From assembly GCA_977020255.1 (NCBI GenBank), contig CDROCS010001071.1, positions 1,984,001 through 2,048,000 on the forward strand: a DNA stretch of 64,000 bases, written 5' to 3'. Source of the DNA: Obrimoposthia wandeli. Lineage: Eukaryota. Of this stretch, positions 1-64,000 are shown piece after piece. The notes under the pieces were generated by a model. That model was not told the origin of the DNA and ran no database searches. It saw only the letters and a program-made list of their open reading frames with translations. Every line of letters begins with the position of its first letter. Positions within the stretch are counted from its first letter, which is position 1. The translations under genes and the position numbers were made by a program.

Positions 1-33
1 GAAGAAATAGTTGAGGAGGATATAATTGAAAAT

Positions 34-3000
34 ATGGCTCAACCAGGAGCTCCAGTAGATAATAATGCAGGAAATAATGTAGGAGACATGAATGCAGAAC
101 AATTGGCACTAGCCTTAAATGCGACGTTGAGACCCAACTTTTCAGGATCATTGCAGATTACAAAGTTTAAAGGAGATGAGGAAAGTATTTGTGACTTCCT
201 CGCAGAATATTCGAGTTGTGCAGATGTTCAAGGATGGAACGATAGAGAAAAATGTATCCGTGTGCAGGCACATTTGACCGGATTGGCACTTGAAGTGTAT
301 AAACATTTAACAGAAGCAGAACGTTTAGATTGGGCAACGTTGGAAAATGCTTTTATTGGAATATTGGTATTGGGAGATTTAGCAAAAGTGAATAAGCGAA
401 TCATGAGAGAACGGAAACAGAAACATGACGAAGGCGTGAATGAATACGCGTATGTTTTGAGAACCTTGGCCGCAAGAACGTACCCAAGAATAATAATGAG
501 AAATCAGGACGGTAACCCTGTAGCTCCAGAAGCACAAGTAGCGGAAAATAACCGGAACCAAAATGAAATGGCAGAAGTTTTGTTAGACATATTTAGAGGA
601 GGACTGAAAAAAGATATTAAAGTGTTATTAGCAGTATCAGACACGAATGATTTTGATAACGCCGTACGAAAGGCGAGAGAGATTGAGAAAAATATAAAAA
701 ATAACGCAGCAATGGCAATTTATGCAATGACCACAGGTGATGACGATAAGACAAAAGTATTCGTGAATAAAACAGAACCGAGTAATTTTCAGAATCGAAA
801 TTATGGACAAAATAAGTTTGAAAAAGGAGATGAATCCAGTAACGGAAACAGAGATAATTTCCGAAATAGGAATCGAGATGATTCGAGAAGTAGAAATAAT
901 AGTGAGTCTTGGAACAGGAATCGAGATGATTCAAGAGGTAGAAATAGTAATGATTCGTGGAATAGAAATAGAGATGATTCCAGGAATAGATTTAGTAGAG
1001 ATAATTCAGGAAATCGCCAACCTTGGAGAGGGGACGATAGGAATTACAACGCAAACAGAGGAGAGCGAAGTGACTCTCGATTTGGAAATAATACAGGAAG
1101 TAGGGACGGAAGATTCAATAATCGAGGAAGTGGTTTTGAATCGAATTTCCGAAGAAATTATTTTAGAGGACGCTATGACAATAGACAGAATAGTCGTCGA
1201 GTACAGTTCGAAGATGAACAAAATAAGATAGATATTCGAGGGAGAATAATGTGTTACACGTGTAAACAAATGGGTCACTATTCGAGAGATTGTACGAGAA
1301 GTAAAGAGTTCGGAACTAACAGATTTGGAAATAATAATTTCGGAAATAATAATTTTGGAAAAAATTATAGAGGATATAATTCACCTCCGCCATGGAATAG
1401 AGGTGGTGGATATACTCCACAGCCATGGAGACCGAATAACCAGTATACAGATAGACAACAGTCACCAGGTAGATACAATAACTATGCAGATAGACAGCAA
1501 GGAGCTGAGAGATACAATAATTACGTAGGACAGCAAGTAGCTGAGAGATATAATAATTCCGGTAGATATAATAATAATAATGTTGACAAGACAAATAGTC
1601 GTGAGAGTTCGCCGAAACCGAAAGGAAATTTTAGTTACGTAAATGATGACAGCGATAGGAATCGCGAGACCGAGCTTCGACGCGAAATTGATTTTGAAGA
1701 TAGTGATAGTAAATTTGAACGAATGTTAGGAATAATTAAAGATTCACCACATACAAAGATGGCGAATTCATCTACGTTGTCGAAACAAGAAAAAAGTCTA
1801 CACTCGAGAGAAGAGATAAATGATTTAATGAACCGAATACTAGAAGCGTATGAGACACCAATAGAGAAAACGTGTAACGCACAACCTATGACTGATCACA
1901 TAGAAGCAGCAAGAAATGCTACAAGTATGGAAAATTTAAAAAAGATAATTAGTGAAGCTAAGGAGACGTTGAATCAACCGTTAGATGAAACGAGTGAAGC
2001 TCCAGAAGTTTTGGCCAAATTGCAAACAATTAAAGTGCACAGATTGGAAGAAGTGCGAGCAGAATTGGTTAAACATAGTCATGATAACTTGGGTTACAAA
2101 GAAGTACCACGAGGATTATTGAAAGGATATGGTCGTTACGTACAGAGATCAAACCAAAATGGAACGATGAAAATTTCGCTTCGATTAATTTCCGGACAGA
2201 TTATACATGAAAAACTTAACGTGTATCAAACAATGAAAACTATTCGAAAAATGTTGGCCGAGAAACTTGAAATTGATGGAATGAACATGTTGTTCCATTA
2301 TAAAGGAAGATCACTAGATGACGAAGACGTACCAGTCGAGTGCGGATATCCAATAGGAAACGAATTAGAGGAAAAAATTGATGTCATTACTGTAGAACGT
2401 CAAGAGTTAGTAGATAATGAAGGATTAACGGAGATATTAAACTCCGCGTTAGAAATGATTAAAACGCCTATAGAAATTTTAGACAGTTCAAGCGAAAGCG
2501 GAGATAATGATGTAGCTGAAGCTTGGAACAAGACATCCACACCAGAACCGTACGTAGCTGAATTACAAGACGTGGAACTAGAAAATGAGTTGACGACTCC
2601 GTTGGTCGAAGTACCACCAGAACCAGAGATAATTCAAACCAGACAAGATGAAGTAACGGATATAGCTAACCAAGTGAGACAAAACGAAAACGTAACCCAA
2701 CTAGTAGGAGAAGACGAAATCTCCGAAATTATAGATTTAGATTCACCAATTTGGCATGCTGCATACAGAGATAGACAAGCAGAGCAGATGATGCGACAAA
2801 ACGAAGAGATTGGCCATGAAGAAGGACCAAGTCAAGAGATACAGTATAATGGTGAACCGTATGATCCAGGAGAGAATCAAACTGAGTATCAGTATTTTCG
2901 AAGAGGACCTGGAAGACCTAGAAAGGACGGAAGTATATTACGAAATGTTCTAACTGCACCACAAACTGATGAGGAGAGACATCTAAGCATTGGACAGTTA

Positions 3001-6000
3001 GCAGCGTCATTAGAGCAGTATAGTACGGAGCGAAATGAAGATATCAGAGGTGATATGAATTCGGAAGCTCCAAGTAGTAAAGATATACTTACGGGAATTC
3101 TCAGGCAAGTGAAGCCGAAGTTGTTCAAAATGTACAAAGATGAAACAACCGATATAACAGACAATTTGACTAAAGCAGTTAGATCACAAATGTCTGCAGT
3201 AAAGAGAATGACTGCGAATCATGTATACCATGCATCAATAGATAGATTTTATGACGGTGAAGTTTTAGCAAGATTATGTGGAAACCAGACTACAAATAAA
3301 AAGTTAATTACAGCAATCACATATCTATGTTTCCAATTGACGGAACGAACGAGCCAATCTCACGAAGTCAAACAAGGAATAAATGAAGCGATGTATTTGA
3401 TCGAGAATGTATTGCAGAGACGAATTGACGAAAACGGAGGTTGGGCAAAATTAAGTGACTACGCTAAAACCATTGTGGAAATGAACGAAGACGATGACAA
3501 ACAATGTCATGAGAACCGGCAGAGAGAAAATAAACAATACCGTCCGAAAGAAAGAAACAATCAACCAAATATGTCCACAACAATGATGATGATGATGTTA
3601 GTAATGTTCATGGGAATGCAACAGGCATCAGGGTTGATAGCATACGACTGTAGCATACCAAAAATGGGACAAAAGTATTCACTGCTTGACAGCGAAAACT
3701 GTCCAGAATCACAACCGTCAAAATTAGAAGTTAAAGGTGTTGAAAACTACTTTGTGTATCAGGATGTTGATAAGATACAAGTAGAATTGAAAGAATGTTC
3801 AGTCCATTCAAGTTATCACGAATTCTATTGTGGCCATAGAGGTTTTATGTCGGAAATCACATCTACCACACCGTACAAAGTACATAAGGTTTTTCCGAGA
3901 GATTGCGAAGACGCATTTCGAACAGGAACAATAGACAAGAATTACAAACCTGATGTAAAAGTTGGGGTGAGACGATACGAAACAGTCACGAGAGTAGGAC
4001 AACGATGGCCTGATGGATCTTGTGACGGAGGAACAAAAAACGTGCGTGGTACCAAAGTAACAGAGTTAGTAATGGACGTAACTTACAAAATCGAATTAAA
4101 AACATGGACCGCCAATTTTGATAAAAAGACACAACGAATGATGAAGTATCCGGAATGTAAAATGACAGATGCATCTTGTTTTACAGGTGAATCCACAATT
4201 GTGTATCACGTGAATCCGAAACAATGCTCTTTAGTATTTTTGAAAGAAATTAGTTTTAATAAAATAAAAGGGTTCCTGTATAATAAAGATGGAGAAGGGT
4301 TCCTGTATAATAAAGTTGGAGAAGGATTTCATAATGAAACAAGACCAATTCCTATGACGGCGACACCTACACTGTTAATGGCAACGTCAACAGAAGAAGG
4401 ATTGATATTTATTAAAAAGAGAAATAAAGCGCGATGCGGAATGACTGTTAGTACTACAAACTATCCTGGAATAGTTTTGTCCAGAGAATTAATAGCATTG
4501 GCAGAAACCAAGCTAAAACCTAGAGATATGCAGCTACACACGTATTTTAATAATAAAATTGATTTTTATTATCATAAAGGATTGATGCAAATGGAACAGT
4601 TATATCGGATGATGATCGAGAGAGATTGCCAGCTAAACAAAGAGATCGTAAGAACAAAGTTAGCATTAGCTATTACGAATCCAGACATGGTAGCACCATT
4701 ATTACCCCTGGATGAAGGAGTATTTGCTAAAACCATGGAAGAAGTATTGTATACTTACAAGTGTAATAAAGTAGAAGTACAGTTGAGAAAAACAGATCGA
4801 TGTACGAGTGAATTGGCCGTAACGCATAATTTAAAAGAACTCTTTGTTGAACCAATCACGAGAATGATACTTCCAAAAGACACTCCAACTAAAGAAATCA
4901 GCTGCTCTAATATAATGGCACCTGAATATCAGATGACGAATGATCTATGGATAACGCTACCTGACCGAAAGCCAACGAAAACTCCAGAGATGATAAAAAT
5001 GACAAATCTTAAAGGAAAAATGAAATTCGAAGCGGTAGAAAATATGGAGAACGCAGGTTTGTACAATGAAAAAGACTTAAAAGCGGCCTGGAACGAAATA
5101 ATGTTTCCAGTAAAAAGGGCCAGAGTACTTACGGAGATGGTACATCGAGCATTACCGCCAGGAGCTAGATATGCGAATTTTGATATGTTATTATCGCCAA
5201 GCCATTTCAAGGAAGCAGCACATCAGACACTTAGAAAGATGTGGGGGAAATTCCTTGTTTTAGGACAATTATTTTCGGGTATCATAGGTATTTATGTTAT
5301 AATTAAATTTGTGCAGGTAATTATAGCCCATATGTTGTCTACGTATAGTTTATACAGGATAACCGGAATCACCTGGCAACTTATAATTGGATGTTTTCCA
5401 TTTTTAGCAAAATATCTAATGCACCATCATCACGAGAACGAGTTGCGAGCCCTCAAGAAGGAGCAACATCAAACGAGAACCATGATGCGAAACCCAAGAA
5501 ACTATCGAGACGACAACAACGACGATAATGATAGTCCAGGAGAATATGCAAAGATACCAGGAAAACCAAAGATTCCGTTACCAGACAAGGAAGAAGTGGC
5601 GCTAAACCTATATCCAATGAAGGAACTAAAGGAAGAGAAGGAAAAGTTCAAGAGAGGCATTTTAATGATAAGATGGCCTAAAGTGAACTACAGTAAGATT
5701 CCAAAAGCAGAGGAAAAAGACAAAAAAGATAATTCAAGAAGAATTCTAAAGTCTAGGATATCCAATGAGAATCCAAATGCTCCACCACAAGTAGCAGTAA
5801 CACTGAACGGAAGAGAATATCTTGCCGAAGTCGATACTGGATCTGCAGTATCAGTACTGAGTAAAGAAATCTTGTCATCAAAAGAATTAAGAGAAGTATG
5901 TCCTAGAAAACAGACATTTGTTAACGTAAACGGTACAGATGTAGTGTCAGAAGGAACACTGAAATGTTCATTAAATATCGATGGAAGAGCATTGCAGTTA

Positions 6001-9000
6001 AATGCTAGAATATTCACAGATTGCGGTAGTCCAGTCATGATTGGGATGGACGTAATACGGATGTTTGAAGGAATAATTATATTACCAAACAACAAGAGTT
6101 TTAAGAACGACAGTTCAGTGAGAGAGATAAAAATGTTGAGAGGACCTATAGTCGAAAAGGAAAAATACACTATGTTCCGTATGGGAAATCCGTACCAAGA
6201 TAAGAAACAGGAAGCGCTAGTAAAGTCGATACTTCACTACAAAGATGTAAACTCCGGACCACAAGCTATGACGAGGAGGAAAATAACATATGTGAATCTG
6301 TCAGAAAAAGATCCCTTGAGAATCGAGAAAAATAGACGAAAATCATTAGAACTGTACTATTCAAAAGAAATGGCACGTAAAATGGCAAGATCAGGTTTAC
6401 AAATGTTAAACGCGACAAGTAGTTATGGTCATGAGGAAGTAGTACGATGCGTATGGTGTAGAGTAAAGTTTAGAAAGTGGGAGAAGAATGAAAACCCAAT
6501 GAAACGTCATAAAAGAGATGCACCAAATTGCCCATTTCTTTTGAAACTGAAAACTTCAAAAATACCAGAAATCCAAATGGGAAAAGCACCCGATTTCGAT
6601 TACAGTGACGAGATTCCAAAAGGAGAATCAACTCTAATAGTAGGCAGAGTAATAACAAATAGCCGAATTGAAGACATATTCGAAGTTATGCGAGAAGTGA
6701 ACGAATGTGCCGAACAATATCGAGAAGTAACTTTCGAAGATCCAAGACTTAAAAGATTGGCAAAAAAGGGACTTTTTGCTATAAAAAAGGATGGTAAAGA
6801 CGTAATTAAATGCCACAAGTGTAAAAAAGAACGAATTATCGACAGATATACTCTTGAGTTACCTAAGAAAACTTTACATCACGAATTTTGTGAATTTTGT
6901 ATTTTTAAAAACAAAATAAAGCAAAAAGAACAGAAAACAGAATGTATAATCGAATACCAAATCACACGGAAAGAGATTTTGGCTCAACAAGACACACCGG
7001 TAGTGTCATTCGTGAGAAGACTATATCCAAAAGAAGCAGAAAGAATCAGAGATTTGGTAGAATTAAAAATAAAAACTACACGAAACGGATACGGATCGAT
7101 TTTTGAATTACTAAAAGATAAAGATGATAGTACAATTGAAACAAAAGAGAAAGAGTACATAAACGAACTAGAATACGTACTGGAAGATCCGGAATGTGCA
7201 GTTTGCATGGTCAACAAAATAGAAGTTGCCTTTTTACCATGCGGACATGTAAGAACATGTCGGAGATGTGCGAAGGAAATGGTATCATGTCCGATTTGTA
7301 GAAGGATAATATATCGACAAGTGAGAAATATTAGATTTCACTATCCAAACAAAGGAAGTGGACCGACAGAGTTTAATAATTCGATAAATACAATATACCA
7401 CATGGGAAATATAAATGGAGCACAGCGACCAGCAGCTATCATTAGAGTAAATAATTTAAGAGTAAAAGCCTTAATTGATACAGGTGCGGTAGCTTCGATA
7501 GTAAGTGAAGATTGTTTGACGGAGGAACAGAAACGAACAATGGCAGAACCAGATGAATTCTTGGTATCGGTCAATGGAGACCCTGTAAAAGTGACGGGAA
7601 TATTACCATGTACATTTATAATTGGATGTAATACGATCACTATACCAGTTAGAATCATGAAAAAATGTCCTGAACCTACAATTTTAGGAATGGATGTACT
7701 ATCACAACTCAAAGGGATAAGTATTGATTTACAAGATCCAAGATTGAAGGATAGTACATCAAACAGACAAATAAACCAAATTGATGTAATTATAGAAAAT
7801 CCTATAAAAATCGGTAAAAGATCACAATTTCTCATTCAAGGTCACACATTGTCAGAAGATAAAGGACCAGTTGTGTTCGAACCATCACGGGATTTCATAG
7901 AGAAATACGAATTACCAATTGTGATTACAGCATGTCTGATTGAAAACCACAAAATACCAGTCAGACTGATGAATACAACCAACAATGACATCCTGTTATA
8001 CAGAGGAATGAGGTTGGGAAAGATAGCACAGATGGAGAATCCCACTGTGTGTGCTATGAAACTCGATAAAGACACGAATGATTACGAAGAAATAGTAATC
8101 CACTCAGAAAGACTGACAACTAGAGAAAAGAAACCATTACTTGATCTAATACATAAATTTCCGAAAGTAATTGCAAAAAATCCGTATGACATAGGAGAAA
8201 CACCTGTAATAAAACACACAATACCGCTGACGGAAGACAAAGTAGTCAGAAGAAGACCATATCGAGTACCATTACAGTTACAAGATGAAGTAAAACGTCT
8301 GATTGAAGATATGTCTAAAACAGGAGTAATTAGACCGAGTTTTTCACCATTCTCAGCACCTGTAGTGTTAGTAAAAAAGAAGGATGGAAAAATGAGATTC
8401 TGTATAGACTTCAGAGAACTGAACAAGATCACAAGAAAAGATGTGTATCCATTACCTAGAATCGAAGAGATGCTCGATAAATTAGGTAATTCAGATTATT
8501 TTACGACATTGGATTTGCAGAGTGGATACTGGCAAATCGAGATAGAGGAAGAGAACAAACACAAAACAGCCTTTTCCTGCGGAGATGGACTATACGAATG
8601 CGAAAAAATGCCATTCGGACTGACAGGAGCTCCAGCAACATTTCAGCGTTGCATGAATTTTGTACTCGCATCGTGTGCAAACACGATGGTTTATATCGAT
8701 GACATAATAATATTTTCTAAAACGTTCGAAGAACATTTAAAAAATCTTGAAGTTGTATTTAAAAGACTGGAAAACGCTAAATTAAAAGTTAAACCTACAA
8801 AATGCGATTGGGCTAAAGAGCGAGTAACATTTTTAGGACATATAGTATCGAAAGAATGCATCCGACCTGATACAGCAAAGATCGAGAATGTAAAAGCGCA
8901 TTTAGCGCCAAAGACTGTTAAGGAAATACAGAGTTTTTTAGGTCTTGCGAACTATTATAGACGATTTGTTGTACATTTTTCGGATATAGCAACACCATTG

Positions 9001-10152
9001 AGAAAGTTGACGAGGAAAGATGAGAAGTTCATATGGGGAAAGGAAGCACAACAAGCGTTCGAACATTTAAAAGAAAGACTGATAAAAGCACCAATATTAG
9101 CGTTTCCAGATATAAACCGACAATTCATACTCATGACAGATGCAAGTAACTATGCTGTAGGAGCAGTATTGGGACAAGAGGATGACGAAGGAAGAGAACA
9201 CGTCATCGCGTATGCGAGTAGAGGATTAAACAGAGCCGAAAGAGGATACTCTGTTATTGAAAAGGAATGTCTAGCCATAGTGTATTCATGTAGACAGTAC
9301 AGATACTACTTGCTAGGACAAAAAGTATTCCTGTATACAGATCACAAACCACTACAGTTCTTGTATAAACATAGAGATGAGATGAGTAGATTAAACAGAT
9401 GGTTTCTAAAATTGGCCGAATTTGACCTAGAAATCCGTTATAGAACCGGAAAGTCGAATGGCAACGCAGATTGTTTGTCGAGGTTGACAAATGTAGACGA
9501 GAAAGGAAACATAATTCCAGAAGAAGATGAAACCAACGACCAAAAAGGAGAAGCAAATCTACTAACGATTTTGCTGAAGACGGGTAAAATAGACAAAGAG
9601 ATCATCAAAGAACAGAAAGAAGATGAAGAATTGAGTCTAATAAAAGAACTGTTGGTGAAAGGAGATCTAAACGATGAAATGACGAAAAAATACTCGATAA
9701 AAGAAGGAATCTTGTATATTGTCAACAATGTCGGAAAGATAGTAGTAGTAATTCCGAAGTCATTGAAAACAGCAGTGATGATCCAGTATCACGATGGAAC
9801 ACTAGGAGGACATCTGTCAGGACGAAAGACAATAGCCAGAATCAAAGAGAAATACCATTGGGATGGTATGGAAGATGACATAAAACAATGGTGTAAACAA
9901 TGTAAAGTATGTTTAACCAGAAAAGACACCGGAACTCGTACTAAAGTTCCATTAAAACCGATGCCAGTTCCTTTGGCACCAATGGAATTCACAGCGATGG
10001 ATATATTGGGACCATTGAGAGAATCAAGTAAAGAAAACAAGTACGTCATAGTATTTACGGACTACATGACGAGATGGATAGAAGCATATCCCATGCAAAA
10101 CCAGAAGGCTGAAACAATAGCGCAGATCTTAGTGGAAGAGATAATATTTTGA
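34..10152 (+). CDS. Gag-Ubl-Bcl2-like-Env-PR-IAP-PR-RT-RH-IN polyprotein, 3372 aa, truncated in the integrase core by TGA
   Basis: Uninterrupted ORF with Gag core (~150-700), CX2CX4HX4C, two DTG proteases, YIDD RT, RNase H (TDASNYAVGAVL, TDHKPL) and integrase HHCC + DILGP. The frame is also open from base 1, so the true start may be upstream. Confidence 0.95.
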   Translation: MAQPGAPVDNNAGNNVGDMNAEQLALALNATLRPNFSGSLQITKFKGDEESICDFLAEYSSCADVQGWNDREKCIRVQAHLTGLALEVYKHLTEAERLDWATLENAFIGILVLGDLAKVNKRIMRERKQKHDEGVNEYAYVLRTLAARTYPRIIMRNQDGNPVAPEAQVAENNRNQNEMAEVLLDIFRGGLKKDIKVLLAVSDTNDFDNAVRKAREIEKNIKNNAAMAIYAMTTGDDDKTKVFVNKTEPSNFQNRNYGQNKFEKGDESSNGNRDNFRNRNRDDSRSRNNSESWNRNRDDSRGRNSNDSWNRNRDDSRNRFSRDNSGNRQPWRGDDRNYNANRGERSDSRFGNNTGSRDGRFNNRGSGFESNFRRNYFRGRYDNRQNSRRVQFEDEQNKIDIRGRIMCYTCKQMGHYSRDCTRSKEFGTNRFGNNNFGNNNFGKNYRGYNSPPPWNRGGGYTPQPWRPNNQYTDRQQSPGRYNNYADRQQGAERYNNYVGQQVAERYNNSGRYNNNNVDKTNSRESSPKPKGNFSYVNDDSDRNRETELRREIDFEDSDSKFERMLGIIKDSPHTKMANSSTLSKQEKSLHSREEINDLMNRILEAYETPIEKTCNAQPMTDHIEAARNATSMENLKKIISEAKETLNQPLDETSEAPEVLAKLQTIKVHRLEEVRAELVKHSHDNLGYKEVPRGLLKGYGRYVQRSNQNGTMKISLRLISGQIIHEKLNVYQTMKTIRKMLAEKLEIDGMNMLFHYKGRSLDDEDVPVECGYPIGNELEEKIDVITVERQELVDNEGLTEILNSALEMIKTPIEILDSSSESGDNDVAEAWNKTSTPEPYVAELQDVELENELTTPLVEVPPEPEIIQTRQDEVTDIANQVRQNENVTQLVGEDEISEIIDLDSPIWHAAYRDRQAEQMMRQNEEIGHEEGPSQEIQYNGEPYDPGENQTEYQYFRRGPGRPRKDGSILRNVLTAPQTDEERHLSIGQLAASLEQYSTERNEDIRGDMNSEAPSSKDILTGILRQVKPKLFKMYKDETTDITDNLTKAVRSQMSAVKRMTANHVYHASIDRFYDGEVLARLCGNQTTNKKLITAITYLCFQLTERTSQSHEVKQGINEAMYLIENVLQRRIDENGGWAKLSDYAKTIVEMNEDDDKQCHENRQRENKQYRPKERNNQPNMSTTMMMMMLVMFMGMQQASGLIAYDCSIPKMGQKYSLLDSENCPESQPSKLEVKGVENYFVYQDVDKIQVELKECSVHSSYHEFYCGHRGFMSEITSTTPYKVHKVFPRDCEDAFRTGTIDKNYKPDVKVGVRRYETVTRVGQRWPDGSCDGGTKNVRGTKVTELVMDVTYKIELKTWTANFDKKTQRMMKYPECKMTDASCFTGESTIVYHVNPKQCSLVFLKEISFNKIKGFLYNKDGEGFLYNKVGEGFHNETRPIPMTATPTLLMATSTEEGLIFIKKRNKARCGMTVSTTNYPGIVLSRELIALAETKLKPRDMQLHTYFNNKIDFYYHKGLMQMEQLYRMMIERDCQLNKEIVRTKLALAITNPDMVAPLLPLDEGVFAKTMEEVLYTYKCNKVEVQLRKTDRCTSELAVTHNLKELFVEPITRMILPKDTPTKEISCSNIMAPEYQMTNDLWITLPDRKPTKTPEMIKMTNLKGKMKFEAVENMENAGLYNEKDLKAAWNEIMFPVKRARVLTEMVHRALPPGARYANFDMLLSPSHFKEAAHQTLRKMWGKFLVLGQLFSGIIGIYVIIKFVQVIIAHMLSTYSLYRITGITWQLIIGCFPFLAKYLMHHHHENELRALKKEQHQTRTMMRNPRNYRDDNNDDNDSPGEYAKIPGKPKIPLPDKEEVALNLYPMKELKEEKEKFKRGILMIRWPKVNYSKIPKAEEKDKKDNSRRILKSRISNENPNAPPQVAVTLNGREYLAEVDTGSAVSVLSKEILSSKELREVCPRKQTFVNVNGTDVVSEGTLKCSLNIDGRALQLNARIFTDCGSPVMIGMDVIRMFEGIIILPNNKSFKNDSSVREIKMLRGPIVEKEKYTMFRMGNPYQDKKQEALVKSILHYKDVNSGPQAMTRRKITYVNLSEKDPLRIEKNRRKSLELYYSKEMARKMARSGLQMLNATSSYGHEEVVRCVWCRVKFRKWEKNENPMKRHKRDAPNCPFLLKLKTSKIPEIQMGKAPDFDYSDEIPKGESTLIVGRVITNSRIEDIFEVMREVNECAEQYREVTFEDPRLKRLAKKGLFAIKKDGKDVIKCHKCKKERIIDRYTLELPKKTLHHEFCEFCIFKNKIKQKEQKTECIIEYQITRKEILAQQDTPVVSFVRRLYPKEAERIRDLVELKIKTTRNGYGSIFELLKDKDDSTIETKEKEYINELEYVLEDPECAVCMVNKIEVAFLPCGHVRTCRRCAKEMVSCPICRRIIYRQVRNIRFHYPNKGSGPTEFNNSINTIYHMGNINGAQRPAAIIRVNNLRVKALIDTGAVASIVSEDCLTEEQKRTMAEPDEFLVSVNGDPVKVTGILPCTFIIGCNTITIPVRIMKKCPEPTILGMDVLSQLKGISIDLQDPRLKDSTSNRQINQIDVIIENPIKIGKRSQFLIQGHTLSEDKGPVVFEPSRDFIEKYELPIVITACLIENHKIPVRLMNTTNNDILLYRGMRLGKIAQMENPTVCAMKLDKDTNDYEEIVIHSERLTTREKKPLLDLIHKFPKVIAKNPYDIGETPVIKHTIPLTEDKVVRRRPYRVPLQLQDEVKRLIEDMSKTGVIRPSFSPFSAPVVLVKKKDGKMRFCIDFRELNKITRKDVYPLPRIEEMLDKLGNSDYFTTLDLQSGYWQIEIEEENKHKTAFSCGDGLYECEKMPFGLTGAPATFQRCMNFVLASCANTMVYIDDIIIFSKTFEEHLKNLEVVFKRLENAKLKVKPTKCDWAKERVTFLGHIVSKECIRPDTAKIENVKAHLAPKTVKEIQSFLGLANYYRRFVVHFSDIATPLRKLTRKDEKFIWGKEAQQAFEHLKERLIKAPILAFPDINRQFILMTDASNYAVGAVLGQEDDEGREHVIAYASRGLNRAERGYSVIEKECLAIVYSCRQYRYYLLGQKVFLYTDHKPLQFLYKHRDEMSRLNRWFLKLAEFDLEIRYRTGKSNGNADCLSRLTNVDEKGNIIPEEDETNDQKGEANLLTILLKTGKIDKEIIKEQKEDEELSLIKELLVKGDLNDEMTKKYSIKEGILYIVNNVGKIVVVIPKSLKTAVMIQYHDGTLGGHLSGRKTIARIKEKYHWDGMEDDIKQWCKQCKVCLTRKDTGTRTKVPLKPMPVPLAPMEFTAMDILGPLRESSKENKYVIVFTDYMTRWIEAYPMQNQKAETIAQILVEEIIF
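1252..1293 (+). other. Gag CCHC zinc knuckle (CYTCKQMGHYSRDC)
   Basis: Exact CX2CX4HX4C motif inside an R/N/G-rich region. Confidence 0.93.
2167..2400 (+). other. Ubiquitin/SUMO-like (beta-grasp) domain in polyprotein
   Basis: MKISLRLISGQII...TMKTIRKMLAEKLEI...LFHYKGRSLDD resembles ubiquitin MQIFVKTLTGKTI...TIENVKAKIQDKEGI...LIFAGKQLED; no terminal GG. Confidence 0.7.
2899..2925 (+). other. AT-hook motif RRGPGRPRK
   Basis: GRP core flanked by basic residues. Confidence 0.6.
3073..3480 (+). other. Divergent Bcl-2-like domain
   Basis: BH2-like RRIDENGGWAKLSDY (cf. WIQDNGGWDAF), preceded at the expected spacing by a BH1-position hydrophobic helix (TTNKKLITAITYLCFQL); NWGR not conserved. Confidence 0.5.
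3571..5420 (+). other. Envelope glycoprotein, chuvirus/gB-like class III fusion protein type, with internal signal peptide and C-terminal TM
   Basis: Signal peptide MMMMMLVMFMGMQQASG|LIAYDC and a Cys-rich ectodomain. Motifs YFNNKIDF..., DCQLNKEI..TKLALAITNPD, EVLYTYKCNKVEV.LR.T.RCTSELAV, LFVEPITRMIL and GLY resemble chuvirus glycoproteins. TM at ~5251-5337. Confidence 0.8.
5782..6063 (+). other. Retropepsin aspartic protease 1
   Basis: LAEVDTGSAVSVL (DTG at 5833) and C-terminal MIGMDVI. Confidence 0.88.
6325..7302 (+). other. IAP module: BIR (6325-6540), degenerate BIR (~6712-6900), C3HC4 RING (7195-7302)
   Basis: R..S...MARSG...VRCVWCRVKFRKWEKNENPMKRHKRDAPNCPFL is a canonical BIR with CxxC..H..C. 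RING CAVC..AFLPCGHVRTCRRCA...CPICR is IAP-type. Confidence 0.9.
7438..7710 (+). other. Retropepsin aspartic protease 2 (canonical pol position)
   Basis: VKALIDTGAVASIV (DTG at 7477) and ILGMDVL; followed by the usual gypsy PR-RT linker. Confidence 0.92.
8200..9490 (+). other. Reverse transcriptase and RNase H
   Basis: SPFSAPVVLVKKKDG.MRFCIDFRELN, LDLQSGYWQ, MPFGL.GAPATFQR, YIDD (8692-8703), FLGH, TDAS, EKECLAI, TDHKPL. Confidence 0.97.
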
Positions 10153-10720
10153 TACGGAGTACCTAGAAAGTTATTAACGGATCAAGGTAAGAACTTCACT
10201 GGAGAAGTAATCAAAGCAGTATCGAAGATATTCGGAATCATGAAGTTACAAACTTCACCATATCACCCACAAACCGATGGTCTAGTAGAAAGGTTTAATA
10301 AAACTTTATGTATGATGGTACAATCCTATTGCTCAGACAAGCAAGAGGATTGGGATAAATATTAGAACAATATGCCAATGATCTGGAGTGGACCGAACCA
10401 ACATCTCAGTATCTAGAAACTGAACAATACATTGTCGTTATGAAAGAAAGATTGCAAGATGCTTGGACTAAAGCAGGATTGAAACTGAAATTCAATCAAG
10501 AAGGTTACAAGGAACAATATGACAAAAAGGCAAAACCACATGAATTTAGAGTCGGAGACCAAGTGATGATATTTTATCCAGTCATCGAACCAGGTCTATC
10601 GTTTAAACTTCATAGACCATACAAAGGACCATACAAGGTGATACAGACAACCTCAACAAATTTGAAAGTAATCAACGAGGAGAACCGGAACAAAGAACCA
10701 ATGATTGTACATGCAAATCG
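9780..10720 (+). pseudogene. Integrase, disrupted (TGA at 10150-10152; deletion/frameshift at ~10362)
   Basis: HHCC finger and DILGP are followed by a TGA, then in frame YGVPRKLLTDQGKNF...SPYHPQTDGLVERFNKTL. The usual 'PYVLFAYRT...TPF' segment is missing, and the frame resumes shifted with a GPY/F motif (KLHRPYKGPYKV). Confidence 0.9.
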
Positions 10721-12041
10721 ATGTAAATTAGTACCAAATAAAGATAACACGTCACGATACGAGTTAAGATCACAGAAATTGAAGCCGAATACCAATACCA
10801 TTAAACTTACACGAATGGTAAGTGATCGAAACTACATAAATATGATGACAAGTGGTAGCGAGAGAAAACCAGTGAGAATTGGTATGCTCAGAATGAAGCA
10901 CCAAGAGGAAAAAGAAGTAATCCGACACATCGCACCACAAGAGATATTGGAAGAAGACGAAGAGATAATAGTTGTTTTCGAAAGAACACAACCAACAGAT
11001 GTGGCGAAAGAAGTCATTGTGAAAGATGCACTGACAAACGAATTTCTATGCGAACTTAGAGTGTCATACTACGACGGAAATACATTAGTCGCAGAACTAC
11101 ATCAAAACTCCAATGTGTTTACGACTGAGAAAGTGATCATCGAAATCACATTGACACCAAACATAGTTGCATGGCAGAACTATGACAGTACTGAAGCAGG
11201 ACTAGCATGTCAGGAAGAAAAAGAACCGGCCGGTGGTCACATACTGCATGGTACACCAAAAAGACTCAAACAAGAATACCACGATGTAATAATGGTATTA
11301 CGTAATTCACATGGGAAAAGAGACATAATGAGAGTTCATTTAATCGACGCTGACACTGAAAAGATAATCTGTCAGATGGACACCAAATACTTTGACGGAA
11401 AGACCATTGTATGTAATATACCGGAATCTCACCAATTAAACACAGATCAAACGGAAGTATCTGTAAGGTTGAGCGTAATAGAAGGATTTCATTCGCCAAC
11501 CCAACCGGAAGTAACAAACAATGAAATCATTAAAGCAACGGCAGAGTTACGCATTGACAGCGGATACCGGAAGTGGGAAGCTAAAAATAAACCACAAAGA
11601 ATCAATATGATCCGAGAACAAGTGACAACCTCAATTCAACCAAAATATCATGCTGAAATAGTATCAACCGCACCAAGTGTGATTACATCGATAAACGACG
11701 AAATTATAATTTTACTAAAAAATCGATGGCCGTCATCAACCGAGATACGAGTCAATTTAATTAATTATGCGAAAACACCCATATCTAAGCTGAATGTCAC
11801 CTATTTCGATGGATTGTCCATCATGGGTAAATTGGAAACAATTGTCATGTGCTACGGAGCACAGTTCCAAGTTGAGATACTTAAAGATAGTGTAATACCG
11901 TATCCAATTCACAGATACGCAGGACCAGTCAATCCAATTATTCTAACCCCTTCATTAATTTCAGTTCAGACAGACATACCAGAATTCCCTTCGAACGAGT
12001 CTAGTCAAGACAGCGAACCTGAAAGTAGCGATCCAGAATAA
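10440..12041 (+). CDS. Integrase C-terminus (GPY/F) plus three ~65-aa repeats of an unknown domain; frameshifted continuation of the polyprotein
   Basis: Frame open from 10362; FRVGDQV...KGPYKV; repeats share Y(Y/F)DGx(T/S)(L/I). Confidence 0.8.
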   Translation: MKERLQDAWTKAGLKLKFNQEGYKEQYDKKAKPHEFRVGDQVMIFYPVIEPGLSFKLHRPYKGPYKVIQTTSTNLKVINEENRNKEPMIVHANRCKLVPNKDNTSRYELRSQKLKPNTNTIKLTRMVSDRNYINMMTSGSERKPVRIGMLRMKHQEEKEVIRHIAPQEILEEDEEIIVVFERTQPTDVAKEVIVKDALTNEFLCELRVSYYDGNTLVAELHQNSNVFTTEKVIIEITLTPNIVAWQNYDSTEAGLACQEEKEPAGGHILHGTPKRLKQEYHDVIMVLRNSHGKRDIMRVHLIDADTEKIICQMDTKYFDGKTIVCNIPESHQLNTDQTEVSVRLSVIEGFHSPTQPEVTNNEIIKATAELRIDSGYRKWEAKNKPQRINMIREQVTTSIQPKYHAEIVSTAPSVITSINDEIIILLKNRWPSSTEIRVNLINYAKTPISKLNVTYFDGLSIMGKLETIVMCYGAQFQVEILKDSVIPYPIHRYAGPVNPIILTPSLISVQTDIPEFPSNESSQDSEPESSDPE

Positions 12042-13310
12042 AAGAATCCGAAGATAACATAATAGAGCGATTCGAAAAAACCATGGAGGTTGAATTCGCT
12101 AAAGAGAGCAGAAAAAGACGAAACATAGAATTCGTGAAACAGAATATACAAGAAAGACGAATCAAATCTGCAGAAGAGACCGAGTCGGAAGAGGAATCAA
12201 CAAAGGAACAGACATCAGAGACAAAGATGAATATATCTCCAGCAATACGAATGCTGAGAGGAAAGAAACTGGCGAAACTATCCAACATTGACGAACAAAT
12301 AAAGAAGAGATTAGAAAGACTAAAACTTTAAGAGTCAGAATTAATGCCACCAATGAGTGAGATCATTCCAGGTAAGTTATACCTCGGAAATGTGGAAGAT
12401 GCAACAGACGAAAAGAAACTGTTGGAACAAGGGATAACATACGTGATCAACGTTACAATGAATCACAAATCTTAATATCAGACGATCAGAGCCATGACAT
12501 TAAGAGTAAAAGACTCAATGGAGGCTAATCTTCTCGAATGGTTCGTAAAAACAAACGAGATACTTCACAGAGAACTCCAAAACCAAGGAAAAGTGTTGGT
12601 ACATTGTCAGAAAGGAATCTCCCGATCAGCAACCCTAGTATTAGCGTATCTAATAAAGACTAGACGAATGCAGGTACTAGAAGCGCTGAAATACCTGCAG
12701 GAAAGAAGAAGTATTGCAAACCCAAACCTTAATTTTTTGGGACAATTGTCAAATTACCAACTCCTGTTGCAAGAACAGAGACGGATGGACGACATCCCTG
12801 AGGATCCAAAGGAAAAGAATTTCCTCCAAGCACTATCGTTGACCGGATTATTCTTAGCCGGAGTCGATAAAATCACTCAGATAATGCCGAAAGTATTTTT
12901 ATGTTATCCAGGAGATATAGATACCGCTGGATTAAAGTTCCACAGTATCAACCGAGTAATTAATATTGTCGAAGTCGGAAATGAGATAATCAGTCTGTGT
13001 CAAAATACTGAAGATGACACAACTCGATACATACATGCTTCCAATCGAGAGATAAATGATGCACAACAACATCTGATGAAATTGACTCAAACCATTCAAG
13101 CCGAAGTCACAGAAGGAAACGGCGTTCTGATATATCAGAAAAAGGTACAATGTTAGCTCCTACCATAGGTGTATCCTTGTTGGTAGAGTACCATGATCAT
13201 ACACCAGAAGAAGCGATGGTTTATATCAAACAGAATAGACCAGACACGGAATTCAAACCGTTACTCGTTCGAGAAATAGAGAAGTACTCCGAAAAGAGGA
13301 AGCAACAACG
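12029..13310 (+). pseudogene. Charged linker plus tandem dual-specificity phosphatase domains (first with intact HCX5R, second degenerate)
   Basis: One frame from 12029 to 13156 with stops at 12329 and 12473: MSEIIPGKLYLGN..DA...GITYVINVT, VHCQKGISRSATLVLAYL, RSIANPNLNFLGQL. The second domain (ITQIMPKVFL...EEAMVYIKQNRP) crosses a frameshift at ~13140. Confidence 0.85.
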
Positions 13311-13794
13311 AGAAACAAATGAAGCTACAACAACAGTACCCAGCTATCAATACCAAAGATTGCTAGCACTAGGCTTGTTAAATTGTTTGATGCCGATAAC
13401 AGGAGCACAAGAGATAGGCTCCAACCACGGAAATAGTTCATGGTTCAAAGAAATCAACAACTACATCATACAGTACCATACACCGGCACTGATGATGCTA
13501 TTAGTGTTGTTAGGACTAATTGATGTGTGGGTCATCCGAAAATGTCTCCGATCTATGAGAACCGACAGTAAAAGATTTCAGTTTGTAAAGATGAAGAGAC
13601 CAACTGGACCAACGAACCAAGTACTTGTGTATCTAGACGAAAGGATTGAGGATAACATAGTGAATGAAGCGATATTCTATCCACAAAACAGAATACTGAA
13701 TCAATTCCGAATAGTTACGAAGCTGATCGACAGCGCACACTTGACCGAATATCAGCAACATTCGCCGGATGCAGGCGAAGAAAACGAATTGTAA
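13150..13794 (+). CDS. Polyprotein fragment: end of pseudo-phosphatase, signal peptide plus TM cassette
   Basis: LLALGLLNCLMPITGA|QE followed by TM ALMMLLVLLGLIDVWVI. Confidence 0.65.
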   Translation: MLAPTIGVSLLVEYHDHTPEEAMVYIKQNRPDTEFKPLLVREIEKYSEKRKQQRETNEATTTVPSYQYQRLLALGLLNCLMPITGAQEIGSNHGNSSWFKEINNYIIQYHTPALMMLLVLLGLIDVWVIRKCLRSMRTDSKRFQFVKMKRPTGPTNQVLVYLDERIEDNIVNEAIFYPQNRILNQFRIVTKLIDSAHLTEYQQHSPDAGEENEL

Positions 13795-13883
13795 AGGAAA
13801 TACAAAAAGATGCGGATACAAAAGGTCCGACGTATATATTCGACGGCGATGTCATCAAAACACGTGAGTATGGAAGTAAGAGA

Positions 13884-14267
13884 GTGATAATTGAAACGAT
13901 GGAAGGACATAAAACATGCTTGTCCGCCAAAAATGGATTCGGAAAGTTGACGATACAAGGTAAACAGGTACAGTTGATTATCGGAAAAACTGGAATCGAA
14001 GATATGTCAAAACAACGACAGACAACAAAACGACCTAACCAGAAACATATATTTCTCAAACGAATGATAATCAAAACCCTTTGCAAAAGGACAATCAAGG
14101 CCCTGTGCACCGTTGCACAAGGATTAATCTACGGAGTAGTAATTGGATTGGTACTACAAGCCATTCCAACCAGTAAAGCTGAATTGATGACACTATCCGA
14201 ATATAATTTACATTTGAGAAATCTAGACAACACCCTAGAAATAATCAAGACGTCCCACAGTATGTGA
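13884..14267 (+). CDS. Polyprotein fragment ending in a signal-peptide-like segment
   Basis: Frame open from ~13790; LIYGVVIGLVLQAIPTSKA|EL; overlaps the next ORF by a -1 shift. Confidence 0.55.
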   Translation: MIIETMEGHKTCLSAKNGFGKLTIQGKQVQLIIGKTGIEDMSKQRQTTKRPNQKHIFLKRMIIKTLCKRTIKALCTVAQGLIYGVVIGLVLQAIPTSKAELMTLSEYNLHLRNLDNTLEIIKTSHSM

Positions 14268-16060
14268 AAGGATGTCCACGACGAATGTGTATAGTCCCAG
14301 CGACCGAAATGAAAACACTTAATGGACATTATGGAGTTAGTGTTGTCACATGTGAAGATTACACATTTGGACAAACTAAAATAGTACTTCTCAGTGACAT
14401 GTCCAACCAAAGTGTACATAAATTTAAAATATTAACCATCAAGAGTAAAGGGATACCAGCAATACGTTATGGTATTCTAGAATTGGTTAATGCAATACTG
14501 GCATTGATCATAGGATTTATAATATTAATATTACTCATATTGTTTTGTTGTACAAAGATAGAGTTGAGATCAAAAAAGAAACGTCATGATCTCGCAAGAC
14601 AAACAGGTCAAATGAATTTACAAAAATTCAACACAAGTATACCAAGACCAGCATTCCTAAATGAACCAGCACCAGAGTACCAGCCAACAATATATGAACA
14701 TATCGAGGAAAGACCGTACTATATGAGTAACTTGAGTTGTTCCAGAGAAGTTCCTGAGATTCGGAACCGAACGATATTAGGAATCATGCTGATCATGCAA
14801 ATCACCACGACCGAGGCTGGTTATGAGATCATGATCAGTAAATGGAGACAAGATACGATACGTGCGTTATACATAGAAATCCCTCTATTAAAAACAAATC
14901 ACGTAGTAGACATTCACTTACAAACGTCAGCAACCGACAATGTCGATCAGAAATTGTATGTCATCCGACAGGTCAGAATAAAGATTGACCAACATACACC
15001 TTATTACCGACTGATATTATTCTATCATGAAAGGGTGTTATACCTACGGATAACGATATCAAAGAGGAAACGGATTATTCAAAGTATCCGAACAAAGTCA
15101 TTAATATTGCCTAGAGATGAGCGAATATGGAAAGTTGTCGACAGGATTATGATCACAGGTAGACGACGTAAAACCGTATGGAATTCCGTTAGAATATTCT
15201 TCAGATTGTTAGAAACTGACCAGGCAACAGTGGCGTGTCTCAATCCAGATGGTGGAATCAGATTCGAAATTCAAAACCAAATGTTAATACCACATTTTGA
15301 TGCAGAATGTCTATGTAACCGAATTCCCAGCAATGCTAGAGAGACCACTACCATAATCATGGTAATAACAGGTGAAATATTCTACATAACTCTAAGATAC
15401 CAGACACGTCGATTTCGTGGACTCGGTATAAGTATTAAACCCAGGAAAATTATTTCCGGAAAACCAATCAAGGTCATAAAAAAGGAAAAGGTGAAAGGAA
15501 GTAAACGTCATTCCAAAAAGCCAATCATAATCAAAAAGAAGGCAAAGGTAAACGGAAGTAAACGCCATTCCGAGAAGCCAAAAGTAGTCATAACAAAGGC
15601 AGAAGTGAAAGGAAAAGAGCTCAATCCCAGAAACCAAAGTACAAGTATTAAGAGGACAAGAGTGAAGGGAACGATCCCACTAGATCCCAAACATCATTTC
15701 CAATCTAAATTAATAATACCTGTTCCACCGGAAACAAAATATCCAAATCCGCGAGTTATTAGAAAATCGGACATAATACATGGAAACCGATCAACACCAA
15801 TGGAAATGTCATTCAAACCGACAAACAACAAAATGAAGTATGATTATCAATCATCAGACAGCGGAATAACAGCGGTCAATGCTCTAATTGGAATGGCAGT
15901 AGTGTCAACAGCAGTGGTCCTATTGACAGTCGTGTGCGTGAAAGGCAGTCAAGTATGTCCAAGAATACGACGAAAATGCGAAGGACTGCGATGCTGTAAC
16001 ACACCCACAATGGAGGAAGTGGAATTGCGACCCTTACCTCCGCCTCCCATCAAGACATGA
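14264..16060 (+). CDS. Polyprotein C-terminal part: TM, signal peptide, ectodomain with Lys-rich duplication, TM, Cys/Pro-rich tail
   Basis: 598-aa ORF with TM ILALIIGFIILILLILFCC, signal TILGIMLIMQITTTEA|GY and TM ALIGMAVVSTAVVLLTVVCV. A homologous relic lies at 56500-56815. Confidence 0.75.
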   Translation: MKGCPRRMCIVPATEMKTLNGHYGVSVVTCEDYTFGQTKIVLLSDMSNQSVHKFKILTIKSKGIPAIRYGILELVNAILALIIGFIILILLILFCCTKIELRSKKKRHDLARQTGQMNLQKFNTSIPRPAFLNEPAPEYQPTIYEHIEERPYYMSNLSCSREVPEIRNRTILGIMLIMQITTTEAGYEIMISKWRQDTIRALYIEIPLLKTNHVVDIHLQTSATDNVDQKLYVIRQVRIKIDQHTPYYRLILFYHERVLYLRITISKRKRIIQSIRTKSLILPRDERIWKVVDRIMITGRRRKTVWNSVRIFFRLLETDQATVACLNPDGGIRFEIQNQMLIPHFDAECLCNRIPSNARETTTIIMVITGEIFYITLRYQTRRFRGLGISIKPRKIISGKPIKVIKKEKVKGSKRHSKKPIIIKKKAKVNGSKRHSEKPKVVITKAEVKGKELNPRNQSTSIKRTRVKGTIPLDPKHHFQSKLIIPVPPETKYPNPRVIRKSDIIHGNRSTPMEMSFKPTNNKMKYDYQSSDSGITAVNALIGMAVVSTAVVLLTVVCVKGSQVCPRIRRKCEGLRCCNTPTMEEVELRPLPPPPIKT

Positions 16061-16184
16061 TAAGTCAGAGGAGGTTGTAGATAAATTAGTGTGTGAAATA
16101 TGTAGAAATATCTAGAAGCGATTGTACAAATAAGTAGAAATATGTAAAACTCATGTAGAAATTAATTGTCATCATGTATTTAGA

Positions 16185-16484
16185 ATGTCCGAGGAATGCC
16201 CAATATGTTTGGAAGATTTAACCGAACGAATAACAAGACCCGAAACCTGCAACCATTTACATCACAAGGAATGTTTATCAAAATGGATCAGAACTTATGG
16301 AAAATTCGTACATCCAACATACCCTCGTTGCCCTGTATGCAGAAGACAATTCACAAAGTTCATCATGATAGAACCCAACCAAGAGGATGTAGATGTACAG
16401 GTGGTATTCTGTTGGAAGAATTTCAGAGAGTGTTGGTGTTACTACTGTCTGTCAGAACGACAAAATCCGACCACTTTTGTGTAA
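16185..16484 (+). CDS. RING-H2 protein 1 (putative E3 ligase), element accessory gene
   Basis: CPIC...CNHLHHKEC..W...CPVCR plus C-terminal CW....CWCYYC. Confidence 0.85.
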   Translation: MSEECPICLEDLTERITRPETCNHLHHKECLSKWIRTYGKFVHPTYPRCPVCRRQFTKFIMIEPNQEDVDVQVVFCWKNFRECWCYYCLSERQNPTTFV

Positions 16485-16544
16485 ACATCACACAACCACC
16501 AGTCCTCAATCGAGCCCAAATTCAACACCAACCCTCTCACAGTA

Positions 16545-16850
16545 ATGTCTGGAGAATGTTCCATCTGCTACGAGAACATCGTGGACCTCTCCACCAAACC
16601 CAACAACTGCGACCACCAGTTCCACGTCGAATGCCTCGAGACGTGGATCCCAATAGCCAACAACAACAATCCCCTCGACTACCCAAACTGCCCGATGTGC
16701 AGAGCAACCTTCTCGGTGCACTATGTCTACAACCGGGACAGCCTCCAAGCAGTGGTACCCATTGTACACTGCTGGAAAAACATCTGCGACTGCTGGTGTT
16801 CGTTCTGCGTGGAGGAGCGACGCACAGTCCAGCCCAACACCCAGCAGTAA
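16545..16850 (+). CDS. RING-H2 protein 2 (paralog of RING 1)
   Basis: CSIC...CDHQFHVEC..W...CPMCR plus CW....CWCSFC; GC-richer than surroundings. Confidence 0.87.
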   Translation: MSGECSICYENIVDLSTKPNNCDHQFHVECLETWIPIANNNNPLDYPNCPMCRATFSVHYVYNRDSLQAVVPIVHCWKNICDCWCSFCVEERRTVQPNTQQ

Positions 16851-17202
16851 CCGAAGGTAACTTTCTGACTTAAAACGTGACATCATGAACTACCCCTGTG
16901 TATCGCATACCGCGATAAATTAGCTACCATAATTGTAATCATAATTGTATAATCTTGTGAAACTGTAAAATGACCATTACCATTTTTATGTATGTTGTTT
17001 ATTTGAAATTGTAATTATTATACTGAAACAAAAGACAATTTTTATGCTTAGTATGAATGTGAAAAACATGCCTAAAATCAAGACAGAACTCGGTAGGATT
17101 AAAATACTAAGGTTTATGATATTAAAACTAAAATATTAAATTCGTAAATTAATATTAAAACCAAGTTGTACCCCGAATTAAAAAGAAGTAATTATTGAGC
17201 AG

Positions 17203-17715
17203 ATGATTTGCTCAATCTGCCTCGAGACCATCCGGCAAGCGTCGGCAAAACCTGCTGGGTGCCAGCACAAGTTTCACGAAGCTTGCCTATACAAGGGGGC
17301 CAGATCCCTAGCCCTATCCGCAGGGCACATCACTTGCCCAATGTGCCGCACCCCCTTCGCCGAATGGGCACTCAAGTGCCGAGGACGCCTGAAGGGCAAT
17401 CGCTCTCTGGCAACCTGCATTGGCGGACAGCACTGCAGATGCTTCGTGTGCCTGGCGCGCCGTCGAGACGTGCAAATTGGCATCCGCGAGCGATGGCGAT
17501 CTAGCCGCGACTGCCGCTCATGGCAGCAGGGCAGACGGTTTTGGATCGCAAACAATCGGCTGTACGGCTTTGACTTAATTGTCGAAAGCCCCCATCTGAG
17601 TCCTGCCCAGCAGTCGGCCTTATACACAGGGGACACTCCGTCCTTTCCGGACCTGCCCCTGGAGCATATAATGCTCTTCCTAGACGATCGGAACATGCCG
17701 GACATGGATGACTAA
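17203..17715 (+). CDS. RING-H2 protein 3 with C-terminal extension
   Basis: CSIC...CQHKFHEAC...CPMCR plus C......CRCFVC; GC-rich. Confidence 0.82.
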   Translation: MICSICLETIRQASAKPAGCQHKFHEACLYKGARSLALSAGHITCPMCRTPFAEWALKCRGRLKGNRSLATCIGGQHCRCFVCLARRRDVQIGIRERWRSSRDCRSWQQGRRFWIANNRLYGFDLIVESPHLSPAQQSALYTGDTPSFPDLPLEHIMLFLDDRNMPDMDD

Positions 17716-18270
17716 ACTGATTCATTCCCTTTTTCTGTGCTACATTTTTAGTTATGTATATAATATAATTGAACATTTGCGACCGTGTCCGAATTTTTCA
17801 TAAAAAAAAATAATACCGAGTTTTGACAAAACTTTTGGGCCTGTTTGATGAGTTTGAATGATTGAAATTAAGTGGGGATATTTCTAAAATCTGAGGCTAA
17901 TAAGTTTAGTAAAATAAAATCGATACGTTCCGGGGACGTAACTTTTTCAGAACCCCCGAGATATGTTAGGTTTAGGTTTTGGAAACAAATTAAATAATTA
18001 ATTGATTTTATAGTAAAATGAAAATCCTTGAAAGCAAGGTTAGAATTAAATAAATTTTATATTAAAATTAAAATTGTTGAGTTTAGATAGTAAATAAATA
18101 TTAGAGGACCACGAAGGTCGTGTGTAATGCGTAAGTATATAAGATATTAAGTTTAAAAACAAAGGGCCCCAAAAAACAGAGTTGCCAAGAAGAAAAAAGA
18201 ATTACAAAGAAAATTGGAAAGACAAGTGCAATTAGCAGAAAATTGGAAAATATCATTAGAAGAAAAATCA

Positions 18271-18478
18271 AGCCACGTCAACTCAGCCACGTCACAACAG
18301 CTGTTTTCCTGAGGTAATTAATTACTTGAACTTGGCTCAAATTAGAGAATCCTCGTTGAAACGAGAACCACAGGAAGAAGTGAGTGACAAGCCACGTCAC
18401 CCAACAATCCACGAGAAGAAATCCATTGCCAACAGCTGGACTCAGTACACACGCCTAAATAGAAAATAGACTATATAA
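18271..18478 (+). promoter_or_regulatory. LTR promoter: three AGCCACGTCA bZIP sites and a TATA box (TATATAA, 18472-18478)
   Basis: Exact 10-mer at 18271, 18285 and 18390, upstream of TATA. Candidate leader splice donor AAG|GTAAGA at 18563. Confidence 0.55.
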
Positions 18479-19000
18479 GTCTACGTATAGAAGAAAATAT
18501 ACCCCCAAAAAGAAATCAATACTGCACCAGGAGACAAGACAGAAGACGAAATCGACACGAAGGTAAGATGAGTAGGAACATCTCCACCAAATTTAAGTTG
18601 AAACGCGCAGATAATCAGTGTGACAATACAACACAAGCCGATTTCGCGATCAACACAGCGGAACGATCGTGCCGATAGCAGACAGCTCTGGGAAGTCCGA
18701 ATCTCAATTCAAACGCCAGATCTCGCACCAGAACAACAAACGGAAGTAGTATCTAATTCTGCACCGGACGCAGTGGGAACAACATCACTACAGTACCTAC
18801 AAATAACAAGAGCAATTCAAGCAGAGCTACCGGATCTCAACGAAGGATCGTTCGTGATTATCGCAGTCAATTCGCGTGCGGGATTTGATAACTGGAGCAA
18901 ACTAAAGGTATAAATACCCACAAATTTGAAGGAAAAGTTAGCAAGATTAATTTCGTTGAAGTTCAATTTTGTTAAAGTTATAAAGATTAAGTTCGCTGAA

Positions 19001-20140
19001 GTTGATTCGTTTAAGTAAAATTGAATTAAATACCGTTGATTCGTTTGAGTAAAATTGAATTAAATACCATTGATTTGTTTTAAGTAAAATTGAATTAAAT
19101 AACCGTTGATTCGTTTAAGTAAAATTGAAATAAATACCCGTTGATTTGTTTAAGTAAAATTGAATTAAATACCATTGATTTGTTTAAGTGAAATTGAATT
19201 AAATACCGTTGAATTGTTTGAGTAAAATTGAATTAAATACCATTGATTTGTTTTAAGTAAAATTGAATTAAATAACCGTTGATTCGTTTAAGTAAAATTG
19301 AATTAAATACCATTGATTTGTTTAAGTGAAATTGAATTGAATACCGTTGAATTGTTTAAAGTGAAATTGAATTAAATACCGTTGATTCGTTTAAGTAAAA
19401 TTGAATTAAATACCATTGATTTGTTTTAAGTAAAATTGAATTAAATAACCGTTGATTCGTTTAAGTAAAATTGAATTAAATACCATTGATTTGTTTTAAG
19501 TAAAATTGAATTAAATAACCGTTGATTCGTTTAAGTAAAATTGAAATAAATACCCGTTGATTTGTTTAAGTAAAATTGAATTAAATACCATTGATTTGTT
19601 TAAGTGAAATTGAATTAAATACCGTTGAATTGTTTGAGTAAAATTGAATTAAATACCATTGATTTGTTTTAAGTAAAATTGAATTAAATAACCGTTGATT
19701 CGTTTAAGTAAAATTGAATTAAATACCATTGATTTGTTTTAAGTAAAATTGAATTAAATAACCGTTGATTCGTTTAAGTAAAATTGAAATAAATACCCGT
19801 TGATTTGTTTAAGTAAAATTGAATTAAATACCATTGATTTGTTTAAGTGAAATTGAATTAAATACCGTTGAATTGTTTGAGTAAAATTGAATTAAATACC
19901 ATTGATTTGTTTAAGTGAAATTGAATTGAATACCGTTGGATTGTTTAAAGTGAAATTGAATTAAATACCGTTGATTCGTTTGTGTAAAATTGAATTAAAT
20001 ACCATTGATTTGTTTAAGTAAAATTGAATTAAATACCGTTGATTCGTTTGAGTAAAATTGAATTAAATACCATTGATTTGTTTAAGTAAAATTGAATAAA
20101 TACCCGTTGATTCGTTTAAGTAAAATTTAATTAAATACCC
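19001..20140. repeat. ~34-bp tandem satellite inside LTR, ~33 copies, alternating variants
   Basis: Unit GTAAAATTGAATTAAATACC(G/A)TTGATT(C/T)GTTTAA. The array is bracketed by a ~50-bp direct repeat (18913-18965 and 20135-20185). Confidence 0.95.
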
Positions 20141-21950
20141 GCAAATTTGAAGGAAAATTATAAAGATTAATTACGTTGACGTTCGATTCGTTTAAGTAAA
20201 ATTGAATTAAATATTGGAGAAATAAGATCTCCAACTCATTTCATAGATTAGAGCAACCAGCTTCCCAGAAGACTTCTTACTTAACGTTGTTACATTTGGA
20301 GTACAGACTCTAGTAACCATCTAACCCTAACGTTAAAATCGATACGTGGTTCATCCCCACTTGAGTAGAGACTTTCAGAAGTCTTAGGAATTTTACTACA
20401 ACTTTTTAGAAAATACGTACGTAAACGTATTGTTTTGTTTAGTCTAGTGTGTTAACAATAAACGATTTCCTACATTAGAAAGCATTGTTCTAAAACCTTC
20501 AGATTAAGAGACATTGAAAAACAAACACCTTCAGATAAGCATTGAGACAGGCAACTATAACATTAGGTAGGCCACGACCAACTTTAAGACCTGCTTCTAT
20601 AAGAACTCACGTTGGGGCCCTCCACATTCAAGAGGATCTATAAGTTTCATATAGAAACCCCAACATTTTCTCAGTGGCCTGTAATGGTCATAGCTTTTGC
20701 TAAATAGGCAAACCTTATCGGTAGGATTTTAGAATTTCATGAGTTATATTATCTATATATACCATTTTATCTGTCAGCTACACGTTATGAAATAATCCGA
20801 TTTTTTCATTCTTGAATTACATATTAGTGAGTTAACCTTGTTATTGGTCATTTGCCTCATATTCGATATCTGATTTGTGTATTATATATTACTAAGTCAA
20901 TATACTGGTTGGTTGAATAGCTACACCAAAAGTGGAACACAAATTACGCTGGTTTATTGTAAATTCATATATAGTACTATTTTAGAAAAAATCAATATAT
21001 GCATAGCGGATTCTAGTAATTTTGAAGTACTGCATACAATAACTTCCAAAAATGGGGAATAACCAGAATAAGCCGGCAACACAGGTTATATACTTTTTTA
21101 AGAACTCACGCACCAGAGGCTTCTAATAAATGTAACAACTCTGAACCTAAAAGTAGAAAATAATTAGATTTTCTGGATTTAAAGACTTATTTAAATGTTA
21201 CATAATATATTCTGTTGTATGTTGATAATTCTAATGTTATATGTGTTAATAATACTTTTTATCATACATCAAAGCTATCTAATATTTATATTAAAATATA
21301 AATGTAATTTCATCAGAAAATTACATACATAATCAATTTCAATGAACAAAGTGTCAAGTCAGTTTTTTAATACAATTTATTTATTAGTGATTTTAAATCA
21401 TAACAATATAATTTTATTCTAATTATAGGCAATCTTGTTATTACATGGAATTCTTTCTGTAATGACATTAAAAAACTATTTACATATCTAAGACACTAAC
21501 ATTGAAATGAATCGTTAATTATTATATAATTTACAAACTATTTGTGATTTCTGATTTTGGAAAAACATTGTGAATCATGTTGTCTTTTTATAATTTTGAC
21601 TCTTCAATTTTTGTTGCTTAATCGTACAATTTGTCAAGTAATTTTTAGACTATGAAACTAGGATTTTAATTGTTAAAAATATTTTAAACCCTTACTCGAA
21701 TTTAAAAATAATTTATTGATTTGTTTCAAAAAATCACATATTTATATACATTTAAAAAAGCTTAAATACAAAATAAATAAGTTGGAAATTAAATAATTAT
21801 TCATAGAATAATATTAAACAAATTAATTTAGTATTGTATTTTAATGAATCAATTAAATTGCTAAAAATTTACGAACAATTTTAAAAATATGTTTATAAAT
21901 AATCGCCATTATATATAATTTTCGCCAGCTGATAGCTTTCCTACCCATTC

Positions 21951-24900
21951 ATGTCAAAAAAGTGCTTTCATTGTATTAGAATAGCTGTTGTTGTTGTTAA
22001 TTTCATCCTTTTGGTAAGTGAACTTGATCGGATTTCATTAAATATGCTTGTAGTTGATAGGAATAGCGATTATTGGATCGTCAATATTCTTGTATATCAA
22101 AACTACAAACTATGATCTCACCAGAGCACCGGATCATTATTCGGATTTTAAAAAGGTTCTTTCAGTGATTATGGGGATTGGAATTTTTACCGTCATTTTA
22201 TCTTCTGTTGGATGTATTGGCGCTTACAATGAGTCCCAAGCTGTCTTATCCATTTACTTTATCATAATGCTTGTGTTGTTTGGAAATCAAATTGCTGTGG
22301 GTTGCATGTACTTTGTGTACAAATACGAAGTAATTGTTTTTTTCGTATATATTAGTATTTTATATTATAATTATTTTCTTTTTATGTCTAACATATTAAT
22401 GAAGGAGTTTCACTCAATTTTAAAATTACTGATTATTAATGATTTTGATTTACATAAATAATTTATTAATTTTTCAATGATGTGGTCGTTGATTCTTGAT
22501 TCAAAAAAACTACGTAAAAGTGAATAAATATGGAATAAATTTAAGAAATTAGTCATTTTATTAAATAAAGAAGTGTCTGATCTGAAGCGTACAATGTCTA
22601 ATGAATTAGTAATGTAATTTTGTAACATTTATTGCGAGTTGAATCGGCTCATTTACTCAATTGGAAAAGCTGTATGACTTCGCTTTACTTTTACACTTTC
22701 ATTCAAAGATTCTCCTAAATTTCAATTTTATTTTTATATACAATATTTCCAAGAAAGAAGGGATTTTCAATTTGTCACCTAGTTGCTTTACTGAGGTTTA
22801 TTTCCTTACAACCTTATATAAACTTTCCTCAGCGATGAATAAACATATTTAAAATATTTCATATATAGGCCAAATCAGGGTAGCACAAGCGACTAAGGAT
22901 ATGATGTTTAACATTTGATTTCATATTTAAATTATTCTAGATCATCTGTTTAACAAACAATACAATTTTATGATAGTGAACATTTTAAATTGTGTCTAAA
23001 TATTTATTCTAGCAAGTTTTTATTTAAGGGTGGCAATTTATACTGCTGCAAAGTAGTGGTAACGTAAGTTTTATTTAAGTTAAATCTGTCTCTTACATTA
23101 CCACTTCTTCGCAGCAGTATAATTTTCTTACCTCAAATACAAATTTACAAACAAATAAAATTCACACAACATTGAAAATGTTTACCATTATAATAAGGTG
23201 TTTGTTAAACAGATGCTCTAGAATAATATAAATGTCAATTCAAATGTTTAAAATCGTATCTGTCACTTACGTTACTATGATTTTGTACATATGTTTAATT
23301 TAAAATGTTTCCTATCTGAAAAAGTCAACAGTTTAATCAAAATTTTTAAATACATAAAACAAATTTAATCTAACCAAAAGATTATTTTGTTTTAGATTGT
23401 TTTTGTTGTGTGATTAATTATATTGCTTATCGCACTGTGACTTATATTTAGATTATATTTATCATTAACCCTTATGTTTTACATGATATTTAGTTGTTTA
23501 TTTTTTTCTCGATATATTTAAACATGTTCACTTTTTTATGTCTCATGAATAAAGAAATTAAAAGAAATGATGTAATGTAGAAAATGAATGTTAAAAGTCA
23601 TGCCTTACCAAATGAAACTATACCAAGTGATTGACTATACATAAAAGTGTTTCAATAATATGTAGAAAGACGTGTAAATTTTTAAGCTGCATAAGGTACA
23701 CAATCTAATAAAACTATCCAAAAAAATCTGAGTGGTTCGATCTCAATATTTTAAATAAATACATCAAAACTTAGTTAAACTAAATATTTTATTAACATTT
23801 ATATTTCACTCTATCTACTGGATATTTTAATTTAACTTTTTCTTATTAAGAACAAAATAGATGTAACATTTCGTCACATTTTCAGATTTACAATGGTTAA
23901 TTTAACTGATTACAATAATGATTGAACATAACATAAACAGTGAACGTCGCTTCAATTTTCGCAGTTCGTCTAAACAGAAAGCGAGACAATTTTATAAGAA
24001 AATATTACGCTGTCATTGAATTTGTTTTGGAAACTATTTCAATAATTATTGACAGTAAACAATCTTCAGCTTTATCTAATTATCTAAAAATAATAATGCC
24101 TACAAATCGTAAAACTCTTAAAACATTAGAAACAGGACTCTTAAATTGACAAATTTGTGTTGTTTTTTTTGAATTTTTTAAATTTATTTATCATATTTAT
24201 AAGGACTATCGAAATTTTCTACTCTAAGCACGAAAATTCATCTATGAAATAGATCTGAACATAATGGACAATATAACACGTACAAATACTGGTTAAAATT
24301 AACAAAGTTCCACACAAAAAAACTTTAGCGAAAGGTGGGTAATTTAAAATTAAGAAAATAAGAATAAATAGAAAAATCTGCATTTAATTATTATCTAATA
24401 AGTGTTTTCTAAAATTATGTTTAAATGATATTTCTTTGGAAAGTACCCATCTAAAATGTTCTTATTCTCAAACTTTATATATGGGCATTTCTAATTTTGT
24501 GTAACGCCATTAATCAAAAGAATAGTGGTTTACCAAGCCCTTTAAACTATATAAGATCTTAATATTTAGTTTAATATTCGAGTGACAAAAAAATTATTAA
24601 CCCTATGAAGTATTTAATGTAGCATTATTGAATATTGCAACTTAATGCAAACGAAAATTACTAAAAATAGATCTTTTAAAATATTAAACTGTCTATCTCA
24701 GAAATATAAATGGGCATATATAACATATCAATACTCTAGAAACGTTTTTTAAAATAGTAGTTAAAACTGATATTTTACTTCTTTTTTTAAATACGAGATG
24801 TATGCCATAACATTTTCTCAACTGAAATTTTATCTAAATATGTAGAAAATCAATATTCGTTTACGAGATATTCATAAAATAAACTTATAACAAAGCTTTA

Positions 24901-27900
24901 TGACAAAAATAAGATGATTGAATCTTTCTAAAAAAAATTCAACTTCAGTGAATACTTTTCTCTATTTAAATTGTATATAAAAACCCAATTTGATAAATGT
25001 TCGAAGGATATAACAACTGAAATACTTCAAGGGAATGCAATCTTGCTTCTGAATTCTATAAAATAATATCGTTTTATAGAGTAGTGAGTCTCATTGATGA
25101 TCTTAAAGAATTTATTGAATAAAACAAATTAATTAATATTCTTTTTTCTATTAAATATAGAAAATTATTTAGAGGGTTCATTTTATACCTAATATTTCAG
25201 GAAAGTATAGAATAGTTTATAACTAGATTTTTCTAATATAAATTATACAGTATTGGCAAAATTAATTGTCAATTTTTTGTCTCGATTTTTAAGGTATTTA
25301 ACTCAATTAACTAAATTAACTAAGGCCCACTTGAAATTGAACAATTGTGATATTATGAATAAATACAACAATATATACTTAAATTAACCCAGAAATATTG
25401 TTAATATTTTTGTGTGCTCATCGTTTCTGCTTGCCTTATACGAAGCTTTTATTCGATAAGTTCATTAAGGGTTTCCTGGATATTAGCGTCACTATTCCAA
25501 CAATAAATTACTCTATATGTGAGCTGTTGTTTTACATTTTCACGTTTCCATCGATCTATTTCAACCTGTCAAAGATGTTCAAAAGTTAAGATCTAAACTA
25601 TTTCTAAGTCAGCCAAGAATTTTACACTATTAACTTCCTGATATTTAGATATTATCTCAGTTGTCTGGCAGAGAAATCGATCGTACATAAATATGCCATT
25701 TACTTCATGATACCACTCTTACATCTGTCTTTTCATGGACCCTCTAAAACTGGCAAGTACTGCTATAGTACTTCTCATAGCACCCTCTACTAAATTGAGG
25801 CAAAAATGTCTATTAATTTTGCCTATACTATACATAATTTCAACTCAGGTGAAAAGTTTTGCTTCAATTCATTCTAACATTTTAGAAATACTTTCAATTT
25901 TAATAAATTTTTTTGATTTTTTTTCTCAGAAACTCTCCACAAGCCTCAAGATCAGTATCGACAATTACAATAGTCAGAAAATCGAAAATCAAGAAACAAT
26001 ATTCATCAATTCCGTTCAGAAAATGGTGAGTATTATTATTATTTTTTTTTTTATCAAATTTACGAGATTACAATTGAAATAATGGTGCTGTTTTAATGAA
26101 ATCCTTTTTGTGTCTAACTAAGTTCAACATTTTGTATTCTAGTGACCTTTTTCTAGGTCAGAATTTTCTCGATATTTTTAAATTTAATAAAATTCATACA
26201 TACTAAACTAAGATTTAATACTTAAGGTTTCAACTTTATACTTTGTCAATTAATATATTGTCTTTAAGCTGAATAAGTTAAATACTTTTCTTAACAAACT
26301 AATTTGTAAAAAATTCTTTATTAAGAGAAACTGCTTAGTTTTCAAAATACATTTACAACAGGGGAAATTCGTTTTTGTCATTTATAAAAGCATTGGAGTT
26401 ACCATCAATTACGTCTTTAATCCATGATCTCTCCAATTGATTGAATCACCTGGCATATCATGGAAAAGACAGTAAACGCAGAACGATACAATATCATCTT
26501 ACTAACCAATATAATTACTGTACAAACTCATCAGCGAAATCGATTTTATCAATAAGATAGAGCTCCACTCTACTTATCTCTACTAAAAGTTTTGTTGTTT
26601 TTTAGAAAAAAATTTATGTATGTTTTGAGAATTTTGGTGATACGGATTTAATCCAGAGGGTTTTGGTGATTCTCTATTATTATGGTTCCTTGTAAACAAT
26701 AATTCAAATAATGAAAGGTTAAAATATTTTCAATCTCTTGCGGTAAAAGAGAGTGATTGCTGATTATAAGATTGATCCGAGTTGAATGAATTTCCCCTAC
26801 TCATTCAGCTGAAATGCTGTGGAGTGGACGGTGTCAGTGACTACAAGACAAAGAAAGATACTCAGCCCAAAATCCCTTTCTCTTGTTGCAACTACGAGAA
26901 ATTCGCGTGTAGTAGTAAAGATCCCACTGTAGATGTGGGCAATGCATTTACCAAAGTAAGTCGATTTTTTTGGATGTTTAACATTTGGAAGAATAGTGGG
27001 TCATTTGTTTTGGCTTGTATTTTGATTATAATAAAGGGATTATTGAACTGATTATTTATTATTAACTCTCAAGACAAAATATTTTCGTATTGTTTTCAAC
27101 AAATAAACAAAATTCTATCCATATTTTGATAATAATTAATAGTATTTGAAAGTTAAAGAACATTTTGGATGTGTAACTGGTCTAATAAAGTATCGAAATT
27201 TCAAAATAAAAAGGAATTTTAAAATTGTTTATTTCTTTGCATAACTTTAATTAAATGAAACAAGAGTTGTTGTATACAAAATTTAGTAAAATAAATACCG
27301 TTTTTGAATGTCTACATAAATGTACTGGAAAATAAATTTAACTTATAATGACAAGTGAAGACAGTTAATAAGTTTACAACAAAAGGTGTTATCAGTTTCC
27401 GCTGTTTGTGCTGATTTAAATTATGGCGGGTGGCATTAAAATGATTTTGTAATCCGTCCAACTTCCAACTGAATATTACGCCAAAGTTAATACTCTGCAA
27501 AACGTGAATACTTTGTTTGAGAAACCGTATTGTCGTTTCCATAACACCTTCCCATTTATAAAACTATCTAAGGGAATTTCTGTTAACTTAATAATTGTTT
27601 TGTTAGTCATCTCAACACTAGTAATTCAAACCCTAATTTCCTCAGTTTTTGAAACTAAGCAACATGTCAAGATCTGTTTGAGGAACGAGATTTATTATCT
27701 GATACCAAGTTAATAATCGTATTTAATCTTTTTGGTGATTTTATTTTGTCCATTATATTTTTGTAATGTCAAAGTGTAATTTATTCCATACATTTTGAGG
27801 TTCATTTAGAAGTGAAGAACATTTTACAATTTCAGAAGTAATTTGTCTATTTAACAATAAATGTTTTCAAGATTCAAAGGAACCTATATATGATTATTTG

Positions 27901-30900
27901 TGTTAATATCTTTACCGATTCAAATTTTTAACACATGTTCATCGATGCAAAGCTTTCTAACAATTTAGCCCTGTGATATGTCAATTTTTTTGTTTTATTT
28001 CATTTTTTAAAAATTTGATTTCATCTCGGCATTACCAGTTGACATAATAATAACATATTTATTCGTATTCCCTTTCTTCTCGAAGTGCAATAAATTCGCA
28101 ATGATTTAAAGCTAGTTCACGAATAAAATTTATTGTTTCCATTTGCAATTTCTTGGCACACAAAAATACATATTATCGGTCGGCGTGTTAAATTACCACT
28201 ATGAAACAACTAATGTAGCCCGTTATCGTCCATCGGGTCCGACCAAAAATTATGTCATCATTTTAGTCTCAAATTTATATTAATTCTAATAATTTCAAAC
28301 GCTGACGATTTTTATTTCTTTTTTTTAAAAATAATTTCAATTATGTTTCTTCAAGATAATTGTTTTTTAAATAAAACTTATATCCCAAAACATTAAAAAC
28401 CAATTTGTTTGCCATTTTCGCAGGCTATACTAAAAATGCTAATGAAAAAATTCTAATAAAGTATTAAATAGTTATAAACGTTTAATGTTTATGACTGTTT
28501 TTTAAATTGTGTTTATGCGTTCCTGATGATTTCTTTTTAATTATATTACCCTAGGCAGTAAATAATCCATTTATTAAAGAATGTTTAAGTTTGTGTCAGT
28601 TCTAGGCACAGGTCCAACCAAAGAAATTCGAATGTTTACCCCATTTAATCCTTCTCCCGTCTGTGCAAAGAAGGCGATGATGATGTAATACTTCGAAGAT
28701 AAATACAGTTTCTGTGTGATGACGAGAACCTGATTTAATCAGCACATATATGTGTGGACACTGTTTTGTCTACTGATCCTCGAGATTGTGATATTCGTAA
28801 AATTAAATCTTTATCGACAACGCAACATACTGTGTGTGTTGTGTGTGTTTGTCCGTGTGTGGCCGCGTGAAAATTGTCAATTTCCGGGAAATGAGGATCA
28901 TTGCATCTAGACATTCTCCCTATTCCAATCTAATTAGTGTACATCGCAAATGGGTTACAAATACACATTAACAAATTGAAAGTGATACTTTCGTCTATAA
29001 ACATTCCAACTTTCTGATTTTTGATTCTTTTATTACAAATATACAAATATCAATAACTCACAAAAAAATACAAATATCTAAAGTATCTGCAAATGTGAAA
29101 TAATGGACAACTAAAAAATTGAGGTGTTTTTAAGCTATAAATGATAGATTTATAAGATAAAGCGTAACATTAAATATATTACTATTTTTAATAAGTCTCA
29201 CAATTTTAGTAAGCTTTACCAACTGTATTTTCAAAGTATTATCTTGTATATACGAAACTGCACCAATATGGCGATCAGCGAATTTATTTCCAACTTTGAA
29301 GGATTAAATTTAAAATTTATAAAAAAAAACTTTGGAGTTTAGAATAGCGTCATTTATTGAAGCAGCAGCTAGCTAACAAACATTTGGTTCATTTTTAATT
29401 TCTTGCACAATGACAATTAAAATTTTCTGACCCATTATCTGCGGACGTTAATGAAATTGATGATAAATATCAAATAGAATTAATAGAACTTTTTTAGAGG
29501 GAAGTAAGTCTGCTGGCATTTTCTAAGAAGTATTTAAATAAAAAGAATAACCAGAACTTTGTAAAAACATAATTAAATTGTATCTATGTTTGGAATTACC
29601 TACATGTATGAACAGTTATTTTCTTTGATAAGCAATATTAAATCTTAAAAATGAACAAGATTAACAGACACACATCTTGTAGATTTATTAAGAGTGTGTA
29701 ACAATAGTAGCGATGCAATAAACCTTTATGAAATTTACAGGAGAAAAAAGAAGATATTTACTCTTTTTTATTCAGTACATGTACATTAAGGATGGTCGAA
29801 CTTTTAAATTCTAACTCGGCATAATGCATAGATATAATTGTGGTCCTAAACAAGATATTAAAAAACTTACAGTTGTGAAACACTTCCTAACCCTTGCACA
29901 CTCCACCCTATTCTTGTATTATTGTCTATACTTTAGGTAAATTCAAAGGAATCAGAAATATATATTATAAAATGACTAATAAAAGTATATGATATTCAAA
30001 ATGCAATAAATAAAGTCTGCATTATGAATAAAACAACATGTTTAGAAAAGTTAAATTATATTAATTTTTCTATTGAGATTTCCACTGATAAGCAAGCATT
30101 TGTTTCCTTAATTCTTGAACAATCAATATATATTTGTACCTATTCTCATAGCCTTTGTGATCTTGAAAAGCTTTTGTTACTAAATTAATTGCCCTCAACT
30201 CCTTGATTGTGCATCTCATTCATTTATTGGTATTACTTTGATACGGGAATATTTTTGATCAAATTTTTACTCCTAATATCTACGTGCAAATGTCAAACAT
30301 CTCTGGAAATGATTTAACATTTTCATAGAACTTATCATTTATTATTTTAAAAGGAACTTTATTTAATTTTATTATTGAGGCTATAATCTTTCAACATTGC
30401 TTGAAATTCCATCCAAGCAATTATAAGGGAAATAAAACTGGTTCCGAATATCTTTTACATCTTTTGCAACCAGTATGTATATTCTTTTAGAAGATTTTGT
30501 CGCTTTTGATAAAATTTCCTCTCCTTATAATGAATGGATAATGTCTAATTACATCTGCATTAGGGGTATCATAAAAACTAAGAACAATGTTGGATGTTTA
30601 AAAATAGAATTGAAAGATTTGCTTCTTTTATACATCTTGATATTATAAATTCTAAAATTGAATATAAATAAACTTATTATAAAACAACATTTATATAGTG
30701 GATATGTTGGAAGATATACAAGGTATTAAATATCTCTAATATTTTATATATTTAAAAAAAAGAAAACCGTATTTAATTCCGTGCATTTTGCTGAATAAGG
30801 AAAATAAAAAATTGTTTCGCCCCTCCCCATTTTGGATATATTTAGTTTATTTGTAATCAATTAAATGATGTTTTGGCACTTCATAAACTAATATAATAAA

Positions 30901-33900
30901 CGTGTAGCCCACTGTAAACGACTTCTAAGAATAATATTCAGAAATCGGATTTGTTTATTAAACATTTTAATTCTCAGATTAGAACAATTGGAGACTAAAA
31001 ATACAGATTATATTTCAAATTTCCAAAAATTAATTTCAGTATAAAGGGTCATTATCGCTTCTTTTATTTTATGTGACCACGACTAAATTATAAATCAATA
31101 TTATTATATTTCCTAACTTACAATGTGTTGCACCTTCTTGGGAATGTCTGTCTGTATGCGGTTAAGTTTTTATTAACTAATGTGTTGTTGCACCGACAAC
31201 GCCTATGTACCACTGATCACGGGATGATTATTAACATTACAGAATCTCATCCCAGATAATGTTGCAGCATAAGAGCCTGTCACCAATCAATTCATTTGAG
31301 ATAAGAATTATTTTTCACTGGTGTAGGCTCAGAAAAGGCCACAGTAAGTTAGAGAATGGCATTGAACGTATTTATACTTACTCTATCTCAATGATATTGC
31401 CAATTACATTTGTATATTAATGTTTCTTAAATAAATCTATATTTATTAGTATTTTGTTTAGAAAAGATAAAAAAACGATGTTGTTTTTTGTCCGTGAAAT
31501 AAATGTGAATTTTATGATTGATTTGAAATGTAGATTATTTGTTTTTATTCGTAAACATATTTTTCACTTACGATTTACTTTGTGTTCATGTTTTAAAGTA
31601 ATGTTCTGTAGTTCCCGCTAAACTGACGAATATATAAGGTCTACTCTATGCATATTAATGAAATTGTATGTCTGGAATCAAAAATATGAAAGTTTGATAT
31701 GTTTTCTTATGATTGCGCTCATTTATTAAGATTTATTTTTTATGTAATTGGTAGATACCGGTTTTATGTCTTTGTACTGGCAGATATGGTTATATTTTGT
31801 CCTAGCATCCTTCTAAATAATATATCAGTAATGGATTTTCATATTTTCAAAAAATATATGAGAGGGTTAGATATGACTTATATTTTGTTCACTCGTACGC
31901 ATAACATCAATACAATGCATTTTCTATCATACCTTTTTTGAAAAAATACAGTCATGGTCTTTTATCGTAACGCAGCAGGGTTGCGTTCAAATTATCCATT
32001 TTTAGTGGTCCCTTATAACTAGATCTAAAAGTATTGTAAACACATACAAATAAGCTCGTATAGACCTACACTAATAAGTCATGATGAACTGGAGCTTGCT
32101 TATAAAAAGCCTAATCATTAAATCGCATTTCATCCAAAGTTTGAAAACCATATAACGGTCTATTGACCGCGATACAAGGATATTGAACTATCCTAGAAAT
32201 ATTCTCTGAAATATTATATTTTAGAATTTTCCATGTAAATTCGATGTGCAAAATGCAATTTAAATACAATGGAATCCGTTTAAGAGGACCACGTTTTAAA
32301 ATAAAATGTCCTCCGATTACTCGGAATAACCCCTTTTCTATATTACATAATATGTTAATTTACAAACATAATTTACCTATTGAAATATAAAAAAGAACAA
32401 AATGAAAGAAATTTAAACATTTTATTAATGAAACAATATATGAAAATAATACATATTACTGAGTCAGGTAAGAGTCTAATATGCGTTGGTTTTAAGAATT
32501 TGAATTATTTTTATTGATCTCATCTTGAAGAAAATAAATCGAGTACATGTTGCATCATGTATTTTGAAGAGTTTCAACACATATCATTGTTGTCTTACGA
32601 TCGATAAACCGTCTTTTCTATTGCTGTTTGCAATAGTTTGCTGTTCAACATCTCTATAACCTTTGACAACAAGCTTGATTGCTTCAAGCATTGAGATCTT
32701 TGAGCTACTGTAGATCCCCAGATTCGAGATTGTTCAATGTGAGCTTCATTAGCTCTAACCGATAGAATCCCTCGAGGTTCTCAATGTTTCCTCGGTTTAC
32801 TGATTAATTGATAAAAGTTGTATTAAAATGTTTTTTTACAGTTAATTTATTTATTTTTATTTTGTTGATCAATGTTATTACACAATGAAATTTAATAATT
32901 GAATTTCAGAAAAATATTAAGTGACTATAGTCATTAACTGTAATGATTAACAAAAAAATTGAAAGAATGATGATATAATTTTTATCGATGAATGTTAATA
33001 GGCCTTTTCCAACTTCTTCAATAATAATCGTCTCTCTATTTCTCTCTTGGCCCATTTAAGACGCAATTAAATTTACGATATCTAGTTTTTTTTTAAATAA
33101 TTTATGCACAGTTCTCGTGTATGTGTATCCCATCATTCGGCAAATCCAATATATTCTCCATAATTTTCAATGTGATCAACTTTTGTTCCTTTAGTCTAAA
33201 CTTATTCTGGGGAAAATAATTAAAAACAAAAATAATACTGTTTCATCCATTTGAAAATAGGAAATTCAAACATAAATATAAGTTTATAGGATTCAATCAA
33301 ACGAAGCATCCTCACAAATTGTGTTATATTGTTGAATATCCATTTTAAATAAATATTTTTGAAATTATGATTATTCACATGAGTTTAATTCAATTTCAAT
33401 AAAAAAACGATTTGCATTTGTTGCACTGATGAATTCATTTGTGCATGCTATGAAATTTTAGTATAAAAACTATTCTATGCCATTTTCACTCATCAATTTT
33501 TTAGATTTTATCAGAGTCGAATTCATTTGTATTTATTTAAATGTATTAATTAAAACTCACAAATATAATCAGTTAGTAATTTTCTTGTTTTCTATGACTG
33601 TATCGTTAAGTAGTACATTTGAAACATAGTAACCTAGAATATACAGGTCATTTTGAATTGGTCAGACTAAAAATGTGGTTTTAAAGTGATTAATATTCGA
33701 CTATTTTTTAAACCGATGTGCTCCGATTAATAAAAAAATAAAAGAAAGTCATTAAAATATTTATTATTATCCATAAAAGTAAAGAATTTGGCACTGCACA
33801 TATCCCAGCCAACTAATGGAATTTAGGCAGTCTAGTTTCTAATTCAACGCCAAAACTCTGATAGTGCATAATTTCTCGATTGTTTACTTTAATATCTTGT

Positions 33901-36900
33901 GATCGACCCTTTCTGATCATTGTATTTATATACTTTTTAGGATTTCAACTATTTCTAAATATGCATCATGCTACAATATGCTATACATTATTTTCTCTAA
34001 AATAACGGGTCATTACTGAAAATTTGGACTATTTTATTTTTTGTTTTAACTTTTTTAGAAAGTTAAATGTATAAGGAACAAAACCATGTTGCGTAAACAA
34101 TTTTATAAATTAAAATTTTTAGCACGTGACATATTGAGGGAAATTTAGTTGAGCAATAGAGAGCCACTTTGAACTTCAAAGTCGCAAAATATTTCAGTGA
34201 ACTTTTGAAATTGCCAAATCAACAATTTACAACATTCTTAATTTGTATAAATTCTCGGGAACTAGCTGCTAAAGTAGTGACTTTAAAATACATCTAAACT
34301 ATAGTGAAGGATGTGACGTCACAAAAAAAAGGTCTCAGAATGAACCGGTCTCAAAATATGAAATCTCAATCATATGTTGACAAGTTAATTCATTAAAATT
34401 TTATAAAGACGTTCAAAAAATAAGGCCACCACATGTTTCACTGGCACAAGCACTTATTCAGGAAAAAACGAACATAAAGCTCAATCAAGAACTACTTGAA
34501 ATTGAAGCCTCAATATTATTATTGATGATGAGTGCTACTAAATTTCAGGTAACTTATAATCAAAACAAGCACAAGTTAGTGAAAATAAAGAACAACTTTA
34601 TCTCCACAAATGATATTATGTTTTTTTTTATCCTTTGAGTTATCACATATACTCAATGCAATTGTTTTGTTCTCTAAAGAAATATGTGATGAAGTTGACT
34701 GGCCAGTTATCATTCTTGCTGATACCATTCTCCATTGGGTTTATTTTCAAATATATTTTACAATTTAAATCTAGAAAATTAAATTACAAATTGATTAAAA
34801 ATTAAATGGTTGTTACTTTAATTATAGTTTAATAATTGTTTAGGATATACGAGGGAAAAGTCAATACCATCCAAAGCAATGTATTCACACAATTGAATTA
34901 TATGATCGGGTTCATCATCTAAAGCTAAAGGAAGATAAGATTTTAGATAAATGTCACTCATTATGTTTTACAAATAACTTATAGAGATGTTGAGTTAATG
35001 TGAAGGTTGGGGTTGTGATATTTTGGATTATGCACAAATGTATCTGCATCTCAACACGAATATGTCTTTATCCAAACATGTTTATGAGCACCACTTCTCT
35101 GGTCATCTGTTACACATTCATGTGTTTCAAACTTTACGATTTCGCAGGAGCTGTTTTTACTAAATAGTTTTTCCATTCATCTTGAATAACTTTGTAGTTT
35201 CGCATAGCATATTAATCCGTGATTATATAAATGCTCTTTTGCAGTTCCAACCGAAGTCCTGTATTAATTTAACTGATATGGGTATAACTTATGTATAATT
35301 ATAGATATTACTCATTATATGTTACTTTTTTATATATATATATATATATAGAGAATGATCAAACCTCATGCAACTACAACCATTTATAATGTTCTCACTT
35401 TAACACCACAATCAATTTTTCTAGAAGAATCATAAAAAATTATGAATGGAATGGGGGAAATATTATTTTTTAATTAAATAAATAATTAATTTGTGGATTT
35501 AAACTAGTTGTCGAACCTTGGCATGTGGATTGTGTAGCTTTGCTGGGCTTTACGAAAAAAGAAGTAATATATGGATTTGTGAGGTATTAAACAGAAGTGT
35601 TAAACAAGTCAATTTCAAATGGTTAAATACAGATTGAAACCGAATGTTTTTTAAAAAATGGAATCTTTAAATCTTATACAGAAATCTGCTTTTAATTATT
35701 TTAACTTCTCTTGATATTCATCTAAAGAGTTATGATTTTAAAAGAGAAGTGATTCAACCTTTCATCATAAAGTCATTTTAAAATGTTTCTGTATTTTTCT
35801 GAAAGCTGAATAAAAAGTTGAATCAAATCAGATATATCTGTCTCATTTCTCTGAAGCAATTAAAATGAATCATTAACGGATGATCAATTGCAGCTGCTGA
35901 TCATCTAAAAATAGTAATAGCTAGCGTTATATATATATATGACATTTTAGGGTTTTTAAAAATAAACTTTCTATAATTGGCCCTCCCATATTCGGTGTAC
36001 GTAGATTCACACGTATGTCATCTGATTTCTATGCCTGACTGGTCGATGATGACTTGAAAGATTTCGGTAGTCTATTGTTGTACGCGCACAAATATATCGA
36101 CGATACAAACCGATTGTCATATGACGTCCAGCAGCTACGAGAATACAGGAAGGTCATTTTTTGACCGGCACAACATCGCAACCATTCGGTGGTACATCCG
36201 ATTTAGGCAGCGATGCTATGTAAATATATGTAGTCACGATCACCATCAACAAAATTCGTGACTTTGTGAATGCAGTTTATATATATTATCGATTAGCACA
36301 GCCTACAAACCATTTTGCGATTTCACCACTACATGTTGTAATTCCAATATATTGGAGCTTCTTTTAAAGTTTTTAAAGCATTTGCAGATTTGAAACCTAT
36401 TCTGTTTTACACATTAGTCTTTGAATCTCTAAAATTAAAATTCAACAAAATAGTAAACTGTAACACAACATAAATTTATTTTGATAACCTTTTATAACTA
36501 TCCTAACGATAAATAAACATTTAGAAGTTTTCGAAACATGAAGAAAGTATTCTTAATTGTTTCACCTGTTTCAGATAAAAATAAGATAACATATATTTAT
36601 GCAGAGTTATAATCTAATGCTGATGGATTATTGAAAAGCGCATAAAACATTTTTTAACGAATCTTTGAGATTGGAATTTGGTAGCTCAACAACTTTTCAT
36701 GATACTTAATTTTGAAAGTCTGCAAGAAATATTTATAATCTTTCGATTTCTTACATAACTTGTTTTTAGTTGAAGTTTTTACGAATAGTTGTCAGATTTC
36801 ATTTTTACTGTTATGCTATTTGAATTTTCAGATATTATTTATGTAATTTACTATTTTCTGAATAATTAGCGAAACTTTGAATTCACCTTTGGTTTTTATC

Positions 36901-39900
36901 TATAGTCTGCATTTTTGAAGCTGGAATCATAAAGTTGTAAATATCTCCGACTCCGGATTAAATATATCCAATTCAATTTTAAAACTTATATAAGCTTTTT
37001 AAGATACATTTCCTTTCAAAATACTGTATTCGTTATTATAAGTGCCATCGGAATTATTTATTTTGAGCTTGTAAGAAGCTTATATTGAAACAGTGTCTTT
37101 TATTGGATATAAAAATTAACAAAAATATATACTTGATACACATTTATTTTCCACACTTATACATGTATCATAGTCAGTATCATTACTACTCTTATCGTCC
37201 GCACATATCCTCATCTGACGAAATAATGTGTCATTATTTCGTTCTAACTCCTGCAAATACATTTCAAGCTGCTTGACAGTATGGATATTATCTTCTTCGT
37301 TTCTTCCCTTTGTTTTGCCTACTTTAGACGACTTTTATGTCGATGTAACGATGTGTCTTTCATACTGCCACACCCCTTTATACATGAGAAATTTACTAAT
37401 AGGTTTTACATTGCGCTCTAAATACAAAAAAAAGTATATTAATAAATATATTTATCTAAATATCTTTTAATTTAATCTATATTTCTAAAGCAACTTAAAG
37501 TAGTTTAAGAAATCGAGTAGACTGATTGCTTAATTTTCCAGTATTATCTATGTTTTTCTCTCTAACCATACAATACAACAATAAACTAGTAATAATACAA
37601 ATATGTTATAAGGGTATTTGTTAAGAATGTATATCCCAGAGATGTGCAATGTTGTAATTGAATAAGTGGATCGGTCGAATCCAAATTGTGAAAATTGATA
37701 TAATAACGAACAAGGTTATAAATATTTGTAGACAAATGTAAAATAATTGTAATACTGTATTAATTTATCTCATTTATCTCTAATTACATAATTATATAAA
37801 CTGAATACGTATAAAAACCTCGGCTCCTGGTTTTCCTATTTTTAAATAAGTTGAATTTGACTCAATTTATTTTATTACAAATATATATTTTTATTTATCG
37901 GCTGAGTCATTAAATAAGCAACTGACAATTTTAATACATTCTTTGATACATATTCTGTTATATCTAATTGTTAGAAACTTAATATATGATTTAGCAATTT
38001 TTATAATTCTTATTTCTATTCGATTTAACTGTTATGTAACTTTAAGCTTTTTACAGTCATTAATATAAGGTTTTAATATAGTTTTATTTACTGCTTCTGG
38101 ATTGCAGTCAAAGAATGCCATCAGCATAGAGATGATTATTCAAATCAAAATGTTTGATTAATTAAATTTATTTCATTATATGCATTAGTAAAAATTATTT
38201 GTAATCCTTTCAGCTGCATATTTTTCTTCTAAATAATTTTTATAGCTTTTTCGTAGTTGTATATTTGTTAAAACCATGTTTAGACTAGATTGATGAGGGC
38301 TACACAATGGTAACAACATTTACAGGATTCAACATCGTCTTCCATGTTTATGCTTGCAGCTACGGGCTCTCACTCATTGTACATATATATCCATTTTGTT
38401 TTATTTTAATTAATTTTAACATTTCGAAGTCATACAGGTATTTATCCAAAAAGTGGCTTTTATTAAACTTTTGATAATGTTGGGGTTTCTATATGAAACT
38501 GCTTTGGAGTTTAGATATAGATCCTCTGATGGAGGGCCTCAACGTGAGTTCTATAGAAGCAGGACTTGCAGTTGTTCGTGGCCTACTTAAGTTGTGCTTG
38601 CCTGTCTAAATTCTTATCTGAAGGTTTGTTATATCTAGGTGTGAGGGGTCTGTAACAACGCTGTCTAGTTGTAGGAAATATTTTATTCTCTAAAACACAC
38701 TAAGTTACGTTCTAAACACGTTCTAAAATGACAAAACTAATCCAAAGAACTTTTCACAAAGTATCTACACGTTTCGCGTATCAATTTTAATTGAGGGTTT
38801 CTGTTCACTAGAGTCTTAACTCTAAAAATATGAGCGTTGTCTGTTTAGTTGATTTTAGAGAGCTGGTTGCTCTAAAACAGGGTTTCTCAACGGGGGCCCT
38901 GGGGCCCCCTGGGGGGCCACACAATTTGCCAGGGGGGCCACACTAGCCAAACAAAAATAAAAAATTAACACCCCTGTTTTCACTGGGTTAAACACTTCGA
39001 TGGCTGCACACGTGTGCCACAAATAAATGTTTGACATGGAATAAAAACAGAGTATAGACTTCTAGATACATATGGACGCGACGCGTCAACTTATTGCGTG
39101 GGCGTACCAGCCCAATGAGGGCCGACGGTAAAACATCATAATATGCCTTTGCAAAAATATCAACGCGCTACAAAAGTTTGTGTGGCGGATGTGGCATGTG
39201 CATAATCATCATCCTGAGTAATCTATGGACTAAAATCAGTAATCGTGTTGTGTCTCAGCGTGTGAAGAGAAGAGTGTCACACTTCATGTGTACATGCCCA
39301 AAATACGCTGCCATTGTAAAATGCTACCTACCTAACTCACAAACGTGCACTTGTGTTTGTTTTGAATGAGTCAGTGGTTGATTTCTTTCTTCTTGTTTGT
39401 CATTCACCATATCTGAATGTACACACATAGGACCTTGTTTTTCTAATTGTATTTTTGCTCACGTTACCCTTGTAAACAATTTTCATTTCTGATTTTTAGT
39501 TGACAATGAGCAGCAAGAAAAAGTGCAGACAGTATAATTGTGATTATTTACGTTTCGAATTCATTGCAAGCCAAAGTAATTCTCAACTTCCTGAGTGTAT
39601 TGTCTGTAACACTGTGCTCTCCAATGACTCAATGCGACCATCAAAACTTGAGGCTCATCTCCAAAAGAAGCATCCTGACATTGCAACAAAACCGCGCGCA
39701 TATTTTACTCAGCTTCGTGATCAGAGGACAACAGCCTCAACCCAATTGCGAAAATTTGTGGTTCCTCAGAACTCTACTTCTGGCTTAACAGCATCATATA
39801 AAATTGCATATTTAATGGCGAAACAGGGTAGAGCGCATACACTGGCAGAGCAGTTGATTAAACCTGCTATTTTGGAAGCATTTAATGTTGCCAATATATC

Positions 39901-42900
39901 AAATCCACAGTCAGTGCTCGCATCGATTCCTCTCTCAAATGACACCATATCGCGACGTATTTCTGATATGGCTGCAAATGTGGAATTCATCATCACAAAT
40001 GATCTTCACAATTCACAATTCTCATTGACGCTTGATGAAAGCACATTTTCGAACCAAGCGGTTGTTTTGGCATTTGTCCGTTTCGTCAAGGATAGACAAC
40101 TCAAGGAAGAGTTGTTGTTGTCAAAACTGTGGCGAATCTGTGTATAACACAGTCTGTAAGTACTTCGAGGATCATGGTATAGACAAGAGAAACATGATAT
40201 CCATTTGCACTGATGGTGCCCCATCTATGGTGGGTAAAAGCAAGGTGTTGTCGGTCGCTTTCTGCAAGACAGGACCATCTTTACAATGCACTGTGTACTT
40301 CACCGTGAGAATTTGGTCGCGAAAGACTTGGGCGGAACAACTTTGATGGATTGTCTTAAAATTGTTGTCTCAGCAATTAACAAAATAAAGGCAAGAGCTT
40401 TACAAGACCGCCTTTTTCGTGAAGCTTTTCAAGATGAGCACTTTAAATGCTTGCTTTACTATACTGAGATACGGTGGCTCTCGATGGGAAATAAAAAAAA
40501 AAATCTGTCGCGATTTGTTGCTCTTTTTGACAGAGTTGTTGAATTCTTGAGCGAAAGAGATGCTAATCTCACAAACAAACTGATTGAAAGCAAAAGCACA
40601 ATTTTATATCTGGAGGCAATATTTGGAAAACTAAACGAGCTTAACATGGTTATGCAGTCACAAAATTTCAATATTGTTGATGCCATGCGAATTATCAAAT
40701 CATTTATGAACAAATTGATCGTTTGGGCAGCAAGTATTCGTGCTGGTAACTTCAGTCATTTCCCAAAATTGGCCAACGATGTTTGCAATCCAGATTTGCG
40801 AGACATCATTTTAGTGCACTTGGAAGTCCTGTATACAAACTTTCAGCTAAGATTTGAGGATTTAATTGTGTTGACTGTTCCAGCATATATTGATTGTCTT
40901 CACGTCATGACAGTCGATCAAATCATCGATTTTCCTGAGAACATTCAAATGGAGTTATGTCAAGTTCTCGGAGATGACAAAATGGCATGTCAAAGCAGAA
41001 TTGGGTGGCAGCATGGCTGGAAAATTCAGAAATTTATCCGGAAATTTTCAAGAAGGTTTATCCCTTTATTGTTAATCTACCGACGTCGGTGTTAGCTGAG
41101 AAGGGGTTCTCAGTTGTCCTTCATTCGTTCGCAAAACAGCGGATGAATCTCAAGTTGTGTGACAATGCAGAAATCCGTTTACGACTTTCTGAAATTGCTC
41201 CAGATTTCACTACACTTGTTGGCAAACGCCAAGCGCAAGAGTCACACTAACATTTTTTAAATATAGTTTTCTCATTGATTATCTTTTTGAATGTTTCCAT
41301 GACAGAATAGTATAATTGAAAACAATACGTATACGATGTAATCTTTTTGTCCATAGTAGAGGGGGGCCACAGCAATTTGCTACAAACTAAAGGGGGCCGT
41401 GGTGAAAAAAGGTTGAGAAACCCTGCTCTAAAATATGGTCAAGTTAAGGTTATTGATTATTAAAGAGCTGGGTGCTCTAAAAATATGGGCAATTTTAAAG
41501 TAAAATTATTTTACTAGTTCTATCACCAGGATTAAAAATTATCTTACTAAGATTCAAAATTCTTATTTTTACTTAATCCTTTTATTAGGATTTAAAATTC
41601 TCTTATTGAGATTCAAACTTCTTATTTTTACTCAATCCTTTTATTAGGATTTAAAATTCTCTTATTGAGATTCAAACTTCTTATTTTTACTCAATCCTTT
41701 TATTAGAATTCTCTTTAATATATAATACTAGAGTCAGATTATCTTAGATTTCTCACCTTCCTTTTCTGACTTTAAAGTATTCTCCCGTTTGTCGGTCCTT
41801 CCTTCCACTTCTTTTCCTTGATCAATGCTACCTCGGAAGGCAATGTTAACCGGAACGATTTGTAGTCTGTTTTCTCTTGCTTTTATCTGGAACGCTGCTA
41901 TCTCGGAAAGCGATATTGTTCGGAACGATTTATACTCTGCTTTCTTTGCTCTTGCTTTCTCTAGAACGATGCTATCTCGGAAGGCAATATTATCCGGAAC
42001 GCTTTGTACTCTGTTTTCTTTTCTGAAATAAATCAAGTCACTACTTTTATTGGTGCTTCAATTACCTTTTGTTTTCTCTGGAACGATGCTTTCTCGGAAA
42101 ACAATATTATCCGGAATGATTTGTACTCTGGTTTCTGGAATCAATCAAGTAACTTATTTGATTTGTTTTATCGCTTATATCACTTTCACCAAACGTGATG
42201 TTCCCTAAAAAATAATTAAACTGCACTTAGTTTAAGTGCACCTACCTCCAAACGTGATGAATTCCCAGCGAGTCTGCGGGTTCCCTTGATCGGGCATTGT
42301 CTCGACTGTCTGCCAACTGTCAATTACCAGCGTGCGGTGGCTTCTGCTGATTGATTTTAGCTCACTTCTTGCTTCTGCTAATTGATTTTAGCTCACTTCT
42401 TGCTTCTGCTAATTGATTTTAGCTCACTGCTTGGCTGCTGCTATATTTTCTCTTTTTTGTCTTCTATAATTTTTTGCACTTCTGGGCCCTAAACTCTCCT
42501 TACAATAGCACACTTAACACTTGACCTCTTTAAGGTCCTAAAATACTTTTTTATAAAATTATATTAGTTTTAAATTTTAATTTATATTTTATTTATTTTT
42601 CAACCTTGCTTTCAAGGATTTATTTTAATGTATAAATAATTAATTATTTTCATTAATTATTAGAATCCTAATCCTAACAATAGCTTCATTTTCAGCTTCC
42701 ATTTCAAATATTTTAATTTATTTCTGTAGATTTAAAAATCAATATTTTAATACCAATAAATTTTAAATTTGTGTAAAGTTGTATTTAGATGCTTATATGC
42801 TATTGATTAATTTGTAGTTTATTCTATTTGATTATTTCATTGTTTCTCATACATTTATACATAGTAAGGGTTCCTAATATAACTTTTTCAAAATATCCCA

Positions 42901-45900
42901 TAAACGTGATTTGAGGGTCCTTATTCTTCTCAATTGAATTGAAAATATATCCAATGCTTTATTAAAATTTATCCATGCCAAAGTAGTGTCTAACTCCTGT
43001 CGAAATCACGTTTAAAATTATTTTTCTTTTAAACTTGGTAAACTCTAGTTTAAATTCTTCAAAATATTGTTAGGCCATGTTTTTTTTAAATAAATTGAAA
43101 ATTTAACTCAATTAAAATAATTGTTTTAATTTAATCTATTTTGATTTTATGTAACACAATTTCATTACTTGTTATAGTCAGCAGTTTAATCTAAATATTC
43201 TAAGTATAACATTTATGGAATATTTATAATTTATACATTTTATTGAAATAAAATATGAAAAACAATAATATACGTTATAAAGTGAAAATCAGTAATGGCA
43301 TTCAACTGCTGATCGAACTAGTTTTTGTAAAGCTACATGTGATTGAAGTCGCTTTTGTCACAGAAGCCAAAAATTTGCGCCGTTCTCCACTGAAGAAAAC
43401 TGACTTTAAAAACTTAAAGATCGAAAAATAAATATATTTTATTGCTTTATCTACCTTCCAAGAAGCATCGATGGTACTTGTTTAGCCGATTTATCCAATA
43501 AATGATTAAAAATTTATGTCTAATTTTGAGTTCTTTAAAAATTGTTTTTAATGCCCATTTGAACACCACCCTGATTTGCTCTATATTTAAGCTCCTTTGG
43601 CAAACCATAAATATATTTATAAAATCTGTAAAGAAGATAAAGAAAGAAATAATGATAAACTTATTGTATTTGCTCGTGTTTATAAGACTCGAAAGCAGCT
43701 CTCTTTACCATAGTAAAGTTAAATAGTTCTAACTCCATAGATGATTTTGGATTTTCTATCATTTTTTTTAATTATAAACATTTTTTTTATTAATGCTTAA
43801 TTATTCGTTTGAAATTTTACTAACAAAGTAATTAAATTTTGAAACGATAACGGAATTTCATAATTTTTCAGCCAGTATGTATTAAATATTAGTTCTTAAT
43901 ATATGATTCATAAATTTTAAAGATTACAGACTTCAACTATTTGGAGTTAATAACAATTTTAATATGAATAATTTACATTTTACACAACTTCAGCTACCAT
44001 TAAATTTGTTATAAATTTGTCATTCCGAACCGCTCCAGTCAATAACCACCTATATCAATAATCGACAAGAAATCAGCAATAAAAGGACAATATTTCGAAT
44101 TCTATCTCAATTTTGGTAGACTTGTCCTCAGGCTAACCTGCATCTGTTCAACCTTCAATTTTTTCTAATCCCGTTTGGTTTGATTCTGGTTCATCTAAAC
44201 TGTGGGACTGGGCTGGCCAGCTTCTAGCTAATTGCCAGATTTTAAATGTAGTTTGAGTCTAGACTCAGTTTCTTGATTGGGCTGTTTTAATCTAGCTAAA
44301 ATTAAGTATTCGAATACCTAATTACGTTGAAAATAGAATATTTAACTGGCAATGATAAAATATTATAAAATATTGTAGTAACTAAAAAATACGATAAATT
44401 TTGCCTACTTTTTGAACAATTTTATTAAAAAAATGGACTGTTTTTCTCCAAGAAGTATGATTATCGGGTAGTTAATTTTAATATAATACGTTTTGTAATT
44501 CGATTTACCTCAAATACATTGAAAAAGTAATAAGATATGTTAATCTTTCATATTTTTTCAACAGCTTATTTTATCGATTTTGGTTAATTTTTTTGTGGGA
44601 TTATGCAATTTTGGAATTTTTATATTTACTATATATTTATATTATCCTGTTATAGAATAAAGTTATTGTAGTCCAGTATTGTTCATTATATTTATATTTT
44701 TATAATTAATTTTTACTTCAATTTTTCACATCAGTAATAACATAGAGAACCACACACGTTTCTTACCTTTTTCCCTGTTATATTCAATTTTGTATTCGAA
44801 GGCATTGAAATGATTGTTTATTAATCCTATTTTGTATTCAAAACACGGACTTTCTGTTAATAGTGAATATTTATAAGATTTAAAAAATTGACATCACACA
44901 TTCTTCCTGTTATTATTAAAATATATAAAATTCGATATTATCAAAATAAATTTTGTAAAAGCCAAAGTAAAACATTTACTTTTAAATGTTGAATAATTTT
45001 AACTCAATAATTTGAATTTAAAATGAGAATTTATTTACCAAACATAATCATACAATAAAACAATTGAATACTAGTGTTTTTTTACTATACTATTGACTGA
45101 CAATATGTCAGCTTTCTAATTTGGTTCATGTAAAATAGTTCGACTAGACAACATGTGTGCAAATGTGATTTTCTGAAAGTTAACATTGTACTTAAAACTT
45201 CTATTAGTGCTAGAAAGGAAATCATTTACCAAACAAAAAATGGATAAAGAAAATTTTGACAATTAACTTAAAGCAACTACAAAACTGGTAGAATTTCATC
45301 GAATAACAAGAACGCCTGTAGCCCGACTCATAACTTTTCAATAGGATGGTTAAGCACGCGAATTTTTACAATTTTGTTGCTGTTATAACCTAATATTTGT
45401 GGCTTAACGTGGAGTAAATGGACCATAGTACAATAGTAAACCAGCATTGTTATTGAGGTGATCGAAGTATTGGAGAAATTCTCTCTCCAACATTGTTTTG
45501 TCATCATCAATGTATTGGATGCACTTGCGTCAGGTTTCTTCATATCACTTTTCAGACTTGAGGGCTGATGTTGTCCCCATTTATTTTATAGTTTAATCGC
45601 GTATTTTTAACTCCCAGAGTGACAAATGAAGTGACTCGTAGATGGTCTTGTAGAAAAATTACATTCATAAAATATATAAGTACTTTTCCTTACTCGCTTC
45701 GTTTCATTTACTCGGTCTCTTCGCTCCATCGTAAATGAAAATCAGCTTGTAAGCGAATTTTATACTTTTCCATTTTCATGAAAATAGTCATTGTTTCTGA
45801 CAGCTTCTTGACTAAGCTTGAACATTAATTATGTCAGCAGATCATCTGAGTAGTTTTATATTCAGATTTGATTACCAGATTTCAGGCTACACAGTAGTTG

Positions 45901-48254
45901 TGTCATCAATGAGCTGGTCACAGTCATTAAATTGTCTCGAGAAACGATTGATATAGCCAAATACCAATGTATATTTATATATTTATCAATACATTTGCAA
46001 TCATGATCATTTAGATAATTCGTTTTAATATGAGTAATAAGTAAAATAGTATCTTAATAATTGACCAATTTTACGCTCTTTTTTTAAATAGAATATATTA
46101 ATGCTAAAATATTTTTTAAAAATAACTTAATAAATTGAAATTTTGTAATTATAATTAAGTGATACATAAAAAAAAAGAAAGAACACTAATATTTTACCAG
46201 GATGTCTAGAAAGAATTGTTATTTACTTTATCATTTTTTGAAAGAAAAACTGAAAATTTGTTTGGAGAAGGATATAATTTCATCAACTGTTATTTTATTC
46301 CATTCACCAATTATTTTAGCTTTAAGATCGCATTTGATACTAAATCTAATATAATTTTGATCAAAACGTTTATCTAGTAATACCCACACATTCTCGATTG
46401 GATTTAAATTCGATGATCTAATAAATTTATTCTGCGATTTCTAATTCAGGCTTTAGTTGATACAGACGTATGAATTAAAGCAATAACCACAGTTTAAATA
46501 ATCCAGAAACTGTTCATAACGTAAGTTTTGATACTTCGCTGAATTGTTTTTACCATCCATCCATATAAGAGATATTTTTTGCTTATCGCATATTCACCCC
46601 AAATCATGAAAGACCCCACCAGTTTGTCCTCGACTTTTGATCATCGTTTCATTATGTAGATCATGTCAGTAGTTAATTGGTCTAGCTGATCCATTTAAAC
46701 ACTATTCTCTTCTGTCGACCGCATTTTTGACCCTTCCGAAAAAAAGTCTTTAAGCAATGCGTTTTAGTTATTACAAGACGACCTTTTACTTTCTGTGTAT
46801 ATTTAACCGTTTTAGAGCTTGCGTATTTGAATCTCTTGAAATGTCGCACGACATGTCTCATTTCAATTGGTTAGCACTACATAAAGTGTTTTAGCAGCTC
46901 CTTTTAATATTCTTCGGGTTCTTTTATTTATTTTAAACGGTCTACCTTTAAAGTTTTTACCATAATTATAATTTAAACTTAAATCATCAAATATAGAATT
47001 GCATATATTTTTCTTAACAATTTGTAAGACTTGTGTTTTGGATAAGTTATATTATATTTGTAATCTTTATTAAAAAAAATTAAATCACCATATTTAAGGA
47101 TTTTGAGAGGGGTAGTAAACTGACTGAAATTTTACAGACTAGTAATCTTAGCCGATAACACTTTTACCTTAGAATCTTATGTATTCCGACGTAAAAATCA
47201 GGAATCTTGGGTCAGTTAATTACCCGAGTGGGTAGTAAATTTGAGGACCCGGGCTGCATAGAGATCAAATAAACAATTAAATAAAATGACTTTTACTTAA
47301 GAACTATTATCACTATCAAGACGATTAATGTCAAGTTGTATCTTAGTTGTTCTCAGGTAGTCAACCCTAGTTACAAATAAAGCTGTACTGATTTCGATGG
47401 TTTAGGATTATTGAAATACATCACTTATGTGTTTGCGTAATGAATGTGACGGGATTGGTAGTAGGATAACATTATTTTACGTCCCTCCTTTCCCTTGTCT
47501 CACACTTAAGTCAAAGAGTTCGAATGGAATTATTAATATTTTCCCGTGTATTTACTTACATATCGAACAGCGCTCGTTGTACACCCAATCTTGATTGGCT
47601 GGATTTTTGACATGTCGCTATAAAATGTATATGACGTATACTGATATTGTATTACATTTCTTGTGTTTTGGAAAGATCAGTACTGATACGGAGGCTGTAA
47701 TATTTACATATCATTGAATTATCTTCTTTCTTGACTTCTTCTTCTTTATTAACAATTTTAAACAAAGTAAAATATAGATATTTAAACATTTTCTTGTTTC
47801 CCACAGTATTTTAAAAAAAAACGGTTTGTGTGTGGTTTTAAAGAAATTATGCAAAATTATGTTATCGGGATCCCGGAAAGACCAAGTTCCTTAAATACAT
47901 CAGAAGCATCGTACATTCTGCCAAGGGATTTTTGATGATAAAATGTTATAAAACTAAAAATCTAAATAAACGTATCAATTTTAGAGGTAACATAGTTTTT
48001 GAGAAAGTATGTCATAGTAACATTTTGTTACGATTAACGATTGTTAATACGAAAGTTTGTTACGAAAATGAGATAATACAATGCATTTATTGCGCATAAT
48101 ATATGAACCAATATTTTATTCGTGAAAATTTCTAAAGGATCCAGTTATTCATGGCCACATTCTAATTCAGGGTTGCAAGGAGAAATACAAAGAATTCTCT
48201 CAGCACAAACTGGGCGTCATCTCTATGATCATCATTGTGATGAGCATCACAGAG
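21951..48254 (+). CDS. Tetraspanin, spliced: exons 21951-22013, 22054-22329, 25930-26025, 26809-26955, 48171-48254 (all phase 0); last exon uncertain
   Basis: GT-AG junctions join MSKKCFHCIRIAVVVVNFILL|LIGIAIIG...VGCIGAYNES...|...SVQKM|LKCCG..SDY..PFSCC..C|GCKEKY..LGVISMIIIVMSITE. CCG and PxSCC are the large-loop signatures. Confidence 0.85.
22890..23265. repeat. Imperfect fold-back (MITE-like) element in tetraspanin intron 2
   Basis: CATCTGTTTAACAAACA pairs with TGTTTGTTAAACAGATG, and TATACTGCTGC with GCAGCAGTATA; symmetric along its length. Confidence 0.65.
29200..29720 (+). mobile_element. Decayed hAT (Charlie/GTF2IRD2-like) transposase C-terminal fragment
   Basis: YQIELIEL and GITYMYEQLFSLI..IKS..RLTDTHL resemble FGSTYLCEQLFS..K..KS..R.RLTD.HL. 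Confidence 0.55.
38878..41425 (+). mobile_element. Full-length hAT DNA transposon (Buster/Charlie type), 2548 bp
   Basis: Perfect 14-bp TIR CAGGGTTTCTCAAC; perfect 8-bp TSD CTCTAAAA (38870-38877 and 41426-41433); GGGGGCC subterminal repeats. Confidence 0.95.
39500..41250 (+). pseudogene. hAT transposase in four overlapping frameshifted pieces
   Basis: BED-like CIVC...MRPSKLEAHL..KH, LDES, ICTDGAPSM, HCVLHRENL, EIRWLS, PTSVLAEKGFS. Confidence 0.9.
41520..42435. repeat. Tandem arrays inside solo LTR: 59-bp x3 (41551-41710), ~70-bp x4 (41832-42130), 31-bp x3 (42341-42430)
   Basis: Directly visible repeats. Confidence 0.85.
45300..45560 (-). mobile_element. Possible Tc1/IS630-like transposase relic
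   Basis: VLNHPIEKL*V resembles SPDLNPIEKLW; heavily decayed. Confidence 0.3.
46200..47000 (-). mobile_element. Decayed Tc1 transposase
   Basis: SSNLNPIENVWVLLDKR (Tc1 SPDLNPIENVW) and MIWG motif. Confidence 0.65.
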
Positions 48255-48899
48255 GTGAGCTTTTATTTTTCAAGAGAATTAATAGAAGAGGACAACAATT
48301 ATATTTATATACATACAAAATTGAAATTGTAATGTTTTTGATTTATTTTATATTTTTATGGTGGAGAAATAGCATAGTACTGTATATTCCCAAACAAAAC
48401 AACATGTTGTTATATTCAAGTTTTTTCCAAGACGTTCAAAAATGCTAGAGAATTCAAGTACAACACTGTTCCTAATACAAAACGATGGTTTTTTATTTGA
48501 TTAGAACCCTGTTAAATTTTGTTGATACCAGCAGAAGAAGCTTTTTTTAAACAAAGTGAATGTTGATATTTTAATTAGTGCGTATCAACGTTAAGGCGCT
48601 GTACCTTGTAATATTTAATATCAAACAGAACATAAAAATAACGTCTAAGGTTAGAGTTTATTTTAAATTCAAATAAAAAATTTATATTGACCATTCTCTT
48701 ATTTTAAAGATTCAGTTATTGTCTAGATATTGAAATCGACAATGATAGCTCAGCTAGAATTATTGTTTCATTTTCTTCAACCCTGGTTTCTAATTCATGC
48801 AAGGTTCGTAAAACATTATAACGAATTATTTTGTATTTCAGAAATGATAGTCCCATGAAGTCATATCTGAAGATTGTGAAGGCCATGCAATATCTGTCT

Positions 48900-49560
48900 T
48901 TCACAAATGTCTTCAAGGCACAAAAATGTGTCCACTCTACATGTGTAATGTGATGATAATTTTTTTATTGTGCATTCGCAATTTTTCATCAATATCCATG
49001 CTTTGGCTATATACTTTATATAGGAAAAAGGATATGATCAGAAAATACTTTAACTGAACGAGTCTTTTTTTCTCAGTTTCTTTTAGTATCTTTGGTCGTG
49101 GTGCTTTATACAGCTCATTTAAAATTTGTTCCCACAATCAAAAAGCATTTATTCATAGATCTGGGTTACTTGATGGTAATTGAACCAGACCACCCAATTC
49201 AACGAGCGGTTAGATAAATATTCAACGTTTCATGTACTAGTAGAGCCTCATCTTTCTGTTAAAATTTATTTCGATTTCATTGGTGAGTTAGCACAGTAAT
49301 AACATTTGTTAGTAAGATGTCATTGTATTGTTCTGCGTTTACTGTCTCTTCCATGACATGTTATGTGACTCCATGGCCTAACATGTAACCTATGAGTACT
49401 TCAATGTTTTTCATCTATGGTATGCGAGCTTTCTGCTGTAAATGAATCTGGTATTTATAAACTAAACCATTTAATGGGAATGATTCTTCATCACTAAAAT
49501 TGATGTTTCCTATAAAATTAAGATTTACTCAATTCTTTGTAAGTGTCAATTGACAAAAGT
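48900..49560 (-). mobile_element. Decayed Tc1/mariner-superfamily transposase
   Basis: R*IGGLVQLPSSNPDL*INAF*LWEQILNELY resembles RWIGRGG..WPPRSPDLTPLDFFLWG.LK..VY. Confidence 0.55.
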
Positions 49561-52500
49561 TGAAGCGTTTAACATAATGGTCTGTCCGGTCTCACACTGT
49601 GGTAATATTCCATGGATTCATACCTTCTCTATGTTTATCAGATGGAACAGATAAATCAACTGATAGGCTTACTTTACATTGAAATATGTAAGGATCATTT
49701 TTAAAGGCAGCAACAACTTTCTGTGACTTACTGGTAATCATCATTCTATCATGATCTCCCACTGGTTTATGTAGAAGCACTGATAATGTTTCAATTCAAC
49801 AAAGTCTGCGTAGGTGGTTGCTTTGTAAGAGTGTCACTAAACATTCACTTTGCTTTATCACAATAAAGGTTACTTCAAAAAATAACTAGGAGGATTTTTT
49901 CATTAATTAAATTGCGGGTTTCTATACTATATTTCAATTGTGCAAATCAATAAATTAATTATATGATATTGATTTATTAAAACAATTTCTATTAAAAGTC
50001 ACTGGAATATTTATGTTTATATATATATATATATATATGTGTTGGAAACAAAACTGTTTAAAACAAGGTGACAAAAAGTAAATAATGATATTTTTTAAAC
50101 TAACTGGAACCAACTTTGATCAACGAAAAAAATGCACAAAATTTGGTCATTACATGATTTATTCACAAAAGTTGATTTATAATTTCGGTATATTAAAAGG
50201 CTTTTACGATCATGACAGCTTCCTAAATAAAGTGTGGAAAATTTGGTTATATATATATACTATGATTTATTCAAATATTATATTTATAGTTTCTGTAATT
50301 CGGCTTGAAATTGCTTTAGAAAGGTTGTTGACACCTCAGTCACATTTTCTTGATTTTTAATACTGCCTAATTTCAAAAAAAAATTATCATGGATATAATA
50401 TATGCATATATATGTTAAGATACAGTCATTGACTGATCTTGGACTTCTTCTAGTAAGTGAGGAGAATTTTGGCATAAATGACAATGTGACGTTATTTGGG
50501 GAATCTTTCAGATTCACCTGTGAGGCATATATTTGTCCGCTGCTTTCGTCGGCAAAATGACCTTCTCACAAACATACATAATCCAAAAAAATCACAATAT
50601 TTAGCGAATGATGGTAGAGAGCACGGAACTAGATATTACAATATGTTTACATTATATCAATATGATTTAAACCAGATTCGTCTAATCCGGTGAGATTAAG
50701 ACTCTTCGTTCTTTTTTTAATATTTCCTTTCAGAATTTATAGTGGATTTAAAATTATAATTAATTTTTTAAATTAGAAAAAAATGACTACTGTTCATTTG
50801 TACTATTTTCATTAGGACATAAGTTGATAGTTGCGTTAATATTGGTATGAATATGAAATATGAATGAGTTTACTTCCTATAAAATGATAAAGTTATAAAC
50901 GAATACTCATTAGCCCACCACGTAGATGAAAATAGGAATACATATAATAATATTGTCTAATCCGGTGATATTAAACGAAATTATCTGTATAATATTTCTA
51001 CCATCTTCGGTTGTCGTTAATTAGATATTTATTATTATTATAATTTAATAACAATAAAAAGAGACATTAATGATCGTTTATTTCCCAGTTCCTTGGTATG
51101 CTGTTCGCGATATCGATGTGTTTTGCGATCCGATACTCGTTCAACAATGGCTACGAAGCTGTGACTCGCAACATGATCATCTAGAGCCGTAATTTGGTCA
51201 GTGACTCGCACCTTCTCATCAGCAGTAGTCATGCAGTCTCATTCTCATTCTCTCCCTCCCAGATATTCTTTCAGCCAAATAAGTCGACAAGTGAGCCATG
51301 TCCCCAGTGCACCTGCAATAGTCAACTCAATGAGATTCTCTCTTCTGTTCCGTCACACTGTCACCCTAACTCTCTCCACGGAATGTATGCACTCTTTATT
51401 GCCTCCTCAAGTGTACATTTATGGCCGAATCTTCAATTTTTGTGATACACATGTATAGTCAAATTTTAACCTCTCTGATTTATTATAGTGACTCTTGTGT
51501 CGCTTTTCCTGCATCCCCAAAATTCGAATTCTCGGTCCAATTTGTCATAATTGATTATGACTCATCTGTCGCTTCACACAATTCACCGAATTTCACCTAA
51601 AACACAGGCTTTGAAACCGATAAATAGCCCGCAAATTCTATTTCCAGCATCTGACAATTTTATATCTCTAGATTCTCTAGTTTCACAACACCGAAGACAC
51701 ATACGAAAGAAAAAGCTTCCGGACTTTCGGGCATTTGGTAGATTGAACACAAATGAACTTGATTTTCTATTCCACCTTGTCAGAAACGTTTTCAGAAACG
51801 AAGACGCAACCATCCAAGCAATCACATTCGCAGATTCGTTTCGCTAAATTTCATTGTTAATGCAATTTCTGGAGTCATAATTTATTGAAATTATTACAAG
51901 TGTTATTTTAATTTTGTTTTTTATAACAACGTAAAACTCTATCTGGTGTATGTATGTTTGTGTGTCAGTCTGTGTGTATGTGTTGGACCACCTCCACAAG
52001 TGTTGGGTTTGGTGATGAGTGCGCTTCATGTGACAATTGTCATGCTGACCACTGTCTTTGTTTGCTTTTTGCCTGAAATGGTGATGACGATGGTGGAGTG
52101 ATTTTTTGTAATTATGTGTTTTTATTTGTTTGTTTATAATGACAGCAAATTCATTTTTTTGTTTTTTACTTTTTATTTTTGACATACCCGATTTCCATAA
52201 CCCGATTTCTCTTAGAACAAATAAATAGGTTATGTAAATAATATAAAGATACAATTTTTAAACTTTATAATTTATTTCTTTGGCTATGTATTATGTATAC
52301 ATGTTGATTTAATATAACTGTATTTCATTAATTACAAAGAATTGAAGTTGTAACCGTTATTTTGATTTATCAATCATTTTCATTACCTTAACTTGTTAAT
52401 ATATCTTGAAATTTTTGGTTGATCATATACATTTAATGATTAAAAAATAGTATAAGATATTGTTCAAACTCAGAAATTTGTATTTGTTGGTTTATGTAAA

Positions 52501-54882
52501 ATGAAGTCTTTAAGCGTTTGGAATTTAAGAAAAGTTATCAATGTAATGTTTCTGTAAATTTTATAATATTGATTTTAATTTACGGAGCTGTGTTAAGTAA
52601 AATATTTCTGTTTATTCAGACTACATAATTACTTCTAATTGTATACTTTGAAAAATAGATCAGAAAAAATCACGAACTAGAAAGTAATTTGAAAAATAAT
52701 GTGCCTTACACTGATATAAAGTACTGACTTGAAGTTACTTAGATTCCTACATAATGAATTTTCAAATTTAAAAGTGAATCATATAGACAATGTTAAATAT
52801 TATCTTATAAAACAAAAAAACAAAAGTTTTATGGTAATTGTAAAAATCAAATAAATTATGAAAAAGATCTTGTATTAAAAGTTTATGAAAATTGCTTAAT
52901 TTGCATGAGAAATTTAAACAAAAAATTATTATATTCAATAAGCTTTATGATAAAGAATAATGACCATGTGAAGTAAATATTAATCAGCAGTTTTAAATAG
53001 CTATCTTTAATTCTAACACAAGTTCAAAGTTTCATATTTTAGTTTAATAAATTATTACAACAAAAAACGATGTAAAGAGAGAGTAAAATGGAAATAAAAC
53101 ATGAAGATTTATAAAAGTCAACATCAAAGTTACATTTAATTCTGTTTTCAAAAAACGAGGAAAAGGACTGATCCCTCCTTGACATTGAATGTAGACGTCA
53201 TTACTATATTTGACTCCTATTTAAGAATGTAACATAAAATTATTTTCTTTAATACTAAACATAAATTAAACAGTTAAAAATATTTTTATATATTAAACTT
53301 TTTTGTCCTTCAATTCACTGGTGAAACAGTAGCATTAAATTTATTCGTTTTGTCTTCCATCTAACTTCAAGTATTTTACTGCCATCTACTTATTACAAAT
53401 TATAATAAAAAAATTATAAAATAGATAAATTTTTGAAAAGATCGGTTATTTTTATATTTTACCAACGTCGATTCATAAACTACTATTTTTATGCTCAATA
53501 GAGATGTTTCAAAAGAATGAATGTGAAAATTTAATAGAAATTGGCTAGGTCGTTTTGGTCATAAATGGTCAACAAAAAAGAAACAAGTGGTGATTAATAA
53601 ATTATAATTTAACATGAAGTTATCTATAAAATACTAATTTACAAATTCACATACTAATATAAAATTATTGCTTCATAAAGTGCATTCATTGTATATATTT
53701 TAATTAAATTTTATAAGAAACGTTTTACGAGATTAAAAAGAAGCAAAGAATGTATTTTGTATAATCAGAATATAAGTTGTACAAGTTCAATTTTTATTCA
53801 GGAATCGTCAGCTTGGTTTATTAAAAGTGTGCAAAACTACAGGGTGACGAGCAAATTATGTGACAAATGTGTTCATTGAAGATGGATTTGGCTTACACAA
53901 TAGACCATGCCGGAGTCATACCGGTTTTGTGTGTTCTCTCACTGTTAGCAAAGCGCCAATCAGCGTTGACTTGGATATGACGGCATCATGTAGTCATAAC
54001 ACACCAACTTTACACGAATTGCTAAAATTAGAATCGATCTGGTGATTGTTGCTCGGAATTAGTAACTTCGGTTCGGGAATCCAAATAGTCATAATGCTGT
54101 GTCTTTCTTCATCAATTACAATTGCATTGAAGCCGATTATTCATTGTAAAAGTTGTACGTAGTGTGAAATTAATACTAGAACTATTAAATATTAAATGTA
54201 AAATTATTTTAGTTAGCTGTATAAAAGTTATGTTATGCATTAAAATCTTCTTACTTTATTTGAATATTGAAGACTACCTGGAATATATGGGTGGTAATTA
54301 AGCTATATTTATTATGATAAATGTGGCAAATAAAGAAAGCAAAAATCAAATAATTTAAATATTAAGATTAAATCAAAAGATTTGAACAATAAACATTAAA
54401 TAAATTTTAAAGATAATATAACAAAAACAAAATATAAATACCAAAGTAATTATTAACAATGGCTGATCAATCTGGGTTGTAACAAAATAAAAAGGATATA
54501 CAAATGTGATAACAAATAATTAAAACAACAATAATTTAACAACAATGAGGAGGAGAGGAAGATGAGTCTTAATTACAACAGTTAGATAAACAAATGGATT
54601 ATTAAAATGCCAGCTGACAAAGAACAGAAATGTAGCTCTCAGGGTTTGATTAGATAAAACGATAAGGTGAAGGAAATTAAAATATATGAAAATGGTTTAT
54701 TTTCGAAGGGAAAATACGTTACAAATATACATATGAATACTAAAAATTATATGTGTTTAATAGGTAATGAAGCGGGAGATAAAGTTAGAAAAAATTAACT
54801 TAGAGATGAAATAGGAAAATTAATGAATGTATTTCTATGTTGTAGTTAAACAAGAAAAATCTGAAATAATGTATTTTTCTTA

Positions 54883-55812
54883 TTATTTGGTGGCCACAAT
54901 TTGGCGGATCTTTTCGAGTCCGAGTGAAGCCACATTCCATTTTTCTTCTCGTGTGATGTCAACGGCACCTAGTTGACTCAGTTGCTCATCTAAAACGAGT
55001 CGTGGTACGTACCACACGATGCTGGTGACCTTGGTTTGGTGTACGGCAGCGGCGGCCTTGCGCAGACAGTCGGACGATAGGATCTCAAGGTCACCCACAA
55101 AGTCGGAGAAAATGATCGTCATGCCATGCCAGGAGTTGTAGGTGACTTGAACCACGAACGAGCAATCTAGCTCTTTGTCACTGCTACTCTTCCTGGACAC
55201 ACTGACTAGTCAACTGAGACCCTTGGAATGTCTCTTGATAATGAAGAAGAGTTCGTTCACGGCAAGTTCCTCGTGTTGACTCTGGATCGGCTGCAGCAGC
55301 ACATTGAGCACCTCCGTCTCACCGAATACCTCAAACATGGTGACTCCCTCGCATGAGCTGCTGAGGTTCTCGAAGCCGAGCCCGACATAGAGCTTTTCGA
55401 GGCCGCAGATGGAGCTCTGGAAGACGAGCTTGATGAAACTGATGTTGTTGGACACCGTCATCTCATACATGTGGTGCATGAGCTTCTTGCCAAGTCCACG
55501 TCCACGCAGAATTGGGTCCACAAAGAAGTCGTCAATATAGTAGCCATAGCCGTGTCGGCTTGAGTACTCTTCCACGTACAGCAAGTAGCCCACAGCACGA
55601 CTTGTGCCAGTGTCGTTGTCACTGTCTTGTTCCATCAGCAGCAGACATTCAAATGCTTTGGCTCTAAACGCTTCCATCATGTCGACCTCGTTCATCAAGA
55701 AGTACTGGGTCATGCCCTGATGATACTTGACGAGATTGCTCGTGAAATTGAAAATTACACCGATGTCTTCCTCTTTCGCTGTAATAATTTGGTAACTGCT
55801 AGACAGGATCAT
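54883..55812 (-). CDS. Intronless SSAT/diamine-acetyltransferase-like tandem GNAT protein: 200 aa, or 309 aa via in-frame TGA at 55210-55212
   Basis: GNAT motif A YIDDFFVDPILRGRGLGKKLM. The downstream ORF is in the same frame and carries second-domain motifs (YNSWHG, GAVDITREEKW). GC-richer than flanks. Confidence 0.82.
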
Positions 55813-56499
55813 AATTGAGAATGTTTATTGATACTTTTTATACTTTTTATACTTTTGCTTACTTACTGAAGTTTTAAAAAAAATATTATTATGTCAAAAT
55901 CTATTGGTTAAATAATGTTGAAAATGAATAATTAATAATTTACAATTTAGCTTTTTAATAAAGTTATTTTCTTTAATATACTAAAAACAATGTTAACACG
56001 ATCCTTAACAAAAATGCTGAAATAGTTTTTATTGGAGAATTTTCTGAAAATATCTCGGTATTTTTGAATGTTGAAACACTGAAGAAATATGAAACATGTT
56101 TGTGTAGTTAATGGGCATATAAGCTTCAACAGGCGTTTGATAAGAAAGCTAATTTAGCAAATGACTAATTTAAGAACCTTGGAAAATATTCGATGATTTA
56201 TTCAGGCAAAGTTTCTCAAACGAATTGATGTAATTTTCTAGAACTCGTTGTTTGAATGACAATGAAGCAATACATGACTGGTGAAATTAAAATATATCGA
56301 AACAAAATTTGAGAAAGTAGAAGAACTATAACAGGATGGTTTCATTTCGGCCAGTAAATAAGCACTCAGTCTAGATCTAATGACTTTAAGTAAAACTCGA
56401 TGTACACAATGAACACCGTATTTAAAGATTATTCGGTGCTCAACATTTCATAACAAAGGACATCTTGCTAGACAAACTTGGACGATTTTTCAAGCCTTT

Positions 56500-56815
56500 A
56501 CATAGGGTGGAGGTAAGGGTCACATTTCCACTACCTCCGTCATAGGTTTGTTACAGCATCTTAGTTCTCCACATTTTCGTCGTATCTAAGGACATACTTG
56601 ACTGTCTTTTACGCACATTATCGTTAGTAGAAATACTGTAGTAGATACTACGGCCATTGCTATTAGAGCATTGACTGGTGTTGTCCCGCTGTCTGTGATC
56701 ATATTTTCATTTGTCACTTACTGATTCAAACGGTGTTTCGAGTGGTTTTGTTCGATTTCCGTATGTCAGTTTTGATTTTTCGGTTATGTGGAGTTTCTGT
56801 ACTTTGGGTTTCTGT
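56500..56815 (-). mobile_element. Relic of the polyprotein C-terminus of a related giant element
   Basis: Reverse complement aligns by eye to ~15720-16045 (CAGACAGCGG, GTCAATGCTCTAAT, CAGTCAAGTATGTCC, GATACGACGAAAATG, CCCTTACCTCC). Confidence 0.85.
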
Positions 56816-57312
56816 TCAAGTTTTATCACCATTTTTATGAACAAATATAATAGGTGAATAAACTACAAACAATATTCTGCAAAATGAGAAGATTCTGTAC
56901 AATGCCCGAAAGTAAGTAATGACAAAAACTACGATATGATTATTTTGATGTATGCAGGCTTGATATTAACATAATCTTTGATAATGGAATGAATTTATTT
57001 TTCTTAATCTACAAGTATTTTCATAAGAATGCTGAAGTTTAATATAATTTTAGCGATTTAGATGATGTATTAGTTTTAAAAGAGTAATTTAGAAATTTTA
57101 GAAACTGACTTTAACGATGTATTGAAAATAAATGATTTTAAGAAAAATAGAATACCTATAAAAGAGTCAAGGATAAAATATTACTTTAAAATGATACTAA
57201 ATAAAGTCTAATTGGCAAGTTTGATAAATATATCGGATAAAGTGAATATTAAAGAAAATTTAAACAACCCGGTGGGAAATGTCTGGCGGAGATTTTGCGG
57301 AATTTGTCATTT

Positions 57313-58383
57313 TGTTGGGGTTTCTAATTGAAACTATTTGATAGATCTCGATTTAGATGCTCGTATAAAGACCCCCAAGTGAGTTCTGTAGCGACATCGC
57401 TTACAGATGGATGTGGCCTACCTGTTATTTTATTACTTAATTCGAGTCTCAAATCTGAACGTTTTGTGTTCTATTGTCTTGTGGTGTGTTCAAGGAGTTG
57501 TGTTCACAGAATAGCTAGTAGGATTTTCTATAGTATACTATCTCTACACTTATACAATATTATGGTAATTTCACTGTTACAATTATACTTTTACAATCAA
57601 CGTAAATCAATTCTCTACTAGTTTAAGGTTTTACTTTTAATTCAAGAATTATTTACTTCAATACACTTTTCAATTCAAATATGTTTTTTACTCAATAAAC
57701 TTTTCAATTCAAAATGTGATTTTACTCAATAGCTGTTCTATTCAAAATGTAATTTTACTCACCAATTCCAATTCAAATTACTTTGTTCAACTTCAAATAA
57801 CTTGTTCAATTTCAAATATAGTCTGTCTGGTTCGTAGTTCCAAATTTTTTGTACATTAATTTTACAATGTCTTCATTATTTTTTCTTTGAAAATTTCTCA
57901 CTAATCCTGCTCTAATTCTGTGAATGAATAACTCAAATTGTTGTATATATATATAAATTTACTGCTAATGGATTGTTTCCCCGAGTTTGTTGTAAGTGCT
58001 GTCTGTTTTACAGCTGGTAGTTCCCAACTTTCCTTTTTCTACAGGTGGTTTCTTCGCACAGATTATTTTGAGCTAATATACTTTTCCAATTAATAATTTT
58101 CAATTTTTCTTTTCTTTTTAATTGATTACAGATTATTTTTCACAAATTGATTTTTTGAAATTAATAATTTCAACAAAACTACTATCTTCTTCGGCACTAT
58201 TTTGTACACTGTTTGTTCTTTATATACACATATTTTTATGACCTCTTCAAGGTCCTAATTTATTTAACACATTTAATTTCATTTTTAAAAAATCTTATTT
58301 ATTTTAATTTTTTATTAATTGCATTTCGACCTTTGATTCTAATTATTTTATTTATCCTATTTTCAATTTTCCTTAATCTAACA
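57313..58383 (-). mobile_element. Second solo LTR of the same lineage (~1.07 kb)
   Basis: Ends TGTTGGGGTTTCTA and AATCTAACA. Internal GTGAGTTCT, GTGGCCTAC and GACCTCTT.AAGGTCCTA are shared with the other LTRs. Perfect 4-bp TSD ATTT (57309-57312 and 58384-58387). Confidence 0.82.
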
Positions 58384-58949
58384 ATTTATCCCATGATTAA
58401 CTCATTTATCCGGGGTGTCACGGCTAATATCACGTGAGATCAAATCTGAAAAGCTAAAATAATAAGACATCCTCACCAAAACACCTTATAAACAGCCTCA
58501 GTTGGAACCCACCAATTTACCCATTTTTTGATGACGCAAATTGGCATGACTTTTGCCCAAAATTTGCATGGTTTCTACTACTGTGTCTGACGGATTTGAT
58601 AATAAATATGAACACAAATTGTCTGATGATATAATTTTTAAAATTATTTCTCGAACTTATATTTTAACATTATTCGCGAACAATTTGTCTACAAAGACGA
58701 TTAATACCATTAACAATTGTTATCATATTTTGCTCTGAAAAAATATTTCGCGAACTTATTTAAACATTAATAACGAACATAATTAAATATTTTGTAAAGT
58801 ATGTTTTACCAATTTTGGTTTGATCTAATCAAGAAATAAATCGATGTATGTACAATTCATTCATGAAATATTAGTGAAAAATGAAATAATTACAAACTGA
58901 GATCTGACTTTTAAAAAAACTTTTAGAAAGCACATGTTCAATAAGAAGA

Positions 58950-59900
58950 GAAAATTGATAAAATGATACATGAATTGTGGAAATCTGGTTTAATTAGTCC
59001 GTAGAATTCAACGATTAATTCGGTTTCTGCGAGGCCTATTGTCGCATTTGTCATATGTTGTCATTGATGCGACTAGTATAATCTTGGTTGCCTCAGAAAC
59101 ACTGCAGCCACCACATTGAGGTCAACGCAGATAATCCAATCGTGTTGATCATAATTGATCACTGTTACCAGTTTTTCGATACTGTTGTATGATTAGTTCA
59201 TAGAAACAGCATGTGCTAGTGAAGTATATGTATGTTTGTTGGCATTTTGAATTTGAGCTGCTTCGATACTGGTCGTGTAAGCATCATTAAACAATATTTT
59301 TGATACTTTAGTCGTTACAACCAATTTTGTCACAAGAACCTACGATATTATTGCAAAAGCATAAAATATAGTATAGCCCTAATATCTAATGAATCTATGA
59401 TTCATTGCTCAAACGCGCTTCCTATTTTCCATTATTCTTTGTAATATTTTCTGAATAGTAAAGTTTCCATATGCTTCTTGAATCTTTCAGCATTGTTATA
59501 GTTTCTTAAATCCATTGGTAGCTTGTTTCAAATATTCCAACGCTCTGTTTGTAATTAGAGAATTTTTTAACAAACCTGCAGTCACCATATTCGAGAAGTT
59601 CATTAAAAATTGAGTTATGTGAGATGTCAAGGACGCAAGCAAAGTTCTTTATTTTAGATTTTAAATTGATGATATTTTCACCGATTTGTATAAAACTGCA
59701 TTTTCTTTAATACGATTTATGTTATTCTTAGATCCAAATATTAAAGCCTTAATTTTGTTTTCATTCATCTTCAATTGTCTTAACTTTATCCATATAGCTA
59801 TTTCATTATTAAGATTCCAATTCCAGAAAATGTGATTTCATGGTCATTAGAATCAAAATCAACATAAATTAATATTTCTTGTAATCGATACTATTAATGA
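58950..59900 (-). mobile_element. Decayed Chapaev3/Transib-related transposase fragment
   Basis: NANKH...SLAHAVSM and VINYDQHDWIICVDLNVVA..LRQ resemble HNGNKYPS.PLAHAV.MKE...I.Y..H.W.ICGDLKV..LLG.Q; superfamily assignment from memory. Confidence 0.5.
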
Positions 59901-62900
59901 AATTTAAATCGAAAATAGGATCAAACCAAGAATCGGTCACAGAGGCATTTTAAATATTCGGGACCCGAGACAGTGTCATAAATAATAACTTATTAAATAT
60001 GTTCACACATTGAAAAGAATATAGCAAGTTTGTTGAGTCTATCTAGGTATACAGAAATGCGTGGTCGGGTTCTGTACTGTTAGACGTCTAATAAGACAAA
60101 AATAAAATATTGAAATTTATTGAAATGAAAACTCGGTGGTAGAAGCAGAAATAGCATAGCAACTCTAGTGAGAACTGTTACATAAATCAAGGCACTCATA
60201 AATATACAGATATGGAATTACACAAATACACAATCAATAAAAGGAATCAATATAACGATTAGTTAAAAAAATGAATGATTGTAATATGTCGGTCAAACAA
60301 GATGACGTTGGACACTATAATGTAGGTTAGGTGTGGTTACCATACCCACGCAATAGTCTGACAAGTCTCGGAGTTCACTGGCATCGCGTCTAACTTTCTC
60401 AAGGTCTCCACGAATATCTTTAGAATGGTGTATATTACTGCTGTTGTTGCCATATCGTCCATTGCGTGTGTTGGATGTTGACCTAGTTCTTCGAGCAGAA
60501 ACCGACCGAGGCTTTGGTTGGTAGTTGACCTATATGATGAATTAATGAATTATATTTTTATTGTCATTACATTTTTACAAATGGATAGGCATATTGTTCA
60601 CTCAATGTTTCTATTATGTAAATGAAACTATCTGAAAAGTGATTAATATTCAATAAAGAATTTATTTAATTAATACGGAAACTTTATTTTATAATTTTTA
60701 AGGTTAATCTGTAAAACAGTAGGGAAATTACCTGATAAGTGTGATTATTGAGATTGGTACAATGTTTAAAATTTTTAAATTTAAATAATAAAGCCAGGGA
60801 TTACATATCGTGCTCAAACACCTCGCCATACAATTCTTTCTCCTGTAACCCTGCCCGCTTGATGTAGCTAGTCATATTTTGCGAGTGTTATATACTGAAT
60901 ATCCGAAAACTAATGATCATGGTCTTCTGATAGCTGCTCTCAAGCTAATGTACTTCTCCTTGTTCGATGATCCTCTATGTAAATATGAAAGTAAAGCTTG
61001 TTTAACTGCATCAAATGTTGATTAATAAGTAGCTTGTAATTTCTTTTATTCAAAAGCTTTCTAGAATGTTTGGCTGAAATCAGACGTTGCCATTACTTTG
61101 TTTATATTTATCAATAAAACAGCTGTTAAATTCATTTAATTTCGCTTTATTTACTAACTTACATGTTTATAAATTTTATTATTTTAGAAAATAAACTATT
61201 GTATTACTTTGTTACTTAATATTTAAAAAACCATTATACACTTCAAATATATTTATACAATTTCAAAACATCGAGAGCAGTCCACAGAACTTCTAAGAAT
61301 ATTTTTGTAGCTCTTCGCATGTTTTCAAATTATTCTTCTTAAATTTTTCATAATTAAACATAATAAGCTCCATTACAATATATTTCAATTTTTAAATAAA
61401 TTATAATTCAATAAATTAAAAAAGTTAAAATAAATTATATCTTTTAAAACTTGTCAAGGATTTTCAATGTTCATAATGCTAAAATTTCATATAACAAATT
61501 GGTAAATTATTAAAATTATACTATTATTTATTAACTTTAAAAATATTTTTATATGGTAATTGATTTGTTAATTTTAAAATGTTTAAATATTATAATAATA
61601 TTTCTATATATTTCTTATTTCTTATCTAATAATTAGGATTTAATTTTTTATATTTAGAATGAAAAAAAAACAGCTGTAATCGCCATTTTTGCAAATGGCG
61701 TTACTTTGATAAATATCATTGGCAAATGTTTGCTAAAGCTGATTTTTCTATTCCAAATCATTTATTGATATTAAAGAACTATTCTCACCTGAGAGATTCG
61801 ACCGGGGAAGTAAGAAGCATATTTCTGCGAACTGATTCAGTATTTGGCGATCGTTGAAGCTGCTTTGGTTGACTCAGATTCGAGAATCGTGGAGAATTGA
61901 TGACAGGTCTGTGAGATAGAGGTTGGCGAGTAGCTATGACCATACTTCCTTGGGCATGTGCGTTTGTGTCATCTTTAATCTGTCTTATTCTCTATATAAA
62001 CACATAAAATATATTTTGCAGGTATCAAAATTCTTGTAAATTTTCAAACGAAGTAGCAACTGAATGTATAATTTTACGCTATTCATTCTACAAACGCGTT
62101 CTTCTGAACTTTTCGAATCATTTTTTAATAGTAATATTTTTTCCTCATCATTCCTTCAGACATTTAATAGCTTATCAAAAGTTTACTGCAATATCATATC
62201 GCTTAGTTATTAAGGCTCTTTAAATTAAAATCACTTTAGGAATAACATAAGAACATTATAATCTATCAGTTCTTTTAGAGGAATCCAATGTAGTTGTTTT
62301 TAAATGTAGCACAATTGATTTTCATTGCTTCAATCTGTAAATTAATGGCATGGATATGTTCAGAATTGATTGTAAACGAAGTATCCGCTTTTTTGGAAAG
62401 TTTATGAACTGTGAATTACAGTAATCTGAACTTGTTTCTATGTCTTGTTCTATGTGTTTCAACAAACCTATGACTGGTGCTCCATTGGGAGGCTTTTGCG
62501 AGTTCCAAATCACGGCCAATGTCGCGGATGCTGCTATGCACTTTCATCATCAACTGTTATTTGCCTGTTCGCGACTTCCTTTCCTCTGGAAATTGGATTG
62601 ACGAGTCAGGCGGATTCTTCTGTTGACTGGAGAGACTTGTCTGTGTGATCTGGTCTACTGGAGTTTGGCTCGAGAAGTTCTCGAATCGCGGAGACTGCAA
62701 AATTTGTTCTCATGTCACGCCACACAATACTATATATATATATAACAATTAATGTCAGCAAAAATAATAACTGACAGTTGCGTTTACTTAGAATATTCCA
62801 GATTAAATAAACTGTGGGACTCTCAAAGCCCTCAAATTGATAAGGCTGTGGGTTGCAAAATGAAATTATATATAAAATTCACTTTAACTCATTTTAATAT

Positions 62901-63642
62901 TTTTTTTTCTGGTTTTCATCTCTTTTATATTCATCTGGCTTTATTATGAACACCGAGTTTTTACCAAAAGTCATTCGATCTACGAGTATAGCTTTCTTTC
63001 TGGGCATATGAAAACAATGAAAACGAATAAAAAGAAGAAAAAGAATAATACGAAAAAGTAAAATACGAGGGCGAAAGAAAAATAATAAAACAAAGAAAAT
63101 TAAGAACAAAAAGGTAAAAAAGACAAAGAAGAAAAAGAATAAAACGAAGCAAATGTAGAAACGAAAAAAATAAAGTAAATTAAGAAAAAAAAGACTTTAC
63201 AATGTCTTTACATCATTCATCCACAGACATAGGCCCCCCTGAGTCACGTTTCCTTTAAGATCCGTATCACATGTATTATATATTTTATACCAACGAATAG
63301 CCCATGTCACAGATATCTGTCTCTTTCAATAATAAATGAAAATTACCAAAATTTCATAGTTTACTATAATTTAAAATAATTGATATTTAAATATAAACAA
63401 ATAAAAATAAATAATTTTTTCTTAACATTCCCTAATAAGCTCAATTTTACAAAACAAACGTCTTAGCATGGTCGACTTGCATCCAACTAATGACATTAAA
63501 TTTTGCTGTCTATTTACGTTATAGGGTCGCATGAATAATTATAAAAAATAAACGTACATACTTCTATTTATATACACACTAATATTTAATTGAAATAAAT
63601 ACATGTTATGCTCAAAAGTGTAGGAGAGTTTCTGACAAACCG

Positions 63643-63875
63643 ATGTTCCCAAGACTGCCGCGGTATAACAGAATGATATTTCCCAAATATTTACATTTTG
63701 AGTTCAAATGGTCTTTCAACGCGTCGAAGAGATTGAAATATTATACCGGAAAAAATATGAAACAATACCGTTCAAATGGTTTTGCTTTAATGCACATTCA
63801 GAGAGATTTCCAGTATCATATTAAAGAAATCATTGATAGGTTTGCAAGACTTTATTCAAGAAAATGGAACTGGTT
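63643..63875 (+). mobile_element. hAT (THAP12/ZMYM1-like) transposase C-terminal dimerisation relic
   Basis: WSFNASKRLKYY...MKQYRSNGFALMHIQRD..IKEIIDRFAR resembles RSFS.LKRLKTYLR.TM.Q.RLNGLAL..IHRD....EVID.FA. Confidence 0.65.
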
Positions 63876-64000
63876 GAGATTCGACTCTCTATTAGGGTTT
63901 GAATTTTGGCTTTGTGGATTGTCACAGTGTATTACATATAATTATAAAGAGTGTCTGTCCAAATTTCTGTATTATTATAATTGTATTTATTACTGATATG

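Follow-up and report, generated by a model that had tools for sequence, protein, structure and literature searches.

Element at the locus and its copies

The window analysed here is a stretch of 64,000 nucleotides from an Obrimoposthia wandeli contig. Its positions 1-20665 (+ strand) hold a decayed, 5′-truncated copy of a very abundant Ty3/Gypsy LTR element of ~24 kb (Table 1). The first-pass annotation had called this a Gypsy-type element, which is correct, and all the modules that it named were located in this interval on the + strand. About eight stops, frameshifts or deletions break the window copy between 10150 and 14270, and no 5′ LTR was found in the 20 kb upstream. LTRs, primer binding site (PBS) and target-site duplication were all seen in the sister copies C127 and C344, and the PBS also in C760 and C5551; the PBS is of the tRNA-Met type and the target duplications are 4 bp long. 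The C127 copy measures ~24.4 kb between LTR ends, has two LTRs and is colinear with window positions 1 to 18174 at 93-97% identity.

Table 1. Features of the element copy in the window
Feature	Coordinates	Strand	Basis and remarks
Gag capsid region	34..705	+	Retrotrans_gag E 0.11; first Met of the polyprotein at 34
CCHC zinc knuckle	1252..1296	+	Pfam zf-CCHC E 7e-5
Ubiquitin-like domain	2164..2400	+	Weak; Pfam ubiquitin E 0.012; C-terminal diglycine absent
Divergent Bcl-2-like domain	3064..3462	+	Directly before Env signal; BH2 GGW kept, BH1 NWGR not kept
Internal signal sequence, chuvirus/gB-type fusion glycoprotein (Env), membrane anchor	3571..5523	+	Pfam, hydropathy; anchor near 5257-5346
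Aspartic protease 1 (DTG)	5791..6054	+	Domain match
IAP module: BIR, degenerate BIR, UBA-like stretch, C3HC4 RING	6268..7335	+	Pfam and PDB match
Aspartic protease 2 (DTG)	7441..7716	+	27/91 residues identical to protease 1
Conserved segment at the position of the Burro dUTPase-like domain	7768..8040	+	Shared variants: 8 synonymous, 0 non-synonymous
Reverse transcriptase (YIDD) and RNase H	8371..9423	+	Domain match
Integrase, broken here	9751..10730	+	Stop 10150-10152; near 10363, lacks about 80 bp that sister copies have
Three ~80-aa beta-sandwich repeats	10914..11897	+	Probably IPT/TIG-like
Dual-specificity phosphatase DSP1, MKP-like	12346..12790	+	DSPc E 5e-30; HCxxGxSRS loop intact; stop near 12475 here
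Second DSP domain (pseudophosphatase)	12860..13300	+	DSPc E 4e-6 in sister copy; frameshifted here
Polyprotein tail	13340..16060	+	Sequence, hydropathy, frame continuity in copies; stop 16060
RING-H2 ORF 1 (99 aa)	16185..16484	+	Cys-rich C-terminus; AG directly before ATG
RING-H2 ORF 2 (101 aa)	16545..16850	+	GC3 0.78; AG directly before ATG
RING-H2 ORF 3 (170 aa, variable tail)	17203..17715	+	GC3 0.69; AG directly before ATG
3′ LTR (TGTT...AACA)	17964..20665	+	34-nt tandem array at 19001-20139

In the genome, all 150 scored DSP matches were 97-100% identical and all 150 scored RING matches 93-100% identical. One sample was covered by four runs, and in every run 5-6% of the assembled contigs lie on this family, which is a large part of the O. 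wandeli genome. None of the 20 copies examined is open over the 3′ half and none of 20 over the 5′ half, so current activity is left undemonstrated. Two element-bearing contigs also carry mitochondrial inserts that are 89-90% identical to a mitogenome using table 9 (the flatworm/echinoderm code). A GNAT gene at 55.2-55.8 kb was considered as cargo of a sister element and rejected: it had 16 matches only, and the 195-bp element fragment that adjoins it in four near-identical duplicated blocks is absent beside GNAT paralogues.

Polyprotein, pol modules and Env

Comparison of copies points to a single polyprotein of ~5,350 aa, with the order Gag, ubiquitin-like, Bcl-2-like, Env, protease, BIR-BIR-UBA-RING IAP, protease, RT-RNaseH-IN, three TIG-like repeats, MKP-type phosphatase, pseudophosphatase and three membrane proteins. 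Downstream of it come three separate RING-H2 ORFs, then the 3′ LTR. Each of the 14 junctions from the integrase to the last transmembrane segment (TM) keeps a single frame in half or more of the copies that are informative for it (8/16 to 20/20). Gag is homologous to the N-termini of the relatives P0007, P0016 and P0015, and there is no Met within the 107 open codons upstream of position 34. The pol order is PR-RT-RH-IN, as in Ty3/Gypsy. Relatives of the element have up to seven proteases, and branching in the protease tree was not resolved. The segment between protease 2 and the reverse transcriptase had no Pfam match at E≤1; the dUTPase-like call in the Burro paper used HHpred.

The Env matches Pfam Monjiviricetes_fusion (PF24664) over aa 1194-1841 (E 1.9e-90), and the viral fusion glycoprotein claimed for this Gypsy-type element is present at full length. 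Judged by this profile and by its place between gag and pol, it is a gB/chuvirus-type Env; a phmmer search of PDB sequences gave no match. In the Env tree, 14 polyprotein Envs form one clade (support 99) that excludes stand-alone glycoproteins of ~650 aa. In the RT tree, the window element and all six Env-polyprotein relatives also form one clade (SH-aLRT 98). The two clades are deep and broadly congruent, which fits the ancient vertical picture drawn for such elements (PMC13524379). Scanning metagenomes for RT yielded 23 loci, none with an Env match.

Captured domains

For the ubiquitin-like domain the best PDB match is ISG15 (E 0.003), and 23 of the 25 PDB matches listed are of ubiquitin/SUMO/ISG15 type; together with the Pfam value this lends weak support to the earlier call. 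The relative P0016 has a weak ubiquitin match at the same position, and the order UBL-Bcl-2-Env is retained in a relative of 31% identity.

All five aligned segments homologous to the Bcl-2-like domain match Pfam Bcl-2 (best E 2.5e-5; window 0.03), and a profile built from them retrieved Bcl-xL/Bcl-2 in 59 of the 60 PDB matches listed (best E 0.001). The assignment thus comes from a five-sequence alignment; the single-sequence tests were all blank, with no match in whole-ORF Pfam or PDB phmmer searches, no Bcl-2 match in the ESM Atlas (where the fungal DUF6532 leads), and a single-sequence AlphaFold model (pLDDT 39.6) whose fold search returned generic helical bundles only. A genome search with PF00452 gave 15 matches, none at the window locus, and word-based homologue searches recovered at most existing members of the alignment. 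The BH1 NWGR groove motif is not retained in any of the five segments; host Bcl-2 exons retain WGR.

The IAP module is flanked by the two proteases. Its best PDB match (cIAP1, 3t6p) takes in BIR and RING and, weakly, a stretch in the UBA region. In Pfam the first BIR (E 4e-13) and RING (E 6e-11) are clear and the second BIR is weak (E 0.018). Three peptide-pocket positions of the BIR are unlike cIAP1. The first-pass annotation had proposed an apoptosis block at two levels. Both components are present, as it stated, but the block itself is unproven, and with changes in both the BH1 motif and the BIR pocket, the details cast doubt on an anti-apoptotic function. Profile searches matched Env, Bcl-2 and DUSP, the three calls that it had singled out for such a check.

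The repeats downstream of the integrase gave an all-beta model (pLDDT 75.5) resembling BCAP DBB (Z 5.3, rmsd 2.6 over 68) and Met IPT (Z 5.2), with phage proteins scoring higher (Z 6.7 and 6.4). In the ESM Atlas the TIG clan accounts for the 10 best family matches, at a low recognition score. The repeats had no Pfam (including TIG) or PDB sequence match and no Foldseek match at E≤0.001. This evidence is suggestive, not decisive.

The claimed tandem phosphatases exist as two DSP domains, of which only DSP1 (best PDB match DUSP10) looks catalytic; the second is without the catalytic Cys and Arg. Hydropathy found the hydrophobic TM/signal segments expected of the several membrane proteins that had been proposed, and the tail may comprise three units of signal, ectodomain and TM (TMs near 13465, 14495 and 15884), with cytoplasmic tails rich in Tyr and Pro.

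The C3H2C3 spacing is complete in each of the three RING-H2 ORFs, the E3 candidates of the earlier reading, and the ORFs are mutually paralogous (23-36 identical of 82-93 residues). Sampled host genes have a GC3 of about 0.5-0.67. The ATG has an AG no more than 5 nt in front of it in 17/18, 16/16 and 16/18 copies of the three ORFs, against a background of YAG at 0-2 nt before ATG in 47/440, a pattern noticed post hoc among paralogues, with the copies scored more loosely than the background. Among the matches listed, the contigs of the four runs gave no joints informative on splicing. RING 2 had no match among phages. A nef-like placement of the RING ORFs inside the LTR was rejected, as the LTR begins only at 17964.

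Selection on shared variants

We compared dN/dS of variants common to at least three copies with that of singletons in 21 segments; DSP1 was left out as biased. Shared-variant values were 0-0.35 in all 21 segments and singleton values 0.23-0.75; as the latter are also below 1, the method is biased downward. The difference reached Fisher p<0.05 in 15 of the 21, including Env (0.13 vs 0.35), IAP (0.18 vs 0.51), Bcl-2-like (0.05 vs 0.28), TIG-like (0.07 vs 0.45), UBL, DSP2 and RING 3. It was not reached in RING 1, RING 2, Gag, protease 2, segment 800-1020 and the last tail segment. Nearly every module appears, from these substitution patterns, to be kept by purifying selection.

Interpretation

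We consider it probable that this is a Burro-like GAG-ENV-POL Ty3/Gypsy element (a gB/chuvirus-type errantivirus) functioning in the manner of a complex retrovirus from a single polyprotein. Full-length RNA would be translated at the ER, where signal peptidase may cut at the internal signals and part Gag-UBL-Bcl-2-like from Env, with Pol remaining joined downstream of the Env tail. Cleavage by the two proteases would free IAP, Pol, TIG-like repeats and phosphatases, and the polyprotein tail would give three membrane proteins. Expression of the RING-H2 genes could be from sub-genomic RNAs made by splicing or trans-splicing. The cargo most likely dampens host stress/immune signalling in the producing cell, by MAPK dephosphorylation and ubiquitination of host factors, a role more likely than a textbook caspase block. 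Env most likely enables cell-to-cell and soma-to-germline spread, by analogy with Drosophila gypsy.

A horizontally infectious invertebrate complex retrovirus, with cargo that blocks apoptosis directly in the manner of large DNA viruses, through a Bcl-2 groove and IAP-caspase binding, is unlikely. For the infectious lineage proposed in the first-pass annotation, the support is indirect and comes from purifying selection on Env. It would account for a full-length, conserved Env and for Bcl-2-like and BIR-RING modules under selection; a weak share of 0.08 in one marine metagenome run was not counted as evidence. Its anti-death component is weakened because of the BH1 and BIR-pocket changes, no exogenous form was found, and the congruent, deep Env and RT clades fit vertical descent instead.

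We regard as somewhat less probable still, and already strained, an intracellular retrotransposon that acquired host domains passively, with the cargo hitch-hiking or structural in particle assembly and Env vestigial. Broken frames in every copy examined, the degenerate second BIR, second DSP and BH1, and the downward bias of the dN/dS method speak for it. Yet shared-variant dN/dS lies far under singleton values in Env, IAP, Bcl-2-like and TIG-like segments, the UBL-Bcl-2-Env order has outlasted divergence to 31% identity, and catalytic and zinc-binding residues are retained. A chance chimera or assembly artefact of nested insertions, which the fragmented, 5′-truncated window copy might suggest, has almost no probability left, being refuted by the colinear C127 copy, the uniform DSP and RING matches and frame continuity across copies.

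Beyond this family, we advance as a tentative idea that Burro-like elements are a widespread enveloped invertebrate retrovirus clade with a modular, flavivirus-like polyprotein. Internal signal peptides would part Gag from Pol, duplicated proteases (up to seven) would bracket captured host signalling domains for release, and small spliced accessory genes would precede the 3′ LTR; the family described here would suppress host stress/immune signalling via MKP phosphatase, IAP and RING-H2 ligases while spreading between cells. If the idea holds, each module would mark one host anti-retroelement pathway. Vertebrate retrovirus accessory genes revealed the host restriction factors that they counter; the MAPK phosphatase, IAP and three E3-like genes of this retrotransposon, apparently retained by selection, likewise point to hitherto unknown invertebrate defences against mobile elements beyond piRNAs. 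A Gag-Env-Pol polyprotein also raises the question of how Pol is packaged once signal cleavage parts it from Gag.

Comparison with known systems

The closest described elements are Burro 1-4/GYPSM1 of Schmidtea mediterranea, with a Burro-like element also in Dugesia tigrina (Arkhipova and Yushenova, 2019; PMC6431247). They exceed 30 kb, have a very high copy number, a ~5,000-aa ORF1 and accessory ORFs, and between gag and pol they encode, all in frame, Ubi2/SUMO-like, BCL2-like and BIR domains, Env and a RING zinc-finger motif. Env precedes the protease and has mononegaviral fusion matches, and a dUTPase-like domain lies between PR and RT; the authors propose that the element is an integrated provirus that interferes with apoptosis and ubiquitination. 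The link to Burro made by the first-pass annotation holds: the window family shares the single long polyprotein, Gag-CCHC, Ubi/SUMO-like then BCL2-like domains, in-frame Env, BIR and high copy number. By domain content it is Burro-like only, as the RT tree contained no named Burro sequences. It differs in its size (~24 kb), in having one CCHC (2-3 in Burro) and in placing the BIR in a BIR-BIR-UBA-RING module between two proteases. MATH, ankyrin and Smc, which vary among Burros, had no Pfam match at E≤0.1 in the window element; ankyrin is present in the relative P0151. The claim that the full combination was undescribed was overstated, given that Env, UBL, BCL2 and BIR were already listed for Burro, and the refutation that the first-pass annotation had itself set down, earlier Burro annotations containing these modules, largely applies. 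The DSP pair, RING-H2 ORFs, full IAP, membrane proteins and TIG-like repeats are absent from the section on Burro in PMC6431247.

Flatworm GAG-ENV-POL elements have also been catalogued (Chary and Hayashi, 2026), and HSV/gB-type GAG-ENV-POL errantiviruses are described from Platyhelminthes, Nematoda and Bryozoa (PMC13524379). The window element resembles the latter in gene order and Env type, and its Env shares cysteine positions and motifs, by eye, with those of Smed_errantivirus_1-6; its PBS is of the tRNA-Met type, and that account gives no tRNA type for the Smed elements. The main text of PMC13524379 has no occurrence of Burro, phosphatase, apoptosis, RING or ubiquitin. Mosquito BEL/Pao elements with a chuvirus glycoprotein (Dezordi 2020, cited in PMC13524379) have the same Env family on a BEL/Pao, not Gypsy, backbone.

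Literature searches listed nothing relevant on phosphatase or RING cargo of such elements, and the literature consulted did not contain the phosphatase pair, the protease-bracketed IAP, the TIG-like repeats or RING-H2 ORFs whose ATGs directly follow an acceptor-like AG. Captured Bcl-2 folds, IAPs, phosphatases or small accessory ORFs are familiar from poxvirus immunomodulators, baculoviruses and HIV. The likeness to those viruses is a functional analogy only; the best PDB matches of the window modules are cellular (Bcl-xL, cIAP1 and DUSP10).

Layout and abundance of the element

The element, a Burro-like Ty3/Gypsy giant retroelement, opens with a 3,383-codon frame (1-10152) already open at the window start. 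Shorter frames continue to 16060, and three small ORFs after the polyprotein frames reach 17715. The element stretch is strand-skewed and mostly ~38% GC, versus ~27% in the flank. LTR pairs of the sister copies on contigs C127 and C344 are 96-97% identical and bordered by 4-bp duplications. A primer site lies 8 nt after the 5′ LTR in all four cases examined and matches the 3′ end of host tRNA-Met(CAT). Tandem tRNA-Met(CAT) arrays (period ~284 bp) on contigs C2252 and C2837 of the source assembly are the likely primer source. For the window copy, the 5′ LTR and primer site were not found within 20 kb, and no plain polypurine tract was found before the 3′ LTR (17915-17963). The sequence of that stretch is unchanged in the C127 and C344 copies.

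The C127 copy is ~24.4 kb long and colinear with the window copy, and thus the element represents a family rather than a chimera. In the window copy, ~8 breaks lie beyond position 10150. Family members are highly abundant in the assembly: all 150 scored matches to DSP1, the first phosphatase domain, were at 97-100%, and all 150 to the RING 1 ORF at 93-100% (14,160 and 21,903 first-look candidates, respectively, which are not copy numbers). LTR-like pieces at locus L007:4890-6110 and window 57353-57423, whose 3′ end resembles that of the element's LTR, probably represent a diverged sister family.

Features of the element and its neighbourhood in the window
Feature	Position	Strand	Remarks
Three predicted beta-sandwich repeats	10914-11897	+	22-23% mutual identity
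3′ LTR	17964-20665	+	TGTT...AACA ends; boundaries taken from copies with both LTRs (C127, C344)
LTR-end-like fragment	38478-38698	-	74% to the element's LTR; adjoins hAT/SPIN-type remnant
hAT/SPIN-type transposase remnant	39500-41095	+	Spin-doc zinc finger, BED finger
Tandem arrays	41528-42443		beside hAT/SPIN-type remnant
SSAT/diamine-acetyltransferase-like GNAT gene	54886-55824	-	intronless; PDB E 6e-9

The GNAT gene lies in a ~3.3 kb block that occurs four times in near-identical form; in every copy a 195-bp piece from the polyprotein end of the element lies upstream.

The assembly is mixed: bacterial-type oxidases are numerous, table-9 mitochondrial inserts are frequent beside a table-5 mitochondrial contig, and the 18S types are only ~89% identical. 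In two contigs that bear the element, inserts match the table-9 type at 89-90% identity, which is consistent with a flatworm host.

A single polyprotein

We sampled 20 copies, namely the plus-strand hits listed first in the phosphatase-domain search, window excluded, with 10 kb on each side. For each of 14 junctions from the integrase to the last transmembrane segment, 8/16 to 20/20 informative copies keep a single open frame. In the 5′ half, where the window itself is open, 3/13 to 9/13 copies do so for each of 12 junctions. None of the 20 copies is fully open across the 5′ half, and none across the 3′ half. Since the junctions are in frame across copies, the pieces are parts of one frame of ~5,350 residues, from a Met at 34 to a stop at 16060. 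Its tail reads as three putative signal-ectodomain-transmembrane units.

Domains and accessory ORFs

Pfam searches of the window element identified a CCHC knuckle, two aspartic proteases, BIR, RING, RT, RNase H, integrase, Env (Monjiviricetes_fusion, E 1.9e-90), DSP1 (DSPc, E 4.6e-30) and three RING-H2 domains. These matches uphold the Env, IAP (BIR, RING) and three RING-H2 calls of the first-pass annotation.

Its Bcl-2-like call is supported at profile level. Single-sequence tests of the window segment gave no Bcl-2 recognition. A Bcl-2-plus-Env query against 1.84 billion representatives found Env polyproteins at 28-42% identity. We aligned five segments (the window, three phmmer matches and a fourth relative placed by position and motif); all five match Pfam Bcl-2, and their profile retrieves Bcl-xL/Bcl-2, with signal mainly from the BH2 end. 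The BH1 NWGR is not kept in the aligned segments, whereas host Bcl-2 exons retain it. The IAP comprises a BIR, a weak BIR, a UBA-like stretch and a RING, with cIAP1 as best match; aligned to cIAP1, it has substitutions at three residues of the peptide-binding pocket (Gly, Glu and Trp). Of the annotated tandem phosphatases, both domains are present: DSP1 has the Asp and HCxxGxSRS (nearest in PDB: DUSP10/MKP5, DUSP4 and DUSP1, E 1.5e-24), but the second, DSP2, lacks the catalytic Cys and Arg. One module new to this analysis is the set of three repeats, with a predicted beta-sandwich fold (pLDDT 75.5) that may resemble IPT/TIG domains, BCAP DBB among them, at scores that are not decisive.

The RING-H2 ORFs are separate from the polyprotein. 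Counted from an ATG start, RING 1 is 99 aa in 14/17 aligned copies, RING 2 100-104 aa in 14/15 and RING 3 161-192 aa in 13/17; all three have C3H2C3 spacing and a C-terminal Cys cluster. GC3 is 0.78 for RING 2 and 0.69 for RING 3, compared with 0.27-0.40 in the remaining element and mostly 0.52-0.67 (one at 0.29) in sampled host exons. An AG directly precedes the ATG in 17/18, 16/16 and 16/18 copies of RINGs 1, 2 and 3; YAG is equally close in 47 of 440 element ATGs, a background scored more strictly than AG in the copies. The pattern, noted post hoc in paralogous ORFs, suggests spliced or trans-spliced messages.

Selection and proposed mode of action

Codon variants were split into those common to at least three copies and those seen once, with no consensus built. 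Shared-variant dN/dS was 0.01 for RT-RH, 0.13 for Env, 0.18 for IAP, 0.05 for the Bcl-2-like domain, 0.06 for the ubiquitin-like domain (UBL), 0.07 for the TIG-like repeats, 0.02 for DSP2, and 0.24, 0.15 and 0.13 for RINGs 1, 2 and 3. DSP1 is uninformative because copies were chosen through it. Site counting was simple and ignored transition bias, and therefore only the contrast with singletons (dN/dS 0.23-0.75) is meaningful; it is significant (p<0.05) in 15 of 21 segments, showing selection on element modules.

The most probable reading is a Burro-like retroelement with an envelope. Its single polyprotein would be cut by signal peptidase and the element's own proteases, and its cargo would dampen host stress and immune signalling; the element may also form particles. 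The first-pass annotation took the same modules to indicate an infectious virus directly blocking apoptosis twice, which is unlikely given the altered binding sites in BH1 and the BIR pocket. That the cargo is carried passively is more improbable still, as it fits poorly with the selection data.

Relatives

In the RT tree, the window and all six Env-polyprotein relatives form one group (SH-aLRT 98), apart from 15 metagenomic RTs (of 23 metagenomic loci, the 8 excluded were short or broken). A quick Env tree unites 14 polyprotein Envs in a clade (99). The 22 other glycoproteins fall outside it and are nearly all stand-alone proteins of ~650 aa. At least two DTG protease domains occur in 7 of 11 relatives scanned (P0151, seven; P0004, four; P0001 and P0003, three each), some after the integrase, and zinc-finger and ankyrin modules lie between the proteases of multi-protease relatives. 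Four relatives have an extension after the integrase with signal-like hydrophobic segments, and P0016 keeps the CCHC-UBL-Bcl-2-Env order. BIR or DSPc was found in none of 17 relatives scanned, most of them fragments. P0006 (HBK71150.1), an Env-carrying retroelement polyprotein labelled at NCBI as a Flavobacteriaceae hypothetical protein, is probably from a eukaryotic contig inside a bacterial bin.

Comparison with known elements

Loss of PIWI raises BURRO1 RNA in differentiated cells (PMC8532177). Elements of gB-type GAG-ENV-POL organization occur in flatworms, nematodes and bryozoans and are argued to be ancient; the accessible text does not discuss their cargo (PMC13524379), and that of PMC11410931 and PMC13326412 contains nothing on cargo. 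According to the accessible text of PMC6431247, Burro polyproteins are 4,873 and 5,140 aa and carry Gag, Ubi2/SUMO-like, BCL2, BIR, a RING zinc-finger motif, ankyrin, MATH and dUTPase-like domains, with an in-frame Env matching mononegaviral fusion proteins. They were proposed there to be integrated proviruses that interfere with apoptosis and ubiquitination. Burro, as described there, and our element share UBL, Bcl-2-like domain, in-frame Env, BIR and a ~5,000-aa-scale polyprotein, so the first-pass view that the combination was undescribed is overstated. Phosphatase or RING-H2 cargo did not turn up in the literature searched on elements of this type; some of the modules may already be annotated in Grohme 2018 (extended data and figures included) or in Repbase. 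The kind of element is already known; the cargo set, protease-bracketed modules and accessory-gene layout are additions.

Follow-up and report, generated by a model that had tools for sequence, protein, structure and literature searches.

The stretch of DNA analysed here (64,000 nucleotides, henceforth the window) opens with a single stop-free frame of 3,383 codons on the plus strand (1-10152), which reaches 107 codons further upstream and carries the open part of a Gag-Env-Pol polyprotein. The premature stop that ends it in the integrase core (10150-10152) is private to this copy (0 of 12 aligned copies), and its first ATG, at position 34, was found in 13 of 13 copies. In eight copies, the window's included, the frame is also open for 114-124 codons ahead of this ATG (9680-10000 in copy L011; 1-33 in the window), a stretch in which a non-AUG start or a splice acceptor is possible. 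The domains encoded in this one frame are, in order, Gag, a zinc knuckle, a ubiquitin-like and a Bcl-2-like domain, a signal-like stretch, a glycoprotein, a protease, BIR and RING domains, a second protease, reverse transcriptase (RT), RNase H and integrase; the succession of protease, RT, RNase H and integrase behind an upstream Gag is that of Ty3/gypsy elements.

At the Gag end, the capsid-like region (34-750) gave a weak match to Retrotrans_gag (E 0.14) and a blastp match (E 6e-26) to the N-terminus of homolog P0014, which itself matches Retrotrans_gag above the Pfam cut-off. It is followed by a CCHC zinc knuckle (1252-1296, residues 418-432; PF00098), i.e., the nucleocapsid, and by a ubiquitin/SUMO-like domain (2179-2346) that was detected by Pfam (ubiquitin, E 0.056) and by a PDB search returning ISG15, ubiquitin and SUMO (best E 0.003). 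The next domain (3085-3489) was recognised as Bcl-2-like by fold alone, in a model (pLDDT 73) built from a shallow, partly misaligned alignment of 10 rows: the top 25 VIA matches all belonged to the Bcl-2 family (best Z 9.5, rmsd 2.9 over 115 aligned residues), as did every Foldseek match, albeit at E of 0.016 or above, and a PDB search with the sequence of this part gave no match.

The preliminary description of this locus had placed a chuvirus-like fusion glycoprotein at 3571-5420, in frame between Gag and protease. This holds, with the refinement that about 750 residues, including the ubiquitin-like and Bcl-2-like domains, separate the capsid part from the glycoprotein. Specifically, the Pfam family PF24664 (Monjiviricetes_fusion) spans residues 1194-1841 of the frame with an E-value of 1.9e-90. 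The ectodomain (3634-5235) comprises 534 residues with 14 cysteines and one N-glycan sequon; in 13 of 13 homologs the cysteine count is exactly 14, and the number of sequons varies between 1 and 3. The best matches among viral models were the glycoproteins (G) of chu-like, xinmo- and qin-related negative-strand viruses (E 7e-40, about 20% identity).

The class III homology that had been proposed was likewise borne out by comparison with herpesvirus gB. A model of the glycoprotein built from 118 sequences reached a mean pLDDT of 89, and all 40 of the PDB matches listed by Foldseek were herpesvirus gB (best E 1.8e-12); VIA aligned the model with gB over 401 residues (Z 11.5, rmsd 8.0). Sequence identity to gB is 9-13%. 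A profile search of solved structures gave gB in 35 of 37 rows, weakly (E of 0.016 or above), and a single-sequence search of the same structures gave nothing meaningful. Judged by the fold of the model, the glycoprotein is thus best described as a class III fusogen, with a predicted fusion activity.

The glycoprotein is flanked by features that would pass it through the membrane. At residue 1191 (nucleotide 3571) begins a Met-rich hydrophobic stretch that resembles a signal peptide (3571-3633); it ends in QQASG, directly ahead of LIAYDC, with a predicted signal-peptidase site at ASG/LIAYDC, which agrees with the small-residue rule of signal peptidase. The SGL-IAYDC sequence is kept in 35 of 39 loci, and a hydrophobic core lies right ahead of an AYDC-type motif in all 18 embedded homologs examined. 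Bcl-2 proteins carry a membrane tail after the domain, and the Env signal sits at about the corresponding place behind the Bcl-2-like domain (3085-3633); the remnant of a cleaved signal could possibly serve this domain as a membrane anchor.

At the other end of the ectodomain, a membrane-proximal helix and the main transmembrane span (5242-5325; span at residues 1757-1775) form the strongest hydrophobic peak of the frame and a long helix in the model. A second, weaker hydrophobic segment with a Gly-x-x-Pro motif follows (5359-5415, residues 1787-1805) and is modelled as a broken helix. Taking one internal signal and one main span together, Gag and Pol would both lie in the cytosol, a topology derived from rough hydrophobicity scales rather than from a trained predictor. 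The preliminary description had named a lack of class III homology and a protease and RT in the ER lumen as findings that would speak against it; neither was made, since the homology is present and Pol is predicted to be cytosolic.

The second hydrophobic segment bears directly on this topology. Were it to cross the membrane, the protease side would end up in the ER lumen in at least some chains, and its conservation, together with a score close to that of the signal core in the window protein (3.25 vs. 3.44), would fit such a crossing. However, its score falls short of that of the main span in 13 of 13 homologs, it contains Pro and Lys/Arg, and 2-6 basic residues stand behind it; moreover, RT, which must act in the cytosol, carries no amino-acid change shared between copies. 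We therefore regard a second crossing as very unlikely, the segment more likely lying on the membrane surface or dipping into the membrane and returning.

Another question is whether Env depends on the upstream frame at all. It might mainly be made alone, with a subgenomic or spliced RNA as its message or with translation starting internally at the run of Met codons, its in-frame fusion being incidental; indeed, the signal stretch of the window protein begins with six Met codons, and 6 of 18 embedded homologs have a Met near the core. Yet the remaining 12 have no Met just before the core, and among the 17 protease-linked proteins described below not one has a stop between Env and protease. Furthermore, the five slippery heptamers found in 3400-7500 each open just 6-28 codons, with no convincing frameshift among them. 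Separate production of Env is on these grounds improbable, and we favour the reading in which Env is translated as part of the polyprotein.

Downstream of the membrane segments lies a first aspartyl protease (5791-6054, residues 1931-2018; DTG at residue 1945), followed by an IAP-like module (6364-7311) with a BIR (residues 2122-2180; PF00653, E 4e-13), a weak second BIR (E 0.033) and a RING (residues 2396-2437; PF13920, E 6e-11), and by a second aspartyl protease (7423-7716, residues 2475-2572; DTG at residue 2493), both proteases being recognised by Pfam. The BIR-RING module is thus flanked by two proteases, which would together excise an IAP-like protein. Several homologs likewise have two proteases, and the number of DTG-type motifs in homologs ranges from 1 to 5. 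RT, RNase H and integrase follow in Gypsy order (8371-10149; Pfam). The preliminary description had deduced ER insertion and a membrane-tethered Pol from this arrangement. The predicted internal signal and anchor are in line with the insertion, but a protease whose DTG is intact lies about 170 residues past the membrane span, so that the tether would probably be short-lived.

The rest of the family frame, which is broken in the window copy, extends from 10359 to 16060 on the plus strand and encodes the integrase C-terminus, a beta-rich region, a dual-specificity phosphatase and several signal-like or membrane segments; its stop (16058-16060) is common to 12 of 12 aligned copies. The beta-rich region that follows the integrase (about 430 residues long, 10740-12035) gave a weak IPT/TIG-like lead only (atlas search, 0.87, low recognition). 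The phosphatase (12332-12790) has an intact HCQKGISRS motif and is closest to the MAPK phosphatases DUSP10/DUSP4 (E 3e-19); Pfam detected a second, weaker stretch (12332-13300 in all), and the polyprotein of copies with a long open frame includes the domain. Past the integrase, several signal-like and transmembrane segments (13360-15950), for which neither Pfam nor the atlas search found a family, have counterparts in the hydrophobic pairs of homologs P0007, P0013, P0014, P0015 and P0024, and their sequence suggests further membrane passes.

Beyond the family stop, three small, separate open reading frames (16134-16484, 16485-16850 and 17182-17715, plus strand) each have a RING finger (zf-RING_2, above the cut-off). 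They are more GC-rich, lie just before the 3' LTR and are conserved in other copies, their stops being common to 12 of 12, 12 of 12 and 8 of 10 copies, respectively. The 3' LTR itself (17964-20665, plus strand; TG...CA) has ends that match the paired LTRs of other copies and an internal tandem array of 34-35 bp units (18844-20170), the length of which varies from copy to copy and, within a copy, from one LTR to the other. No 5' LTR was found in the 20 kb upstream of the window copy, and its primer site is also missing.

The element belongs to a high-copy, LTR-bounded family of about 22-23 kb that has a single frame of some 5,300 codons. A DNA search with the glycoprotein stretch gave 40 scored places (of 4,144 first-look candidates) and a family search 68 (of 20,254), neither figure being a copy number. 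All 40 scored places, i.e., the window and 39 copies at 97-98% identity, matched the whole glycoprotein stretch, so the in-frame glycoprotein is far beyond chance and not an assembly artefact. Ten copies were read over 40 kb, and six of them allowed both LTR ends to be located, with TG...CA ends at a distance of 19.7-23.2 kb and, in five of these six, an exact 4-bp target duplication. An identical 17-nt primer-site motif, which would presumably match elongator tRNA-Met, was found in 12 of 14 long copies; a search for a tRNA gene complementary to it gave 0 matches. Paired LTRs, a primer-binding site and a short target duplication, all characteristic of Ty3/gypsy elements, are therefore present in the family, of which the window copy retains the 3' LTR only.

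All 14 long copies are broken in the long frame, each at different places. Natural open frames of 3,703, 4,335 and 4,645 codons together cover its whole length by overlapping, and in one copy a single frame of about 5,300 codons can be read that is interrupted by one stop. Given that 10150-10152 is a stop in the window only and that 12 of 12 copies end at 16058-16060, we put the family frame at about 5,300 codons.

We then considered how the glycoprotein has been maintained among the copies. The G region is without stops or frameshifts in 30 of 43 other copies. Ectodomain variants present in at least 2 of 44 copies comprised 54 nonsynonymous and 111 synonymous changes (ratio about 0.13, compared with 0.38 for private variants), and the shared variants of RT-RNase H (in up to 15 copies) comprised 0 nonsynonymous and 36 synonymous changes, figures that lean towards intact copies because the copies were picked as best matches and transition bias is unmodelled. 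On these sequence comparisons, the glycoprotein is under purifying selection, and the family, which is high-copy and has expanded recently, thus shows a gB-type Env that is still being selected.

Such selection could in principle serve a role other than infection: Env might be a scaffold that tethers anti-apoptotic and signalling domains, or act in intracellular budding, with the element spreading within cells only. The Bcl-2-like, IAP and phosphatase domains of the polyprotein fit this idea, as does a second-hand report that the BIR-RING region of the planarian element Burro1 protects stem cells (PMC13465017). A 534-residue ectodomain with 14 cysteines, a conserved gB-like fold and a record of purifying selection nonetheless goes beyond what a tether needs, which makes a purely non-infectious role rather unlikely in comparison with that of a fusion glycoprotein.

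The surrounding sequence holds further features. Diverged fragments (74-79% identity) resembling the LTR end, the LTR start and the 3' coding end were found at 38473-38698, 42569-42679 and 56506-56699 (-), indicating older relatives nearby. A zinc-finger (Spin-doc/BED-like) frame and its neighbour (39500-41095) are likely the remains of a DNA transposon, and an uninterrupted frame of 204 codons on the minus strand (55210-55824) encodes a GNAT acetyltransferase. The assembly is mixed, containing many bacterial-type COX1 genes, a multi-copy COX1 and the COX1 of a second animal. The multi-copy COX1 (2 copies examined) has AAA at four positions that are Asn in another animal COX1, and ATA at Ile-type positions, a usage that presumably reflects the flatworm/echinoderm mitochondrial code and does not single out triclads. 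Considered along with the affinities of the element, it makes a free-living flatworm the likely host.

To place the glycoprotein among its relatives, we collected homologs at E of 0.001 or below, which gave 1,169 cluster representatives, the best 150 of which were listed, and further relatives in metagenome assemblies. In eight of the ten longer metagenome matches, Pfam coordinates or motifs place G before a protease, with G 36-42% identical to that of the window; a ninth, P0013, also has G followed by protease (36% identity), and the one remaining match is a BEL/Pao protein of a mosquito. A FastTree tree was built from 135 of 160 proteins, 25 having been dropped as too short. In seventeen of the 135 rows, the window's included, G is followed within the protein by a protease or RT motif, and the G of all 17 falls into one clade of 22 rows (support 100), the other five being three rows with long N-termini and two fragments. 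The tree's count of four changes stems from truncated rows with long N-termini within this same clade. The G of the mosquito Pao protein (P0016) lies outside the clade and is 24% identical to that of the window. Because the tree is midpoint-rooted, we read it as evidence of shared ancestry and not as pointing to a donor.

These relationships qualify a further claim of the preliminary description, namely that the element captured its glycoprotein independently. The lineage does stand apart from the mosquito Pao (Anakin-type) G, as this clade structure shows, the nearest viral models are chu-like G, and elements of the same Gag-Env-Pol layout are not monophyletic on the POL tree (PMC13524379), all of which would fit a fresh capture of a chuvirus glycoprotein by this element. 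Yet the window G is 27-42% identical to that of the protease-linked homologs (for RT-RNase H, 50-62%) and only about 20% identical to viral G, and all protease-linked G share one clade. In addition, the eight domain I/II cysteines and the motifs recur, judged by eye, in six Schmidtea errantivirus Env rows (PMC13524379), and the layout itself has been published before (PMC6431247). A fresh capture is thus very unlikely indeed, and Env would instead have been acquired once, long ago, in this Gag-Env-Pol lineage.

Taken together, we consider it probable (at roughly 0.8) that the Env gene at this locus belongs to a giant Gypsy LTR retrotransposon of Burro type and shares one frame with the preceding Gag and the following Pol, its predicted product being a class III fusion glycoprotein that would pass through the ER membrane while it is being translated. 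In the mechanism we envisage, the Gag, ubiquitin-like and Bcl-2-like parts would be synthesised in the cytosol, after which the internal signal would engage the translocon and be cut by signal peptidase at ASG/LIAYDC, so that the signal remnant would keep the Gag side anchored. The ectodomain would then fold in the lumen with up to seven disulfides, and the one stop-transfer span would return the chain to the cytosol, where both proteases, the IAP module, RT and integrase would be made and then freed from the Env tail by the element's own proteases. Produced jointly at a single membrane, Gag, Env and Pol could thereby enter enveloped particles, with Env mediating fusion with a neighbouring cell. 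While the layout as such is known, this reading makes sharp predictions: a mature N-terminus of LIAYDC, 14 conserved cysteines, one span and two proteases.

A more far-reaching version, which we offer as a tentative possibility and think doubtful as a whole, is that of an infectious, flavivirus-like flatworm retrovirus. The chain of 5,300 residues would pass through the ER several times, and signal peptidase would free both the class III fusogen and small post-integrase membrane proteins. The Env signal remnant would act as the tail of the Bcl-2-like domain and anchor Gag for budding, and the IAP and MAPK phosphatase set free by the two proteases would prevent the death of the producer cell. 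Burro is known from certain triclad families, and the host might belong to none of these.

The viral systems that this processing calls to mind fall into two groups. In the structural polyproteins of flaviviruses, hepaciviruses and alphaviruses, the capsid is followed by an internal signal that is cut by the host signal peptidase, which frees the glycoprotein. Glycoproteins of the flavivirus/alphavirus type are, however, class II fusogens without homology to the Env described here, and these viruses do not use reverse transcription. The G proteins of Jingchuvirales and Mononegavirales and herpesvirus gB, by contrast, resemble it in fold, in their cysteine-rich ectodomain and in their C-terminal anchor; they are stand-alone genes with an N-terminal signal.

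Among LTR elements, the mosquito BEL/Pao element Anakin also combines an LTR retrotransposon with a chuvirus-like glycoprotein of the PF24664 family, as in P0016 (Dezordi et al. 2020, PMC7642597). It belongs to a different superfamily, its G (in P0016) stands after the RT and Pao peptidase domains and falls into a separate clade, and the Pao-type domains DUF1759 and Peptidase_A17, both present in P0016, were not found in the window protein.

The closest published counterpart is the planarian Burro (GYPSM1/Burro-1 to -4), in which an env matching mononegavirus glycoproteins follows BCL2 and precedes the protease within the frame (Arkhipova and Yushenova 2019, PMC6431247); BURRO1 RNA is present in planarians (PMC8532177). 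The position of the glycoprotein in a Gypsy polyprotein, which the preliminary description had set against the usual place of env 3' of pol, is therefore not unprecedented, being on record in that work and for the GAG-ENV-POL elements discussed below. Compared by its published description (PMC6431247), Burro shares with the present family a single giant ORF of about 5,000 codons, a Gag with CCHC knuckle, ubiquitin/SUMO-like and BCL2-like domains, an in-frame env before the protease, a BIR, the order protease-RT-RNase H-integrase and many copies. The present family measures about 22-23 kb with about 5,300 codons, whereas Burro exceeds 30 kb with ORFs of 4,873 and 5,140 residues, and one knuckle was found here compared with two or three in Burro. 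Because the length falls short of 30 kb, we classify the element as Burro-type and not as one of Burro-1 to -4. MATH/TRAF, ankyrin and dUTPase-like domains gave no Pfam match in the parts scanned; such domains vary among Burro elements, and the dUTPase-like domain of Burro came from HHpred, not Pfam. The two proteases, the phosphatase, the post-integrase membrane modules and the three RING ORFs are not named in the portions of PMC6431247 and PMC13524379 available to us, and other Burro literature may hold them. Finally, on the strength of HHpred, PMC6431247 ties the Burro env to the F-type Env of gypsy. The model obtained here has a class III fold instead, which assigns the Burro-type Env to class III and not to the F-type.

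Elements with the order GAG-ENV-POL and a gB-type ENV have since been described from Nematoda, Bryozoa and Platyhelminthes (Chary and Hayashi 2026, PMC13524379, citing Sacco 2022 for those of nematodes). The available text of that study does not discuss single-frame processing or topology, and the word polyprotein gave 0 hits there; the literature on Burro env and chuvirus-gypsy polyproteins yielded no account of processing. With Smed_errantivirus_1-6 (cysteine type C1a, PMC13524379) the present element shares a Ty3/gypsy POL, a gB-type Env between gag and pol, the cysteines and motifs noted above, multiple near-identical copies and, probably, a flatworm host, although it represents a different family in, likely, a different host. 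Its Gag-Env-Pol layout with a gB-type Env thus repeats the reports of 2019 and 2026, as set out in the sources available to us, and the family described here joins them as a new member.

Follow-up and report, generated by a model that had tools for sequence, protein, structure and literature searches.

Burro elements and Bcl-2-like modules

The closest described relatives of the element studied here are the Burro/GYPSM1 elements of dugesiid planarians, in which a Ubi2/SUMO-like motif precedes BCL-2, env homology lies between BCL2 and the protease, in frame between gag and pol, and a BIR domain is encoded, the BCL2-like motif being credited to Grohme 2018 (PMC6431247). The BIR-RING module of Burro1 (B-IAP, Dev Cell 2026, cited in PMC13465017) has been reported to shield stem cells from caspase-mediated death; as in our element, BIR and RING sit in the same polyprotein, and the report concerns this IAP module. 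The relevant parts of PMC8532177, PMC11410931 and PMC13159474 hold nothing further on the Bcl-2-like domain. The element at the start of our window (the whole stretch of DNA analysed, 64,000 nucleotides) is a new member of this described family; the first-pass annotation had regarded a retroelement-borne Bcl-2 as unusual, yet it is already in print for Burro at this same position, according to the Burro account in PMC6431247. That account, in its Burro passages, is silent on a signal peptide, BH1 loss, selection and sister families without the domain. The window element adds no new kind of system; what is added here is a structural ranking, evidence that the domain is under purifying selection, the observation that BH1 has been lost, and a natural control in the form of sister families lacking the domain.

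Flaviviruses offer a parallel in their anchored capsid, whose last segment is the signal peptide for the glycoprotein behind it and which is held at the ER. At the hepatitis C core-E1 junction (PMC5402940) the signal peptidase cut likewise leaves the product on the capsid side with the E1 signal at its end and held at the ER, as proposed here; in the window element, by contrast, the upstream product would be about 1,300 residues long, ending in a Bcl-2-like domain in two of four families, and release by signal peptide peptidase, shown for hepatitis C virus, is presumed. KsBcl-2, BHRF1, A179L, Mcl-1 and Bcl-xL share with the window domain a helical bundle that comes first in fold searches and a BH2 NGGW, whereas the window domain differs from viral and cellular Bcl-2 in lacking the BH1 NWGR, in showing no GD-type BH3, in being embedded in a polyprotein, and in having 46 residues between BH2 and a cleavable-type signal, with no terminal transmembrane helix.

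A Burro-type polyprotein with Env in frame

The window opens within a Burro-type giant Gypsy element of a dugesiid planarian, whose polyprotein frame continues 107 codons upstream of the window start and, in this copy, terminates within the integrase core. Pfam and structure work give the order Gag, ubiquitin-like (Ubl-like), Bcl-2-like, Env, protease, BIR, RING, protease, reverse transcriptase (RT), RNase H and integrase, with features as follows:

1..10152, + strand: Burro-type Gypsy polyprotein open-reading frame, 3383 aa, 5' end open
1252..1296, + strand: Gag CCHC zinc knuckle (PF00098, E 7e-5)
2179..2346, + strand: weak ubiquitin-like domain (PF00240, E 0.036, under cut-off)
2899..2925, + strand: RRGPGRPRK motif (from sequence)
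3073..3486, + strand: degenerate Bcl-2-like helical domain (Pfam, profile-profile, structural ranking, selection)
3292..3303, + strand: TNKK in place of BH1 NWGR (hhalign register against host Bcl-2)
3433..3444, + strand: NGGW, BH2 core (sequence, copy tallies)
3481..3570, + strand: charged linker, acidic then basic, constrained (sequence, selection)
3571..3633, + strand: Env internal signal sequence (PF24664 start; h-region 3583-3618; predicted cut after ASG)
3634..5523, + strand: Env, Monjiviricetes-type fusion glycoprotein (PF24664, E 2e-90, aa 1194-1841)
5269-5325, + strand: Env transmembrane helix (hydropathy; aa 1757-1775)
5791..6054, + strand: aspartic protease 1 (Pfam)
6364..6540, + strand: BIR domain (PF00653, E 4e-13; the scan counts a second, weaker stretch)
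7186..7311, + strand: RING finger after BIR (PF13920, E 5.5e-11)
7441..7707, + strand: aspartic protease 2 (Pfam)
8371..10137, + strand: RT, RNase H and the N-terminal part of integrase (Pfam)

RRGPGRPRK at 2899..2925 we take to be an AT-hook-like motif. A first look at the genome returned 10,912 candidates for the Bcl-2-like domain, the best 150 of which were scored and proved 99-100% identical.

Like Burro/GYPSM1, the element joins a BCL2-like domain, an in-frame Env and a protease in one gag-pol open-reading frame, encodes a Gag CCHC, BIR, RING, RT, RNase H and integrase, is present in thousands of copies, and has an Env related to mononegavirus fusion proteins (PMC6431247). The Ubi/SUMO-like domain before BCL2 in Burro has a weak candidate counterpart in the PF00240 match listed above. 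Points on which the element may differ from the published description are these: the MATH, ankyrin and dUTPase-like domains of Burro found no Pfam match in the window-element open-reading frames scanned (PMC6431247 used HHpred, and MATH varies by species); one CCHC was found; and accessory open-reading frames, including a dual-specificity phosphatase and a RING, lie downstream. Burro has long LTRs and a total length above 30 kb; here repeat-like sequence extends to ~18.2 kb of the window, in pieces to 20.7 kb, and comparison of the window with the 30 kb upstream gave no LTR match of more than 150 bases.

The accessory open-reading frames comprise the dual-specificity phosphatase 3' of integrase (12476-13156; PF00782, E 5e-30) and a RING-finger frame near the 3' part of the element, within many-copy repeated sequence (17182-17715); at 10359-12041 the integrase carries a long C-terminal extension of repeated beta-rich units, and several frames with predicted membrane segments occupy 13060-16060, both regions being without a clear Pfam match. 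BIR-RING is flanked by the two aspartic proteases (5791-6054 and 7441-7707), a pair which may mark a duplication that took place when the IAP module was captured. Near the Gag knuckles we observed RRVQF at 1195-1209 in the window family (family A), KTVQF at residue 483 of a family B frame (L119), and RGVRF in family D, all of which presumably fit the RVxF PP1-docking pattern. Outside the element we recognised, by eye, what we take to be hAT-like transposase remnants (39500-41095), a tetraspanin-like exon (22054-22461) and an acetyltransferase-like frame (55210-55824).

A degenerate Bcl-2-like domain ahead of Env

The stretch 3073-3633 lies in frame within the 3383-aa open-reading frame and reads SSKD...NGGW...MMMMMLVMFMGMQQASG, ending at ASG exactly where the first-pass annotation had placed it, with LIAYDC following at 3634; the distance from NGGW to the signal, there given as ~35 codons, measures 42 codons from the tryptophan to MSTT and 46 to the run of methionines. 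Bcl-2 (PF00452) is the top Pfam family for the window domain (E 0.04-0.07, 14-15 bits), and an older natural copy (L019) scores higher (E 0.0014, 19.6 bits, profile positions 7-100 of 100), both below the gathering score of 31.4 bits. Our domain alignment was made from 20 pieces, 8 from family A and 12 from family C, host sequences being excluded, and PF00452 matches 12 of these 20 natural pieces, with a best E of 0.00067. Compared profile to profile with 10 host Bcl-2 pieces, the element alignment scored 41.9 (P 89%, E 2e-6), while the highest of 100 column shuffles reached 16.0; truncating the element profile before BH2 lowered the score to 16.8 and left the register unchanged, and the sequence signal for Bcl-2 in this comparison appears to come mostly from BH2. 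The domain profile searched against the individual host pieces was weak, with 1 of 10 above all 741 scored shuffles, and it pointed to no particular host Bcl-2 gene as the donor. A PDB search with the domain profile placed the Bcl-2 family in 15 of 21 rows, all with E >1, and the window domain searched by sequence against PDB gave no significant match. Neither the protein databases nor the viral contigs yielded a relative of the domain; the single protein-database match, a CUB-like repeat protein, was dismissed as chance.

The copies bear out the prediction that NGGW would be conserved: of 60 other family A loci read in a single frame, 57 have it and the remaining three are out of frame at that point, though this retention is weak on its own because the copies are mostly 91-98% identical. 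Family C, an older sister family, carries the same domain at about 37% identity and with a canonical BH2; the first BH2 position is R in family A, and in family C it is W in 20 of 30 loci, with a stop in 6 more. The BH1 NWGR is missing from both families, replaced by TNKK in family A and mostly by SNKK in family C (hhalign register and tallies), while helix 5 positions are retained despite this loss and the register of helix 5, helix 6 and BH2 is correct against host Bcl-2 by hhalign and profile-profile comparison. Helix 1 of a family C copy (L146:2126-2153, minus strand) reads NSRELVTNI, which we take to resemble the BH4 motif of Bcl-xL.

AlphaFold prediction from the single window sequence was uninformative (pLDDT 40.5, generic helical-bundle matches only), and two ESM Atlas queries, with low recognition, returned bacterial matches only and no Bcl-2. 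An AlphaFold model built from the alignment of element sequences only has eight helices, at low confidence (pLDDT 49.9, pTM 0.33). Ranked against 48,161 chains, this low-confidence model placed the Bcl-2 family in all of the top 21 rows (Z 4.7-6.5, all <8; rmsd 3.7-5.6; 106-129 of 144 residues aligned), its best matches being the BH3-binding members Mcl-1, NRZ and KsBcl-2, at low scores; Foldseek gave Bcl-2-family entries in 40 of the 46 rows listed, every one with E >0.2, and a BFVD search put KSHV ORF16 first (E 0.35). For the Bcl-2 fold expected by the first-pass annotation from AlphaFold and Foldseek, the eight helices and the top rank of the Bcl-2 family are favourable but, at such low model confidence and match scores, short of decisive. 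The combined structural and sequence case consists of agreement among scores, none significant singly. Taken together, the profile-profile match, the structural ranking and the canonical BH2 of family C indicate that the domain is Bcl-2-like, as had been claimed, and by sequence and model it appears to be a real, selected, degenerate Bcl-2 homologue, not a canonical member, with TNKK at BH1 and a score below the Pfam cut-off.

One Bcl-2 gene of the host shares 81% identity with Bcl2-2 of Schmidtea mediterranea, which places the host among the dugesiid planarians. This orthologue (L004:1207-1839) is seemingly intronless and ends 16 residues past NGGW without a transmembrane tail; neither it nor the Schmidtea mediterranea orthologue has a hydrophobic tail, so a tail anchor is not a general requirement of planarian Bcl-2 proteins. 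We also located a Bak-like gene of the host, with a LAKIGDSI BH3 (L212:1445-1543).

Selection on the domain, linker and signal

Selection was measured in 86 family A loci together with the window, the loci being chosen by protein score or pattern and not randomly, and variants were counted as shared when seen in four or more copies. Singleton variants give an omega of 1.16, as expected for decay after insertion. For shared variants the Bcl-2-like domain has an omega of 0.08 (23 N/73 S), the Ubl-like part one of 0.12, Env 0.14-0.16 and the acidic spacer 0.26. The Bcl-2-like domain is maintained by strong purifying selection. Counts are small in the 30-codon linker between domain and signal (omega 0.06, 6 N/17 S) and in the signal itself (omega 0.22, 6 N/5 S). 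The linker of family C is similar to that of family A in length and charge pattern, which together with the constraint fits a conserved unit of domain plus anchor and favours the earlier proposal.

The Env signal and its sister families

The model of free viral glycoproteins, PF24664, begins on the hydrophobic stretch itself (aa 1194, profile positions 3-4), therefore the stretch belongs to Env, as the first-pass annotation had it. At this start the junction shows an h-region, small residues at -3/-1, then L/I-x-AYDC; this pattern, together with the matching junction of three further families, leads us to infer a cleavage site between ASG and LIAY. That the cut signal would remain on the upstream product, as was also proposed, would be expected from the predicted topology, with one clear Env transmembrane helix. 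The family A signal is short and weakly hydrophobic by its sequence, with an h-region of 12 residues and a best 19-residue hydropathy of 1.06 against 2.27 for the Env transmembrane helix, and would be poor as a membrane anchor; in six copies of families C and B the values are 1.04-2.11. Its methionine run (3583-3597), part of the h-region, is an (ATG)n microsatellite; of the 57 copies measured, two have 28 and 52 repeats and the remaining 55 have 2-9, five being the number in 38.

A pattern search for the start of Env gave 2,319 matches against 11 in the control and revealed divergent families. The Gag-signal-Env junction is common to families A, B, C and D, the Bcl-2-like domain being found only in A and C. 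In family B the order Gag-Env-protease-RT is the same (L119:4619-9998, L121:4941-9801), and the hydrophobic stretch precedes AYDC at every one of 33 family B loci and at 15 of 17 from family D. From the last knuckle to AYDC there are 176-182 aa, largely low-complexity, in 14 of 15 stop-free family B loci (one has 269), 166-167 aa in the 2 measurable family D loci, and 782 in the window. Searching 49 B/D loci with the domain profile gave no match (top score 5.2 bits, E 0.24), and the only one of the 50 loci in that search that did match is a family A copy. In a tree built from 18 Env rows, which has no outgroup and carries a long-branch warning, families A and C stand apart from B and D with 100/100 support; on this unrooted tree the domain maps to one side and the signal to both, a pattern that either gain or loss of the domain could produce.

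Families B and D (D: L183, L184, L190, L195-L211) are env-bearing Gypsy elements with Gag, signal and Env in frame and without the Bcl-2-like domain, compact Burro relatives which the Burro account of PMC6431247, in its relevant passages, does not mention. Family B carries an RNase T-type exonuclease frame downstream, and no BIR was found in the family B frames scanned.

An ER passenger, a tail anchor or a repurposed fold

In the reading that we favour, the domain is the BCL2-like module already described for giant Gypsy elements of the Burro type, the signal is native to Env, and the domain is probably a passenger to the ER. A ribosome would make about 1,300 cytosolic residues before reaching the internal signal, which would direct Env into the ER, where signal peptidase would cleave between ASG and LIAY; the single Env transmembrane helix would then bring Pol back to the cytosol, placing the Gag side in the cytosol, Env in the lumen and Pol in the cytosol. 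The signal would remain on the Gag-Ubl-Bcl-2-like precursor and tether it to the ER, in the manner of the E1 signal on hepatitis C core. Since families B and D show this junction while lacking the domain, the job of the signal would be Env import and probably Gag tethering, with the Bcl-2-like domain riding along, possibly to be released later by signal peptide peptidase or an element protease. The role that we find most likely for the domain, at about even confidence, is to promote host-cell survival with BIR-RING via a non-canonical groove.

A rival built on the first-pass annotation reads the same topology differently, with the Env signal co-opted as a tail anchor and upstream proteolysis freeing a domain-linker-signal vBcl-2 that binds the BH3 of host Bak/Bax. 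Wherever the domain occurs, in families A and C, no other folded unit separates it from the signal; the linker is under constraint (omega 0.06), the host has a Bak-like gene with a LAKIGDSI BH3, and the same polyprotein contains BIR-RING, reported as stem-cell protective in Burro1 (cited in PMC13465017). We nevertheless judge this reading unlikely: the junction recurs, signal included, in families B and D, which lack the domain; the hydrophobic core of the signal is brief and weak and contains an ATG run of variable length; BH1 NWGR has become TNKK or SNKK; and the host's own Bcl2-2 orthologue lacks a hydrophobic tail. A use of the Env signal as an anchor for Bcl-2 in particular is not supported, and on the sequences the anchoring is likely a by-product of topology, unspecific to the Bcl-2-like domain; a tail-anchor role that is true and needed would be one that overlaps the host-survival role. 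The idea of the signal as tail anchor was not found in our literature search, which did not extend to Dev Cell 2026 or Grohme 2018. A further reading, that Env is translated separately from its Met-rich signal, by splicing or internal initiation, so that the signal never anchors the upstream domain, takes support from the signal starting with Met (MSTT) and being Met-rich in families A and C, and from other env-bearing Gypsy elements that express Env from its own open-reading frame (PMC6431247). We think it improbable, since Gag, Env and Pol share one frame in families A and B, and since Pol lies downstream of Env full-length translation to Pol has to traverse the signal; moreover the 50 bases upstream of MSTT are purine-rich, with no pyrimidine tract. 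Four contig sets from one sample showed scattered low-depth joints only and are uninformative on splicing or expression.

The more substantial alternative to a survival role is that the fold no longer binds BH3 and has been repurposed to mediate interactions, be it in innate signalling, in autophagy or in the assembly of particles, for which the poxviral Bcl-2-like proteins A46, A52 and K7 are a precedent as Bcl-2 folds that do not bind BH3. It would account for the loss of BH1 in both families with helix 5 positions retained, for the loss of the first BH2 tryptophan in family A, and for selection that remains strong; the retained NGGW, the BH3 binders (Mcl-1, NRZ, KsBcl-2) among the top structural matches, at low scores, and the ability of certain viral Bcl-2 proteins to bind BH3 despite lacking BH1 weigh against it, and we hold it to be possible, though short of even. 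That NGGW arose by chance in an unrelated helical domain is very improbable and already largely refuted: the Pfam score under cut-off, the lack of a significant PDB sequence match, and the single-sequence model and Atlas searches without Bcl-2 would agree with it, whereas the structural ranking of the whole domain gives the Bcl-2 family, BH2 is canonical in family C, the register of helix 5, helix 6 and BH2 is correct, and a BCL2-like annotation is in print (PMC6431247).

Implications for planarian elements

A substantial share of planarian genomes is made up of Burro elements, whose IAP module has been reported to protect stem cells. Our analysis turns the label of a Bcl-2-like motif into a direct question, namely whether these elements carry a second anti-death module or a repurposed fold. 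It is conceivable, although we would not bet on it, that the A/C lineage put a captured Bcl-2 gene before a pre-existing Env signal, one helix thereby acting as import signal and as anchor of a processed vBcl-2 without BH1, which would bind host Bak either at the ER or on mitochondria. If true, the Bcl-2/BIR-RING polyprotein would block apoptosis at two levels, before and after the mitochondrial step.

Follow-up and report, generated by a model that had tools for sequence, protein, structure and literature searches.

What is an IAP doing between two retropepsins in the polyprotein of a Gypsy element? Retroviruses and LTR retrotransposons are held to carry one protease, which dimerises upon particle assembly. 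The window analysed here is a 64,000-nucleotide stretch of an Obrimoposthia wandeli contig. A plus-strand frame without stops, starting 320 nt upstream of the window and covering its positions 1-10152, encodes in order Gag, Env, PR1, BIR, a degenerate BIR, a UBA-like domain, RING, PR2, RT, RNase H and integrase. The reading towards which we lean, with moderate confidence, is that the IAP occupies a cargo slot between two selected retropepsins and that the element's own proteases excise it, setting free a ubiquitin ligase. Outside the PR1-IAP-PR2 segment, the following features were annotated:

1..10152, + strand: giant Gag-Env-Pol open frame, ending in the integrase core at an in-frame stop in the window copy
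1252..1296, + strand: Gag CCHC zinc knuckle (PF00098, E 1.2e-5)
2161..2340, + strand: weak ubiquitin-like domain (PDB matches to ISG15 at E 0.0018, ubiquitin variants and SUMO; blastp matches to six relatives)
3061..3495, + strand: possible Bcl-2-like domain (25% in blastp to P0165)
3583..5370, + strand: signal-peptide-like stretch, Env (Monjiviricetes-type fusion glycoprotein) and TM (PF24664, E 1.7e-90)
7771..8070, + strand: conserved domain between PR and RT (blastp to 10/10 relatives with RT)
8371..10149, + strand: RT, RNase H, integrase zinc domain and start of the integrase core (PF00078, PF17917, PF17921, PF00665)
17950..20170, + strand: 3' LTR region holding a 34-35 bp tandem array, both ends approximate in the window copy

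This is a Burro-like Gypsy LTR element of 23-24 kb, present in hundreds of copies in the O. wandeli genome. Over 11 kb, the window copy, whose integrase is broken, shares about 94% identity with two further copies. Those two (L068-L072 and L073-L077) measure 23,353 and 24,359 bp in full and carry LTRs of 1.9 and 2.4 kb, respectively, which are 99% and 98% identical, have TG...CA ends and are accompanied by a 4-bp target-site duplication. Homology to the other copies stops near 18,100, the start of their 3' LTR, and self-comparison of the window copy found no 5' LTR match in the 20 kb that precede the window. The Ty3/Gypsy order PR-RT-RNase H-integrase was recovered with Pfam, and trees of RT and Env did not place the nearest kin of the window element. 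Env lies in frame between Gag and Pol, with its TM segment at 5269-5325; in 16/16 polyproteins, Env is preceded by a hydrophobic stretch and followed by a TM. The Bcl-2-like domain had no direct match in Pfam or PDB, and the corresponding region of P0165 matched PF00452 at E 0.0015, below the cut-off.

In composition, the element resembles Burro/GYPSM1, the giant planarian Gypsy-like LTR retrotransposons (PMC6431247), as judged from their description. The original prediction had not noticed this likeness. According to the part of that description considered here, the two have in common one huge ORF, a Gag CCHC, a ubiquitin-like domain, BIR, a domain separating PR from RT, RT, RNase H and integrase, an in-frame Env between Gag and Pol related to mononegavirus fusion proteins, and a very high copy number. 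Burro1/GYPSM1 exceed 30 kb and carry MATH and ankyrin domains, whereas no Pfam match to either was found among 17 frames scanned here. A BCL2-like domain precedes Env in Burro, for which the indirect, P0165-based match is the only possible counterpart here. The IAP cargo is not new: an in-polyprotein BIR/RING IAP has already been published and tested for Burro, and the BIR-RING region of Burro1 (B-IAP; Lee, Poulet, Allikka Parambil, van Wolfswinkel, Dev Cell 2026) is said in PMC13465017 to shield stem cells against death mediated by caspases. The same part of the Burro text (PMC6431247) names one PR and does not give the position of the BIR; here, two PRs flank the IAP, as follows:

5779..6099, + strand: PR1, Env-proximal retropepsin (D-T-G at 5833-5841)
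6319..6549, + strand: BIR1, canonical Cx2Cx16Hx6C at 6448-6531 (PF00653, E 2.4e-13)
6718..6906, + strand: degenerate BIR-like domain, Cx2Cx18Hx3C at 6811-6891 (HHalign)
6967..7128, + strand: UBA-like domain of cIAP/XIAP type, between the degenerate BIR and the RING
7186..7338, + strand: IAP-type C3HC4 RING with a 13-residue tail (PF13920, E 4.6e-12)
7423..7743, + strand: PR2, Pol-proximal retropepsin (D-T-G at 7477-7485)

The original prediction had placed a BIR-BIR-RING IAP between two retropepsins with intact DTG motifs, spanning 5782..7710. Both proteases were confirmed by Pfam above the curated cut-off (PF13975, E 3.7e-7 in 5701-6150 for PR1 and E 2.6e-8 in 7381-8100 for PR2) and by their catalytic motifs (PR1, DTGS at nt 5833; PR2, DTGA at nt 7477). 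The predicted region was right except that PR2 runs to about 7743; BIR1 and the RING stood, but the second BIR is degenerate and below the Pfam cut-off, and the UBA-like domain had been missed. PR1 and PR2 align without gaps at 30% identity over 99 aa (E 6e-17), and both contain a second motif, hydrophobic-hydrophobic-G-x-D (MIGMD in PR1, ILGMD in PR2). Ty3/Gypsy and retroviral retropepsins are single-domain proteins that form homodimers. The proteases described here share with them the D[TS]G, the hydrophobic-G-x-D and a length of about 107 aa, and PR2 occupies the usual place before RT; they differ in being present in 2-4 copies with intact motifs per polyprotein, after the Env tail and after the integrase.

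Selection was assessed in 67 copies: the window, the 24 best DNA matches, the best 40 of 88 search matches and two more. In PR1, changes shared among copies were 0 nonsynonymous to 22 synonymous, against 37:17 for private changes (Fisher p 8e-9); the corresponding ratios in PR2 were 0:8 and 52:24. Purifying selection on PR1 is as strong as on PR2. The degeneracy of PR1 in most copies, which would have told against the original prediction, is therefore not what was found, and the D-T-G of PR1 was kept in 630 of 678 flank-matched copies. Shared changes were likewise few at nonsynonymous sites of the RING (1:7) and the UBA (2:10), whereas those of BIR1 (19:15) were indistinguishable from its private changes (p 0.38). 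Zinc ligands of BIR1 were kept in 66/67 copies and the RING was intact in 63/67; the four ligands of the degenerate BIR were kept in 64/67 and were invariant in five homologues.

Only one stretch, BIR1, passed PF00653, and its top Foldseek matches were BIR domains; fold searches detect BIR likeness only and cannot separate a host from a viral origin. The surface of BIR1 is fast-evolving and its peptide-groove residues are atypical, with Arg and Asp in place of the Glu (257/407) and Trp/His that prevail in canonical BIRs, at positions that we take to be those of the peptide groove. The degenerate BIR showed remote homology to 120 canonical BIRs (HHalign probability 90%, E 1.4e-6), and its AlphaFold model has the helix-helix-three-strand start of a BIR at a pLDDT of about 70-76. 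A profile of the UBA-like domain reached E<1e-3 with 6/144 canonical IAPs (best value 7.5e-5) and with no reversed decoys; the domain aligned weakly to the cIAP1 UBA in 3t6p and was modelled as a helical bundle (pLDDT 64-80). The model of the IAP is of low confidence overall (mean pLDDT 47.8) and does not resolve the RING, for which the top PDB matches were cIAP/XIAP RING structures. BIR, UBA and C3HC4 RING follow the same order as in cellular cIAP1/XIAP, and the RING tail keeps the Arg matching cIAP1 Arg614. Unlike cIAP1/XIAP, this IAP is embedded in a polyprotein, lacks a CARD, has two BIRs of which the second is degenerate, and has atypical groove residues and an Ile at the Phe616 position, with a Phe two places later. 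The C-terminal tail is required for RING dimer activity (PMC6349121, PMC7290580). The IAP probably relies less on classical caspase-peptide binding than on ubiquitination by its UBA-RING part.

The IAP is probably host-derived. Its closest homologues are free ORFs without a protease, and free homologues of the same IAP type (P0002, P0003, P0005 and P0011) showed 26-31% identity. For the host donor itself, a search with P0002 gave element copies only (88 scored) and a search with PF21290 gave no match. The PR1-IAP-PR2 segment had no informative match in the ESM Atlas, and a word-index protein search with this region, which is weak evidence, gave no long protein with E<=0.001. Baculovirus IAPs are not known to have a UBA.

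Extra proteases are not confined to the IAP-bearing element. Two to four follow Env in 12 of the 15 Env-bearing relatives, none of which contained a BIR or RING. Among the relatives with RT, the order Env-PR-X-PR-RT was found in 7/10 and an extra protease behind the integrase in 8/10; D[TS]G was kept in all 40 protease domains. Spacers between the relatives' proteases measure 28-379 aa and contain C2H2 fingers or low-complexity sequence. A sister family in the same genome has the arrangement Env-PR-RT, with one protease and no IAP (19/30 loci). Since single-protease relatives exist, the second protease is not needed for the life cycle of the element, and because proteases recur without the IAP in the relatives and in this family, we regard the inter-protease spacer as a cargo slot. 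In the literature searched, we found no description of a two-protease Gypsy element or of extra proteases recurring in IAP-less relatives; figures or supplements of Lee 2026 and Grohme 2018 may already show two.

In protease trees, with and without outgroups, from which the near-duplicates P0155 and P0159 and the long-branch P0169 were left out, Pol-adjacent and single proteases split from the accessory ones (support 96/97 and 98/97). PR2 grouped with the former, and the accessory proteases formed the faster-evolving set. Proteases within one element are usually not mutual nearest kin. The position of PR1 shifted with the outgroup, being nearest PR2 by path when outgroups were included and among the accessory proteases without them, and in the outgroup-free analysis a tree joining PR1 with PR2 outscored the freely searched one by 1.95 log units. 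AU tests of PR1 gave p 0.41 with PR2, 0.33 with the accessory proteases and 0.128 with three outgroup Gypsy proteases. The sole placement rejected was one clade of all Env-adjacent proteases (p 0.001).

Two candidate sites could delimit the cargo:

6127..6138, + strand: IKML, candidate cleavage site at the N-terminal end of the IAP (post-hoc motif)
7384..7395, + strand: INTI, candidate protease site between the IAP and PR2 (post-hoc motif)

Both fit a hydrophobic four-residue motif that was picked after inspection of the flanks. It occurs ahead of 23/32 proteases in relatives (3.2 in shuffles), accessory and Pol-adjacent alike, and at 10/16 RT/IN flanks (2.7 in shuffles). There are 16 matches in the frame, 10 of them in the PR1-IAP-PR2 region, where 6/10 lie inside domains or the N-terminal part of the IAP. 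An unsupervised motif search missed it (real score 198.8; shuffles mean 179, maximum 202, n 328); the motifs that this search proposed were charged junk, no better than shuffles, and were rejected. IKML was kept in 64/66 covered copies and INTI in 65/67, conservation that alone is not significant, as 16/73 neighbouring codons vary. Cuts after IKML (6138) and INTI (7395) would yield a protein of about 419 aa. Its RING would lie near the C-terminus, as in free IAPs, with 32 aa left after the last RING cysteine; P0002, P0003, P0005 and P0011 end 13-29 aa after this cysteine, and 67/85 canonical IAPs end 13 aa after it, so the predicted product has 19 extra C-terminal residues relative to cIAP1/XIAP. 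The excision of a free IAP, which the original prediction had raised as one possibility, is thus consistent with the linker motifs and with free homologues ending just after the RING.

Under the cargo-slot reading, the signal peptide would separate Gag from Env and leave PR1-IAP-PR2-Pol attached to the cytosolic tail of a membrane-anchored Env, not to Gag. Because a second, weaker hydrophobic segment (1.0-1.6) follows the Env TM, this topology is inferred only. PR2 would be the ordinary Pol-maturation protease and PR1 an accessory copy from within the clade, which may dimerise at the membrane and begin processing whether or not capsids have assembled. The release product would be a free BIR-BIR'-UBA-RING ubiquitin ligase favouring survival of the host cell.

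Other explanations of PR1 were weighed against this one. The selection test refutes a functionless, decaying duplicate, which we find scarcely credible, unless the 67-copy sample is unrepresentative: loss of the D-T-G in 48/678 flank-matched copies and a stop inside PR1 in 7/65 sampled copies would suit decay, but these losses are mostly private and post-insertion, no shared change is a replacement, and the PR1 protein is 100% identical in at least 150 copies. It had also been suggested that the two proteases may be the signature of an IAP cassette taken over from a different retroelement. Joint acquisition of PR1 and IAP from an unrelated retroelement or virus is compatible with the long branch of PR1, with viral IAPs having the same fold, and with the AU test, which does not reject the outgroup placement. 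Yet pairwise scores of PR1 were 145 with PR2 and 136, 135 and 129 with other clade proteases (clade range 119-145), against 31-44 with four ordinary Gypsy proteases; on these scores PR1 resembles PR2 and the clade, not ordinary Gypsy proteases. Tandem proteases without an IAP in 12/15 relatives, and nearest IAP homologues that are free ORFs, argue against a cassette as well. No retroelement genes lay beside 36 IAP/RING-matching metagenome or viral loci, and the UBA points to cellular cIAP/XIAP, of which it is a feature (PMC7290580). We therefore consider a cassette very improbable.

The original prediction had also raised an intramolecular pseudo-dimer. PR1 and PR2 would then form one enzyme, akin to a tethered retropepsin, able to process the entire polyprotein at low concentration, with the IAP looping out and being released as a by-product. 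Their gapless alignment, the rank of PR2 as best pairwise match of PR1, the absence of shared replacements in both and spacers of 28, 36, 44, 48 and 55 aa in some relatives would all suit a tethered dimer. Here, in contrast, folded domains make up a spacer of 442 aa, the number of proteases is three in many relatives and one in others, and proteases of the same element are usually not nearest kin, so that we hold this to be unlikely. Rather improbable, too, is PR1 as an accessory effector protease with a specificity unlike that of PR2, directed at host proteins (death or innate-immune components) or Env, while PR2 alone processes the polyprotein, including the ends of the IAP. The accessory set is indeed faster-evolving, stands apart from the Pol-adjacent one (96/97), always keeps D[TS]G and sits amid host-manipulating cargo (IAP, RING ORFs, phosphatase). 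On the other hand, the same linker motif precedes both kinds of protease, and the lack of shared replacements is not the pattern expected of a protease that is in conflict with its host targets.

Two proteases are under equally strict selection here, and as many as four occur in relatives. Early release of cargo by accessory proteases, if it takes place, would explain how an embedded IAP, like the stem-cell-protecting one reported for planarian Burro1, comes to be in the cytosol with the RING close to a free terminus, and also how host-derived domains continue to be added to a single frame. More tentatively, the retropepsin may have become, in the clade as a whole, a module for cargo release that can be used repeatedly, a possibility that we rate as doubtful. 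A distinct, intact accessory lineage behind the Env anchor and the integrase, firing independently of capsid assembly, would free interchangeable cargo that manipulates the host, a fast-evolving IAP ubiquitin ligase in this element and zinc fingers in others, and the Pol-adjacent protease would mature the particle. Were this so, it would amount to a multi-protease processing programme like that of large RNA viruses, not known from retroelements.

The domain between PR and RT is labelled dUTPase-like in the description of Burro (PMC6431247).

A single stop-free frame occupies the plus strand from 1 to 10152 and starts 320 nt upstream of the window. Its Pfam domains run CCHC knuckle, Env, protease, BIR, RING, protease, RT, RNase H and integrase. 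The Env-proximal protease is termed PR1, the Pol-proximal one PR2 and the region between them IAP:

After the CCHC knuckle, same frame, plus strand: Monjiviricetes-type fusion glycoprotein (Env), Pfam E 1.7e-90
5833 (motif DTGS), plus strand: aspartyl protease PR1, Pfam E 3.7e-7
Between the proteases, plus strand: BIR (one Pfam match), E 2.4e-13
After BIR and before PR2, plus strand: RING, Pfam E 4.6e-12
7477 (motif DTGA), plus strand: aspartyl protease PR2, Pfam E 2.6e-8

The original prediction, PR1-BIR-BIR-RING-PR2 with both DTG motifs intact, is correct for the motifs and, by Pfam and motifs, for the outline of the anatomy, but the second BIR is degenerate (Cx2Cx18Hx3C) and a UBA-like domain preceding the RING had been missed. 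BIR2 did not pass Pfam; HHalign against 120 canonical BIRs gave a probability of 90% (E 1.4e-6). The UBA-like profile matches 6/144 canonical IAPs and no reversed decoys, and the domain aligns weakly with the cIAP1 UBA. PR1 and PR2 align without gaps (30% over 99 aa). The AlphaFold model of the IAP was built on an alignment of five rows and has a mean pLDDT of 47.8; only BIR1, the UBA helices and the opening half of BIR2 can be used. Foldseek matched it to BIR domains, with no PDB match reaching E<=0.001. A GRPR motif, which we take to be AT-hook-like, lies at 2905-2930 (plus strand) between the ubiquitin-like domain and Env, and also occurs in the polyproteins P0044 and P0079.

The element family is high-copy: 40/40 scored DNA matches were 98-100% identical, and at least 150 PR1 matches were scored, 150/150 being 100% identical in protein, all within the first 297 of 6912 contigs. 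The exact PR1 flank pattern occurs 678 times in the genome, and in some copies the frame is open through PR1 for up to 5,478 codons. Two other copies (loci L068-L072 and L073-L077; 23.4 and 24.4 kb) carry LTRs of 1.9-2.4 kb (identities 99% and 98%) with TG...CA ends, and have target duplications of 4 bp. Against these two the window copy shows 94% identity; its integrase contains an in-frame stop and a ~80 bp gap, and no 5' LTR was found within 20 kb. Just inside the 5' LTR of both other copies is a primer-binding-site-like stretch, presumably complementary to the 3' end of elongator tRNA-Met. A 34-35 bp tandem array at 18844-20170 lies roughly where the other copies have their 3' LTR, and their LTRs also contain internal repeats.

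Compared by description, the layout agrees with planarian Burro/GYPSM1, for which the available text of PMC6431247 gives Gag-CCHC, ubiquitin-like and BCL2-like domains and an Env between gag and pol in frame, with further BIR, PR, dUTPase-like, RT, RH and IN domains. The ubiquitin-like domain has a weakly supported counterpart in the window element and the BCL2-like domain a candidate one; MATH and ankyrin had no Pfam match in the scanned window frames. An IAP cargo inside such a polyprotein is already known for Burro, since the BIR+RING 'B-IAP' of Burro1 is reported to guard stem cells against death by caspases (Lee et al. 2026, via the accessible part of PMC13465017). Burro1 expression is seen once PIWI control fails (PMC8532177, in the part available).

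An Env-Pol alignment search returned 21 proteins, of which 15 with this Env and a protease were kept; four Gypsy proteins without Env, one Bel/Pao-like protein and one plant RT were dropped. The protease profile detected 38 domains in the 15 polyproteins. Two to four proteases follow Env in 12/15, although two near-duplicate pairs reduce the number of independent lineages. Among the ten relatives with RT, seven show the order Env-PR-X-PR-RT and eight a further protease, their second or third, after integrase, where the window copy has none. D[TS]G is kept in all 40 protease domains (the relatives' 38 and the window's two). Neither BIR nor RING was found in any of the 15 relatives, whose inter-protease spacers (28-379 aa) contain C2H2 fingers or charged low-complexity sequence. 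Two proteases are thus not tied to the IAP. The multi-protease polyproteins (metagenome proteins P0044, P0079, P0155-P0160, P0162, P0164-P0167) have 2-4 proteases with intact catalytic motifs; P0044 has four and no RT within the same ORF. In several relatives, the post-integrase protease is followed by a signal-peptide-like stretch and membrane cargo.

The same genome also holds a sister family that reads Env-PR-RT; having a single protease and lacking the IAP, it serves as a natural control. It accounts for 19/30 loci:

L083-L088, L090, L091, L093-L095, L100-L107: sister-family loci

The other 11 are one copy of the window's family and two sets of five loci, which we take to be DDI1-like exons and bacterial-type proteases. 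The five bacterial-type aspartyl protease loci (L078-L082), unrelated to the element, are possibly bacterial DNA in the assembly. Protease multiplication across the clade is the part with the best claim to being new. The available Burro text of PMC6431247 does not mention multiple intact proteases and none were found in the literature searched; Lee 2026, Grohme 2018 and PMC6431247 Figure 2A may draw two.

Among 1.84 billion representatives, the four closest IAP homologues (proteins P0002, P0003, P0005 and P0011; 26-31%) share with the window IAP a UBA and a degenerate second BIR (Cx2Cx18-19Hx3C). They are free-standing ORFs ending shortly past the RING and may represent genes of a host, copies that were domesticated, or accessory ORFs belonging to related elements. 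Because relatives have the proteases without an IAP and the IAP homologues are free ORFs, the inter-protease spacer appears to be a cargo slot, with the IAP as one filling. Protein and Pfam-profile searches of the genome found no host donor gene. To our knowledge, baculovirus IAPs have no UBA. The UBA points to a cellular source of cIAP/XIAP type (PMC7290580, in the part available).

D-T-G of PR1 is kept in 630/678 flank-matched copies, and that of PR2 in 35/35 copies with the window's flank pattern, which is rare. Selection was assessed in 67 copies (the window, the 24 best DNA matches, the top 40 of 88 protein-search matches and 2 more), a biased sample with two subfamilies of 34 and 29, by comparing replacement:silent ratios of changes common to at least four copies with those of private ones. 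D-T-G is present in 64/65 covered PR1 and 66/67 PR2. Shared against private changes were 0:22 and 37:17 in PR1 (p 8e-9) and 0:8 and 52:24 in PR2 (p 2e-4). Constraint on PR1 equals that on PR2. Within the IAP, conservation is seen at the UBA-RING end (shared changes 2:10 in UBA, p 0.002; 1:7 in RING, p 0.004). BIR1 (19:15 and 41:21, p 0.38) and BIR2 (9:4 and 37:12, p 0.73) showed no such difference. BIR1 (15/77 codons vary) and the preceding stretch (16/73) change fast with zinc ligands kept, under either relaxed or diversifying selection. At 6100-6549, numerous amino-acid changes are common to several copies, with three alleles at some positions, and zinc ligands are again spared; host conflict is possible. 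PR1 is not degenerate in most copies, and given its retained D-T-G and 0:22 shared changes, a relic is scarcely credible.

The suggestion that PR1 and the IAP form a cassette from an unrelated retroelement is very improbable. PR1 has local alignment scores of 145 with PR2, 136 and 135 with clade proteases and 129 with the sister family, against 31-44 with four ordinary Gypsy proteases. However, AU tests still retain PR1 with outgroups (p 0.128), as they do with PR2 (0.41) and accessory proteases (0.33). When outgroups are included, trees place PR1 beside PR2; when they are left out, it falls among accessory proteases. The split of Pol-adjacent or single proteases from other accessory ones is supported (96/97, 98/97). 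A single clade of all Env-adjacent proteases is rejected (p 0.001), which implies that duplication or shuffling happened more than once.

In 16/16 polyproteins, Env is preceded by a signal-peptide-like stretch and followed by a transmembrane segment. Signal peptidase would split off Gag, and PR1-IAP-PR2-Pol would hang on the cytosolic tail of membrane-bound Env. A hydrophobic four-residue motif, defined by eye and not recovered by unsupervised motif search, precedes 23/32 relatives' proteases (shuffles 3.2) and 10/16 RT or integrase flanks (shuffles 2.7). Candidate sites in the window linkers, beside six more matches inside domains, are:

5659: ILMI
6127: IKML
7384: INTI
8047: VCAM

Cuts after IKML and INTI would give a free IAP of ~419 residues with its RING 32 residues from the end; this distance is 13-29 in the free homologues and 13 in 67/85 canonical IAPs. 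IAP RING activity needs the C-terminal tail (PMC6349121, in the part available). The window tail keeps the equivalent of cIAP1 Arg614 and has Ile at the Phe616 position. At positions that we take to form the peptide groove, BIR1 differs from 407 canonical BIR motifs; the predicted IAP therefore seems more likely to act by ubiquitination than by capturing caspase peptides directly. With modest confidence, we favour a reading in which each protease is catalytically active and the IAP is cut out of the polyprotein, with PR2 responsible for Pol maturation and PR1 for an early release driven by the membrane. An obligate PR1-PR2 pseudo-dimer is unlikely, and a PR1 directed at host or Env slightly more so.

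Downstream of integrase, 10860-11960 (plus strand) encodes three candidate IPT/TIG-like repeats (ESM Atlas top matches, TIG clusters at 0.90; recognition low). A dual-specificity phosphatase cargo (PF00782, E 4.6e-30), spread over frames in the window copy and with an apparent second phosphatase-like half, lies at 12340-13300 (plus strand). The ORFs at 13060-16060 (plus strand) match no Pfam family at its cut-off; they include a lysine-rich repeat and hydrophobic stretches resembling signal or membrane segments. Before the 3' LTR, at 16134-17715 (plus strand), a stretch of higher GC holds three short RING-H2-type ORFs (PF13639), separate and in tandem. A Spin-doc/BED zinc-finger ORF followed by another ORF at 39500-41095 (plus strand) is probably a hAT-type DNA transposon remnant. 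Outside the element, 55210-55824 (minus strand) holds a GNAT acetyltransferase ORF (PF13673, E 4.8e-9).

Follow-up and report, generated by a model that had tools for sequence, protein, structure and literature searches.

The closest described relatives of the element considered here are the planarian Burro retrotransposons (GYPSM1/Burro1-4). As far as the available part of their description goes (PMC6431247), they have long LTRs and very many copies, and their giant polyprotein carries gag, Ubl, Bcl2-like, BIR and RT/RH/IN, with apoptosis and ubiquitin modules and an in-frame mononegavirus-type env, all of which recurs here. MATH, ankyrin and dUTPase-like motifs vary between Burro elements according to the same partial source. 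In S. mediterranea Burro1 is under PIWI control (PMC8532177, the accessible portion of which gives no link to the genes treated below), and its B-IAP, a BIR plus RING, affects host stem-cell survival according to Lee et al. 2026 (known from excerpts, via PMC13465017). From such partial accounts, a tuning of host apoptosis and of stem-cell survival by elements of Burro type is already suspected, and for Burro1 it has been reported. What the accessible part of PMC6431247 does not mention is a 3′ cassette of stand-alone RING-H2 genes, and such a cassette is present here. A giant element kind rich in ubiquitin and apoptosis modules is known; new is a three-gene cassette that is under selection and has an unmatched Cys4 tail.

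The window, by which is meant the whole stretch of 64,000 nucleotides that was analysed, holds an element whose domain architecture matches the published description of Burro and which is to be classed, on that likeness, as a Burro-like Ty3/gypsy giant LTR retrotransposon (Table 1). Its PR-RT-RH-IN order, TG..CA LTRs and target-site duplication, which is 4 bp in all three copies examined, are those of Ty3/gypsy. The env is a Monjiviricetes-type fusion protein (PF24664, E 1.9e-90, residues 1194-1841), in frame and flanked by zf-CCHC and protease. Pfam also reports a BIR (E 4e-13), an IAP-type RING is present as well, and the signals for ubiquitin (E 0.022) and Bcl-2 (E 0.06), though below cut-off, stand in the expected order. 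Two departures from the partial Burro account are the presence, 3′ of the integrase in the giant polyprotein, of a DSPc dual-specificity phosphatase (PF00782, E 4.6e-30, 12476-13156) and the lack of detected MATH or ankyrin: Pfam reported no MATH, ankyrin or dUTPase-like motif, of which the accessible part of PMC6431247 found some by HHpred only. The polyprotein of the window copy is broken into about seven pieces in the list of open reading frames; in a second copy the same stretch is a single reading frame with in-frame stops as its only interruptions. No 5′ LTR of the window copy was found within 30 kb upstream. The placement of the 3′ LTR makes the RING genes internal to the element, lying between it and the polyprotein stop, so that the 3′ accessory slot proposed in an earlier, sequence-only reading of this DNA is indeed where they are.

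Table 1. Positions of the features in the window
Feature	Position	Strand	Description
Giant polyprotein	1-16060 (stop)	+	gag-(Ubl)-(Bcl2-like)-env-PR-BIR-RING-PR-RT-RNaseH-IN-DSPc (Pfam; Ubl and Bcl2-like weak)
TAG, splice-acceptor-like	16181-16183	+	1 nt 5′ of RING1 ATG
RING1	16185-16484	+	99 aa; RING-H2, beta-hairpin, Cys4 tail (Pfam, alignment, copy diversity)
RING1 Cys4 tail	16410-16448	+	C76, C83, C85, C88
CAG, splice-acceptor-like	16540-16542	+	2 nt 5′ of RING2 ATG
RING2	16545-16850	+	101 aa; GC3 0.78; most constrained of the three paralogues
RING2 Cys tail	16770-16808	+	
CAG, splice-acceptor-like	17200-17202	+	directly 5′ of RING3 ATG
RING3	17203-17715	+	170 aa; RING-H2, Cys4 tail, C-terminal extension without match; diverged allelic types
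RING3 Cys4 tail	17416-17451	+	C72, C78, C80, C83
3′ LTR	17964-20665	+	about 2.7 kb, TGTT...AACA ends; placed by comparison with other copies
TATA-like box in LTR	18136-18142	+	
Donor-like AG/GTAAT in LTR	18312-18318	+	
AATAAA in LTR	20457	+	

Between copies the middle of the LTR (18212-20300) is hypervariable, with a collapse of both similarity and alignment depth, and the two LTR ends are conserved; in the window copy the LTR includes a 35-nt tandem array at about 18930-20170. Directly 5′ of the 3′ LTR (17925-17963) there is no polypurine tract, the place being taken by a conserved stretch bounded by GGGG...CCCCC. Of three copies (L043, L045 and L048), two have, 8 nt past the end of the 5′ LTR, a primer-binding-site-like stretch, TGGTGCCCC, which we take to resemble the complement of elongator tRNA-Met; in L048 it is degenerate. 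Elsewhere in the window, at about 54885-55830 on the minus strand, is a GC3-rich (0.63) host-like gene, GNAT acetyltransferase-like by eye and with one in-frame stop, and near the element copy L045 there is a further IAP-type RING fragment outside the cassette (9499-9642, minus strand in that locus).

All three short ORFs exceed the Pfam cut-off for zf-RING_2 (PF13639; E 4e-10 for RING1, 3.8e-9 for RING2 and 2.3e-6 for RING3), their ligands are C3H2C3 in the RING-H2 arrangement C-x2-C...C-x-H-x2-H-x2-C...C-x2-C, and in alignment the other two share 38% and 27% identity with RING1. The proposal that three paralogous RING-H2 ORFs lie here is thus borne out, as is that of a common C-terminal Cys motif: the tail is C-x5/6-C-x-C-x2-C in each, its four cysteines are invariant, and the last RING Cys is separated from the first tail Cys by 23 residues in all three. 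After the RING the only positions invariant across the paralogues are F56, C76, C83, C85, C88 and R92, and Arg-rich residues follow directly on the Cys tail. The motif occurs nowhere in a 3,383-residue polyprotein piece. In RING1 numbering P50 and R53 are invariant, and I7 and W34 are kept in at least 90% of 11 rows; we take I7, W34 and P50 to be E2-facing hydrophobics and R53 to be the linchpin-position Arg. Residue 32 of the window's RING3, in the E2-facing helix, is a private substitution found in 1 of 44 open copies. The C-terminal extension of RING3 (17491-17715) has no Pfam match, and a P-x-F/Y-P-x-L-P-L-E-Q-V motif in it is kept across alleles. In composition (GC/GC3) RING1 is 0.40/0.40, RING2 0.55/0.78 and RING3 0.59/0.68. 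The remark that the second and third ORFs are GC-richer was right, since their GC3 is above that of every one of 33 polyprotein blocks (0.31 +/- 0.06, maximum 0.46), and the contrast is also seen in nine measured ORFs of more distant subfamilies.

The tail had been called novel and a profile search proposed as the check, and no significant match emerged from Pfam, PDB, viral contigs or 1.84 billion proteins. RING2 alone gave no candidate in a protein database, and an 11-row profile gave there two generic RING matches, which span 54-63% of the query and both lack the tail. With a profile of the tail none of 3,115 candidates among longer proteins matched at E <= 1, and none of the 1.84 billion representative proteins at E <= 0.001, keeping in mind that a profile of 47 positions has limited power and that eukaryotic repeats are probably under-represented among the representatives. 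Against Pfam and PHROGs the tail had scattered weak matches only, such as metallothionein at E 0.11 in 1 of 18 rows. An Atlas search with the tail reached a best score of 0.79, to be regarded as a lead only. Lactoferrin, the sole match to the tail among PDB sequences (E >= 0.37), was judged to be chance. A literature survey covering titles and the beginnings of abstracts found no such cassette described.

An AlphaFold model built on a 56-row alignment (mean pLDDT 83.5; a three-sequence run with pLDDT 43.9 was set aside) has a RING at residues 1-60 (pLDDT 85-95), then a hairpin (residues 58-72) and a helix (residues 86-94); pLDDT in the Cys tail is just 57-78. In PDB the fold matches are generic RINGs, with Z up to 7.2 and rmsd 2.6 over 62 aligned residues; these searches, being confined to residues 1-67, hardly reached the tail. 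The top entries from a library of viral structures are PE38, CG30, IE2 and ICP0 (E 1.5e-4 to 7e-4, with 15-22% identity in the top rows), and the nearest neighbours in a language model are small giant-virus RING proteins. The description of the three as viral-type E3 ligases holds to the extent that those top structural matches are viral RING E3s; a viral origin gains no support from a tree with 24 viral-contig RINGs, in which there was no supported placement and the PE38, IE2 and ICP0 sequences were not included.

How widespread and how old the cassette is can be gauged from its copies. Protein searches gave 21,938 and 17,919 first-look candidates, figures that are lower bounds and not copy numbers, and among the best 150 of each the scored matches were 150/150 for RING2 and 150/150 for RING3. 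A codon-restricted DNA pattern for RING plus tail had 1,567 matches against 3 for its control, again a lower bound rather than a copy number. From a DNA-pattern search with 107 matches, most of which, among the matches listed, lie in one tandem repeat, 32 non-tandem loci were examined: 29 are this cassette, in subfamilies intermediate in divergence, and three match nothing. The match to ordinary host genes that the sequence-only reading had named as counting against it was not seen within the reach of the DNA pattern, which is intronless genes with certain codons at those 32 loci: no host gene with RING plus tail was found by it. On the minus strand at 56484-57400 the window has a remnant of an older subfamily, consisting of a polyprotein C-terminus and an LTR end; RING genes do not follow it. 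Its part at 56484-56760 led to a decayed subfamily with about 75% nucleotide identity, which has the same three genes, order and tail. In a tree each slot forms one group (support 95/92 for RING1, 73/97 for RING2 and 98/98 for RING3), and by these sequence comparisons RING1-3 are paralogues older than the split between the subfamilies. The departures observed from the triplet are confined to single copies and consist of deletions or a partial duplication, so that of the earlier notion of an expanded family the three paralogues stand, and what they form is a fixed triplet. The single copies in question (L211, L207, L249 and L242) are without RING2 or RING1, or have repeated RING2 C-terminal pieces.

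Among copies the RING genes are under purifying selection, RING1 marginally so. For 29 copies chosen on the polyprotein end, with singletons masked, piN/piS is 0.07 (0.01-0.18) in RING2, 0.23 (0.16-0.34) in the first 96 codons of RING3 and 0.46 (0.22-0.97) in RING1, where the range with all codons is 0.33-1.00; it is 0.38 in the polyprotein end. For positive selection on RING3 there is no support (piN/piS 0.21-0.26). A set of 63 loci was partly chosen on RING2 or RING3, and the RING2 ratio derived from it was put aside for that reason; in it the three frames are open in 50/63, 56/63 and 44/63, and each tail cysteine persists in 49-50 of 50 open copies of RING1, 54-56 of 56 of RING2 and 42-44 of 44 of RING3, the last at a median identity between copies of just 72%. 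A different argument, that the three ORFs are intact despite the adjacent broken polyprotein, is correct as to the open frames and the pieces; it is uninformative because, at the window's break rate, three short ORFs would be open by chance with P about 0.66 (0.61-0.71). Nor was any sparing of the RING genes from stops and frameshifts seen among the 29 copies chosen on the polyprotein end: RING1 is broken in 8/26, RING2 in 5/26, RING3 in 14/25 (where alignment noise is likely) and a 1.76 kb polyprotein stretch in 17/28, and the disruptions per kb are 2.85, 0.76, 4.17 (probably noise-inflated) and 1.04 in the polyprotein end.

RING3 stands apart in its diversity. Its piS is about 0.39, compared with 0.04-0.08 in RING1, RING2 and the polyprotein end, and pairwise difference between copies, 1-7% upstream, reaches 15-24% in the stretch from about 17150 to 17900. 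Variation in one half of RING3 goes with that in the other (rho 0.78), and the gene shows almost no linkage to RING1, RING2, the polyprotein end and U3 (rho 0.00-0.21 over 29 loci picked for their closeness in RING2, correlations that the low diversity elsewhere weakens), which points to old RING3 types having been shuffled onto a young, uniform backbone. There is no excess of amino-acid change in RING3. A bolder reading, speculative and rather doubtful, is that the element resembles a complex retrovirus, with three spliced accessory mRNAs for E3s of its own that carry a new RING-Cys4 arrangement, and that RING3 types are balanced against host restriction or silencing factors; as the LTR is hypervariable too, 3′-end recombination among subfamilies would suffice in place of balancing selection. 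The RING3 alleles form a natural series for comparison when substrates are sought.

Each RING ATG is preceded at 0-2 nt by YAG, compared with 44 of 437 other same-strand ATGs (chance about 0.001). The AG is kept before RING1 in 64/65 near and 23/30 far copies, before RING2 in 67/68 and 19/25, and before RING3 in 26/27 and 48/54 despite variable upstream bases; at RING1 and RING2 it overlaps the -3 position of the start context. In the LTR, the leader 3′ of the TATA-like box is mostly without ATG, and of the 21 LTR segments that could be tested (from 29), 18 have a donor-like word after the TATA region against 6.8 expected, a comparison to be read knowing that the pattern was picked after viewing the sequences and that LTRs related to one another are not independent samples; in four of the 18 there is a match at position 0, which for three of those is the sole match. 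This layout suggests separate cis-spliced subgenomic RNAs for RING1-3, with trans-splicing as the alternative should the host be a flatworm (PMC12582326, available in part).

On the whole RING1-3 are a fixed and selected accessory cassette which probably, with confidence somewhat above even, encodes three RING-H2 ubiquitin ligases with a predicted zinc-binding Cys4 module, likely made from spliced RNAs. A short LTR leader would be cis-spliced, or a host spliced leader trans-spliced, onto each acceptor; the RING domain would recruit a host E2; the hairpin and Cys4-helix might stabilise the RING or bind substrate, as for the C2HC finger of RNF125, with a third zinc predicted at the C-terminal Cys4 module; and the substrates may be host proteins that hold the element in check or bring about the death of its host cell, an action that would complement those polyprotein modules which are BIR-RING, Bcl2-like, Ubl and phosphatase. 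The size of RING1 and RING2, only 99-101 residues, leaves scant room for a substrate-binding part, the residues after the tail are rich in Arg, and a fold match by itself is no proof of function, all of which would suit real accessory proteins that are non-catalytic, whether decoys or adaptors sequestering E2s or RING partners or nucleic-acid binders acting through the basic tail. We regard this as unlikely, given that paralogues and alleles alike keep I, W and P at the E2-facing positions and R at the linchpin position, a pattern that fits catalysis and yet would also fit E2 binding alone.

As to the tail, a fixed four-Cys arrangement suits a four-ligand metal site, and exactly four cysteines at fixed spacing persist across paralogues 27-38% identical; that they are instead a lipidation or redox motif placing the RING on membranes or particles is improbable, even with the lower model confidence of the tail, the absence of matches to known zinc-finger families and the pairing of its cysteines with basic and aromatic residues. 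Very improbable, and largely refuted, is the idea that recently captured host or DNA-virus genes are carried here as passengers without function for the element. The GC3 of RING2 and RING3 is near that of the sole host-like gene measured (0.63), the language-model neighbours are giant-virus proteins and copies lose RING genes at ordinary rates, but there is purifying selection among transposed copies, the triplet predates subfamilies about 25% diverged, the pattern loci are the cassette itself or unmatched, and none of 80 viral RING ORFs checked has the Cys tail. As the products of the cassette would be small and soluble and its splice junctions are predicted, element-versus-host control becomes directly testable.

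In complex retroviruses, whose accessory genes are expressed from spliced subgenomic RNAs, short 3′ ORFs stand behind acceptors with a donor near the 5′ end, a layout similar to that seen here; this element is a Ty3/gypsy one with splicing predicted from motifs, and retroviral accessory proteins mostly act by recruiting host ligases and have no RING of their own. Baculovirus PE38, IE2 and CG30 and herpesvirus ICP0 have a RING followed by beta-strands as in RING1-3, and viral RING E3s are mostly much longer. In RNF125 a zinc module adjacent to the RING is needed for E2 binding, and the C2HC finger directly after the RING of RNF125 and RNF114 serves as a working model for the tail (PMC4944129, from its accessible part). 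The tail differs in lying 24 residues past the RING, in having other ligands and spacing and in lacking a conserved His, and the RNF125-type structural match (Z 5.9) extends over residues 1-66 only, with no match to the tail in sequence. Also comparable is Burro1 B-IAP, an element-encoded RING module (PMC13465017, in the part available) with a counterpart in the BIR-RING of the polyprotein here. There the RING is IAP-type and accompanies a BIR, whereas RING1-3 are free-standing RING-H2 proteins with a Cys4 tail and no BIR, and the cassette would give such elements a direct means of having host proteins degraded, together with a Cys module that is new in association with a RING.
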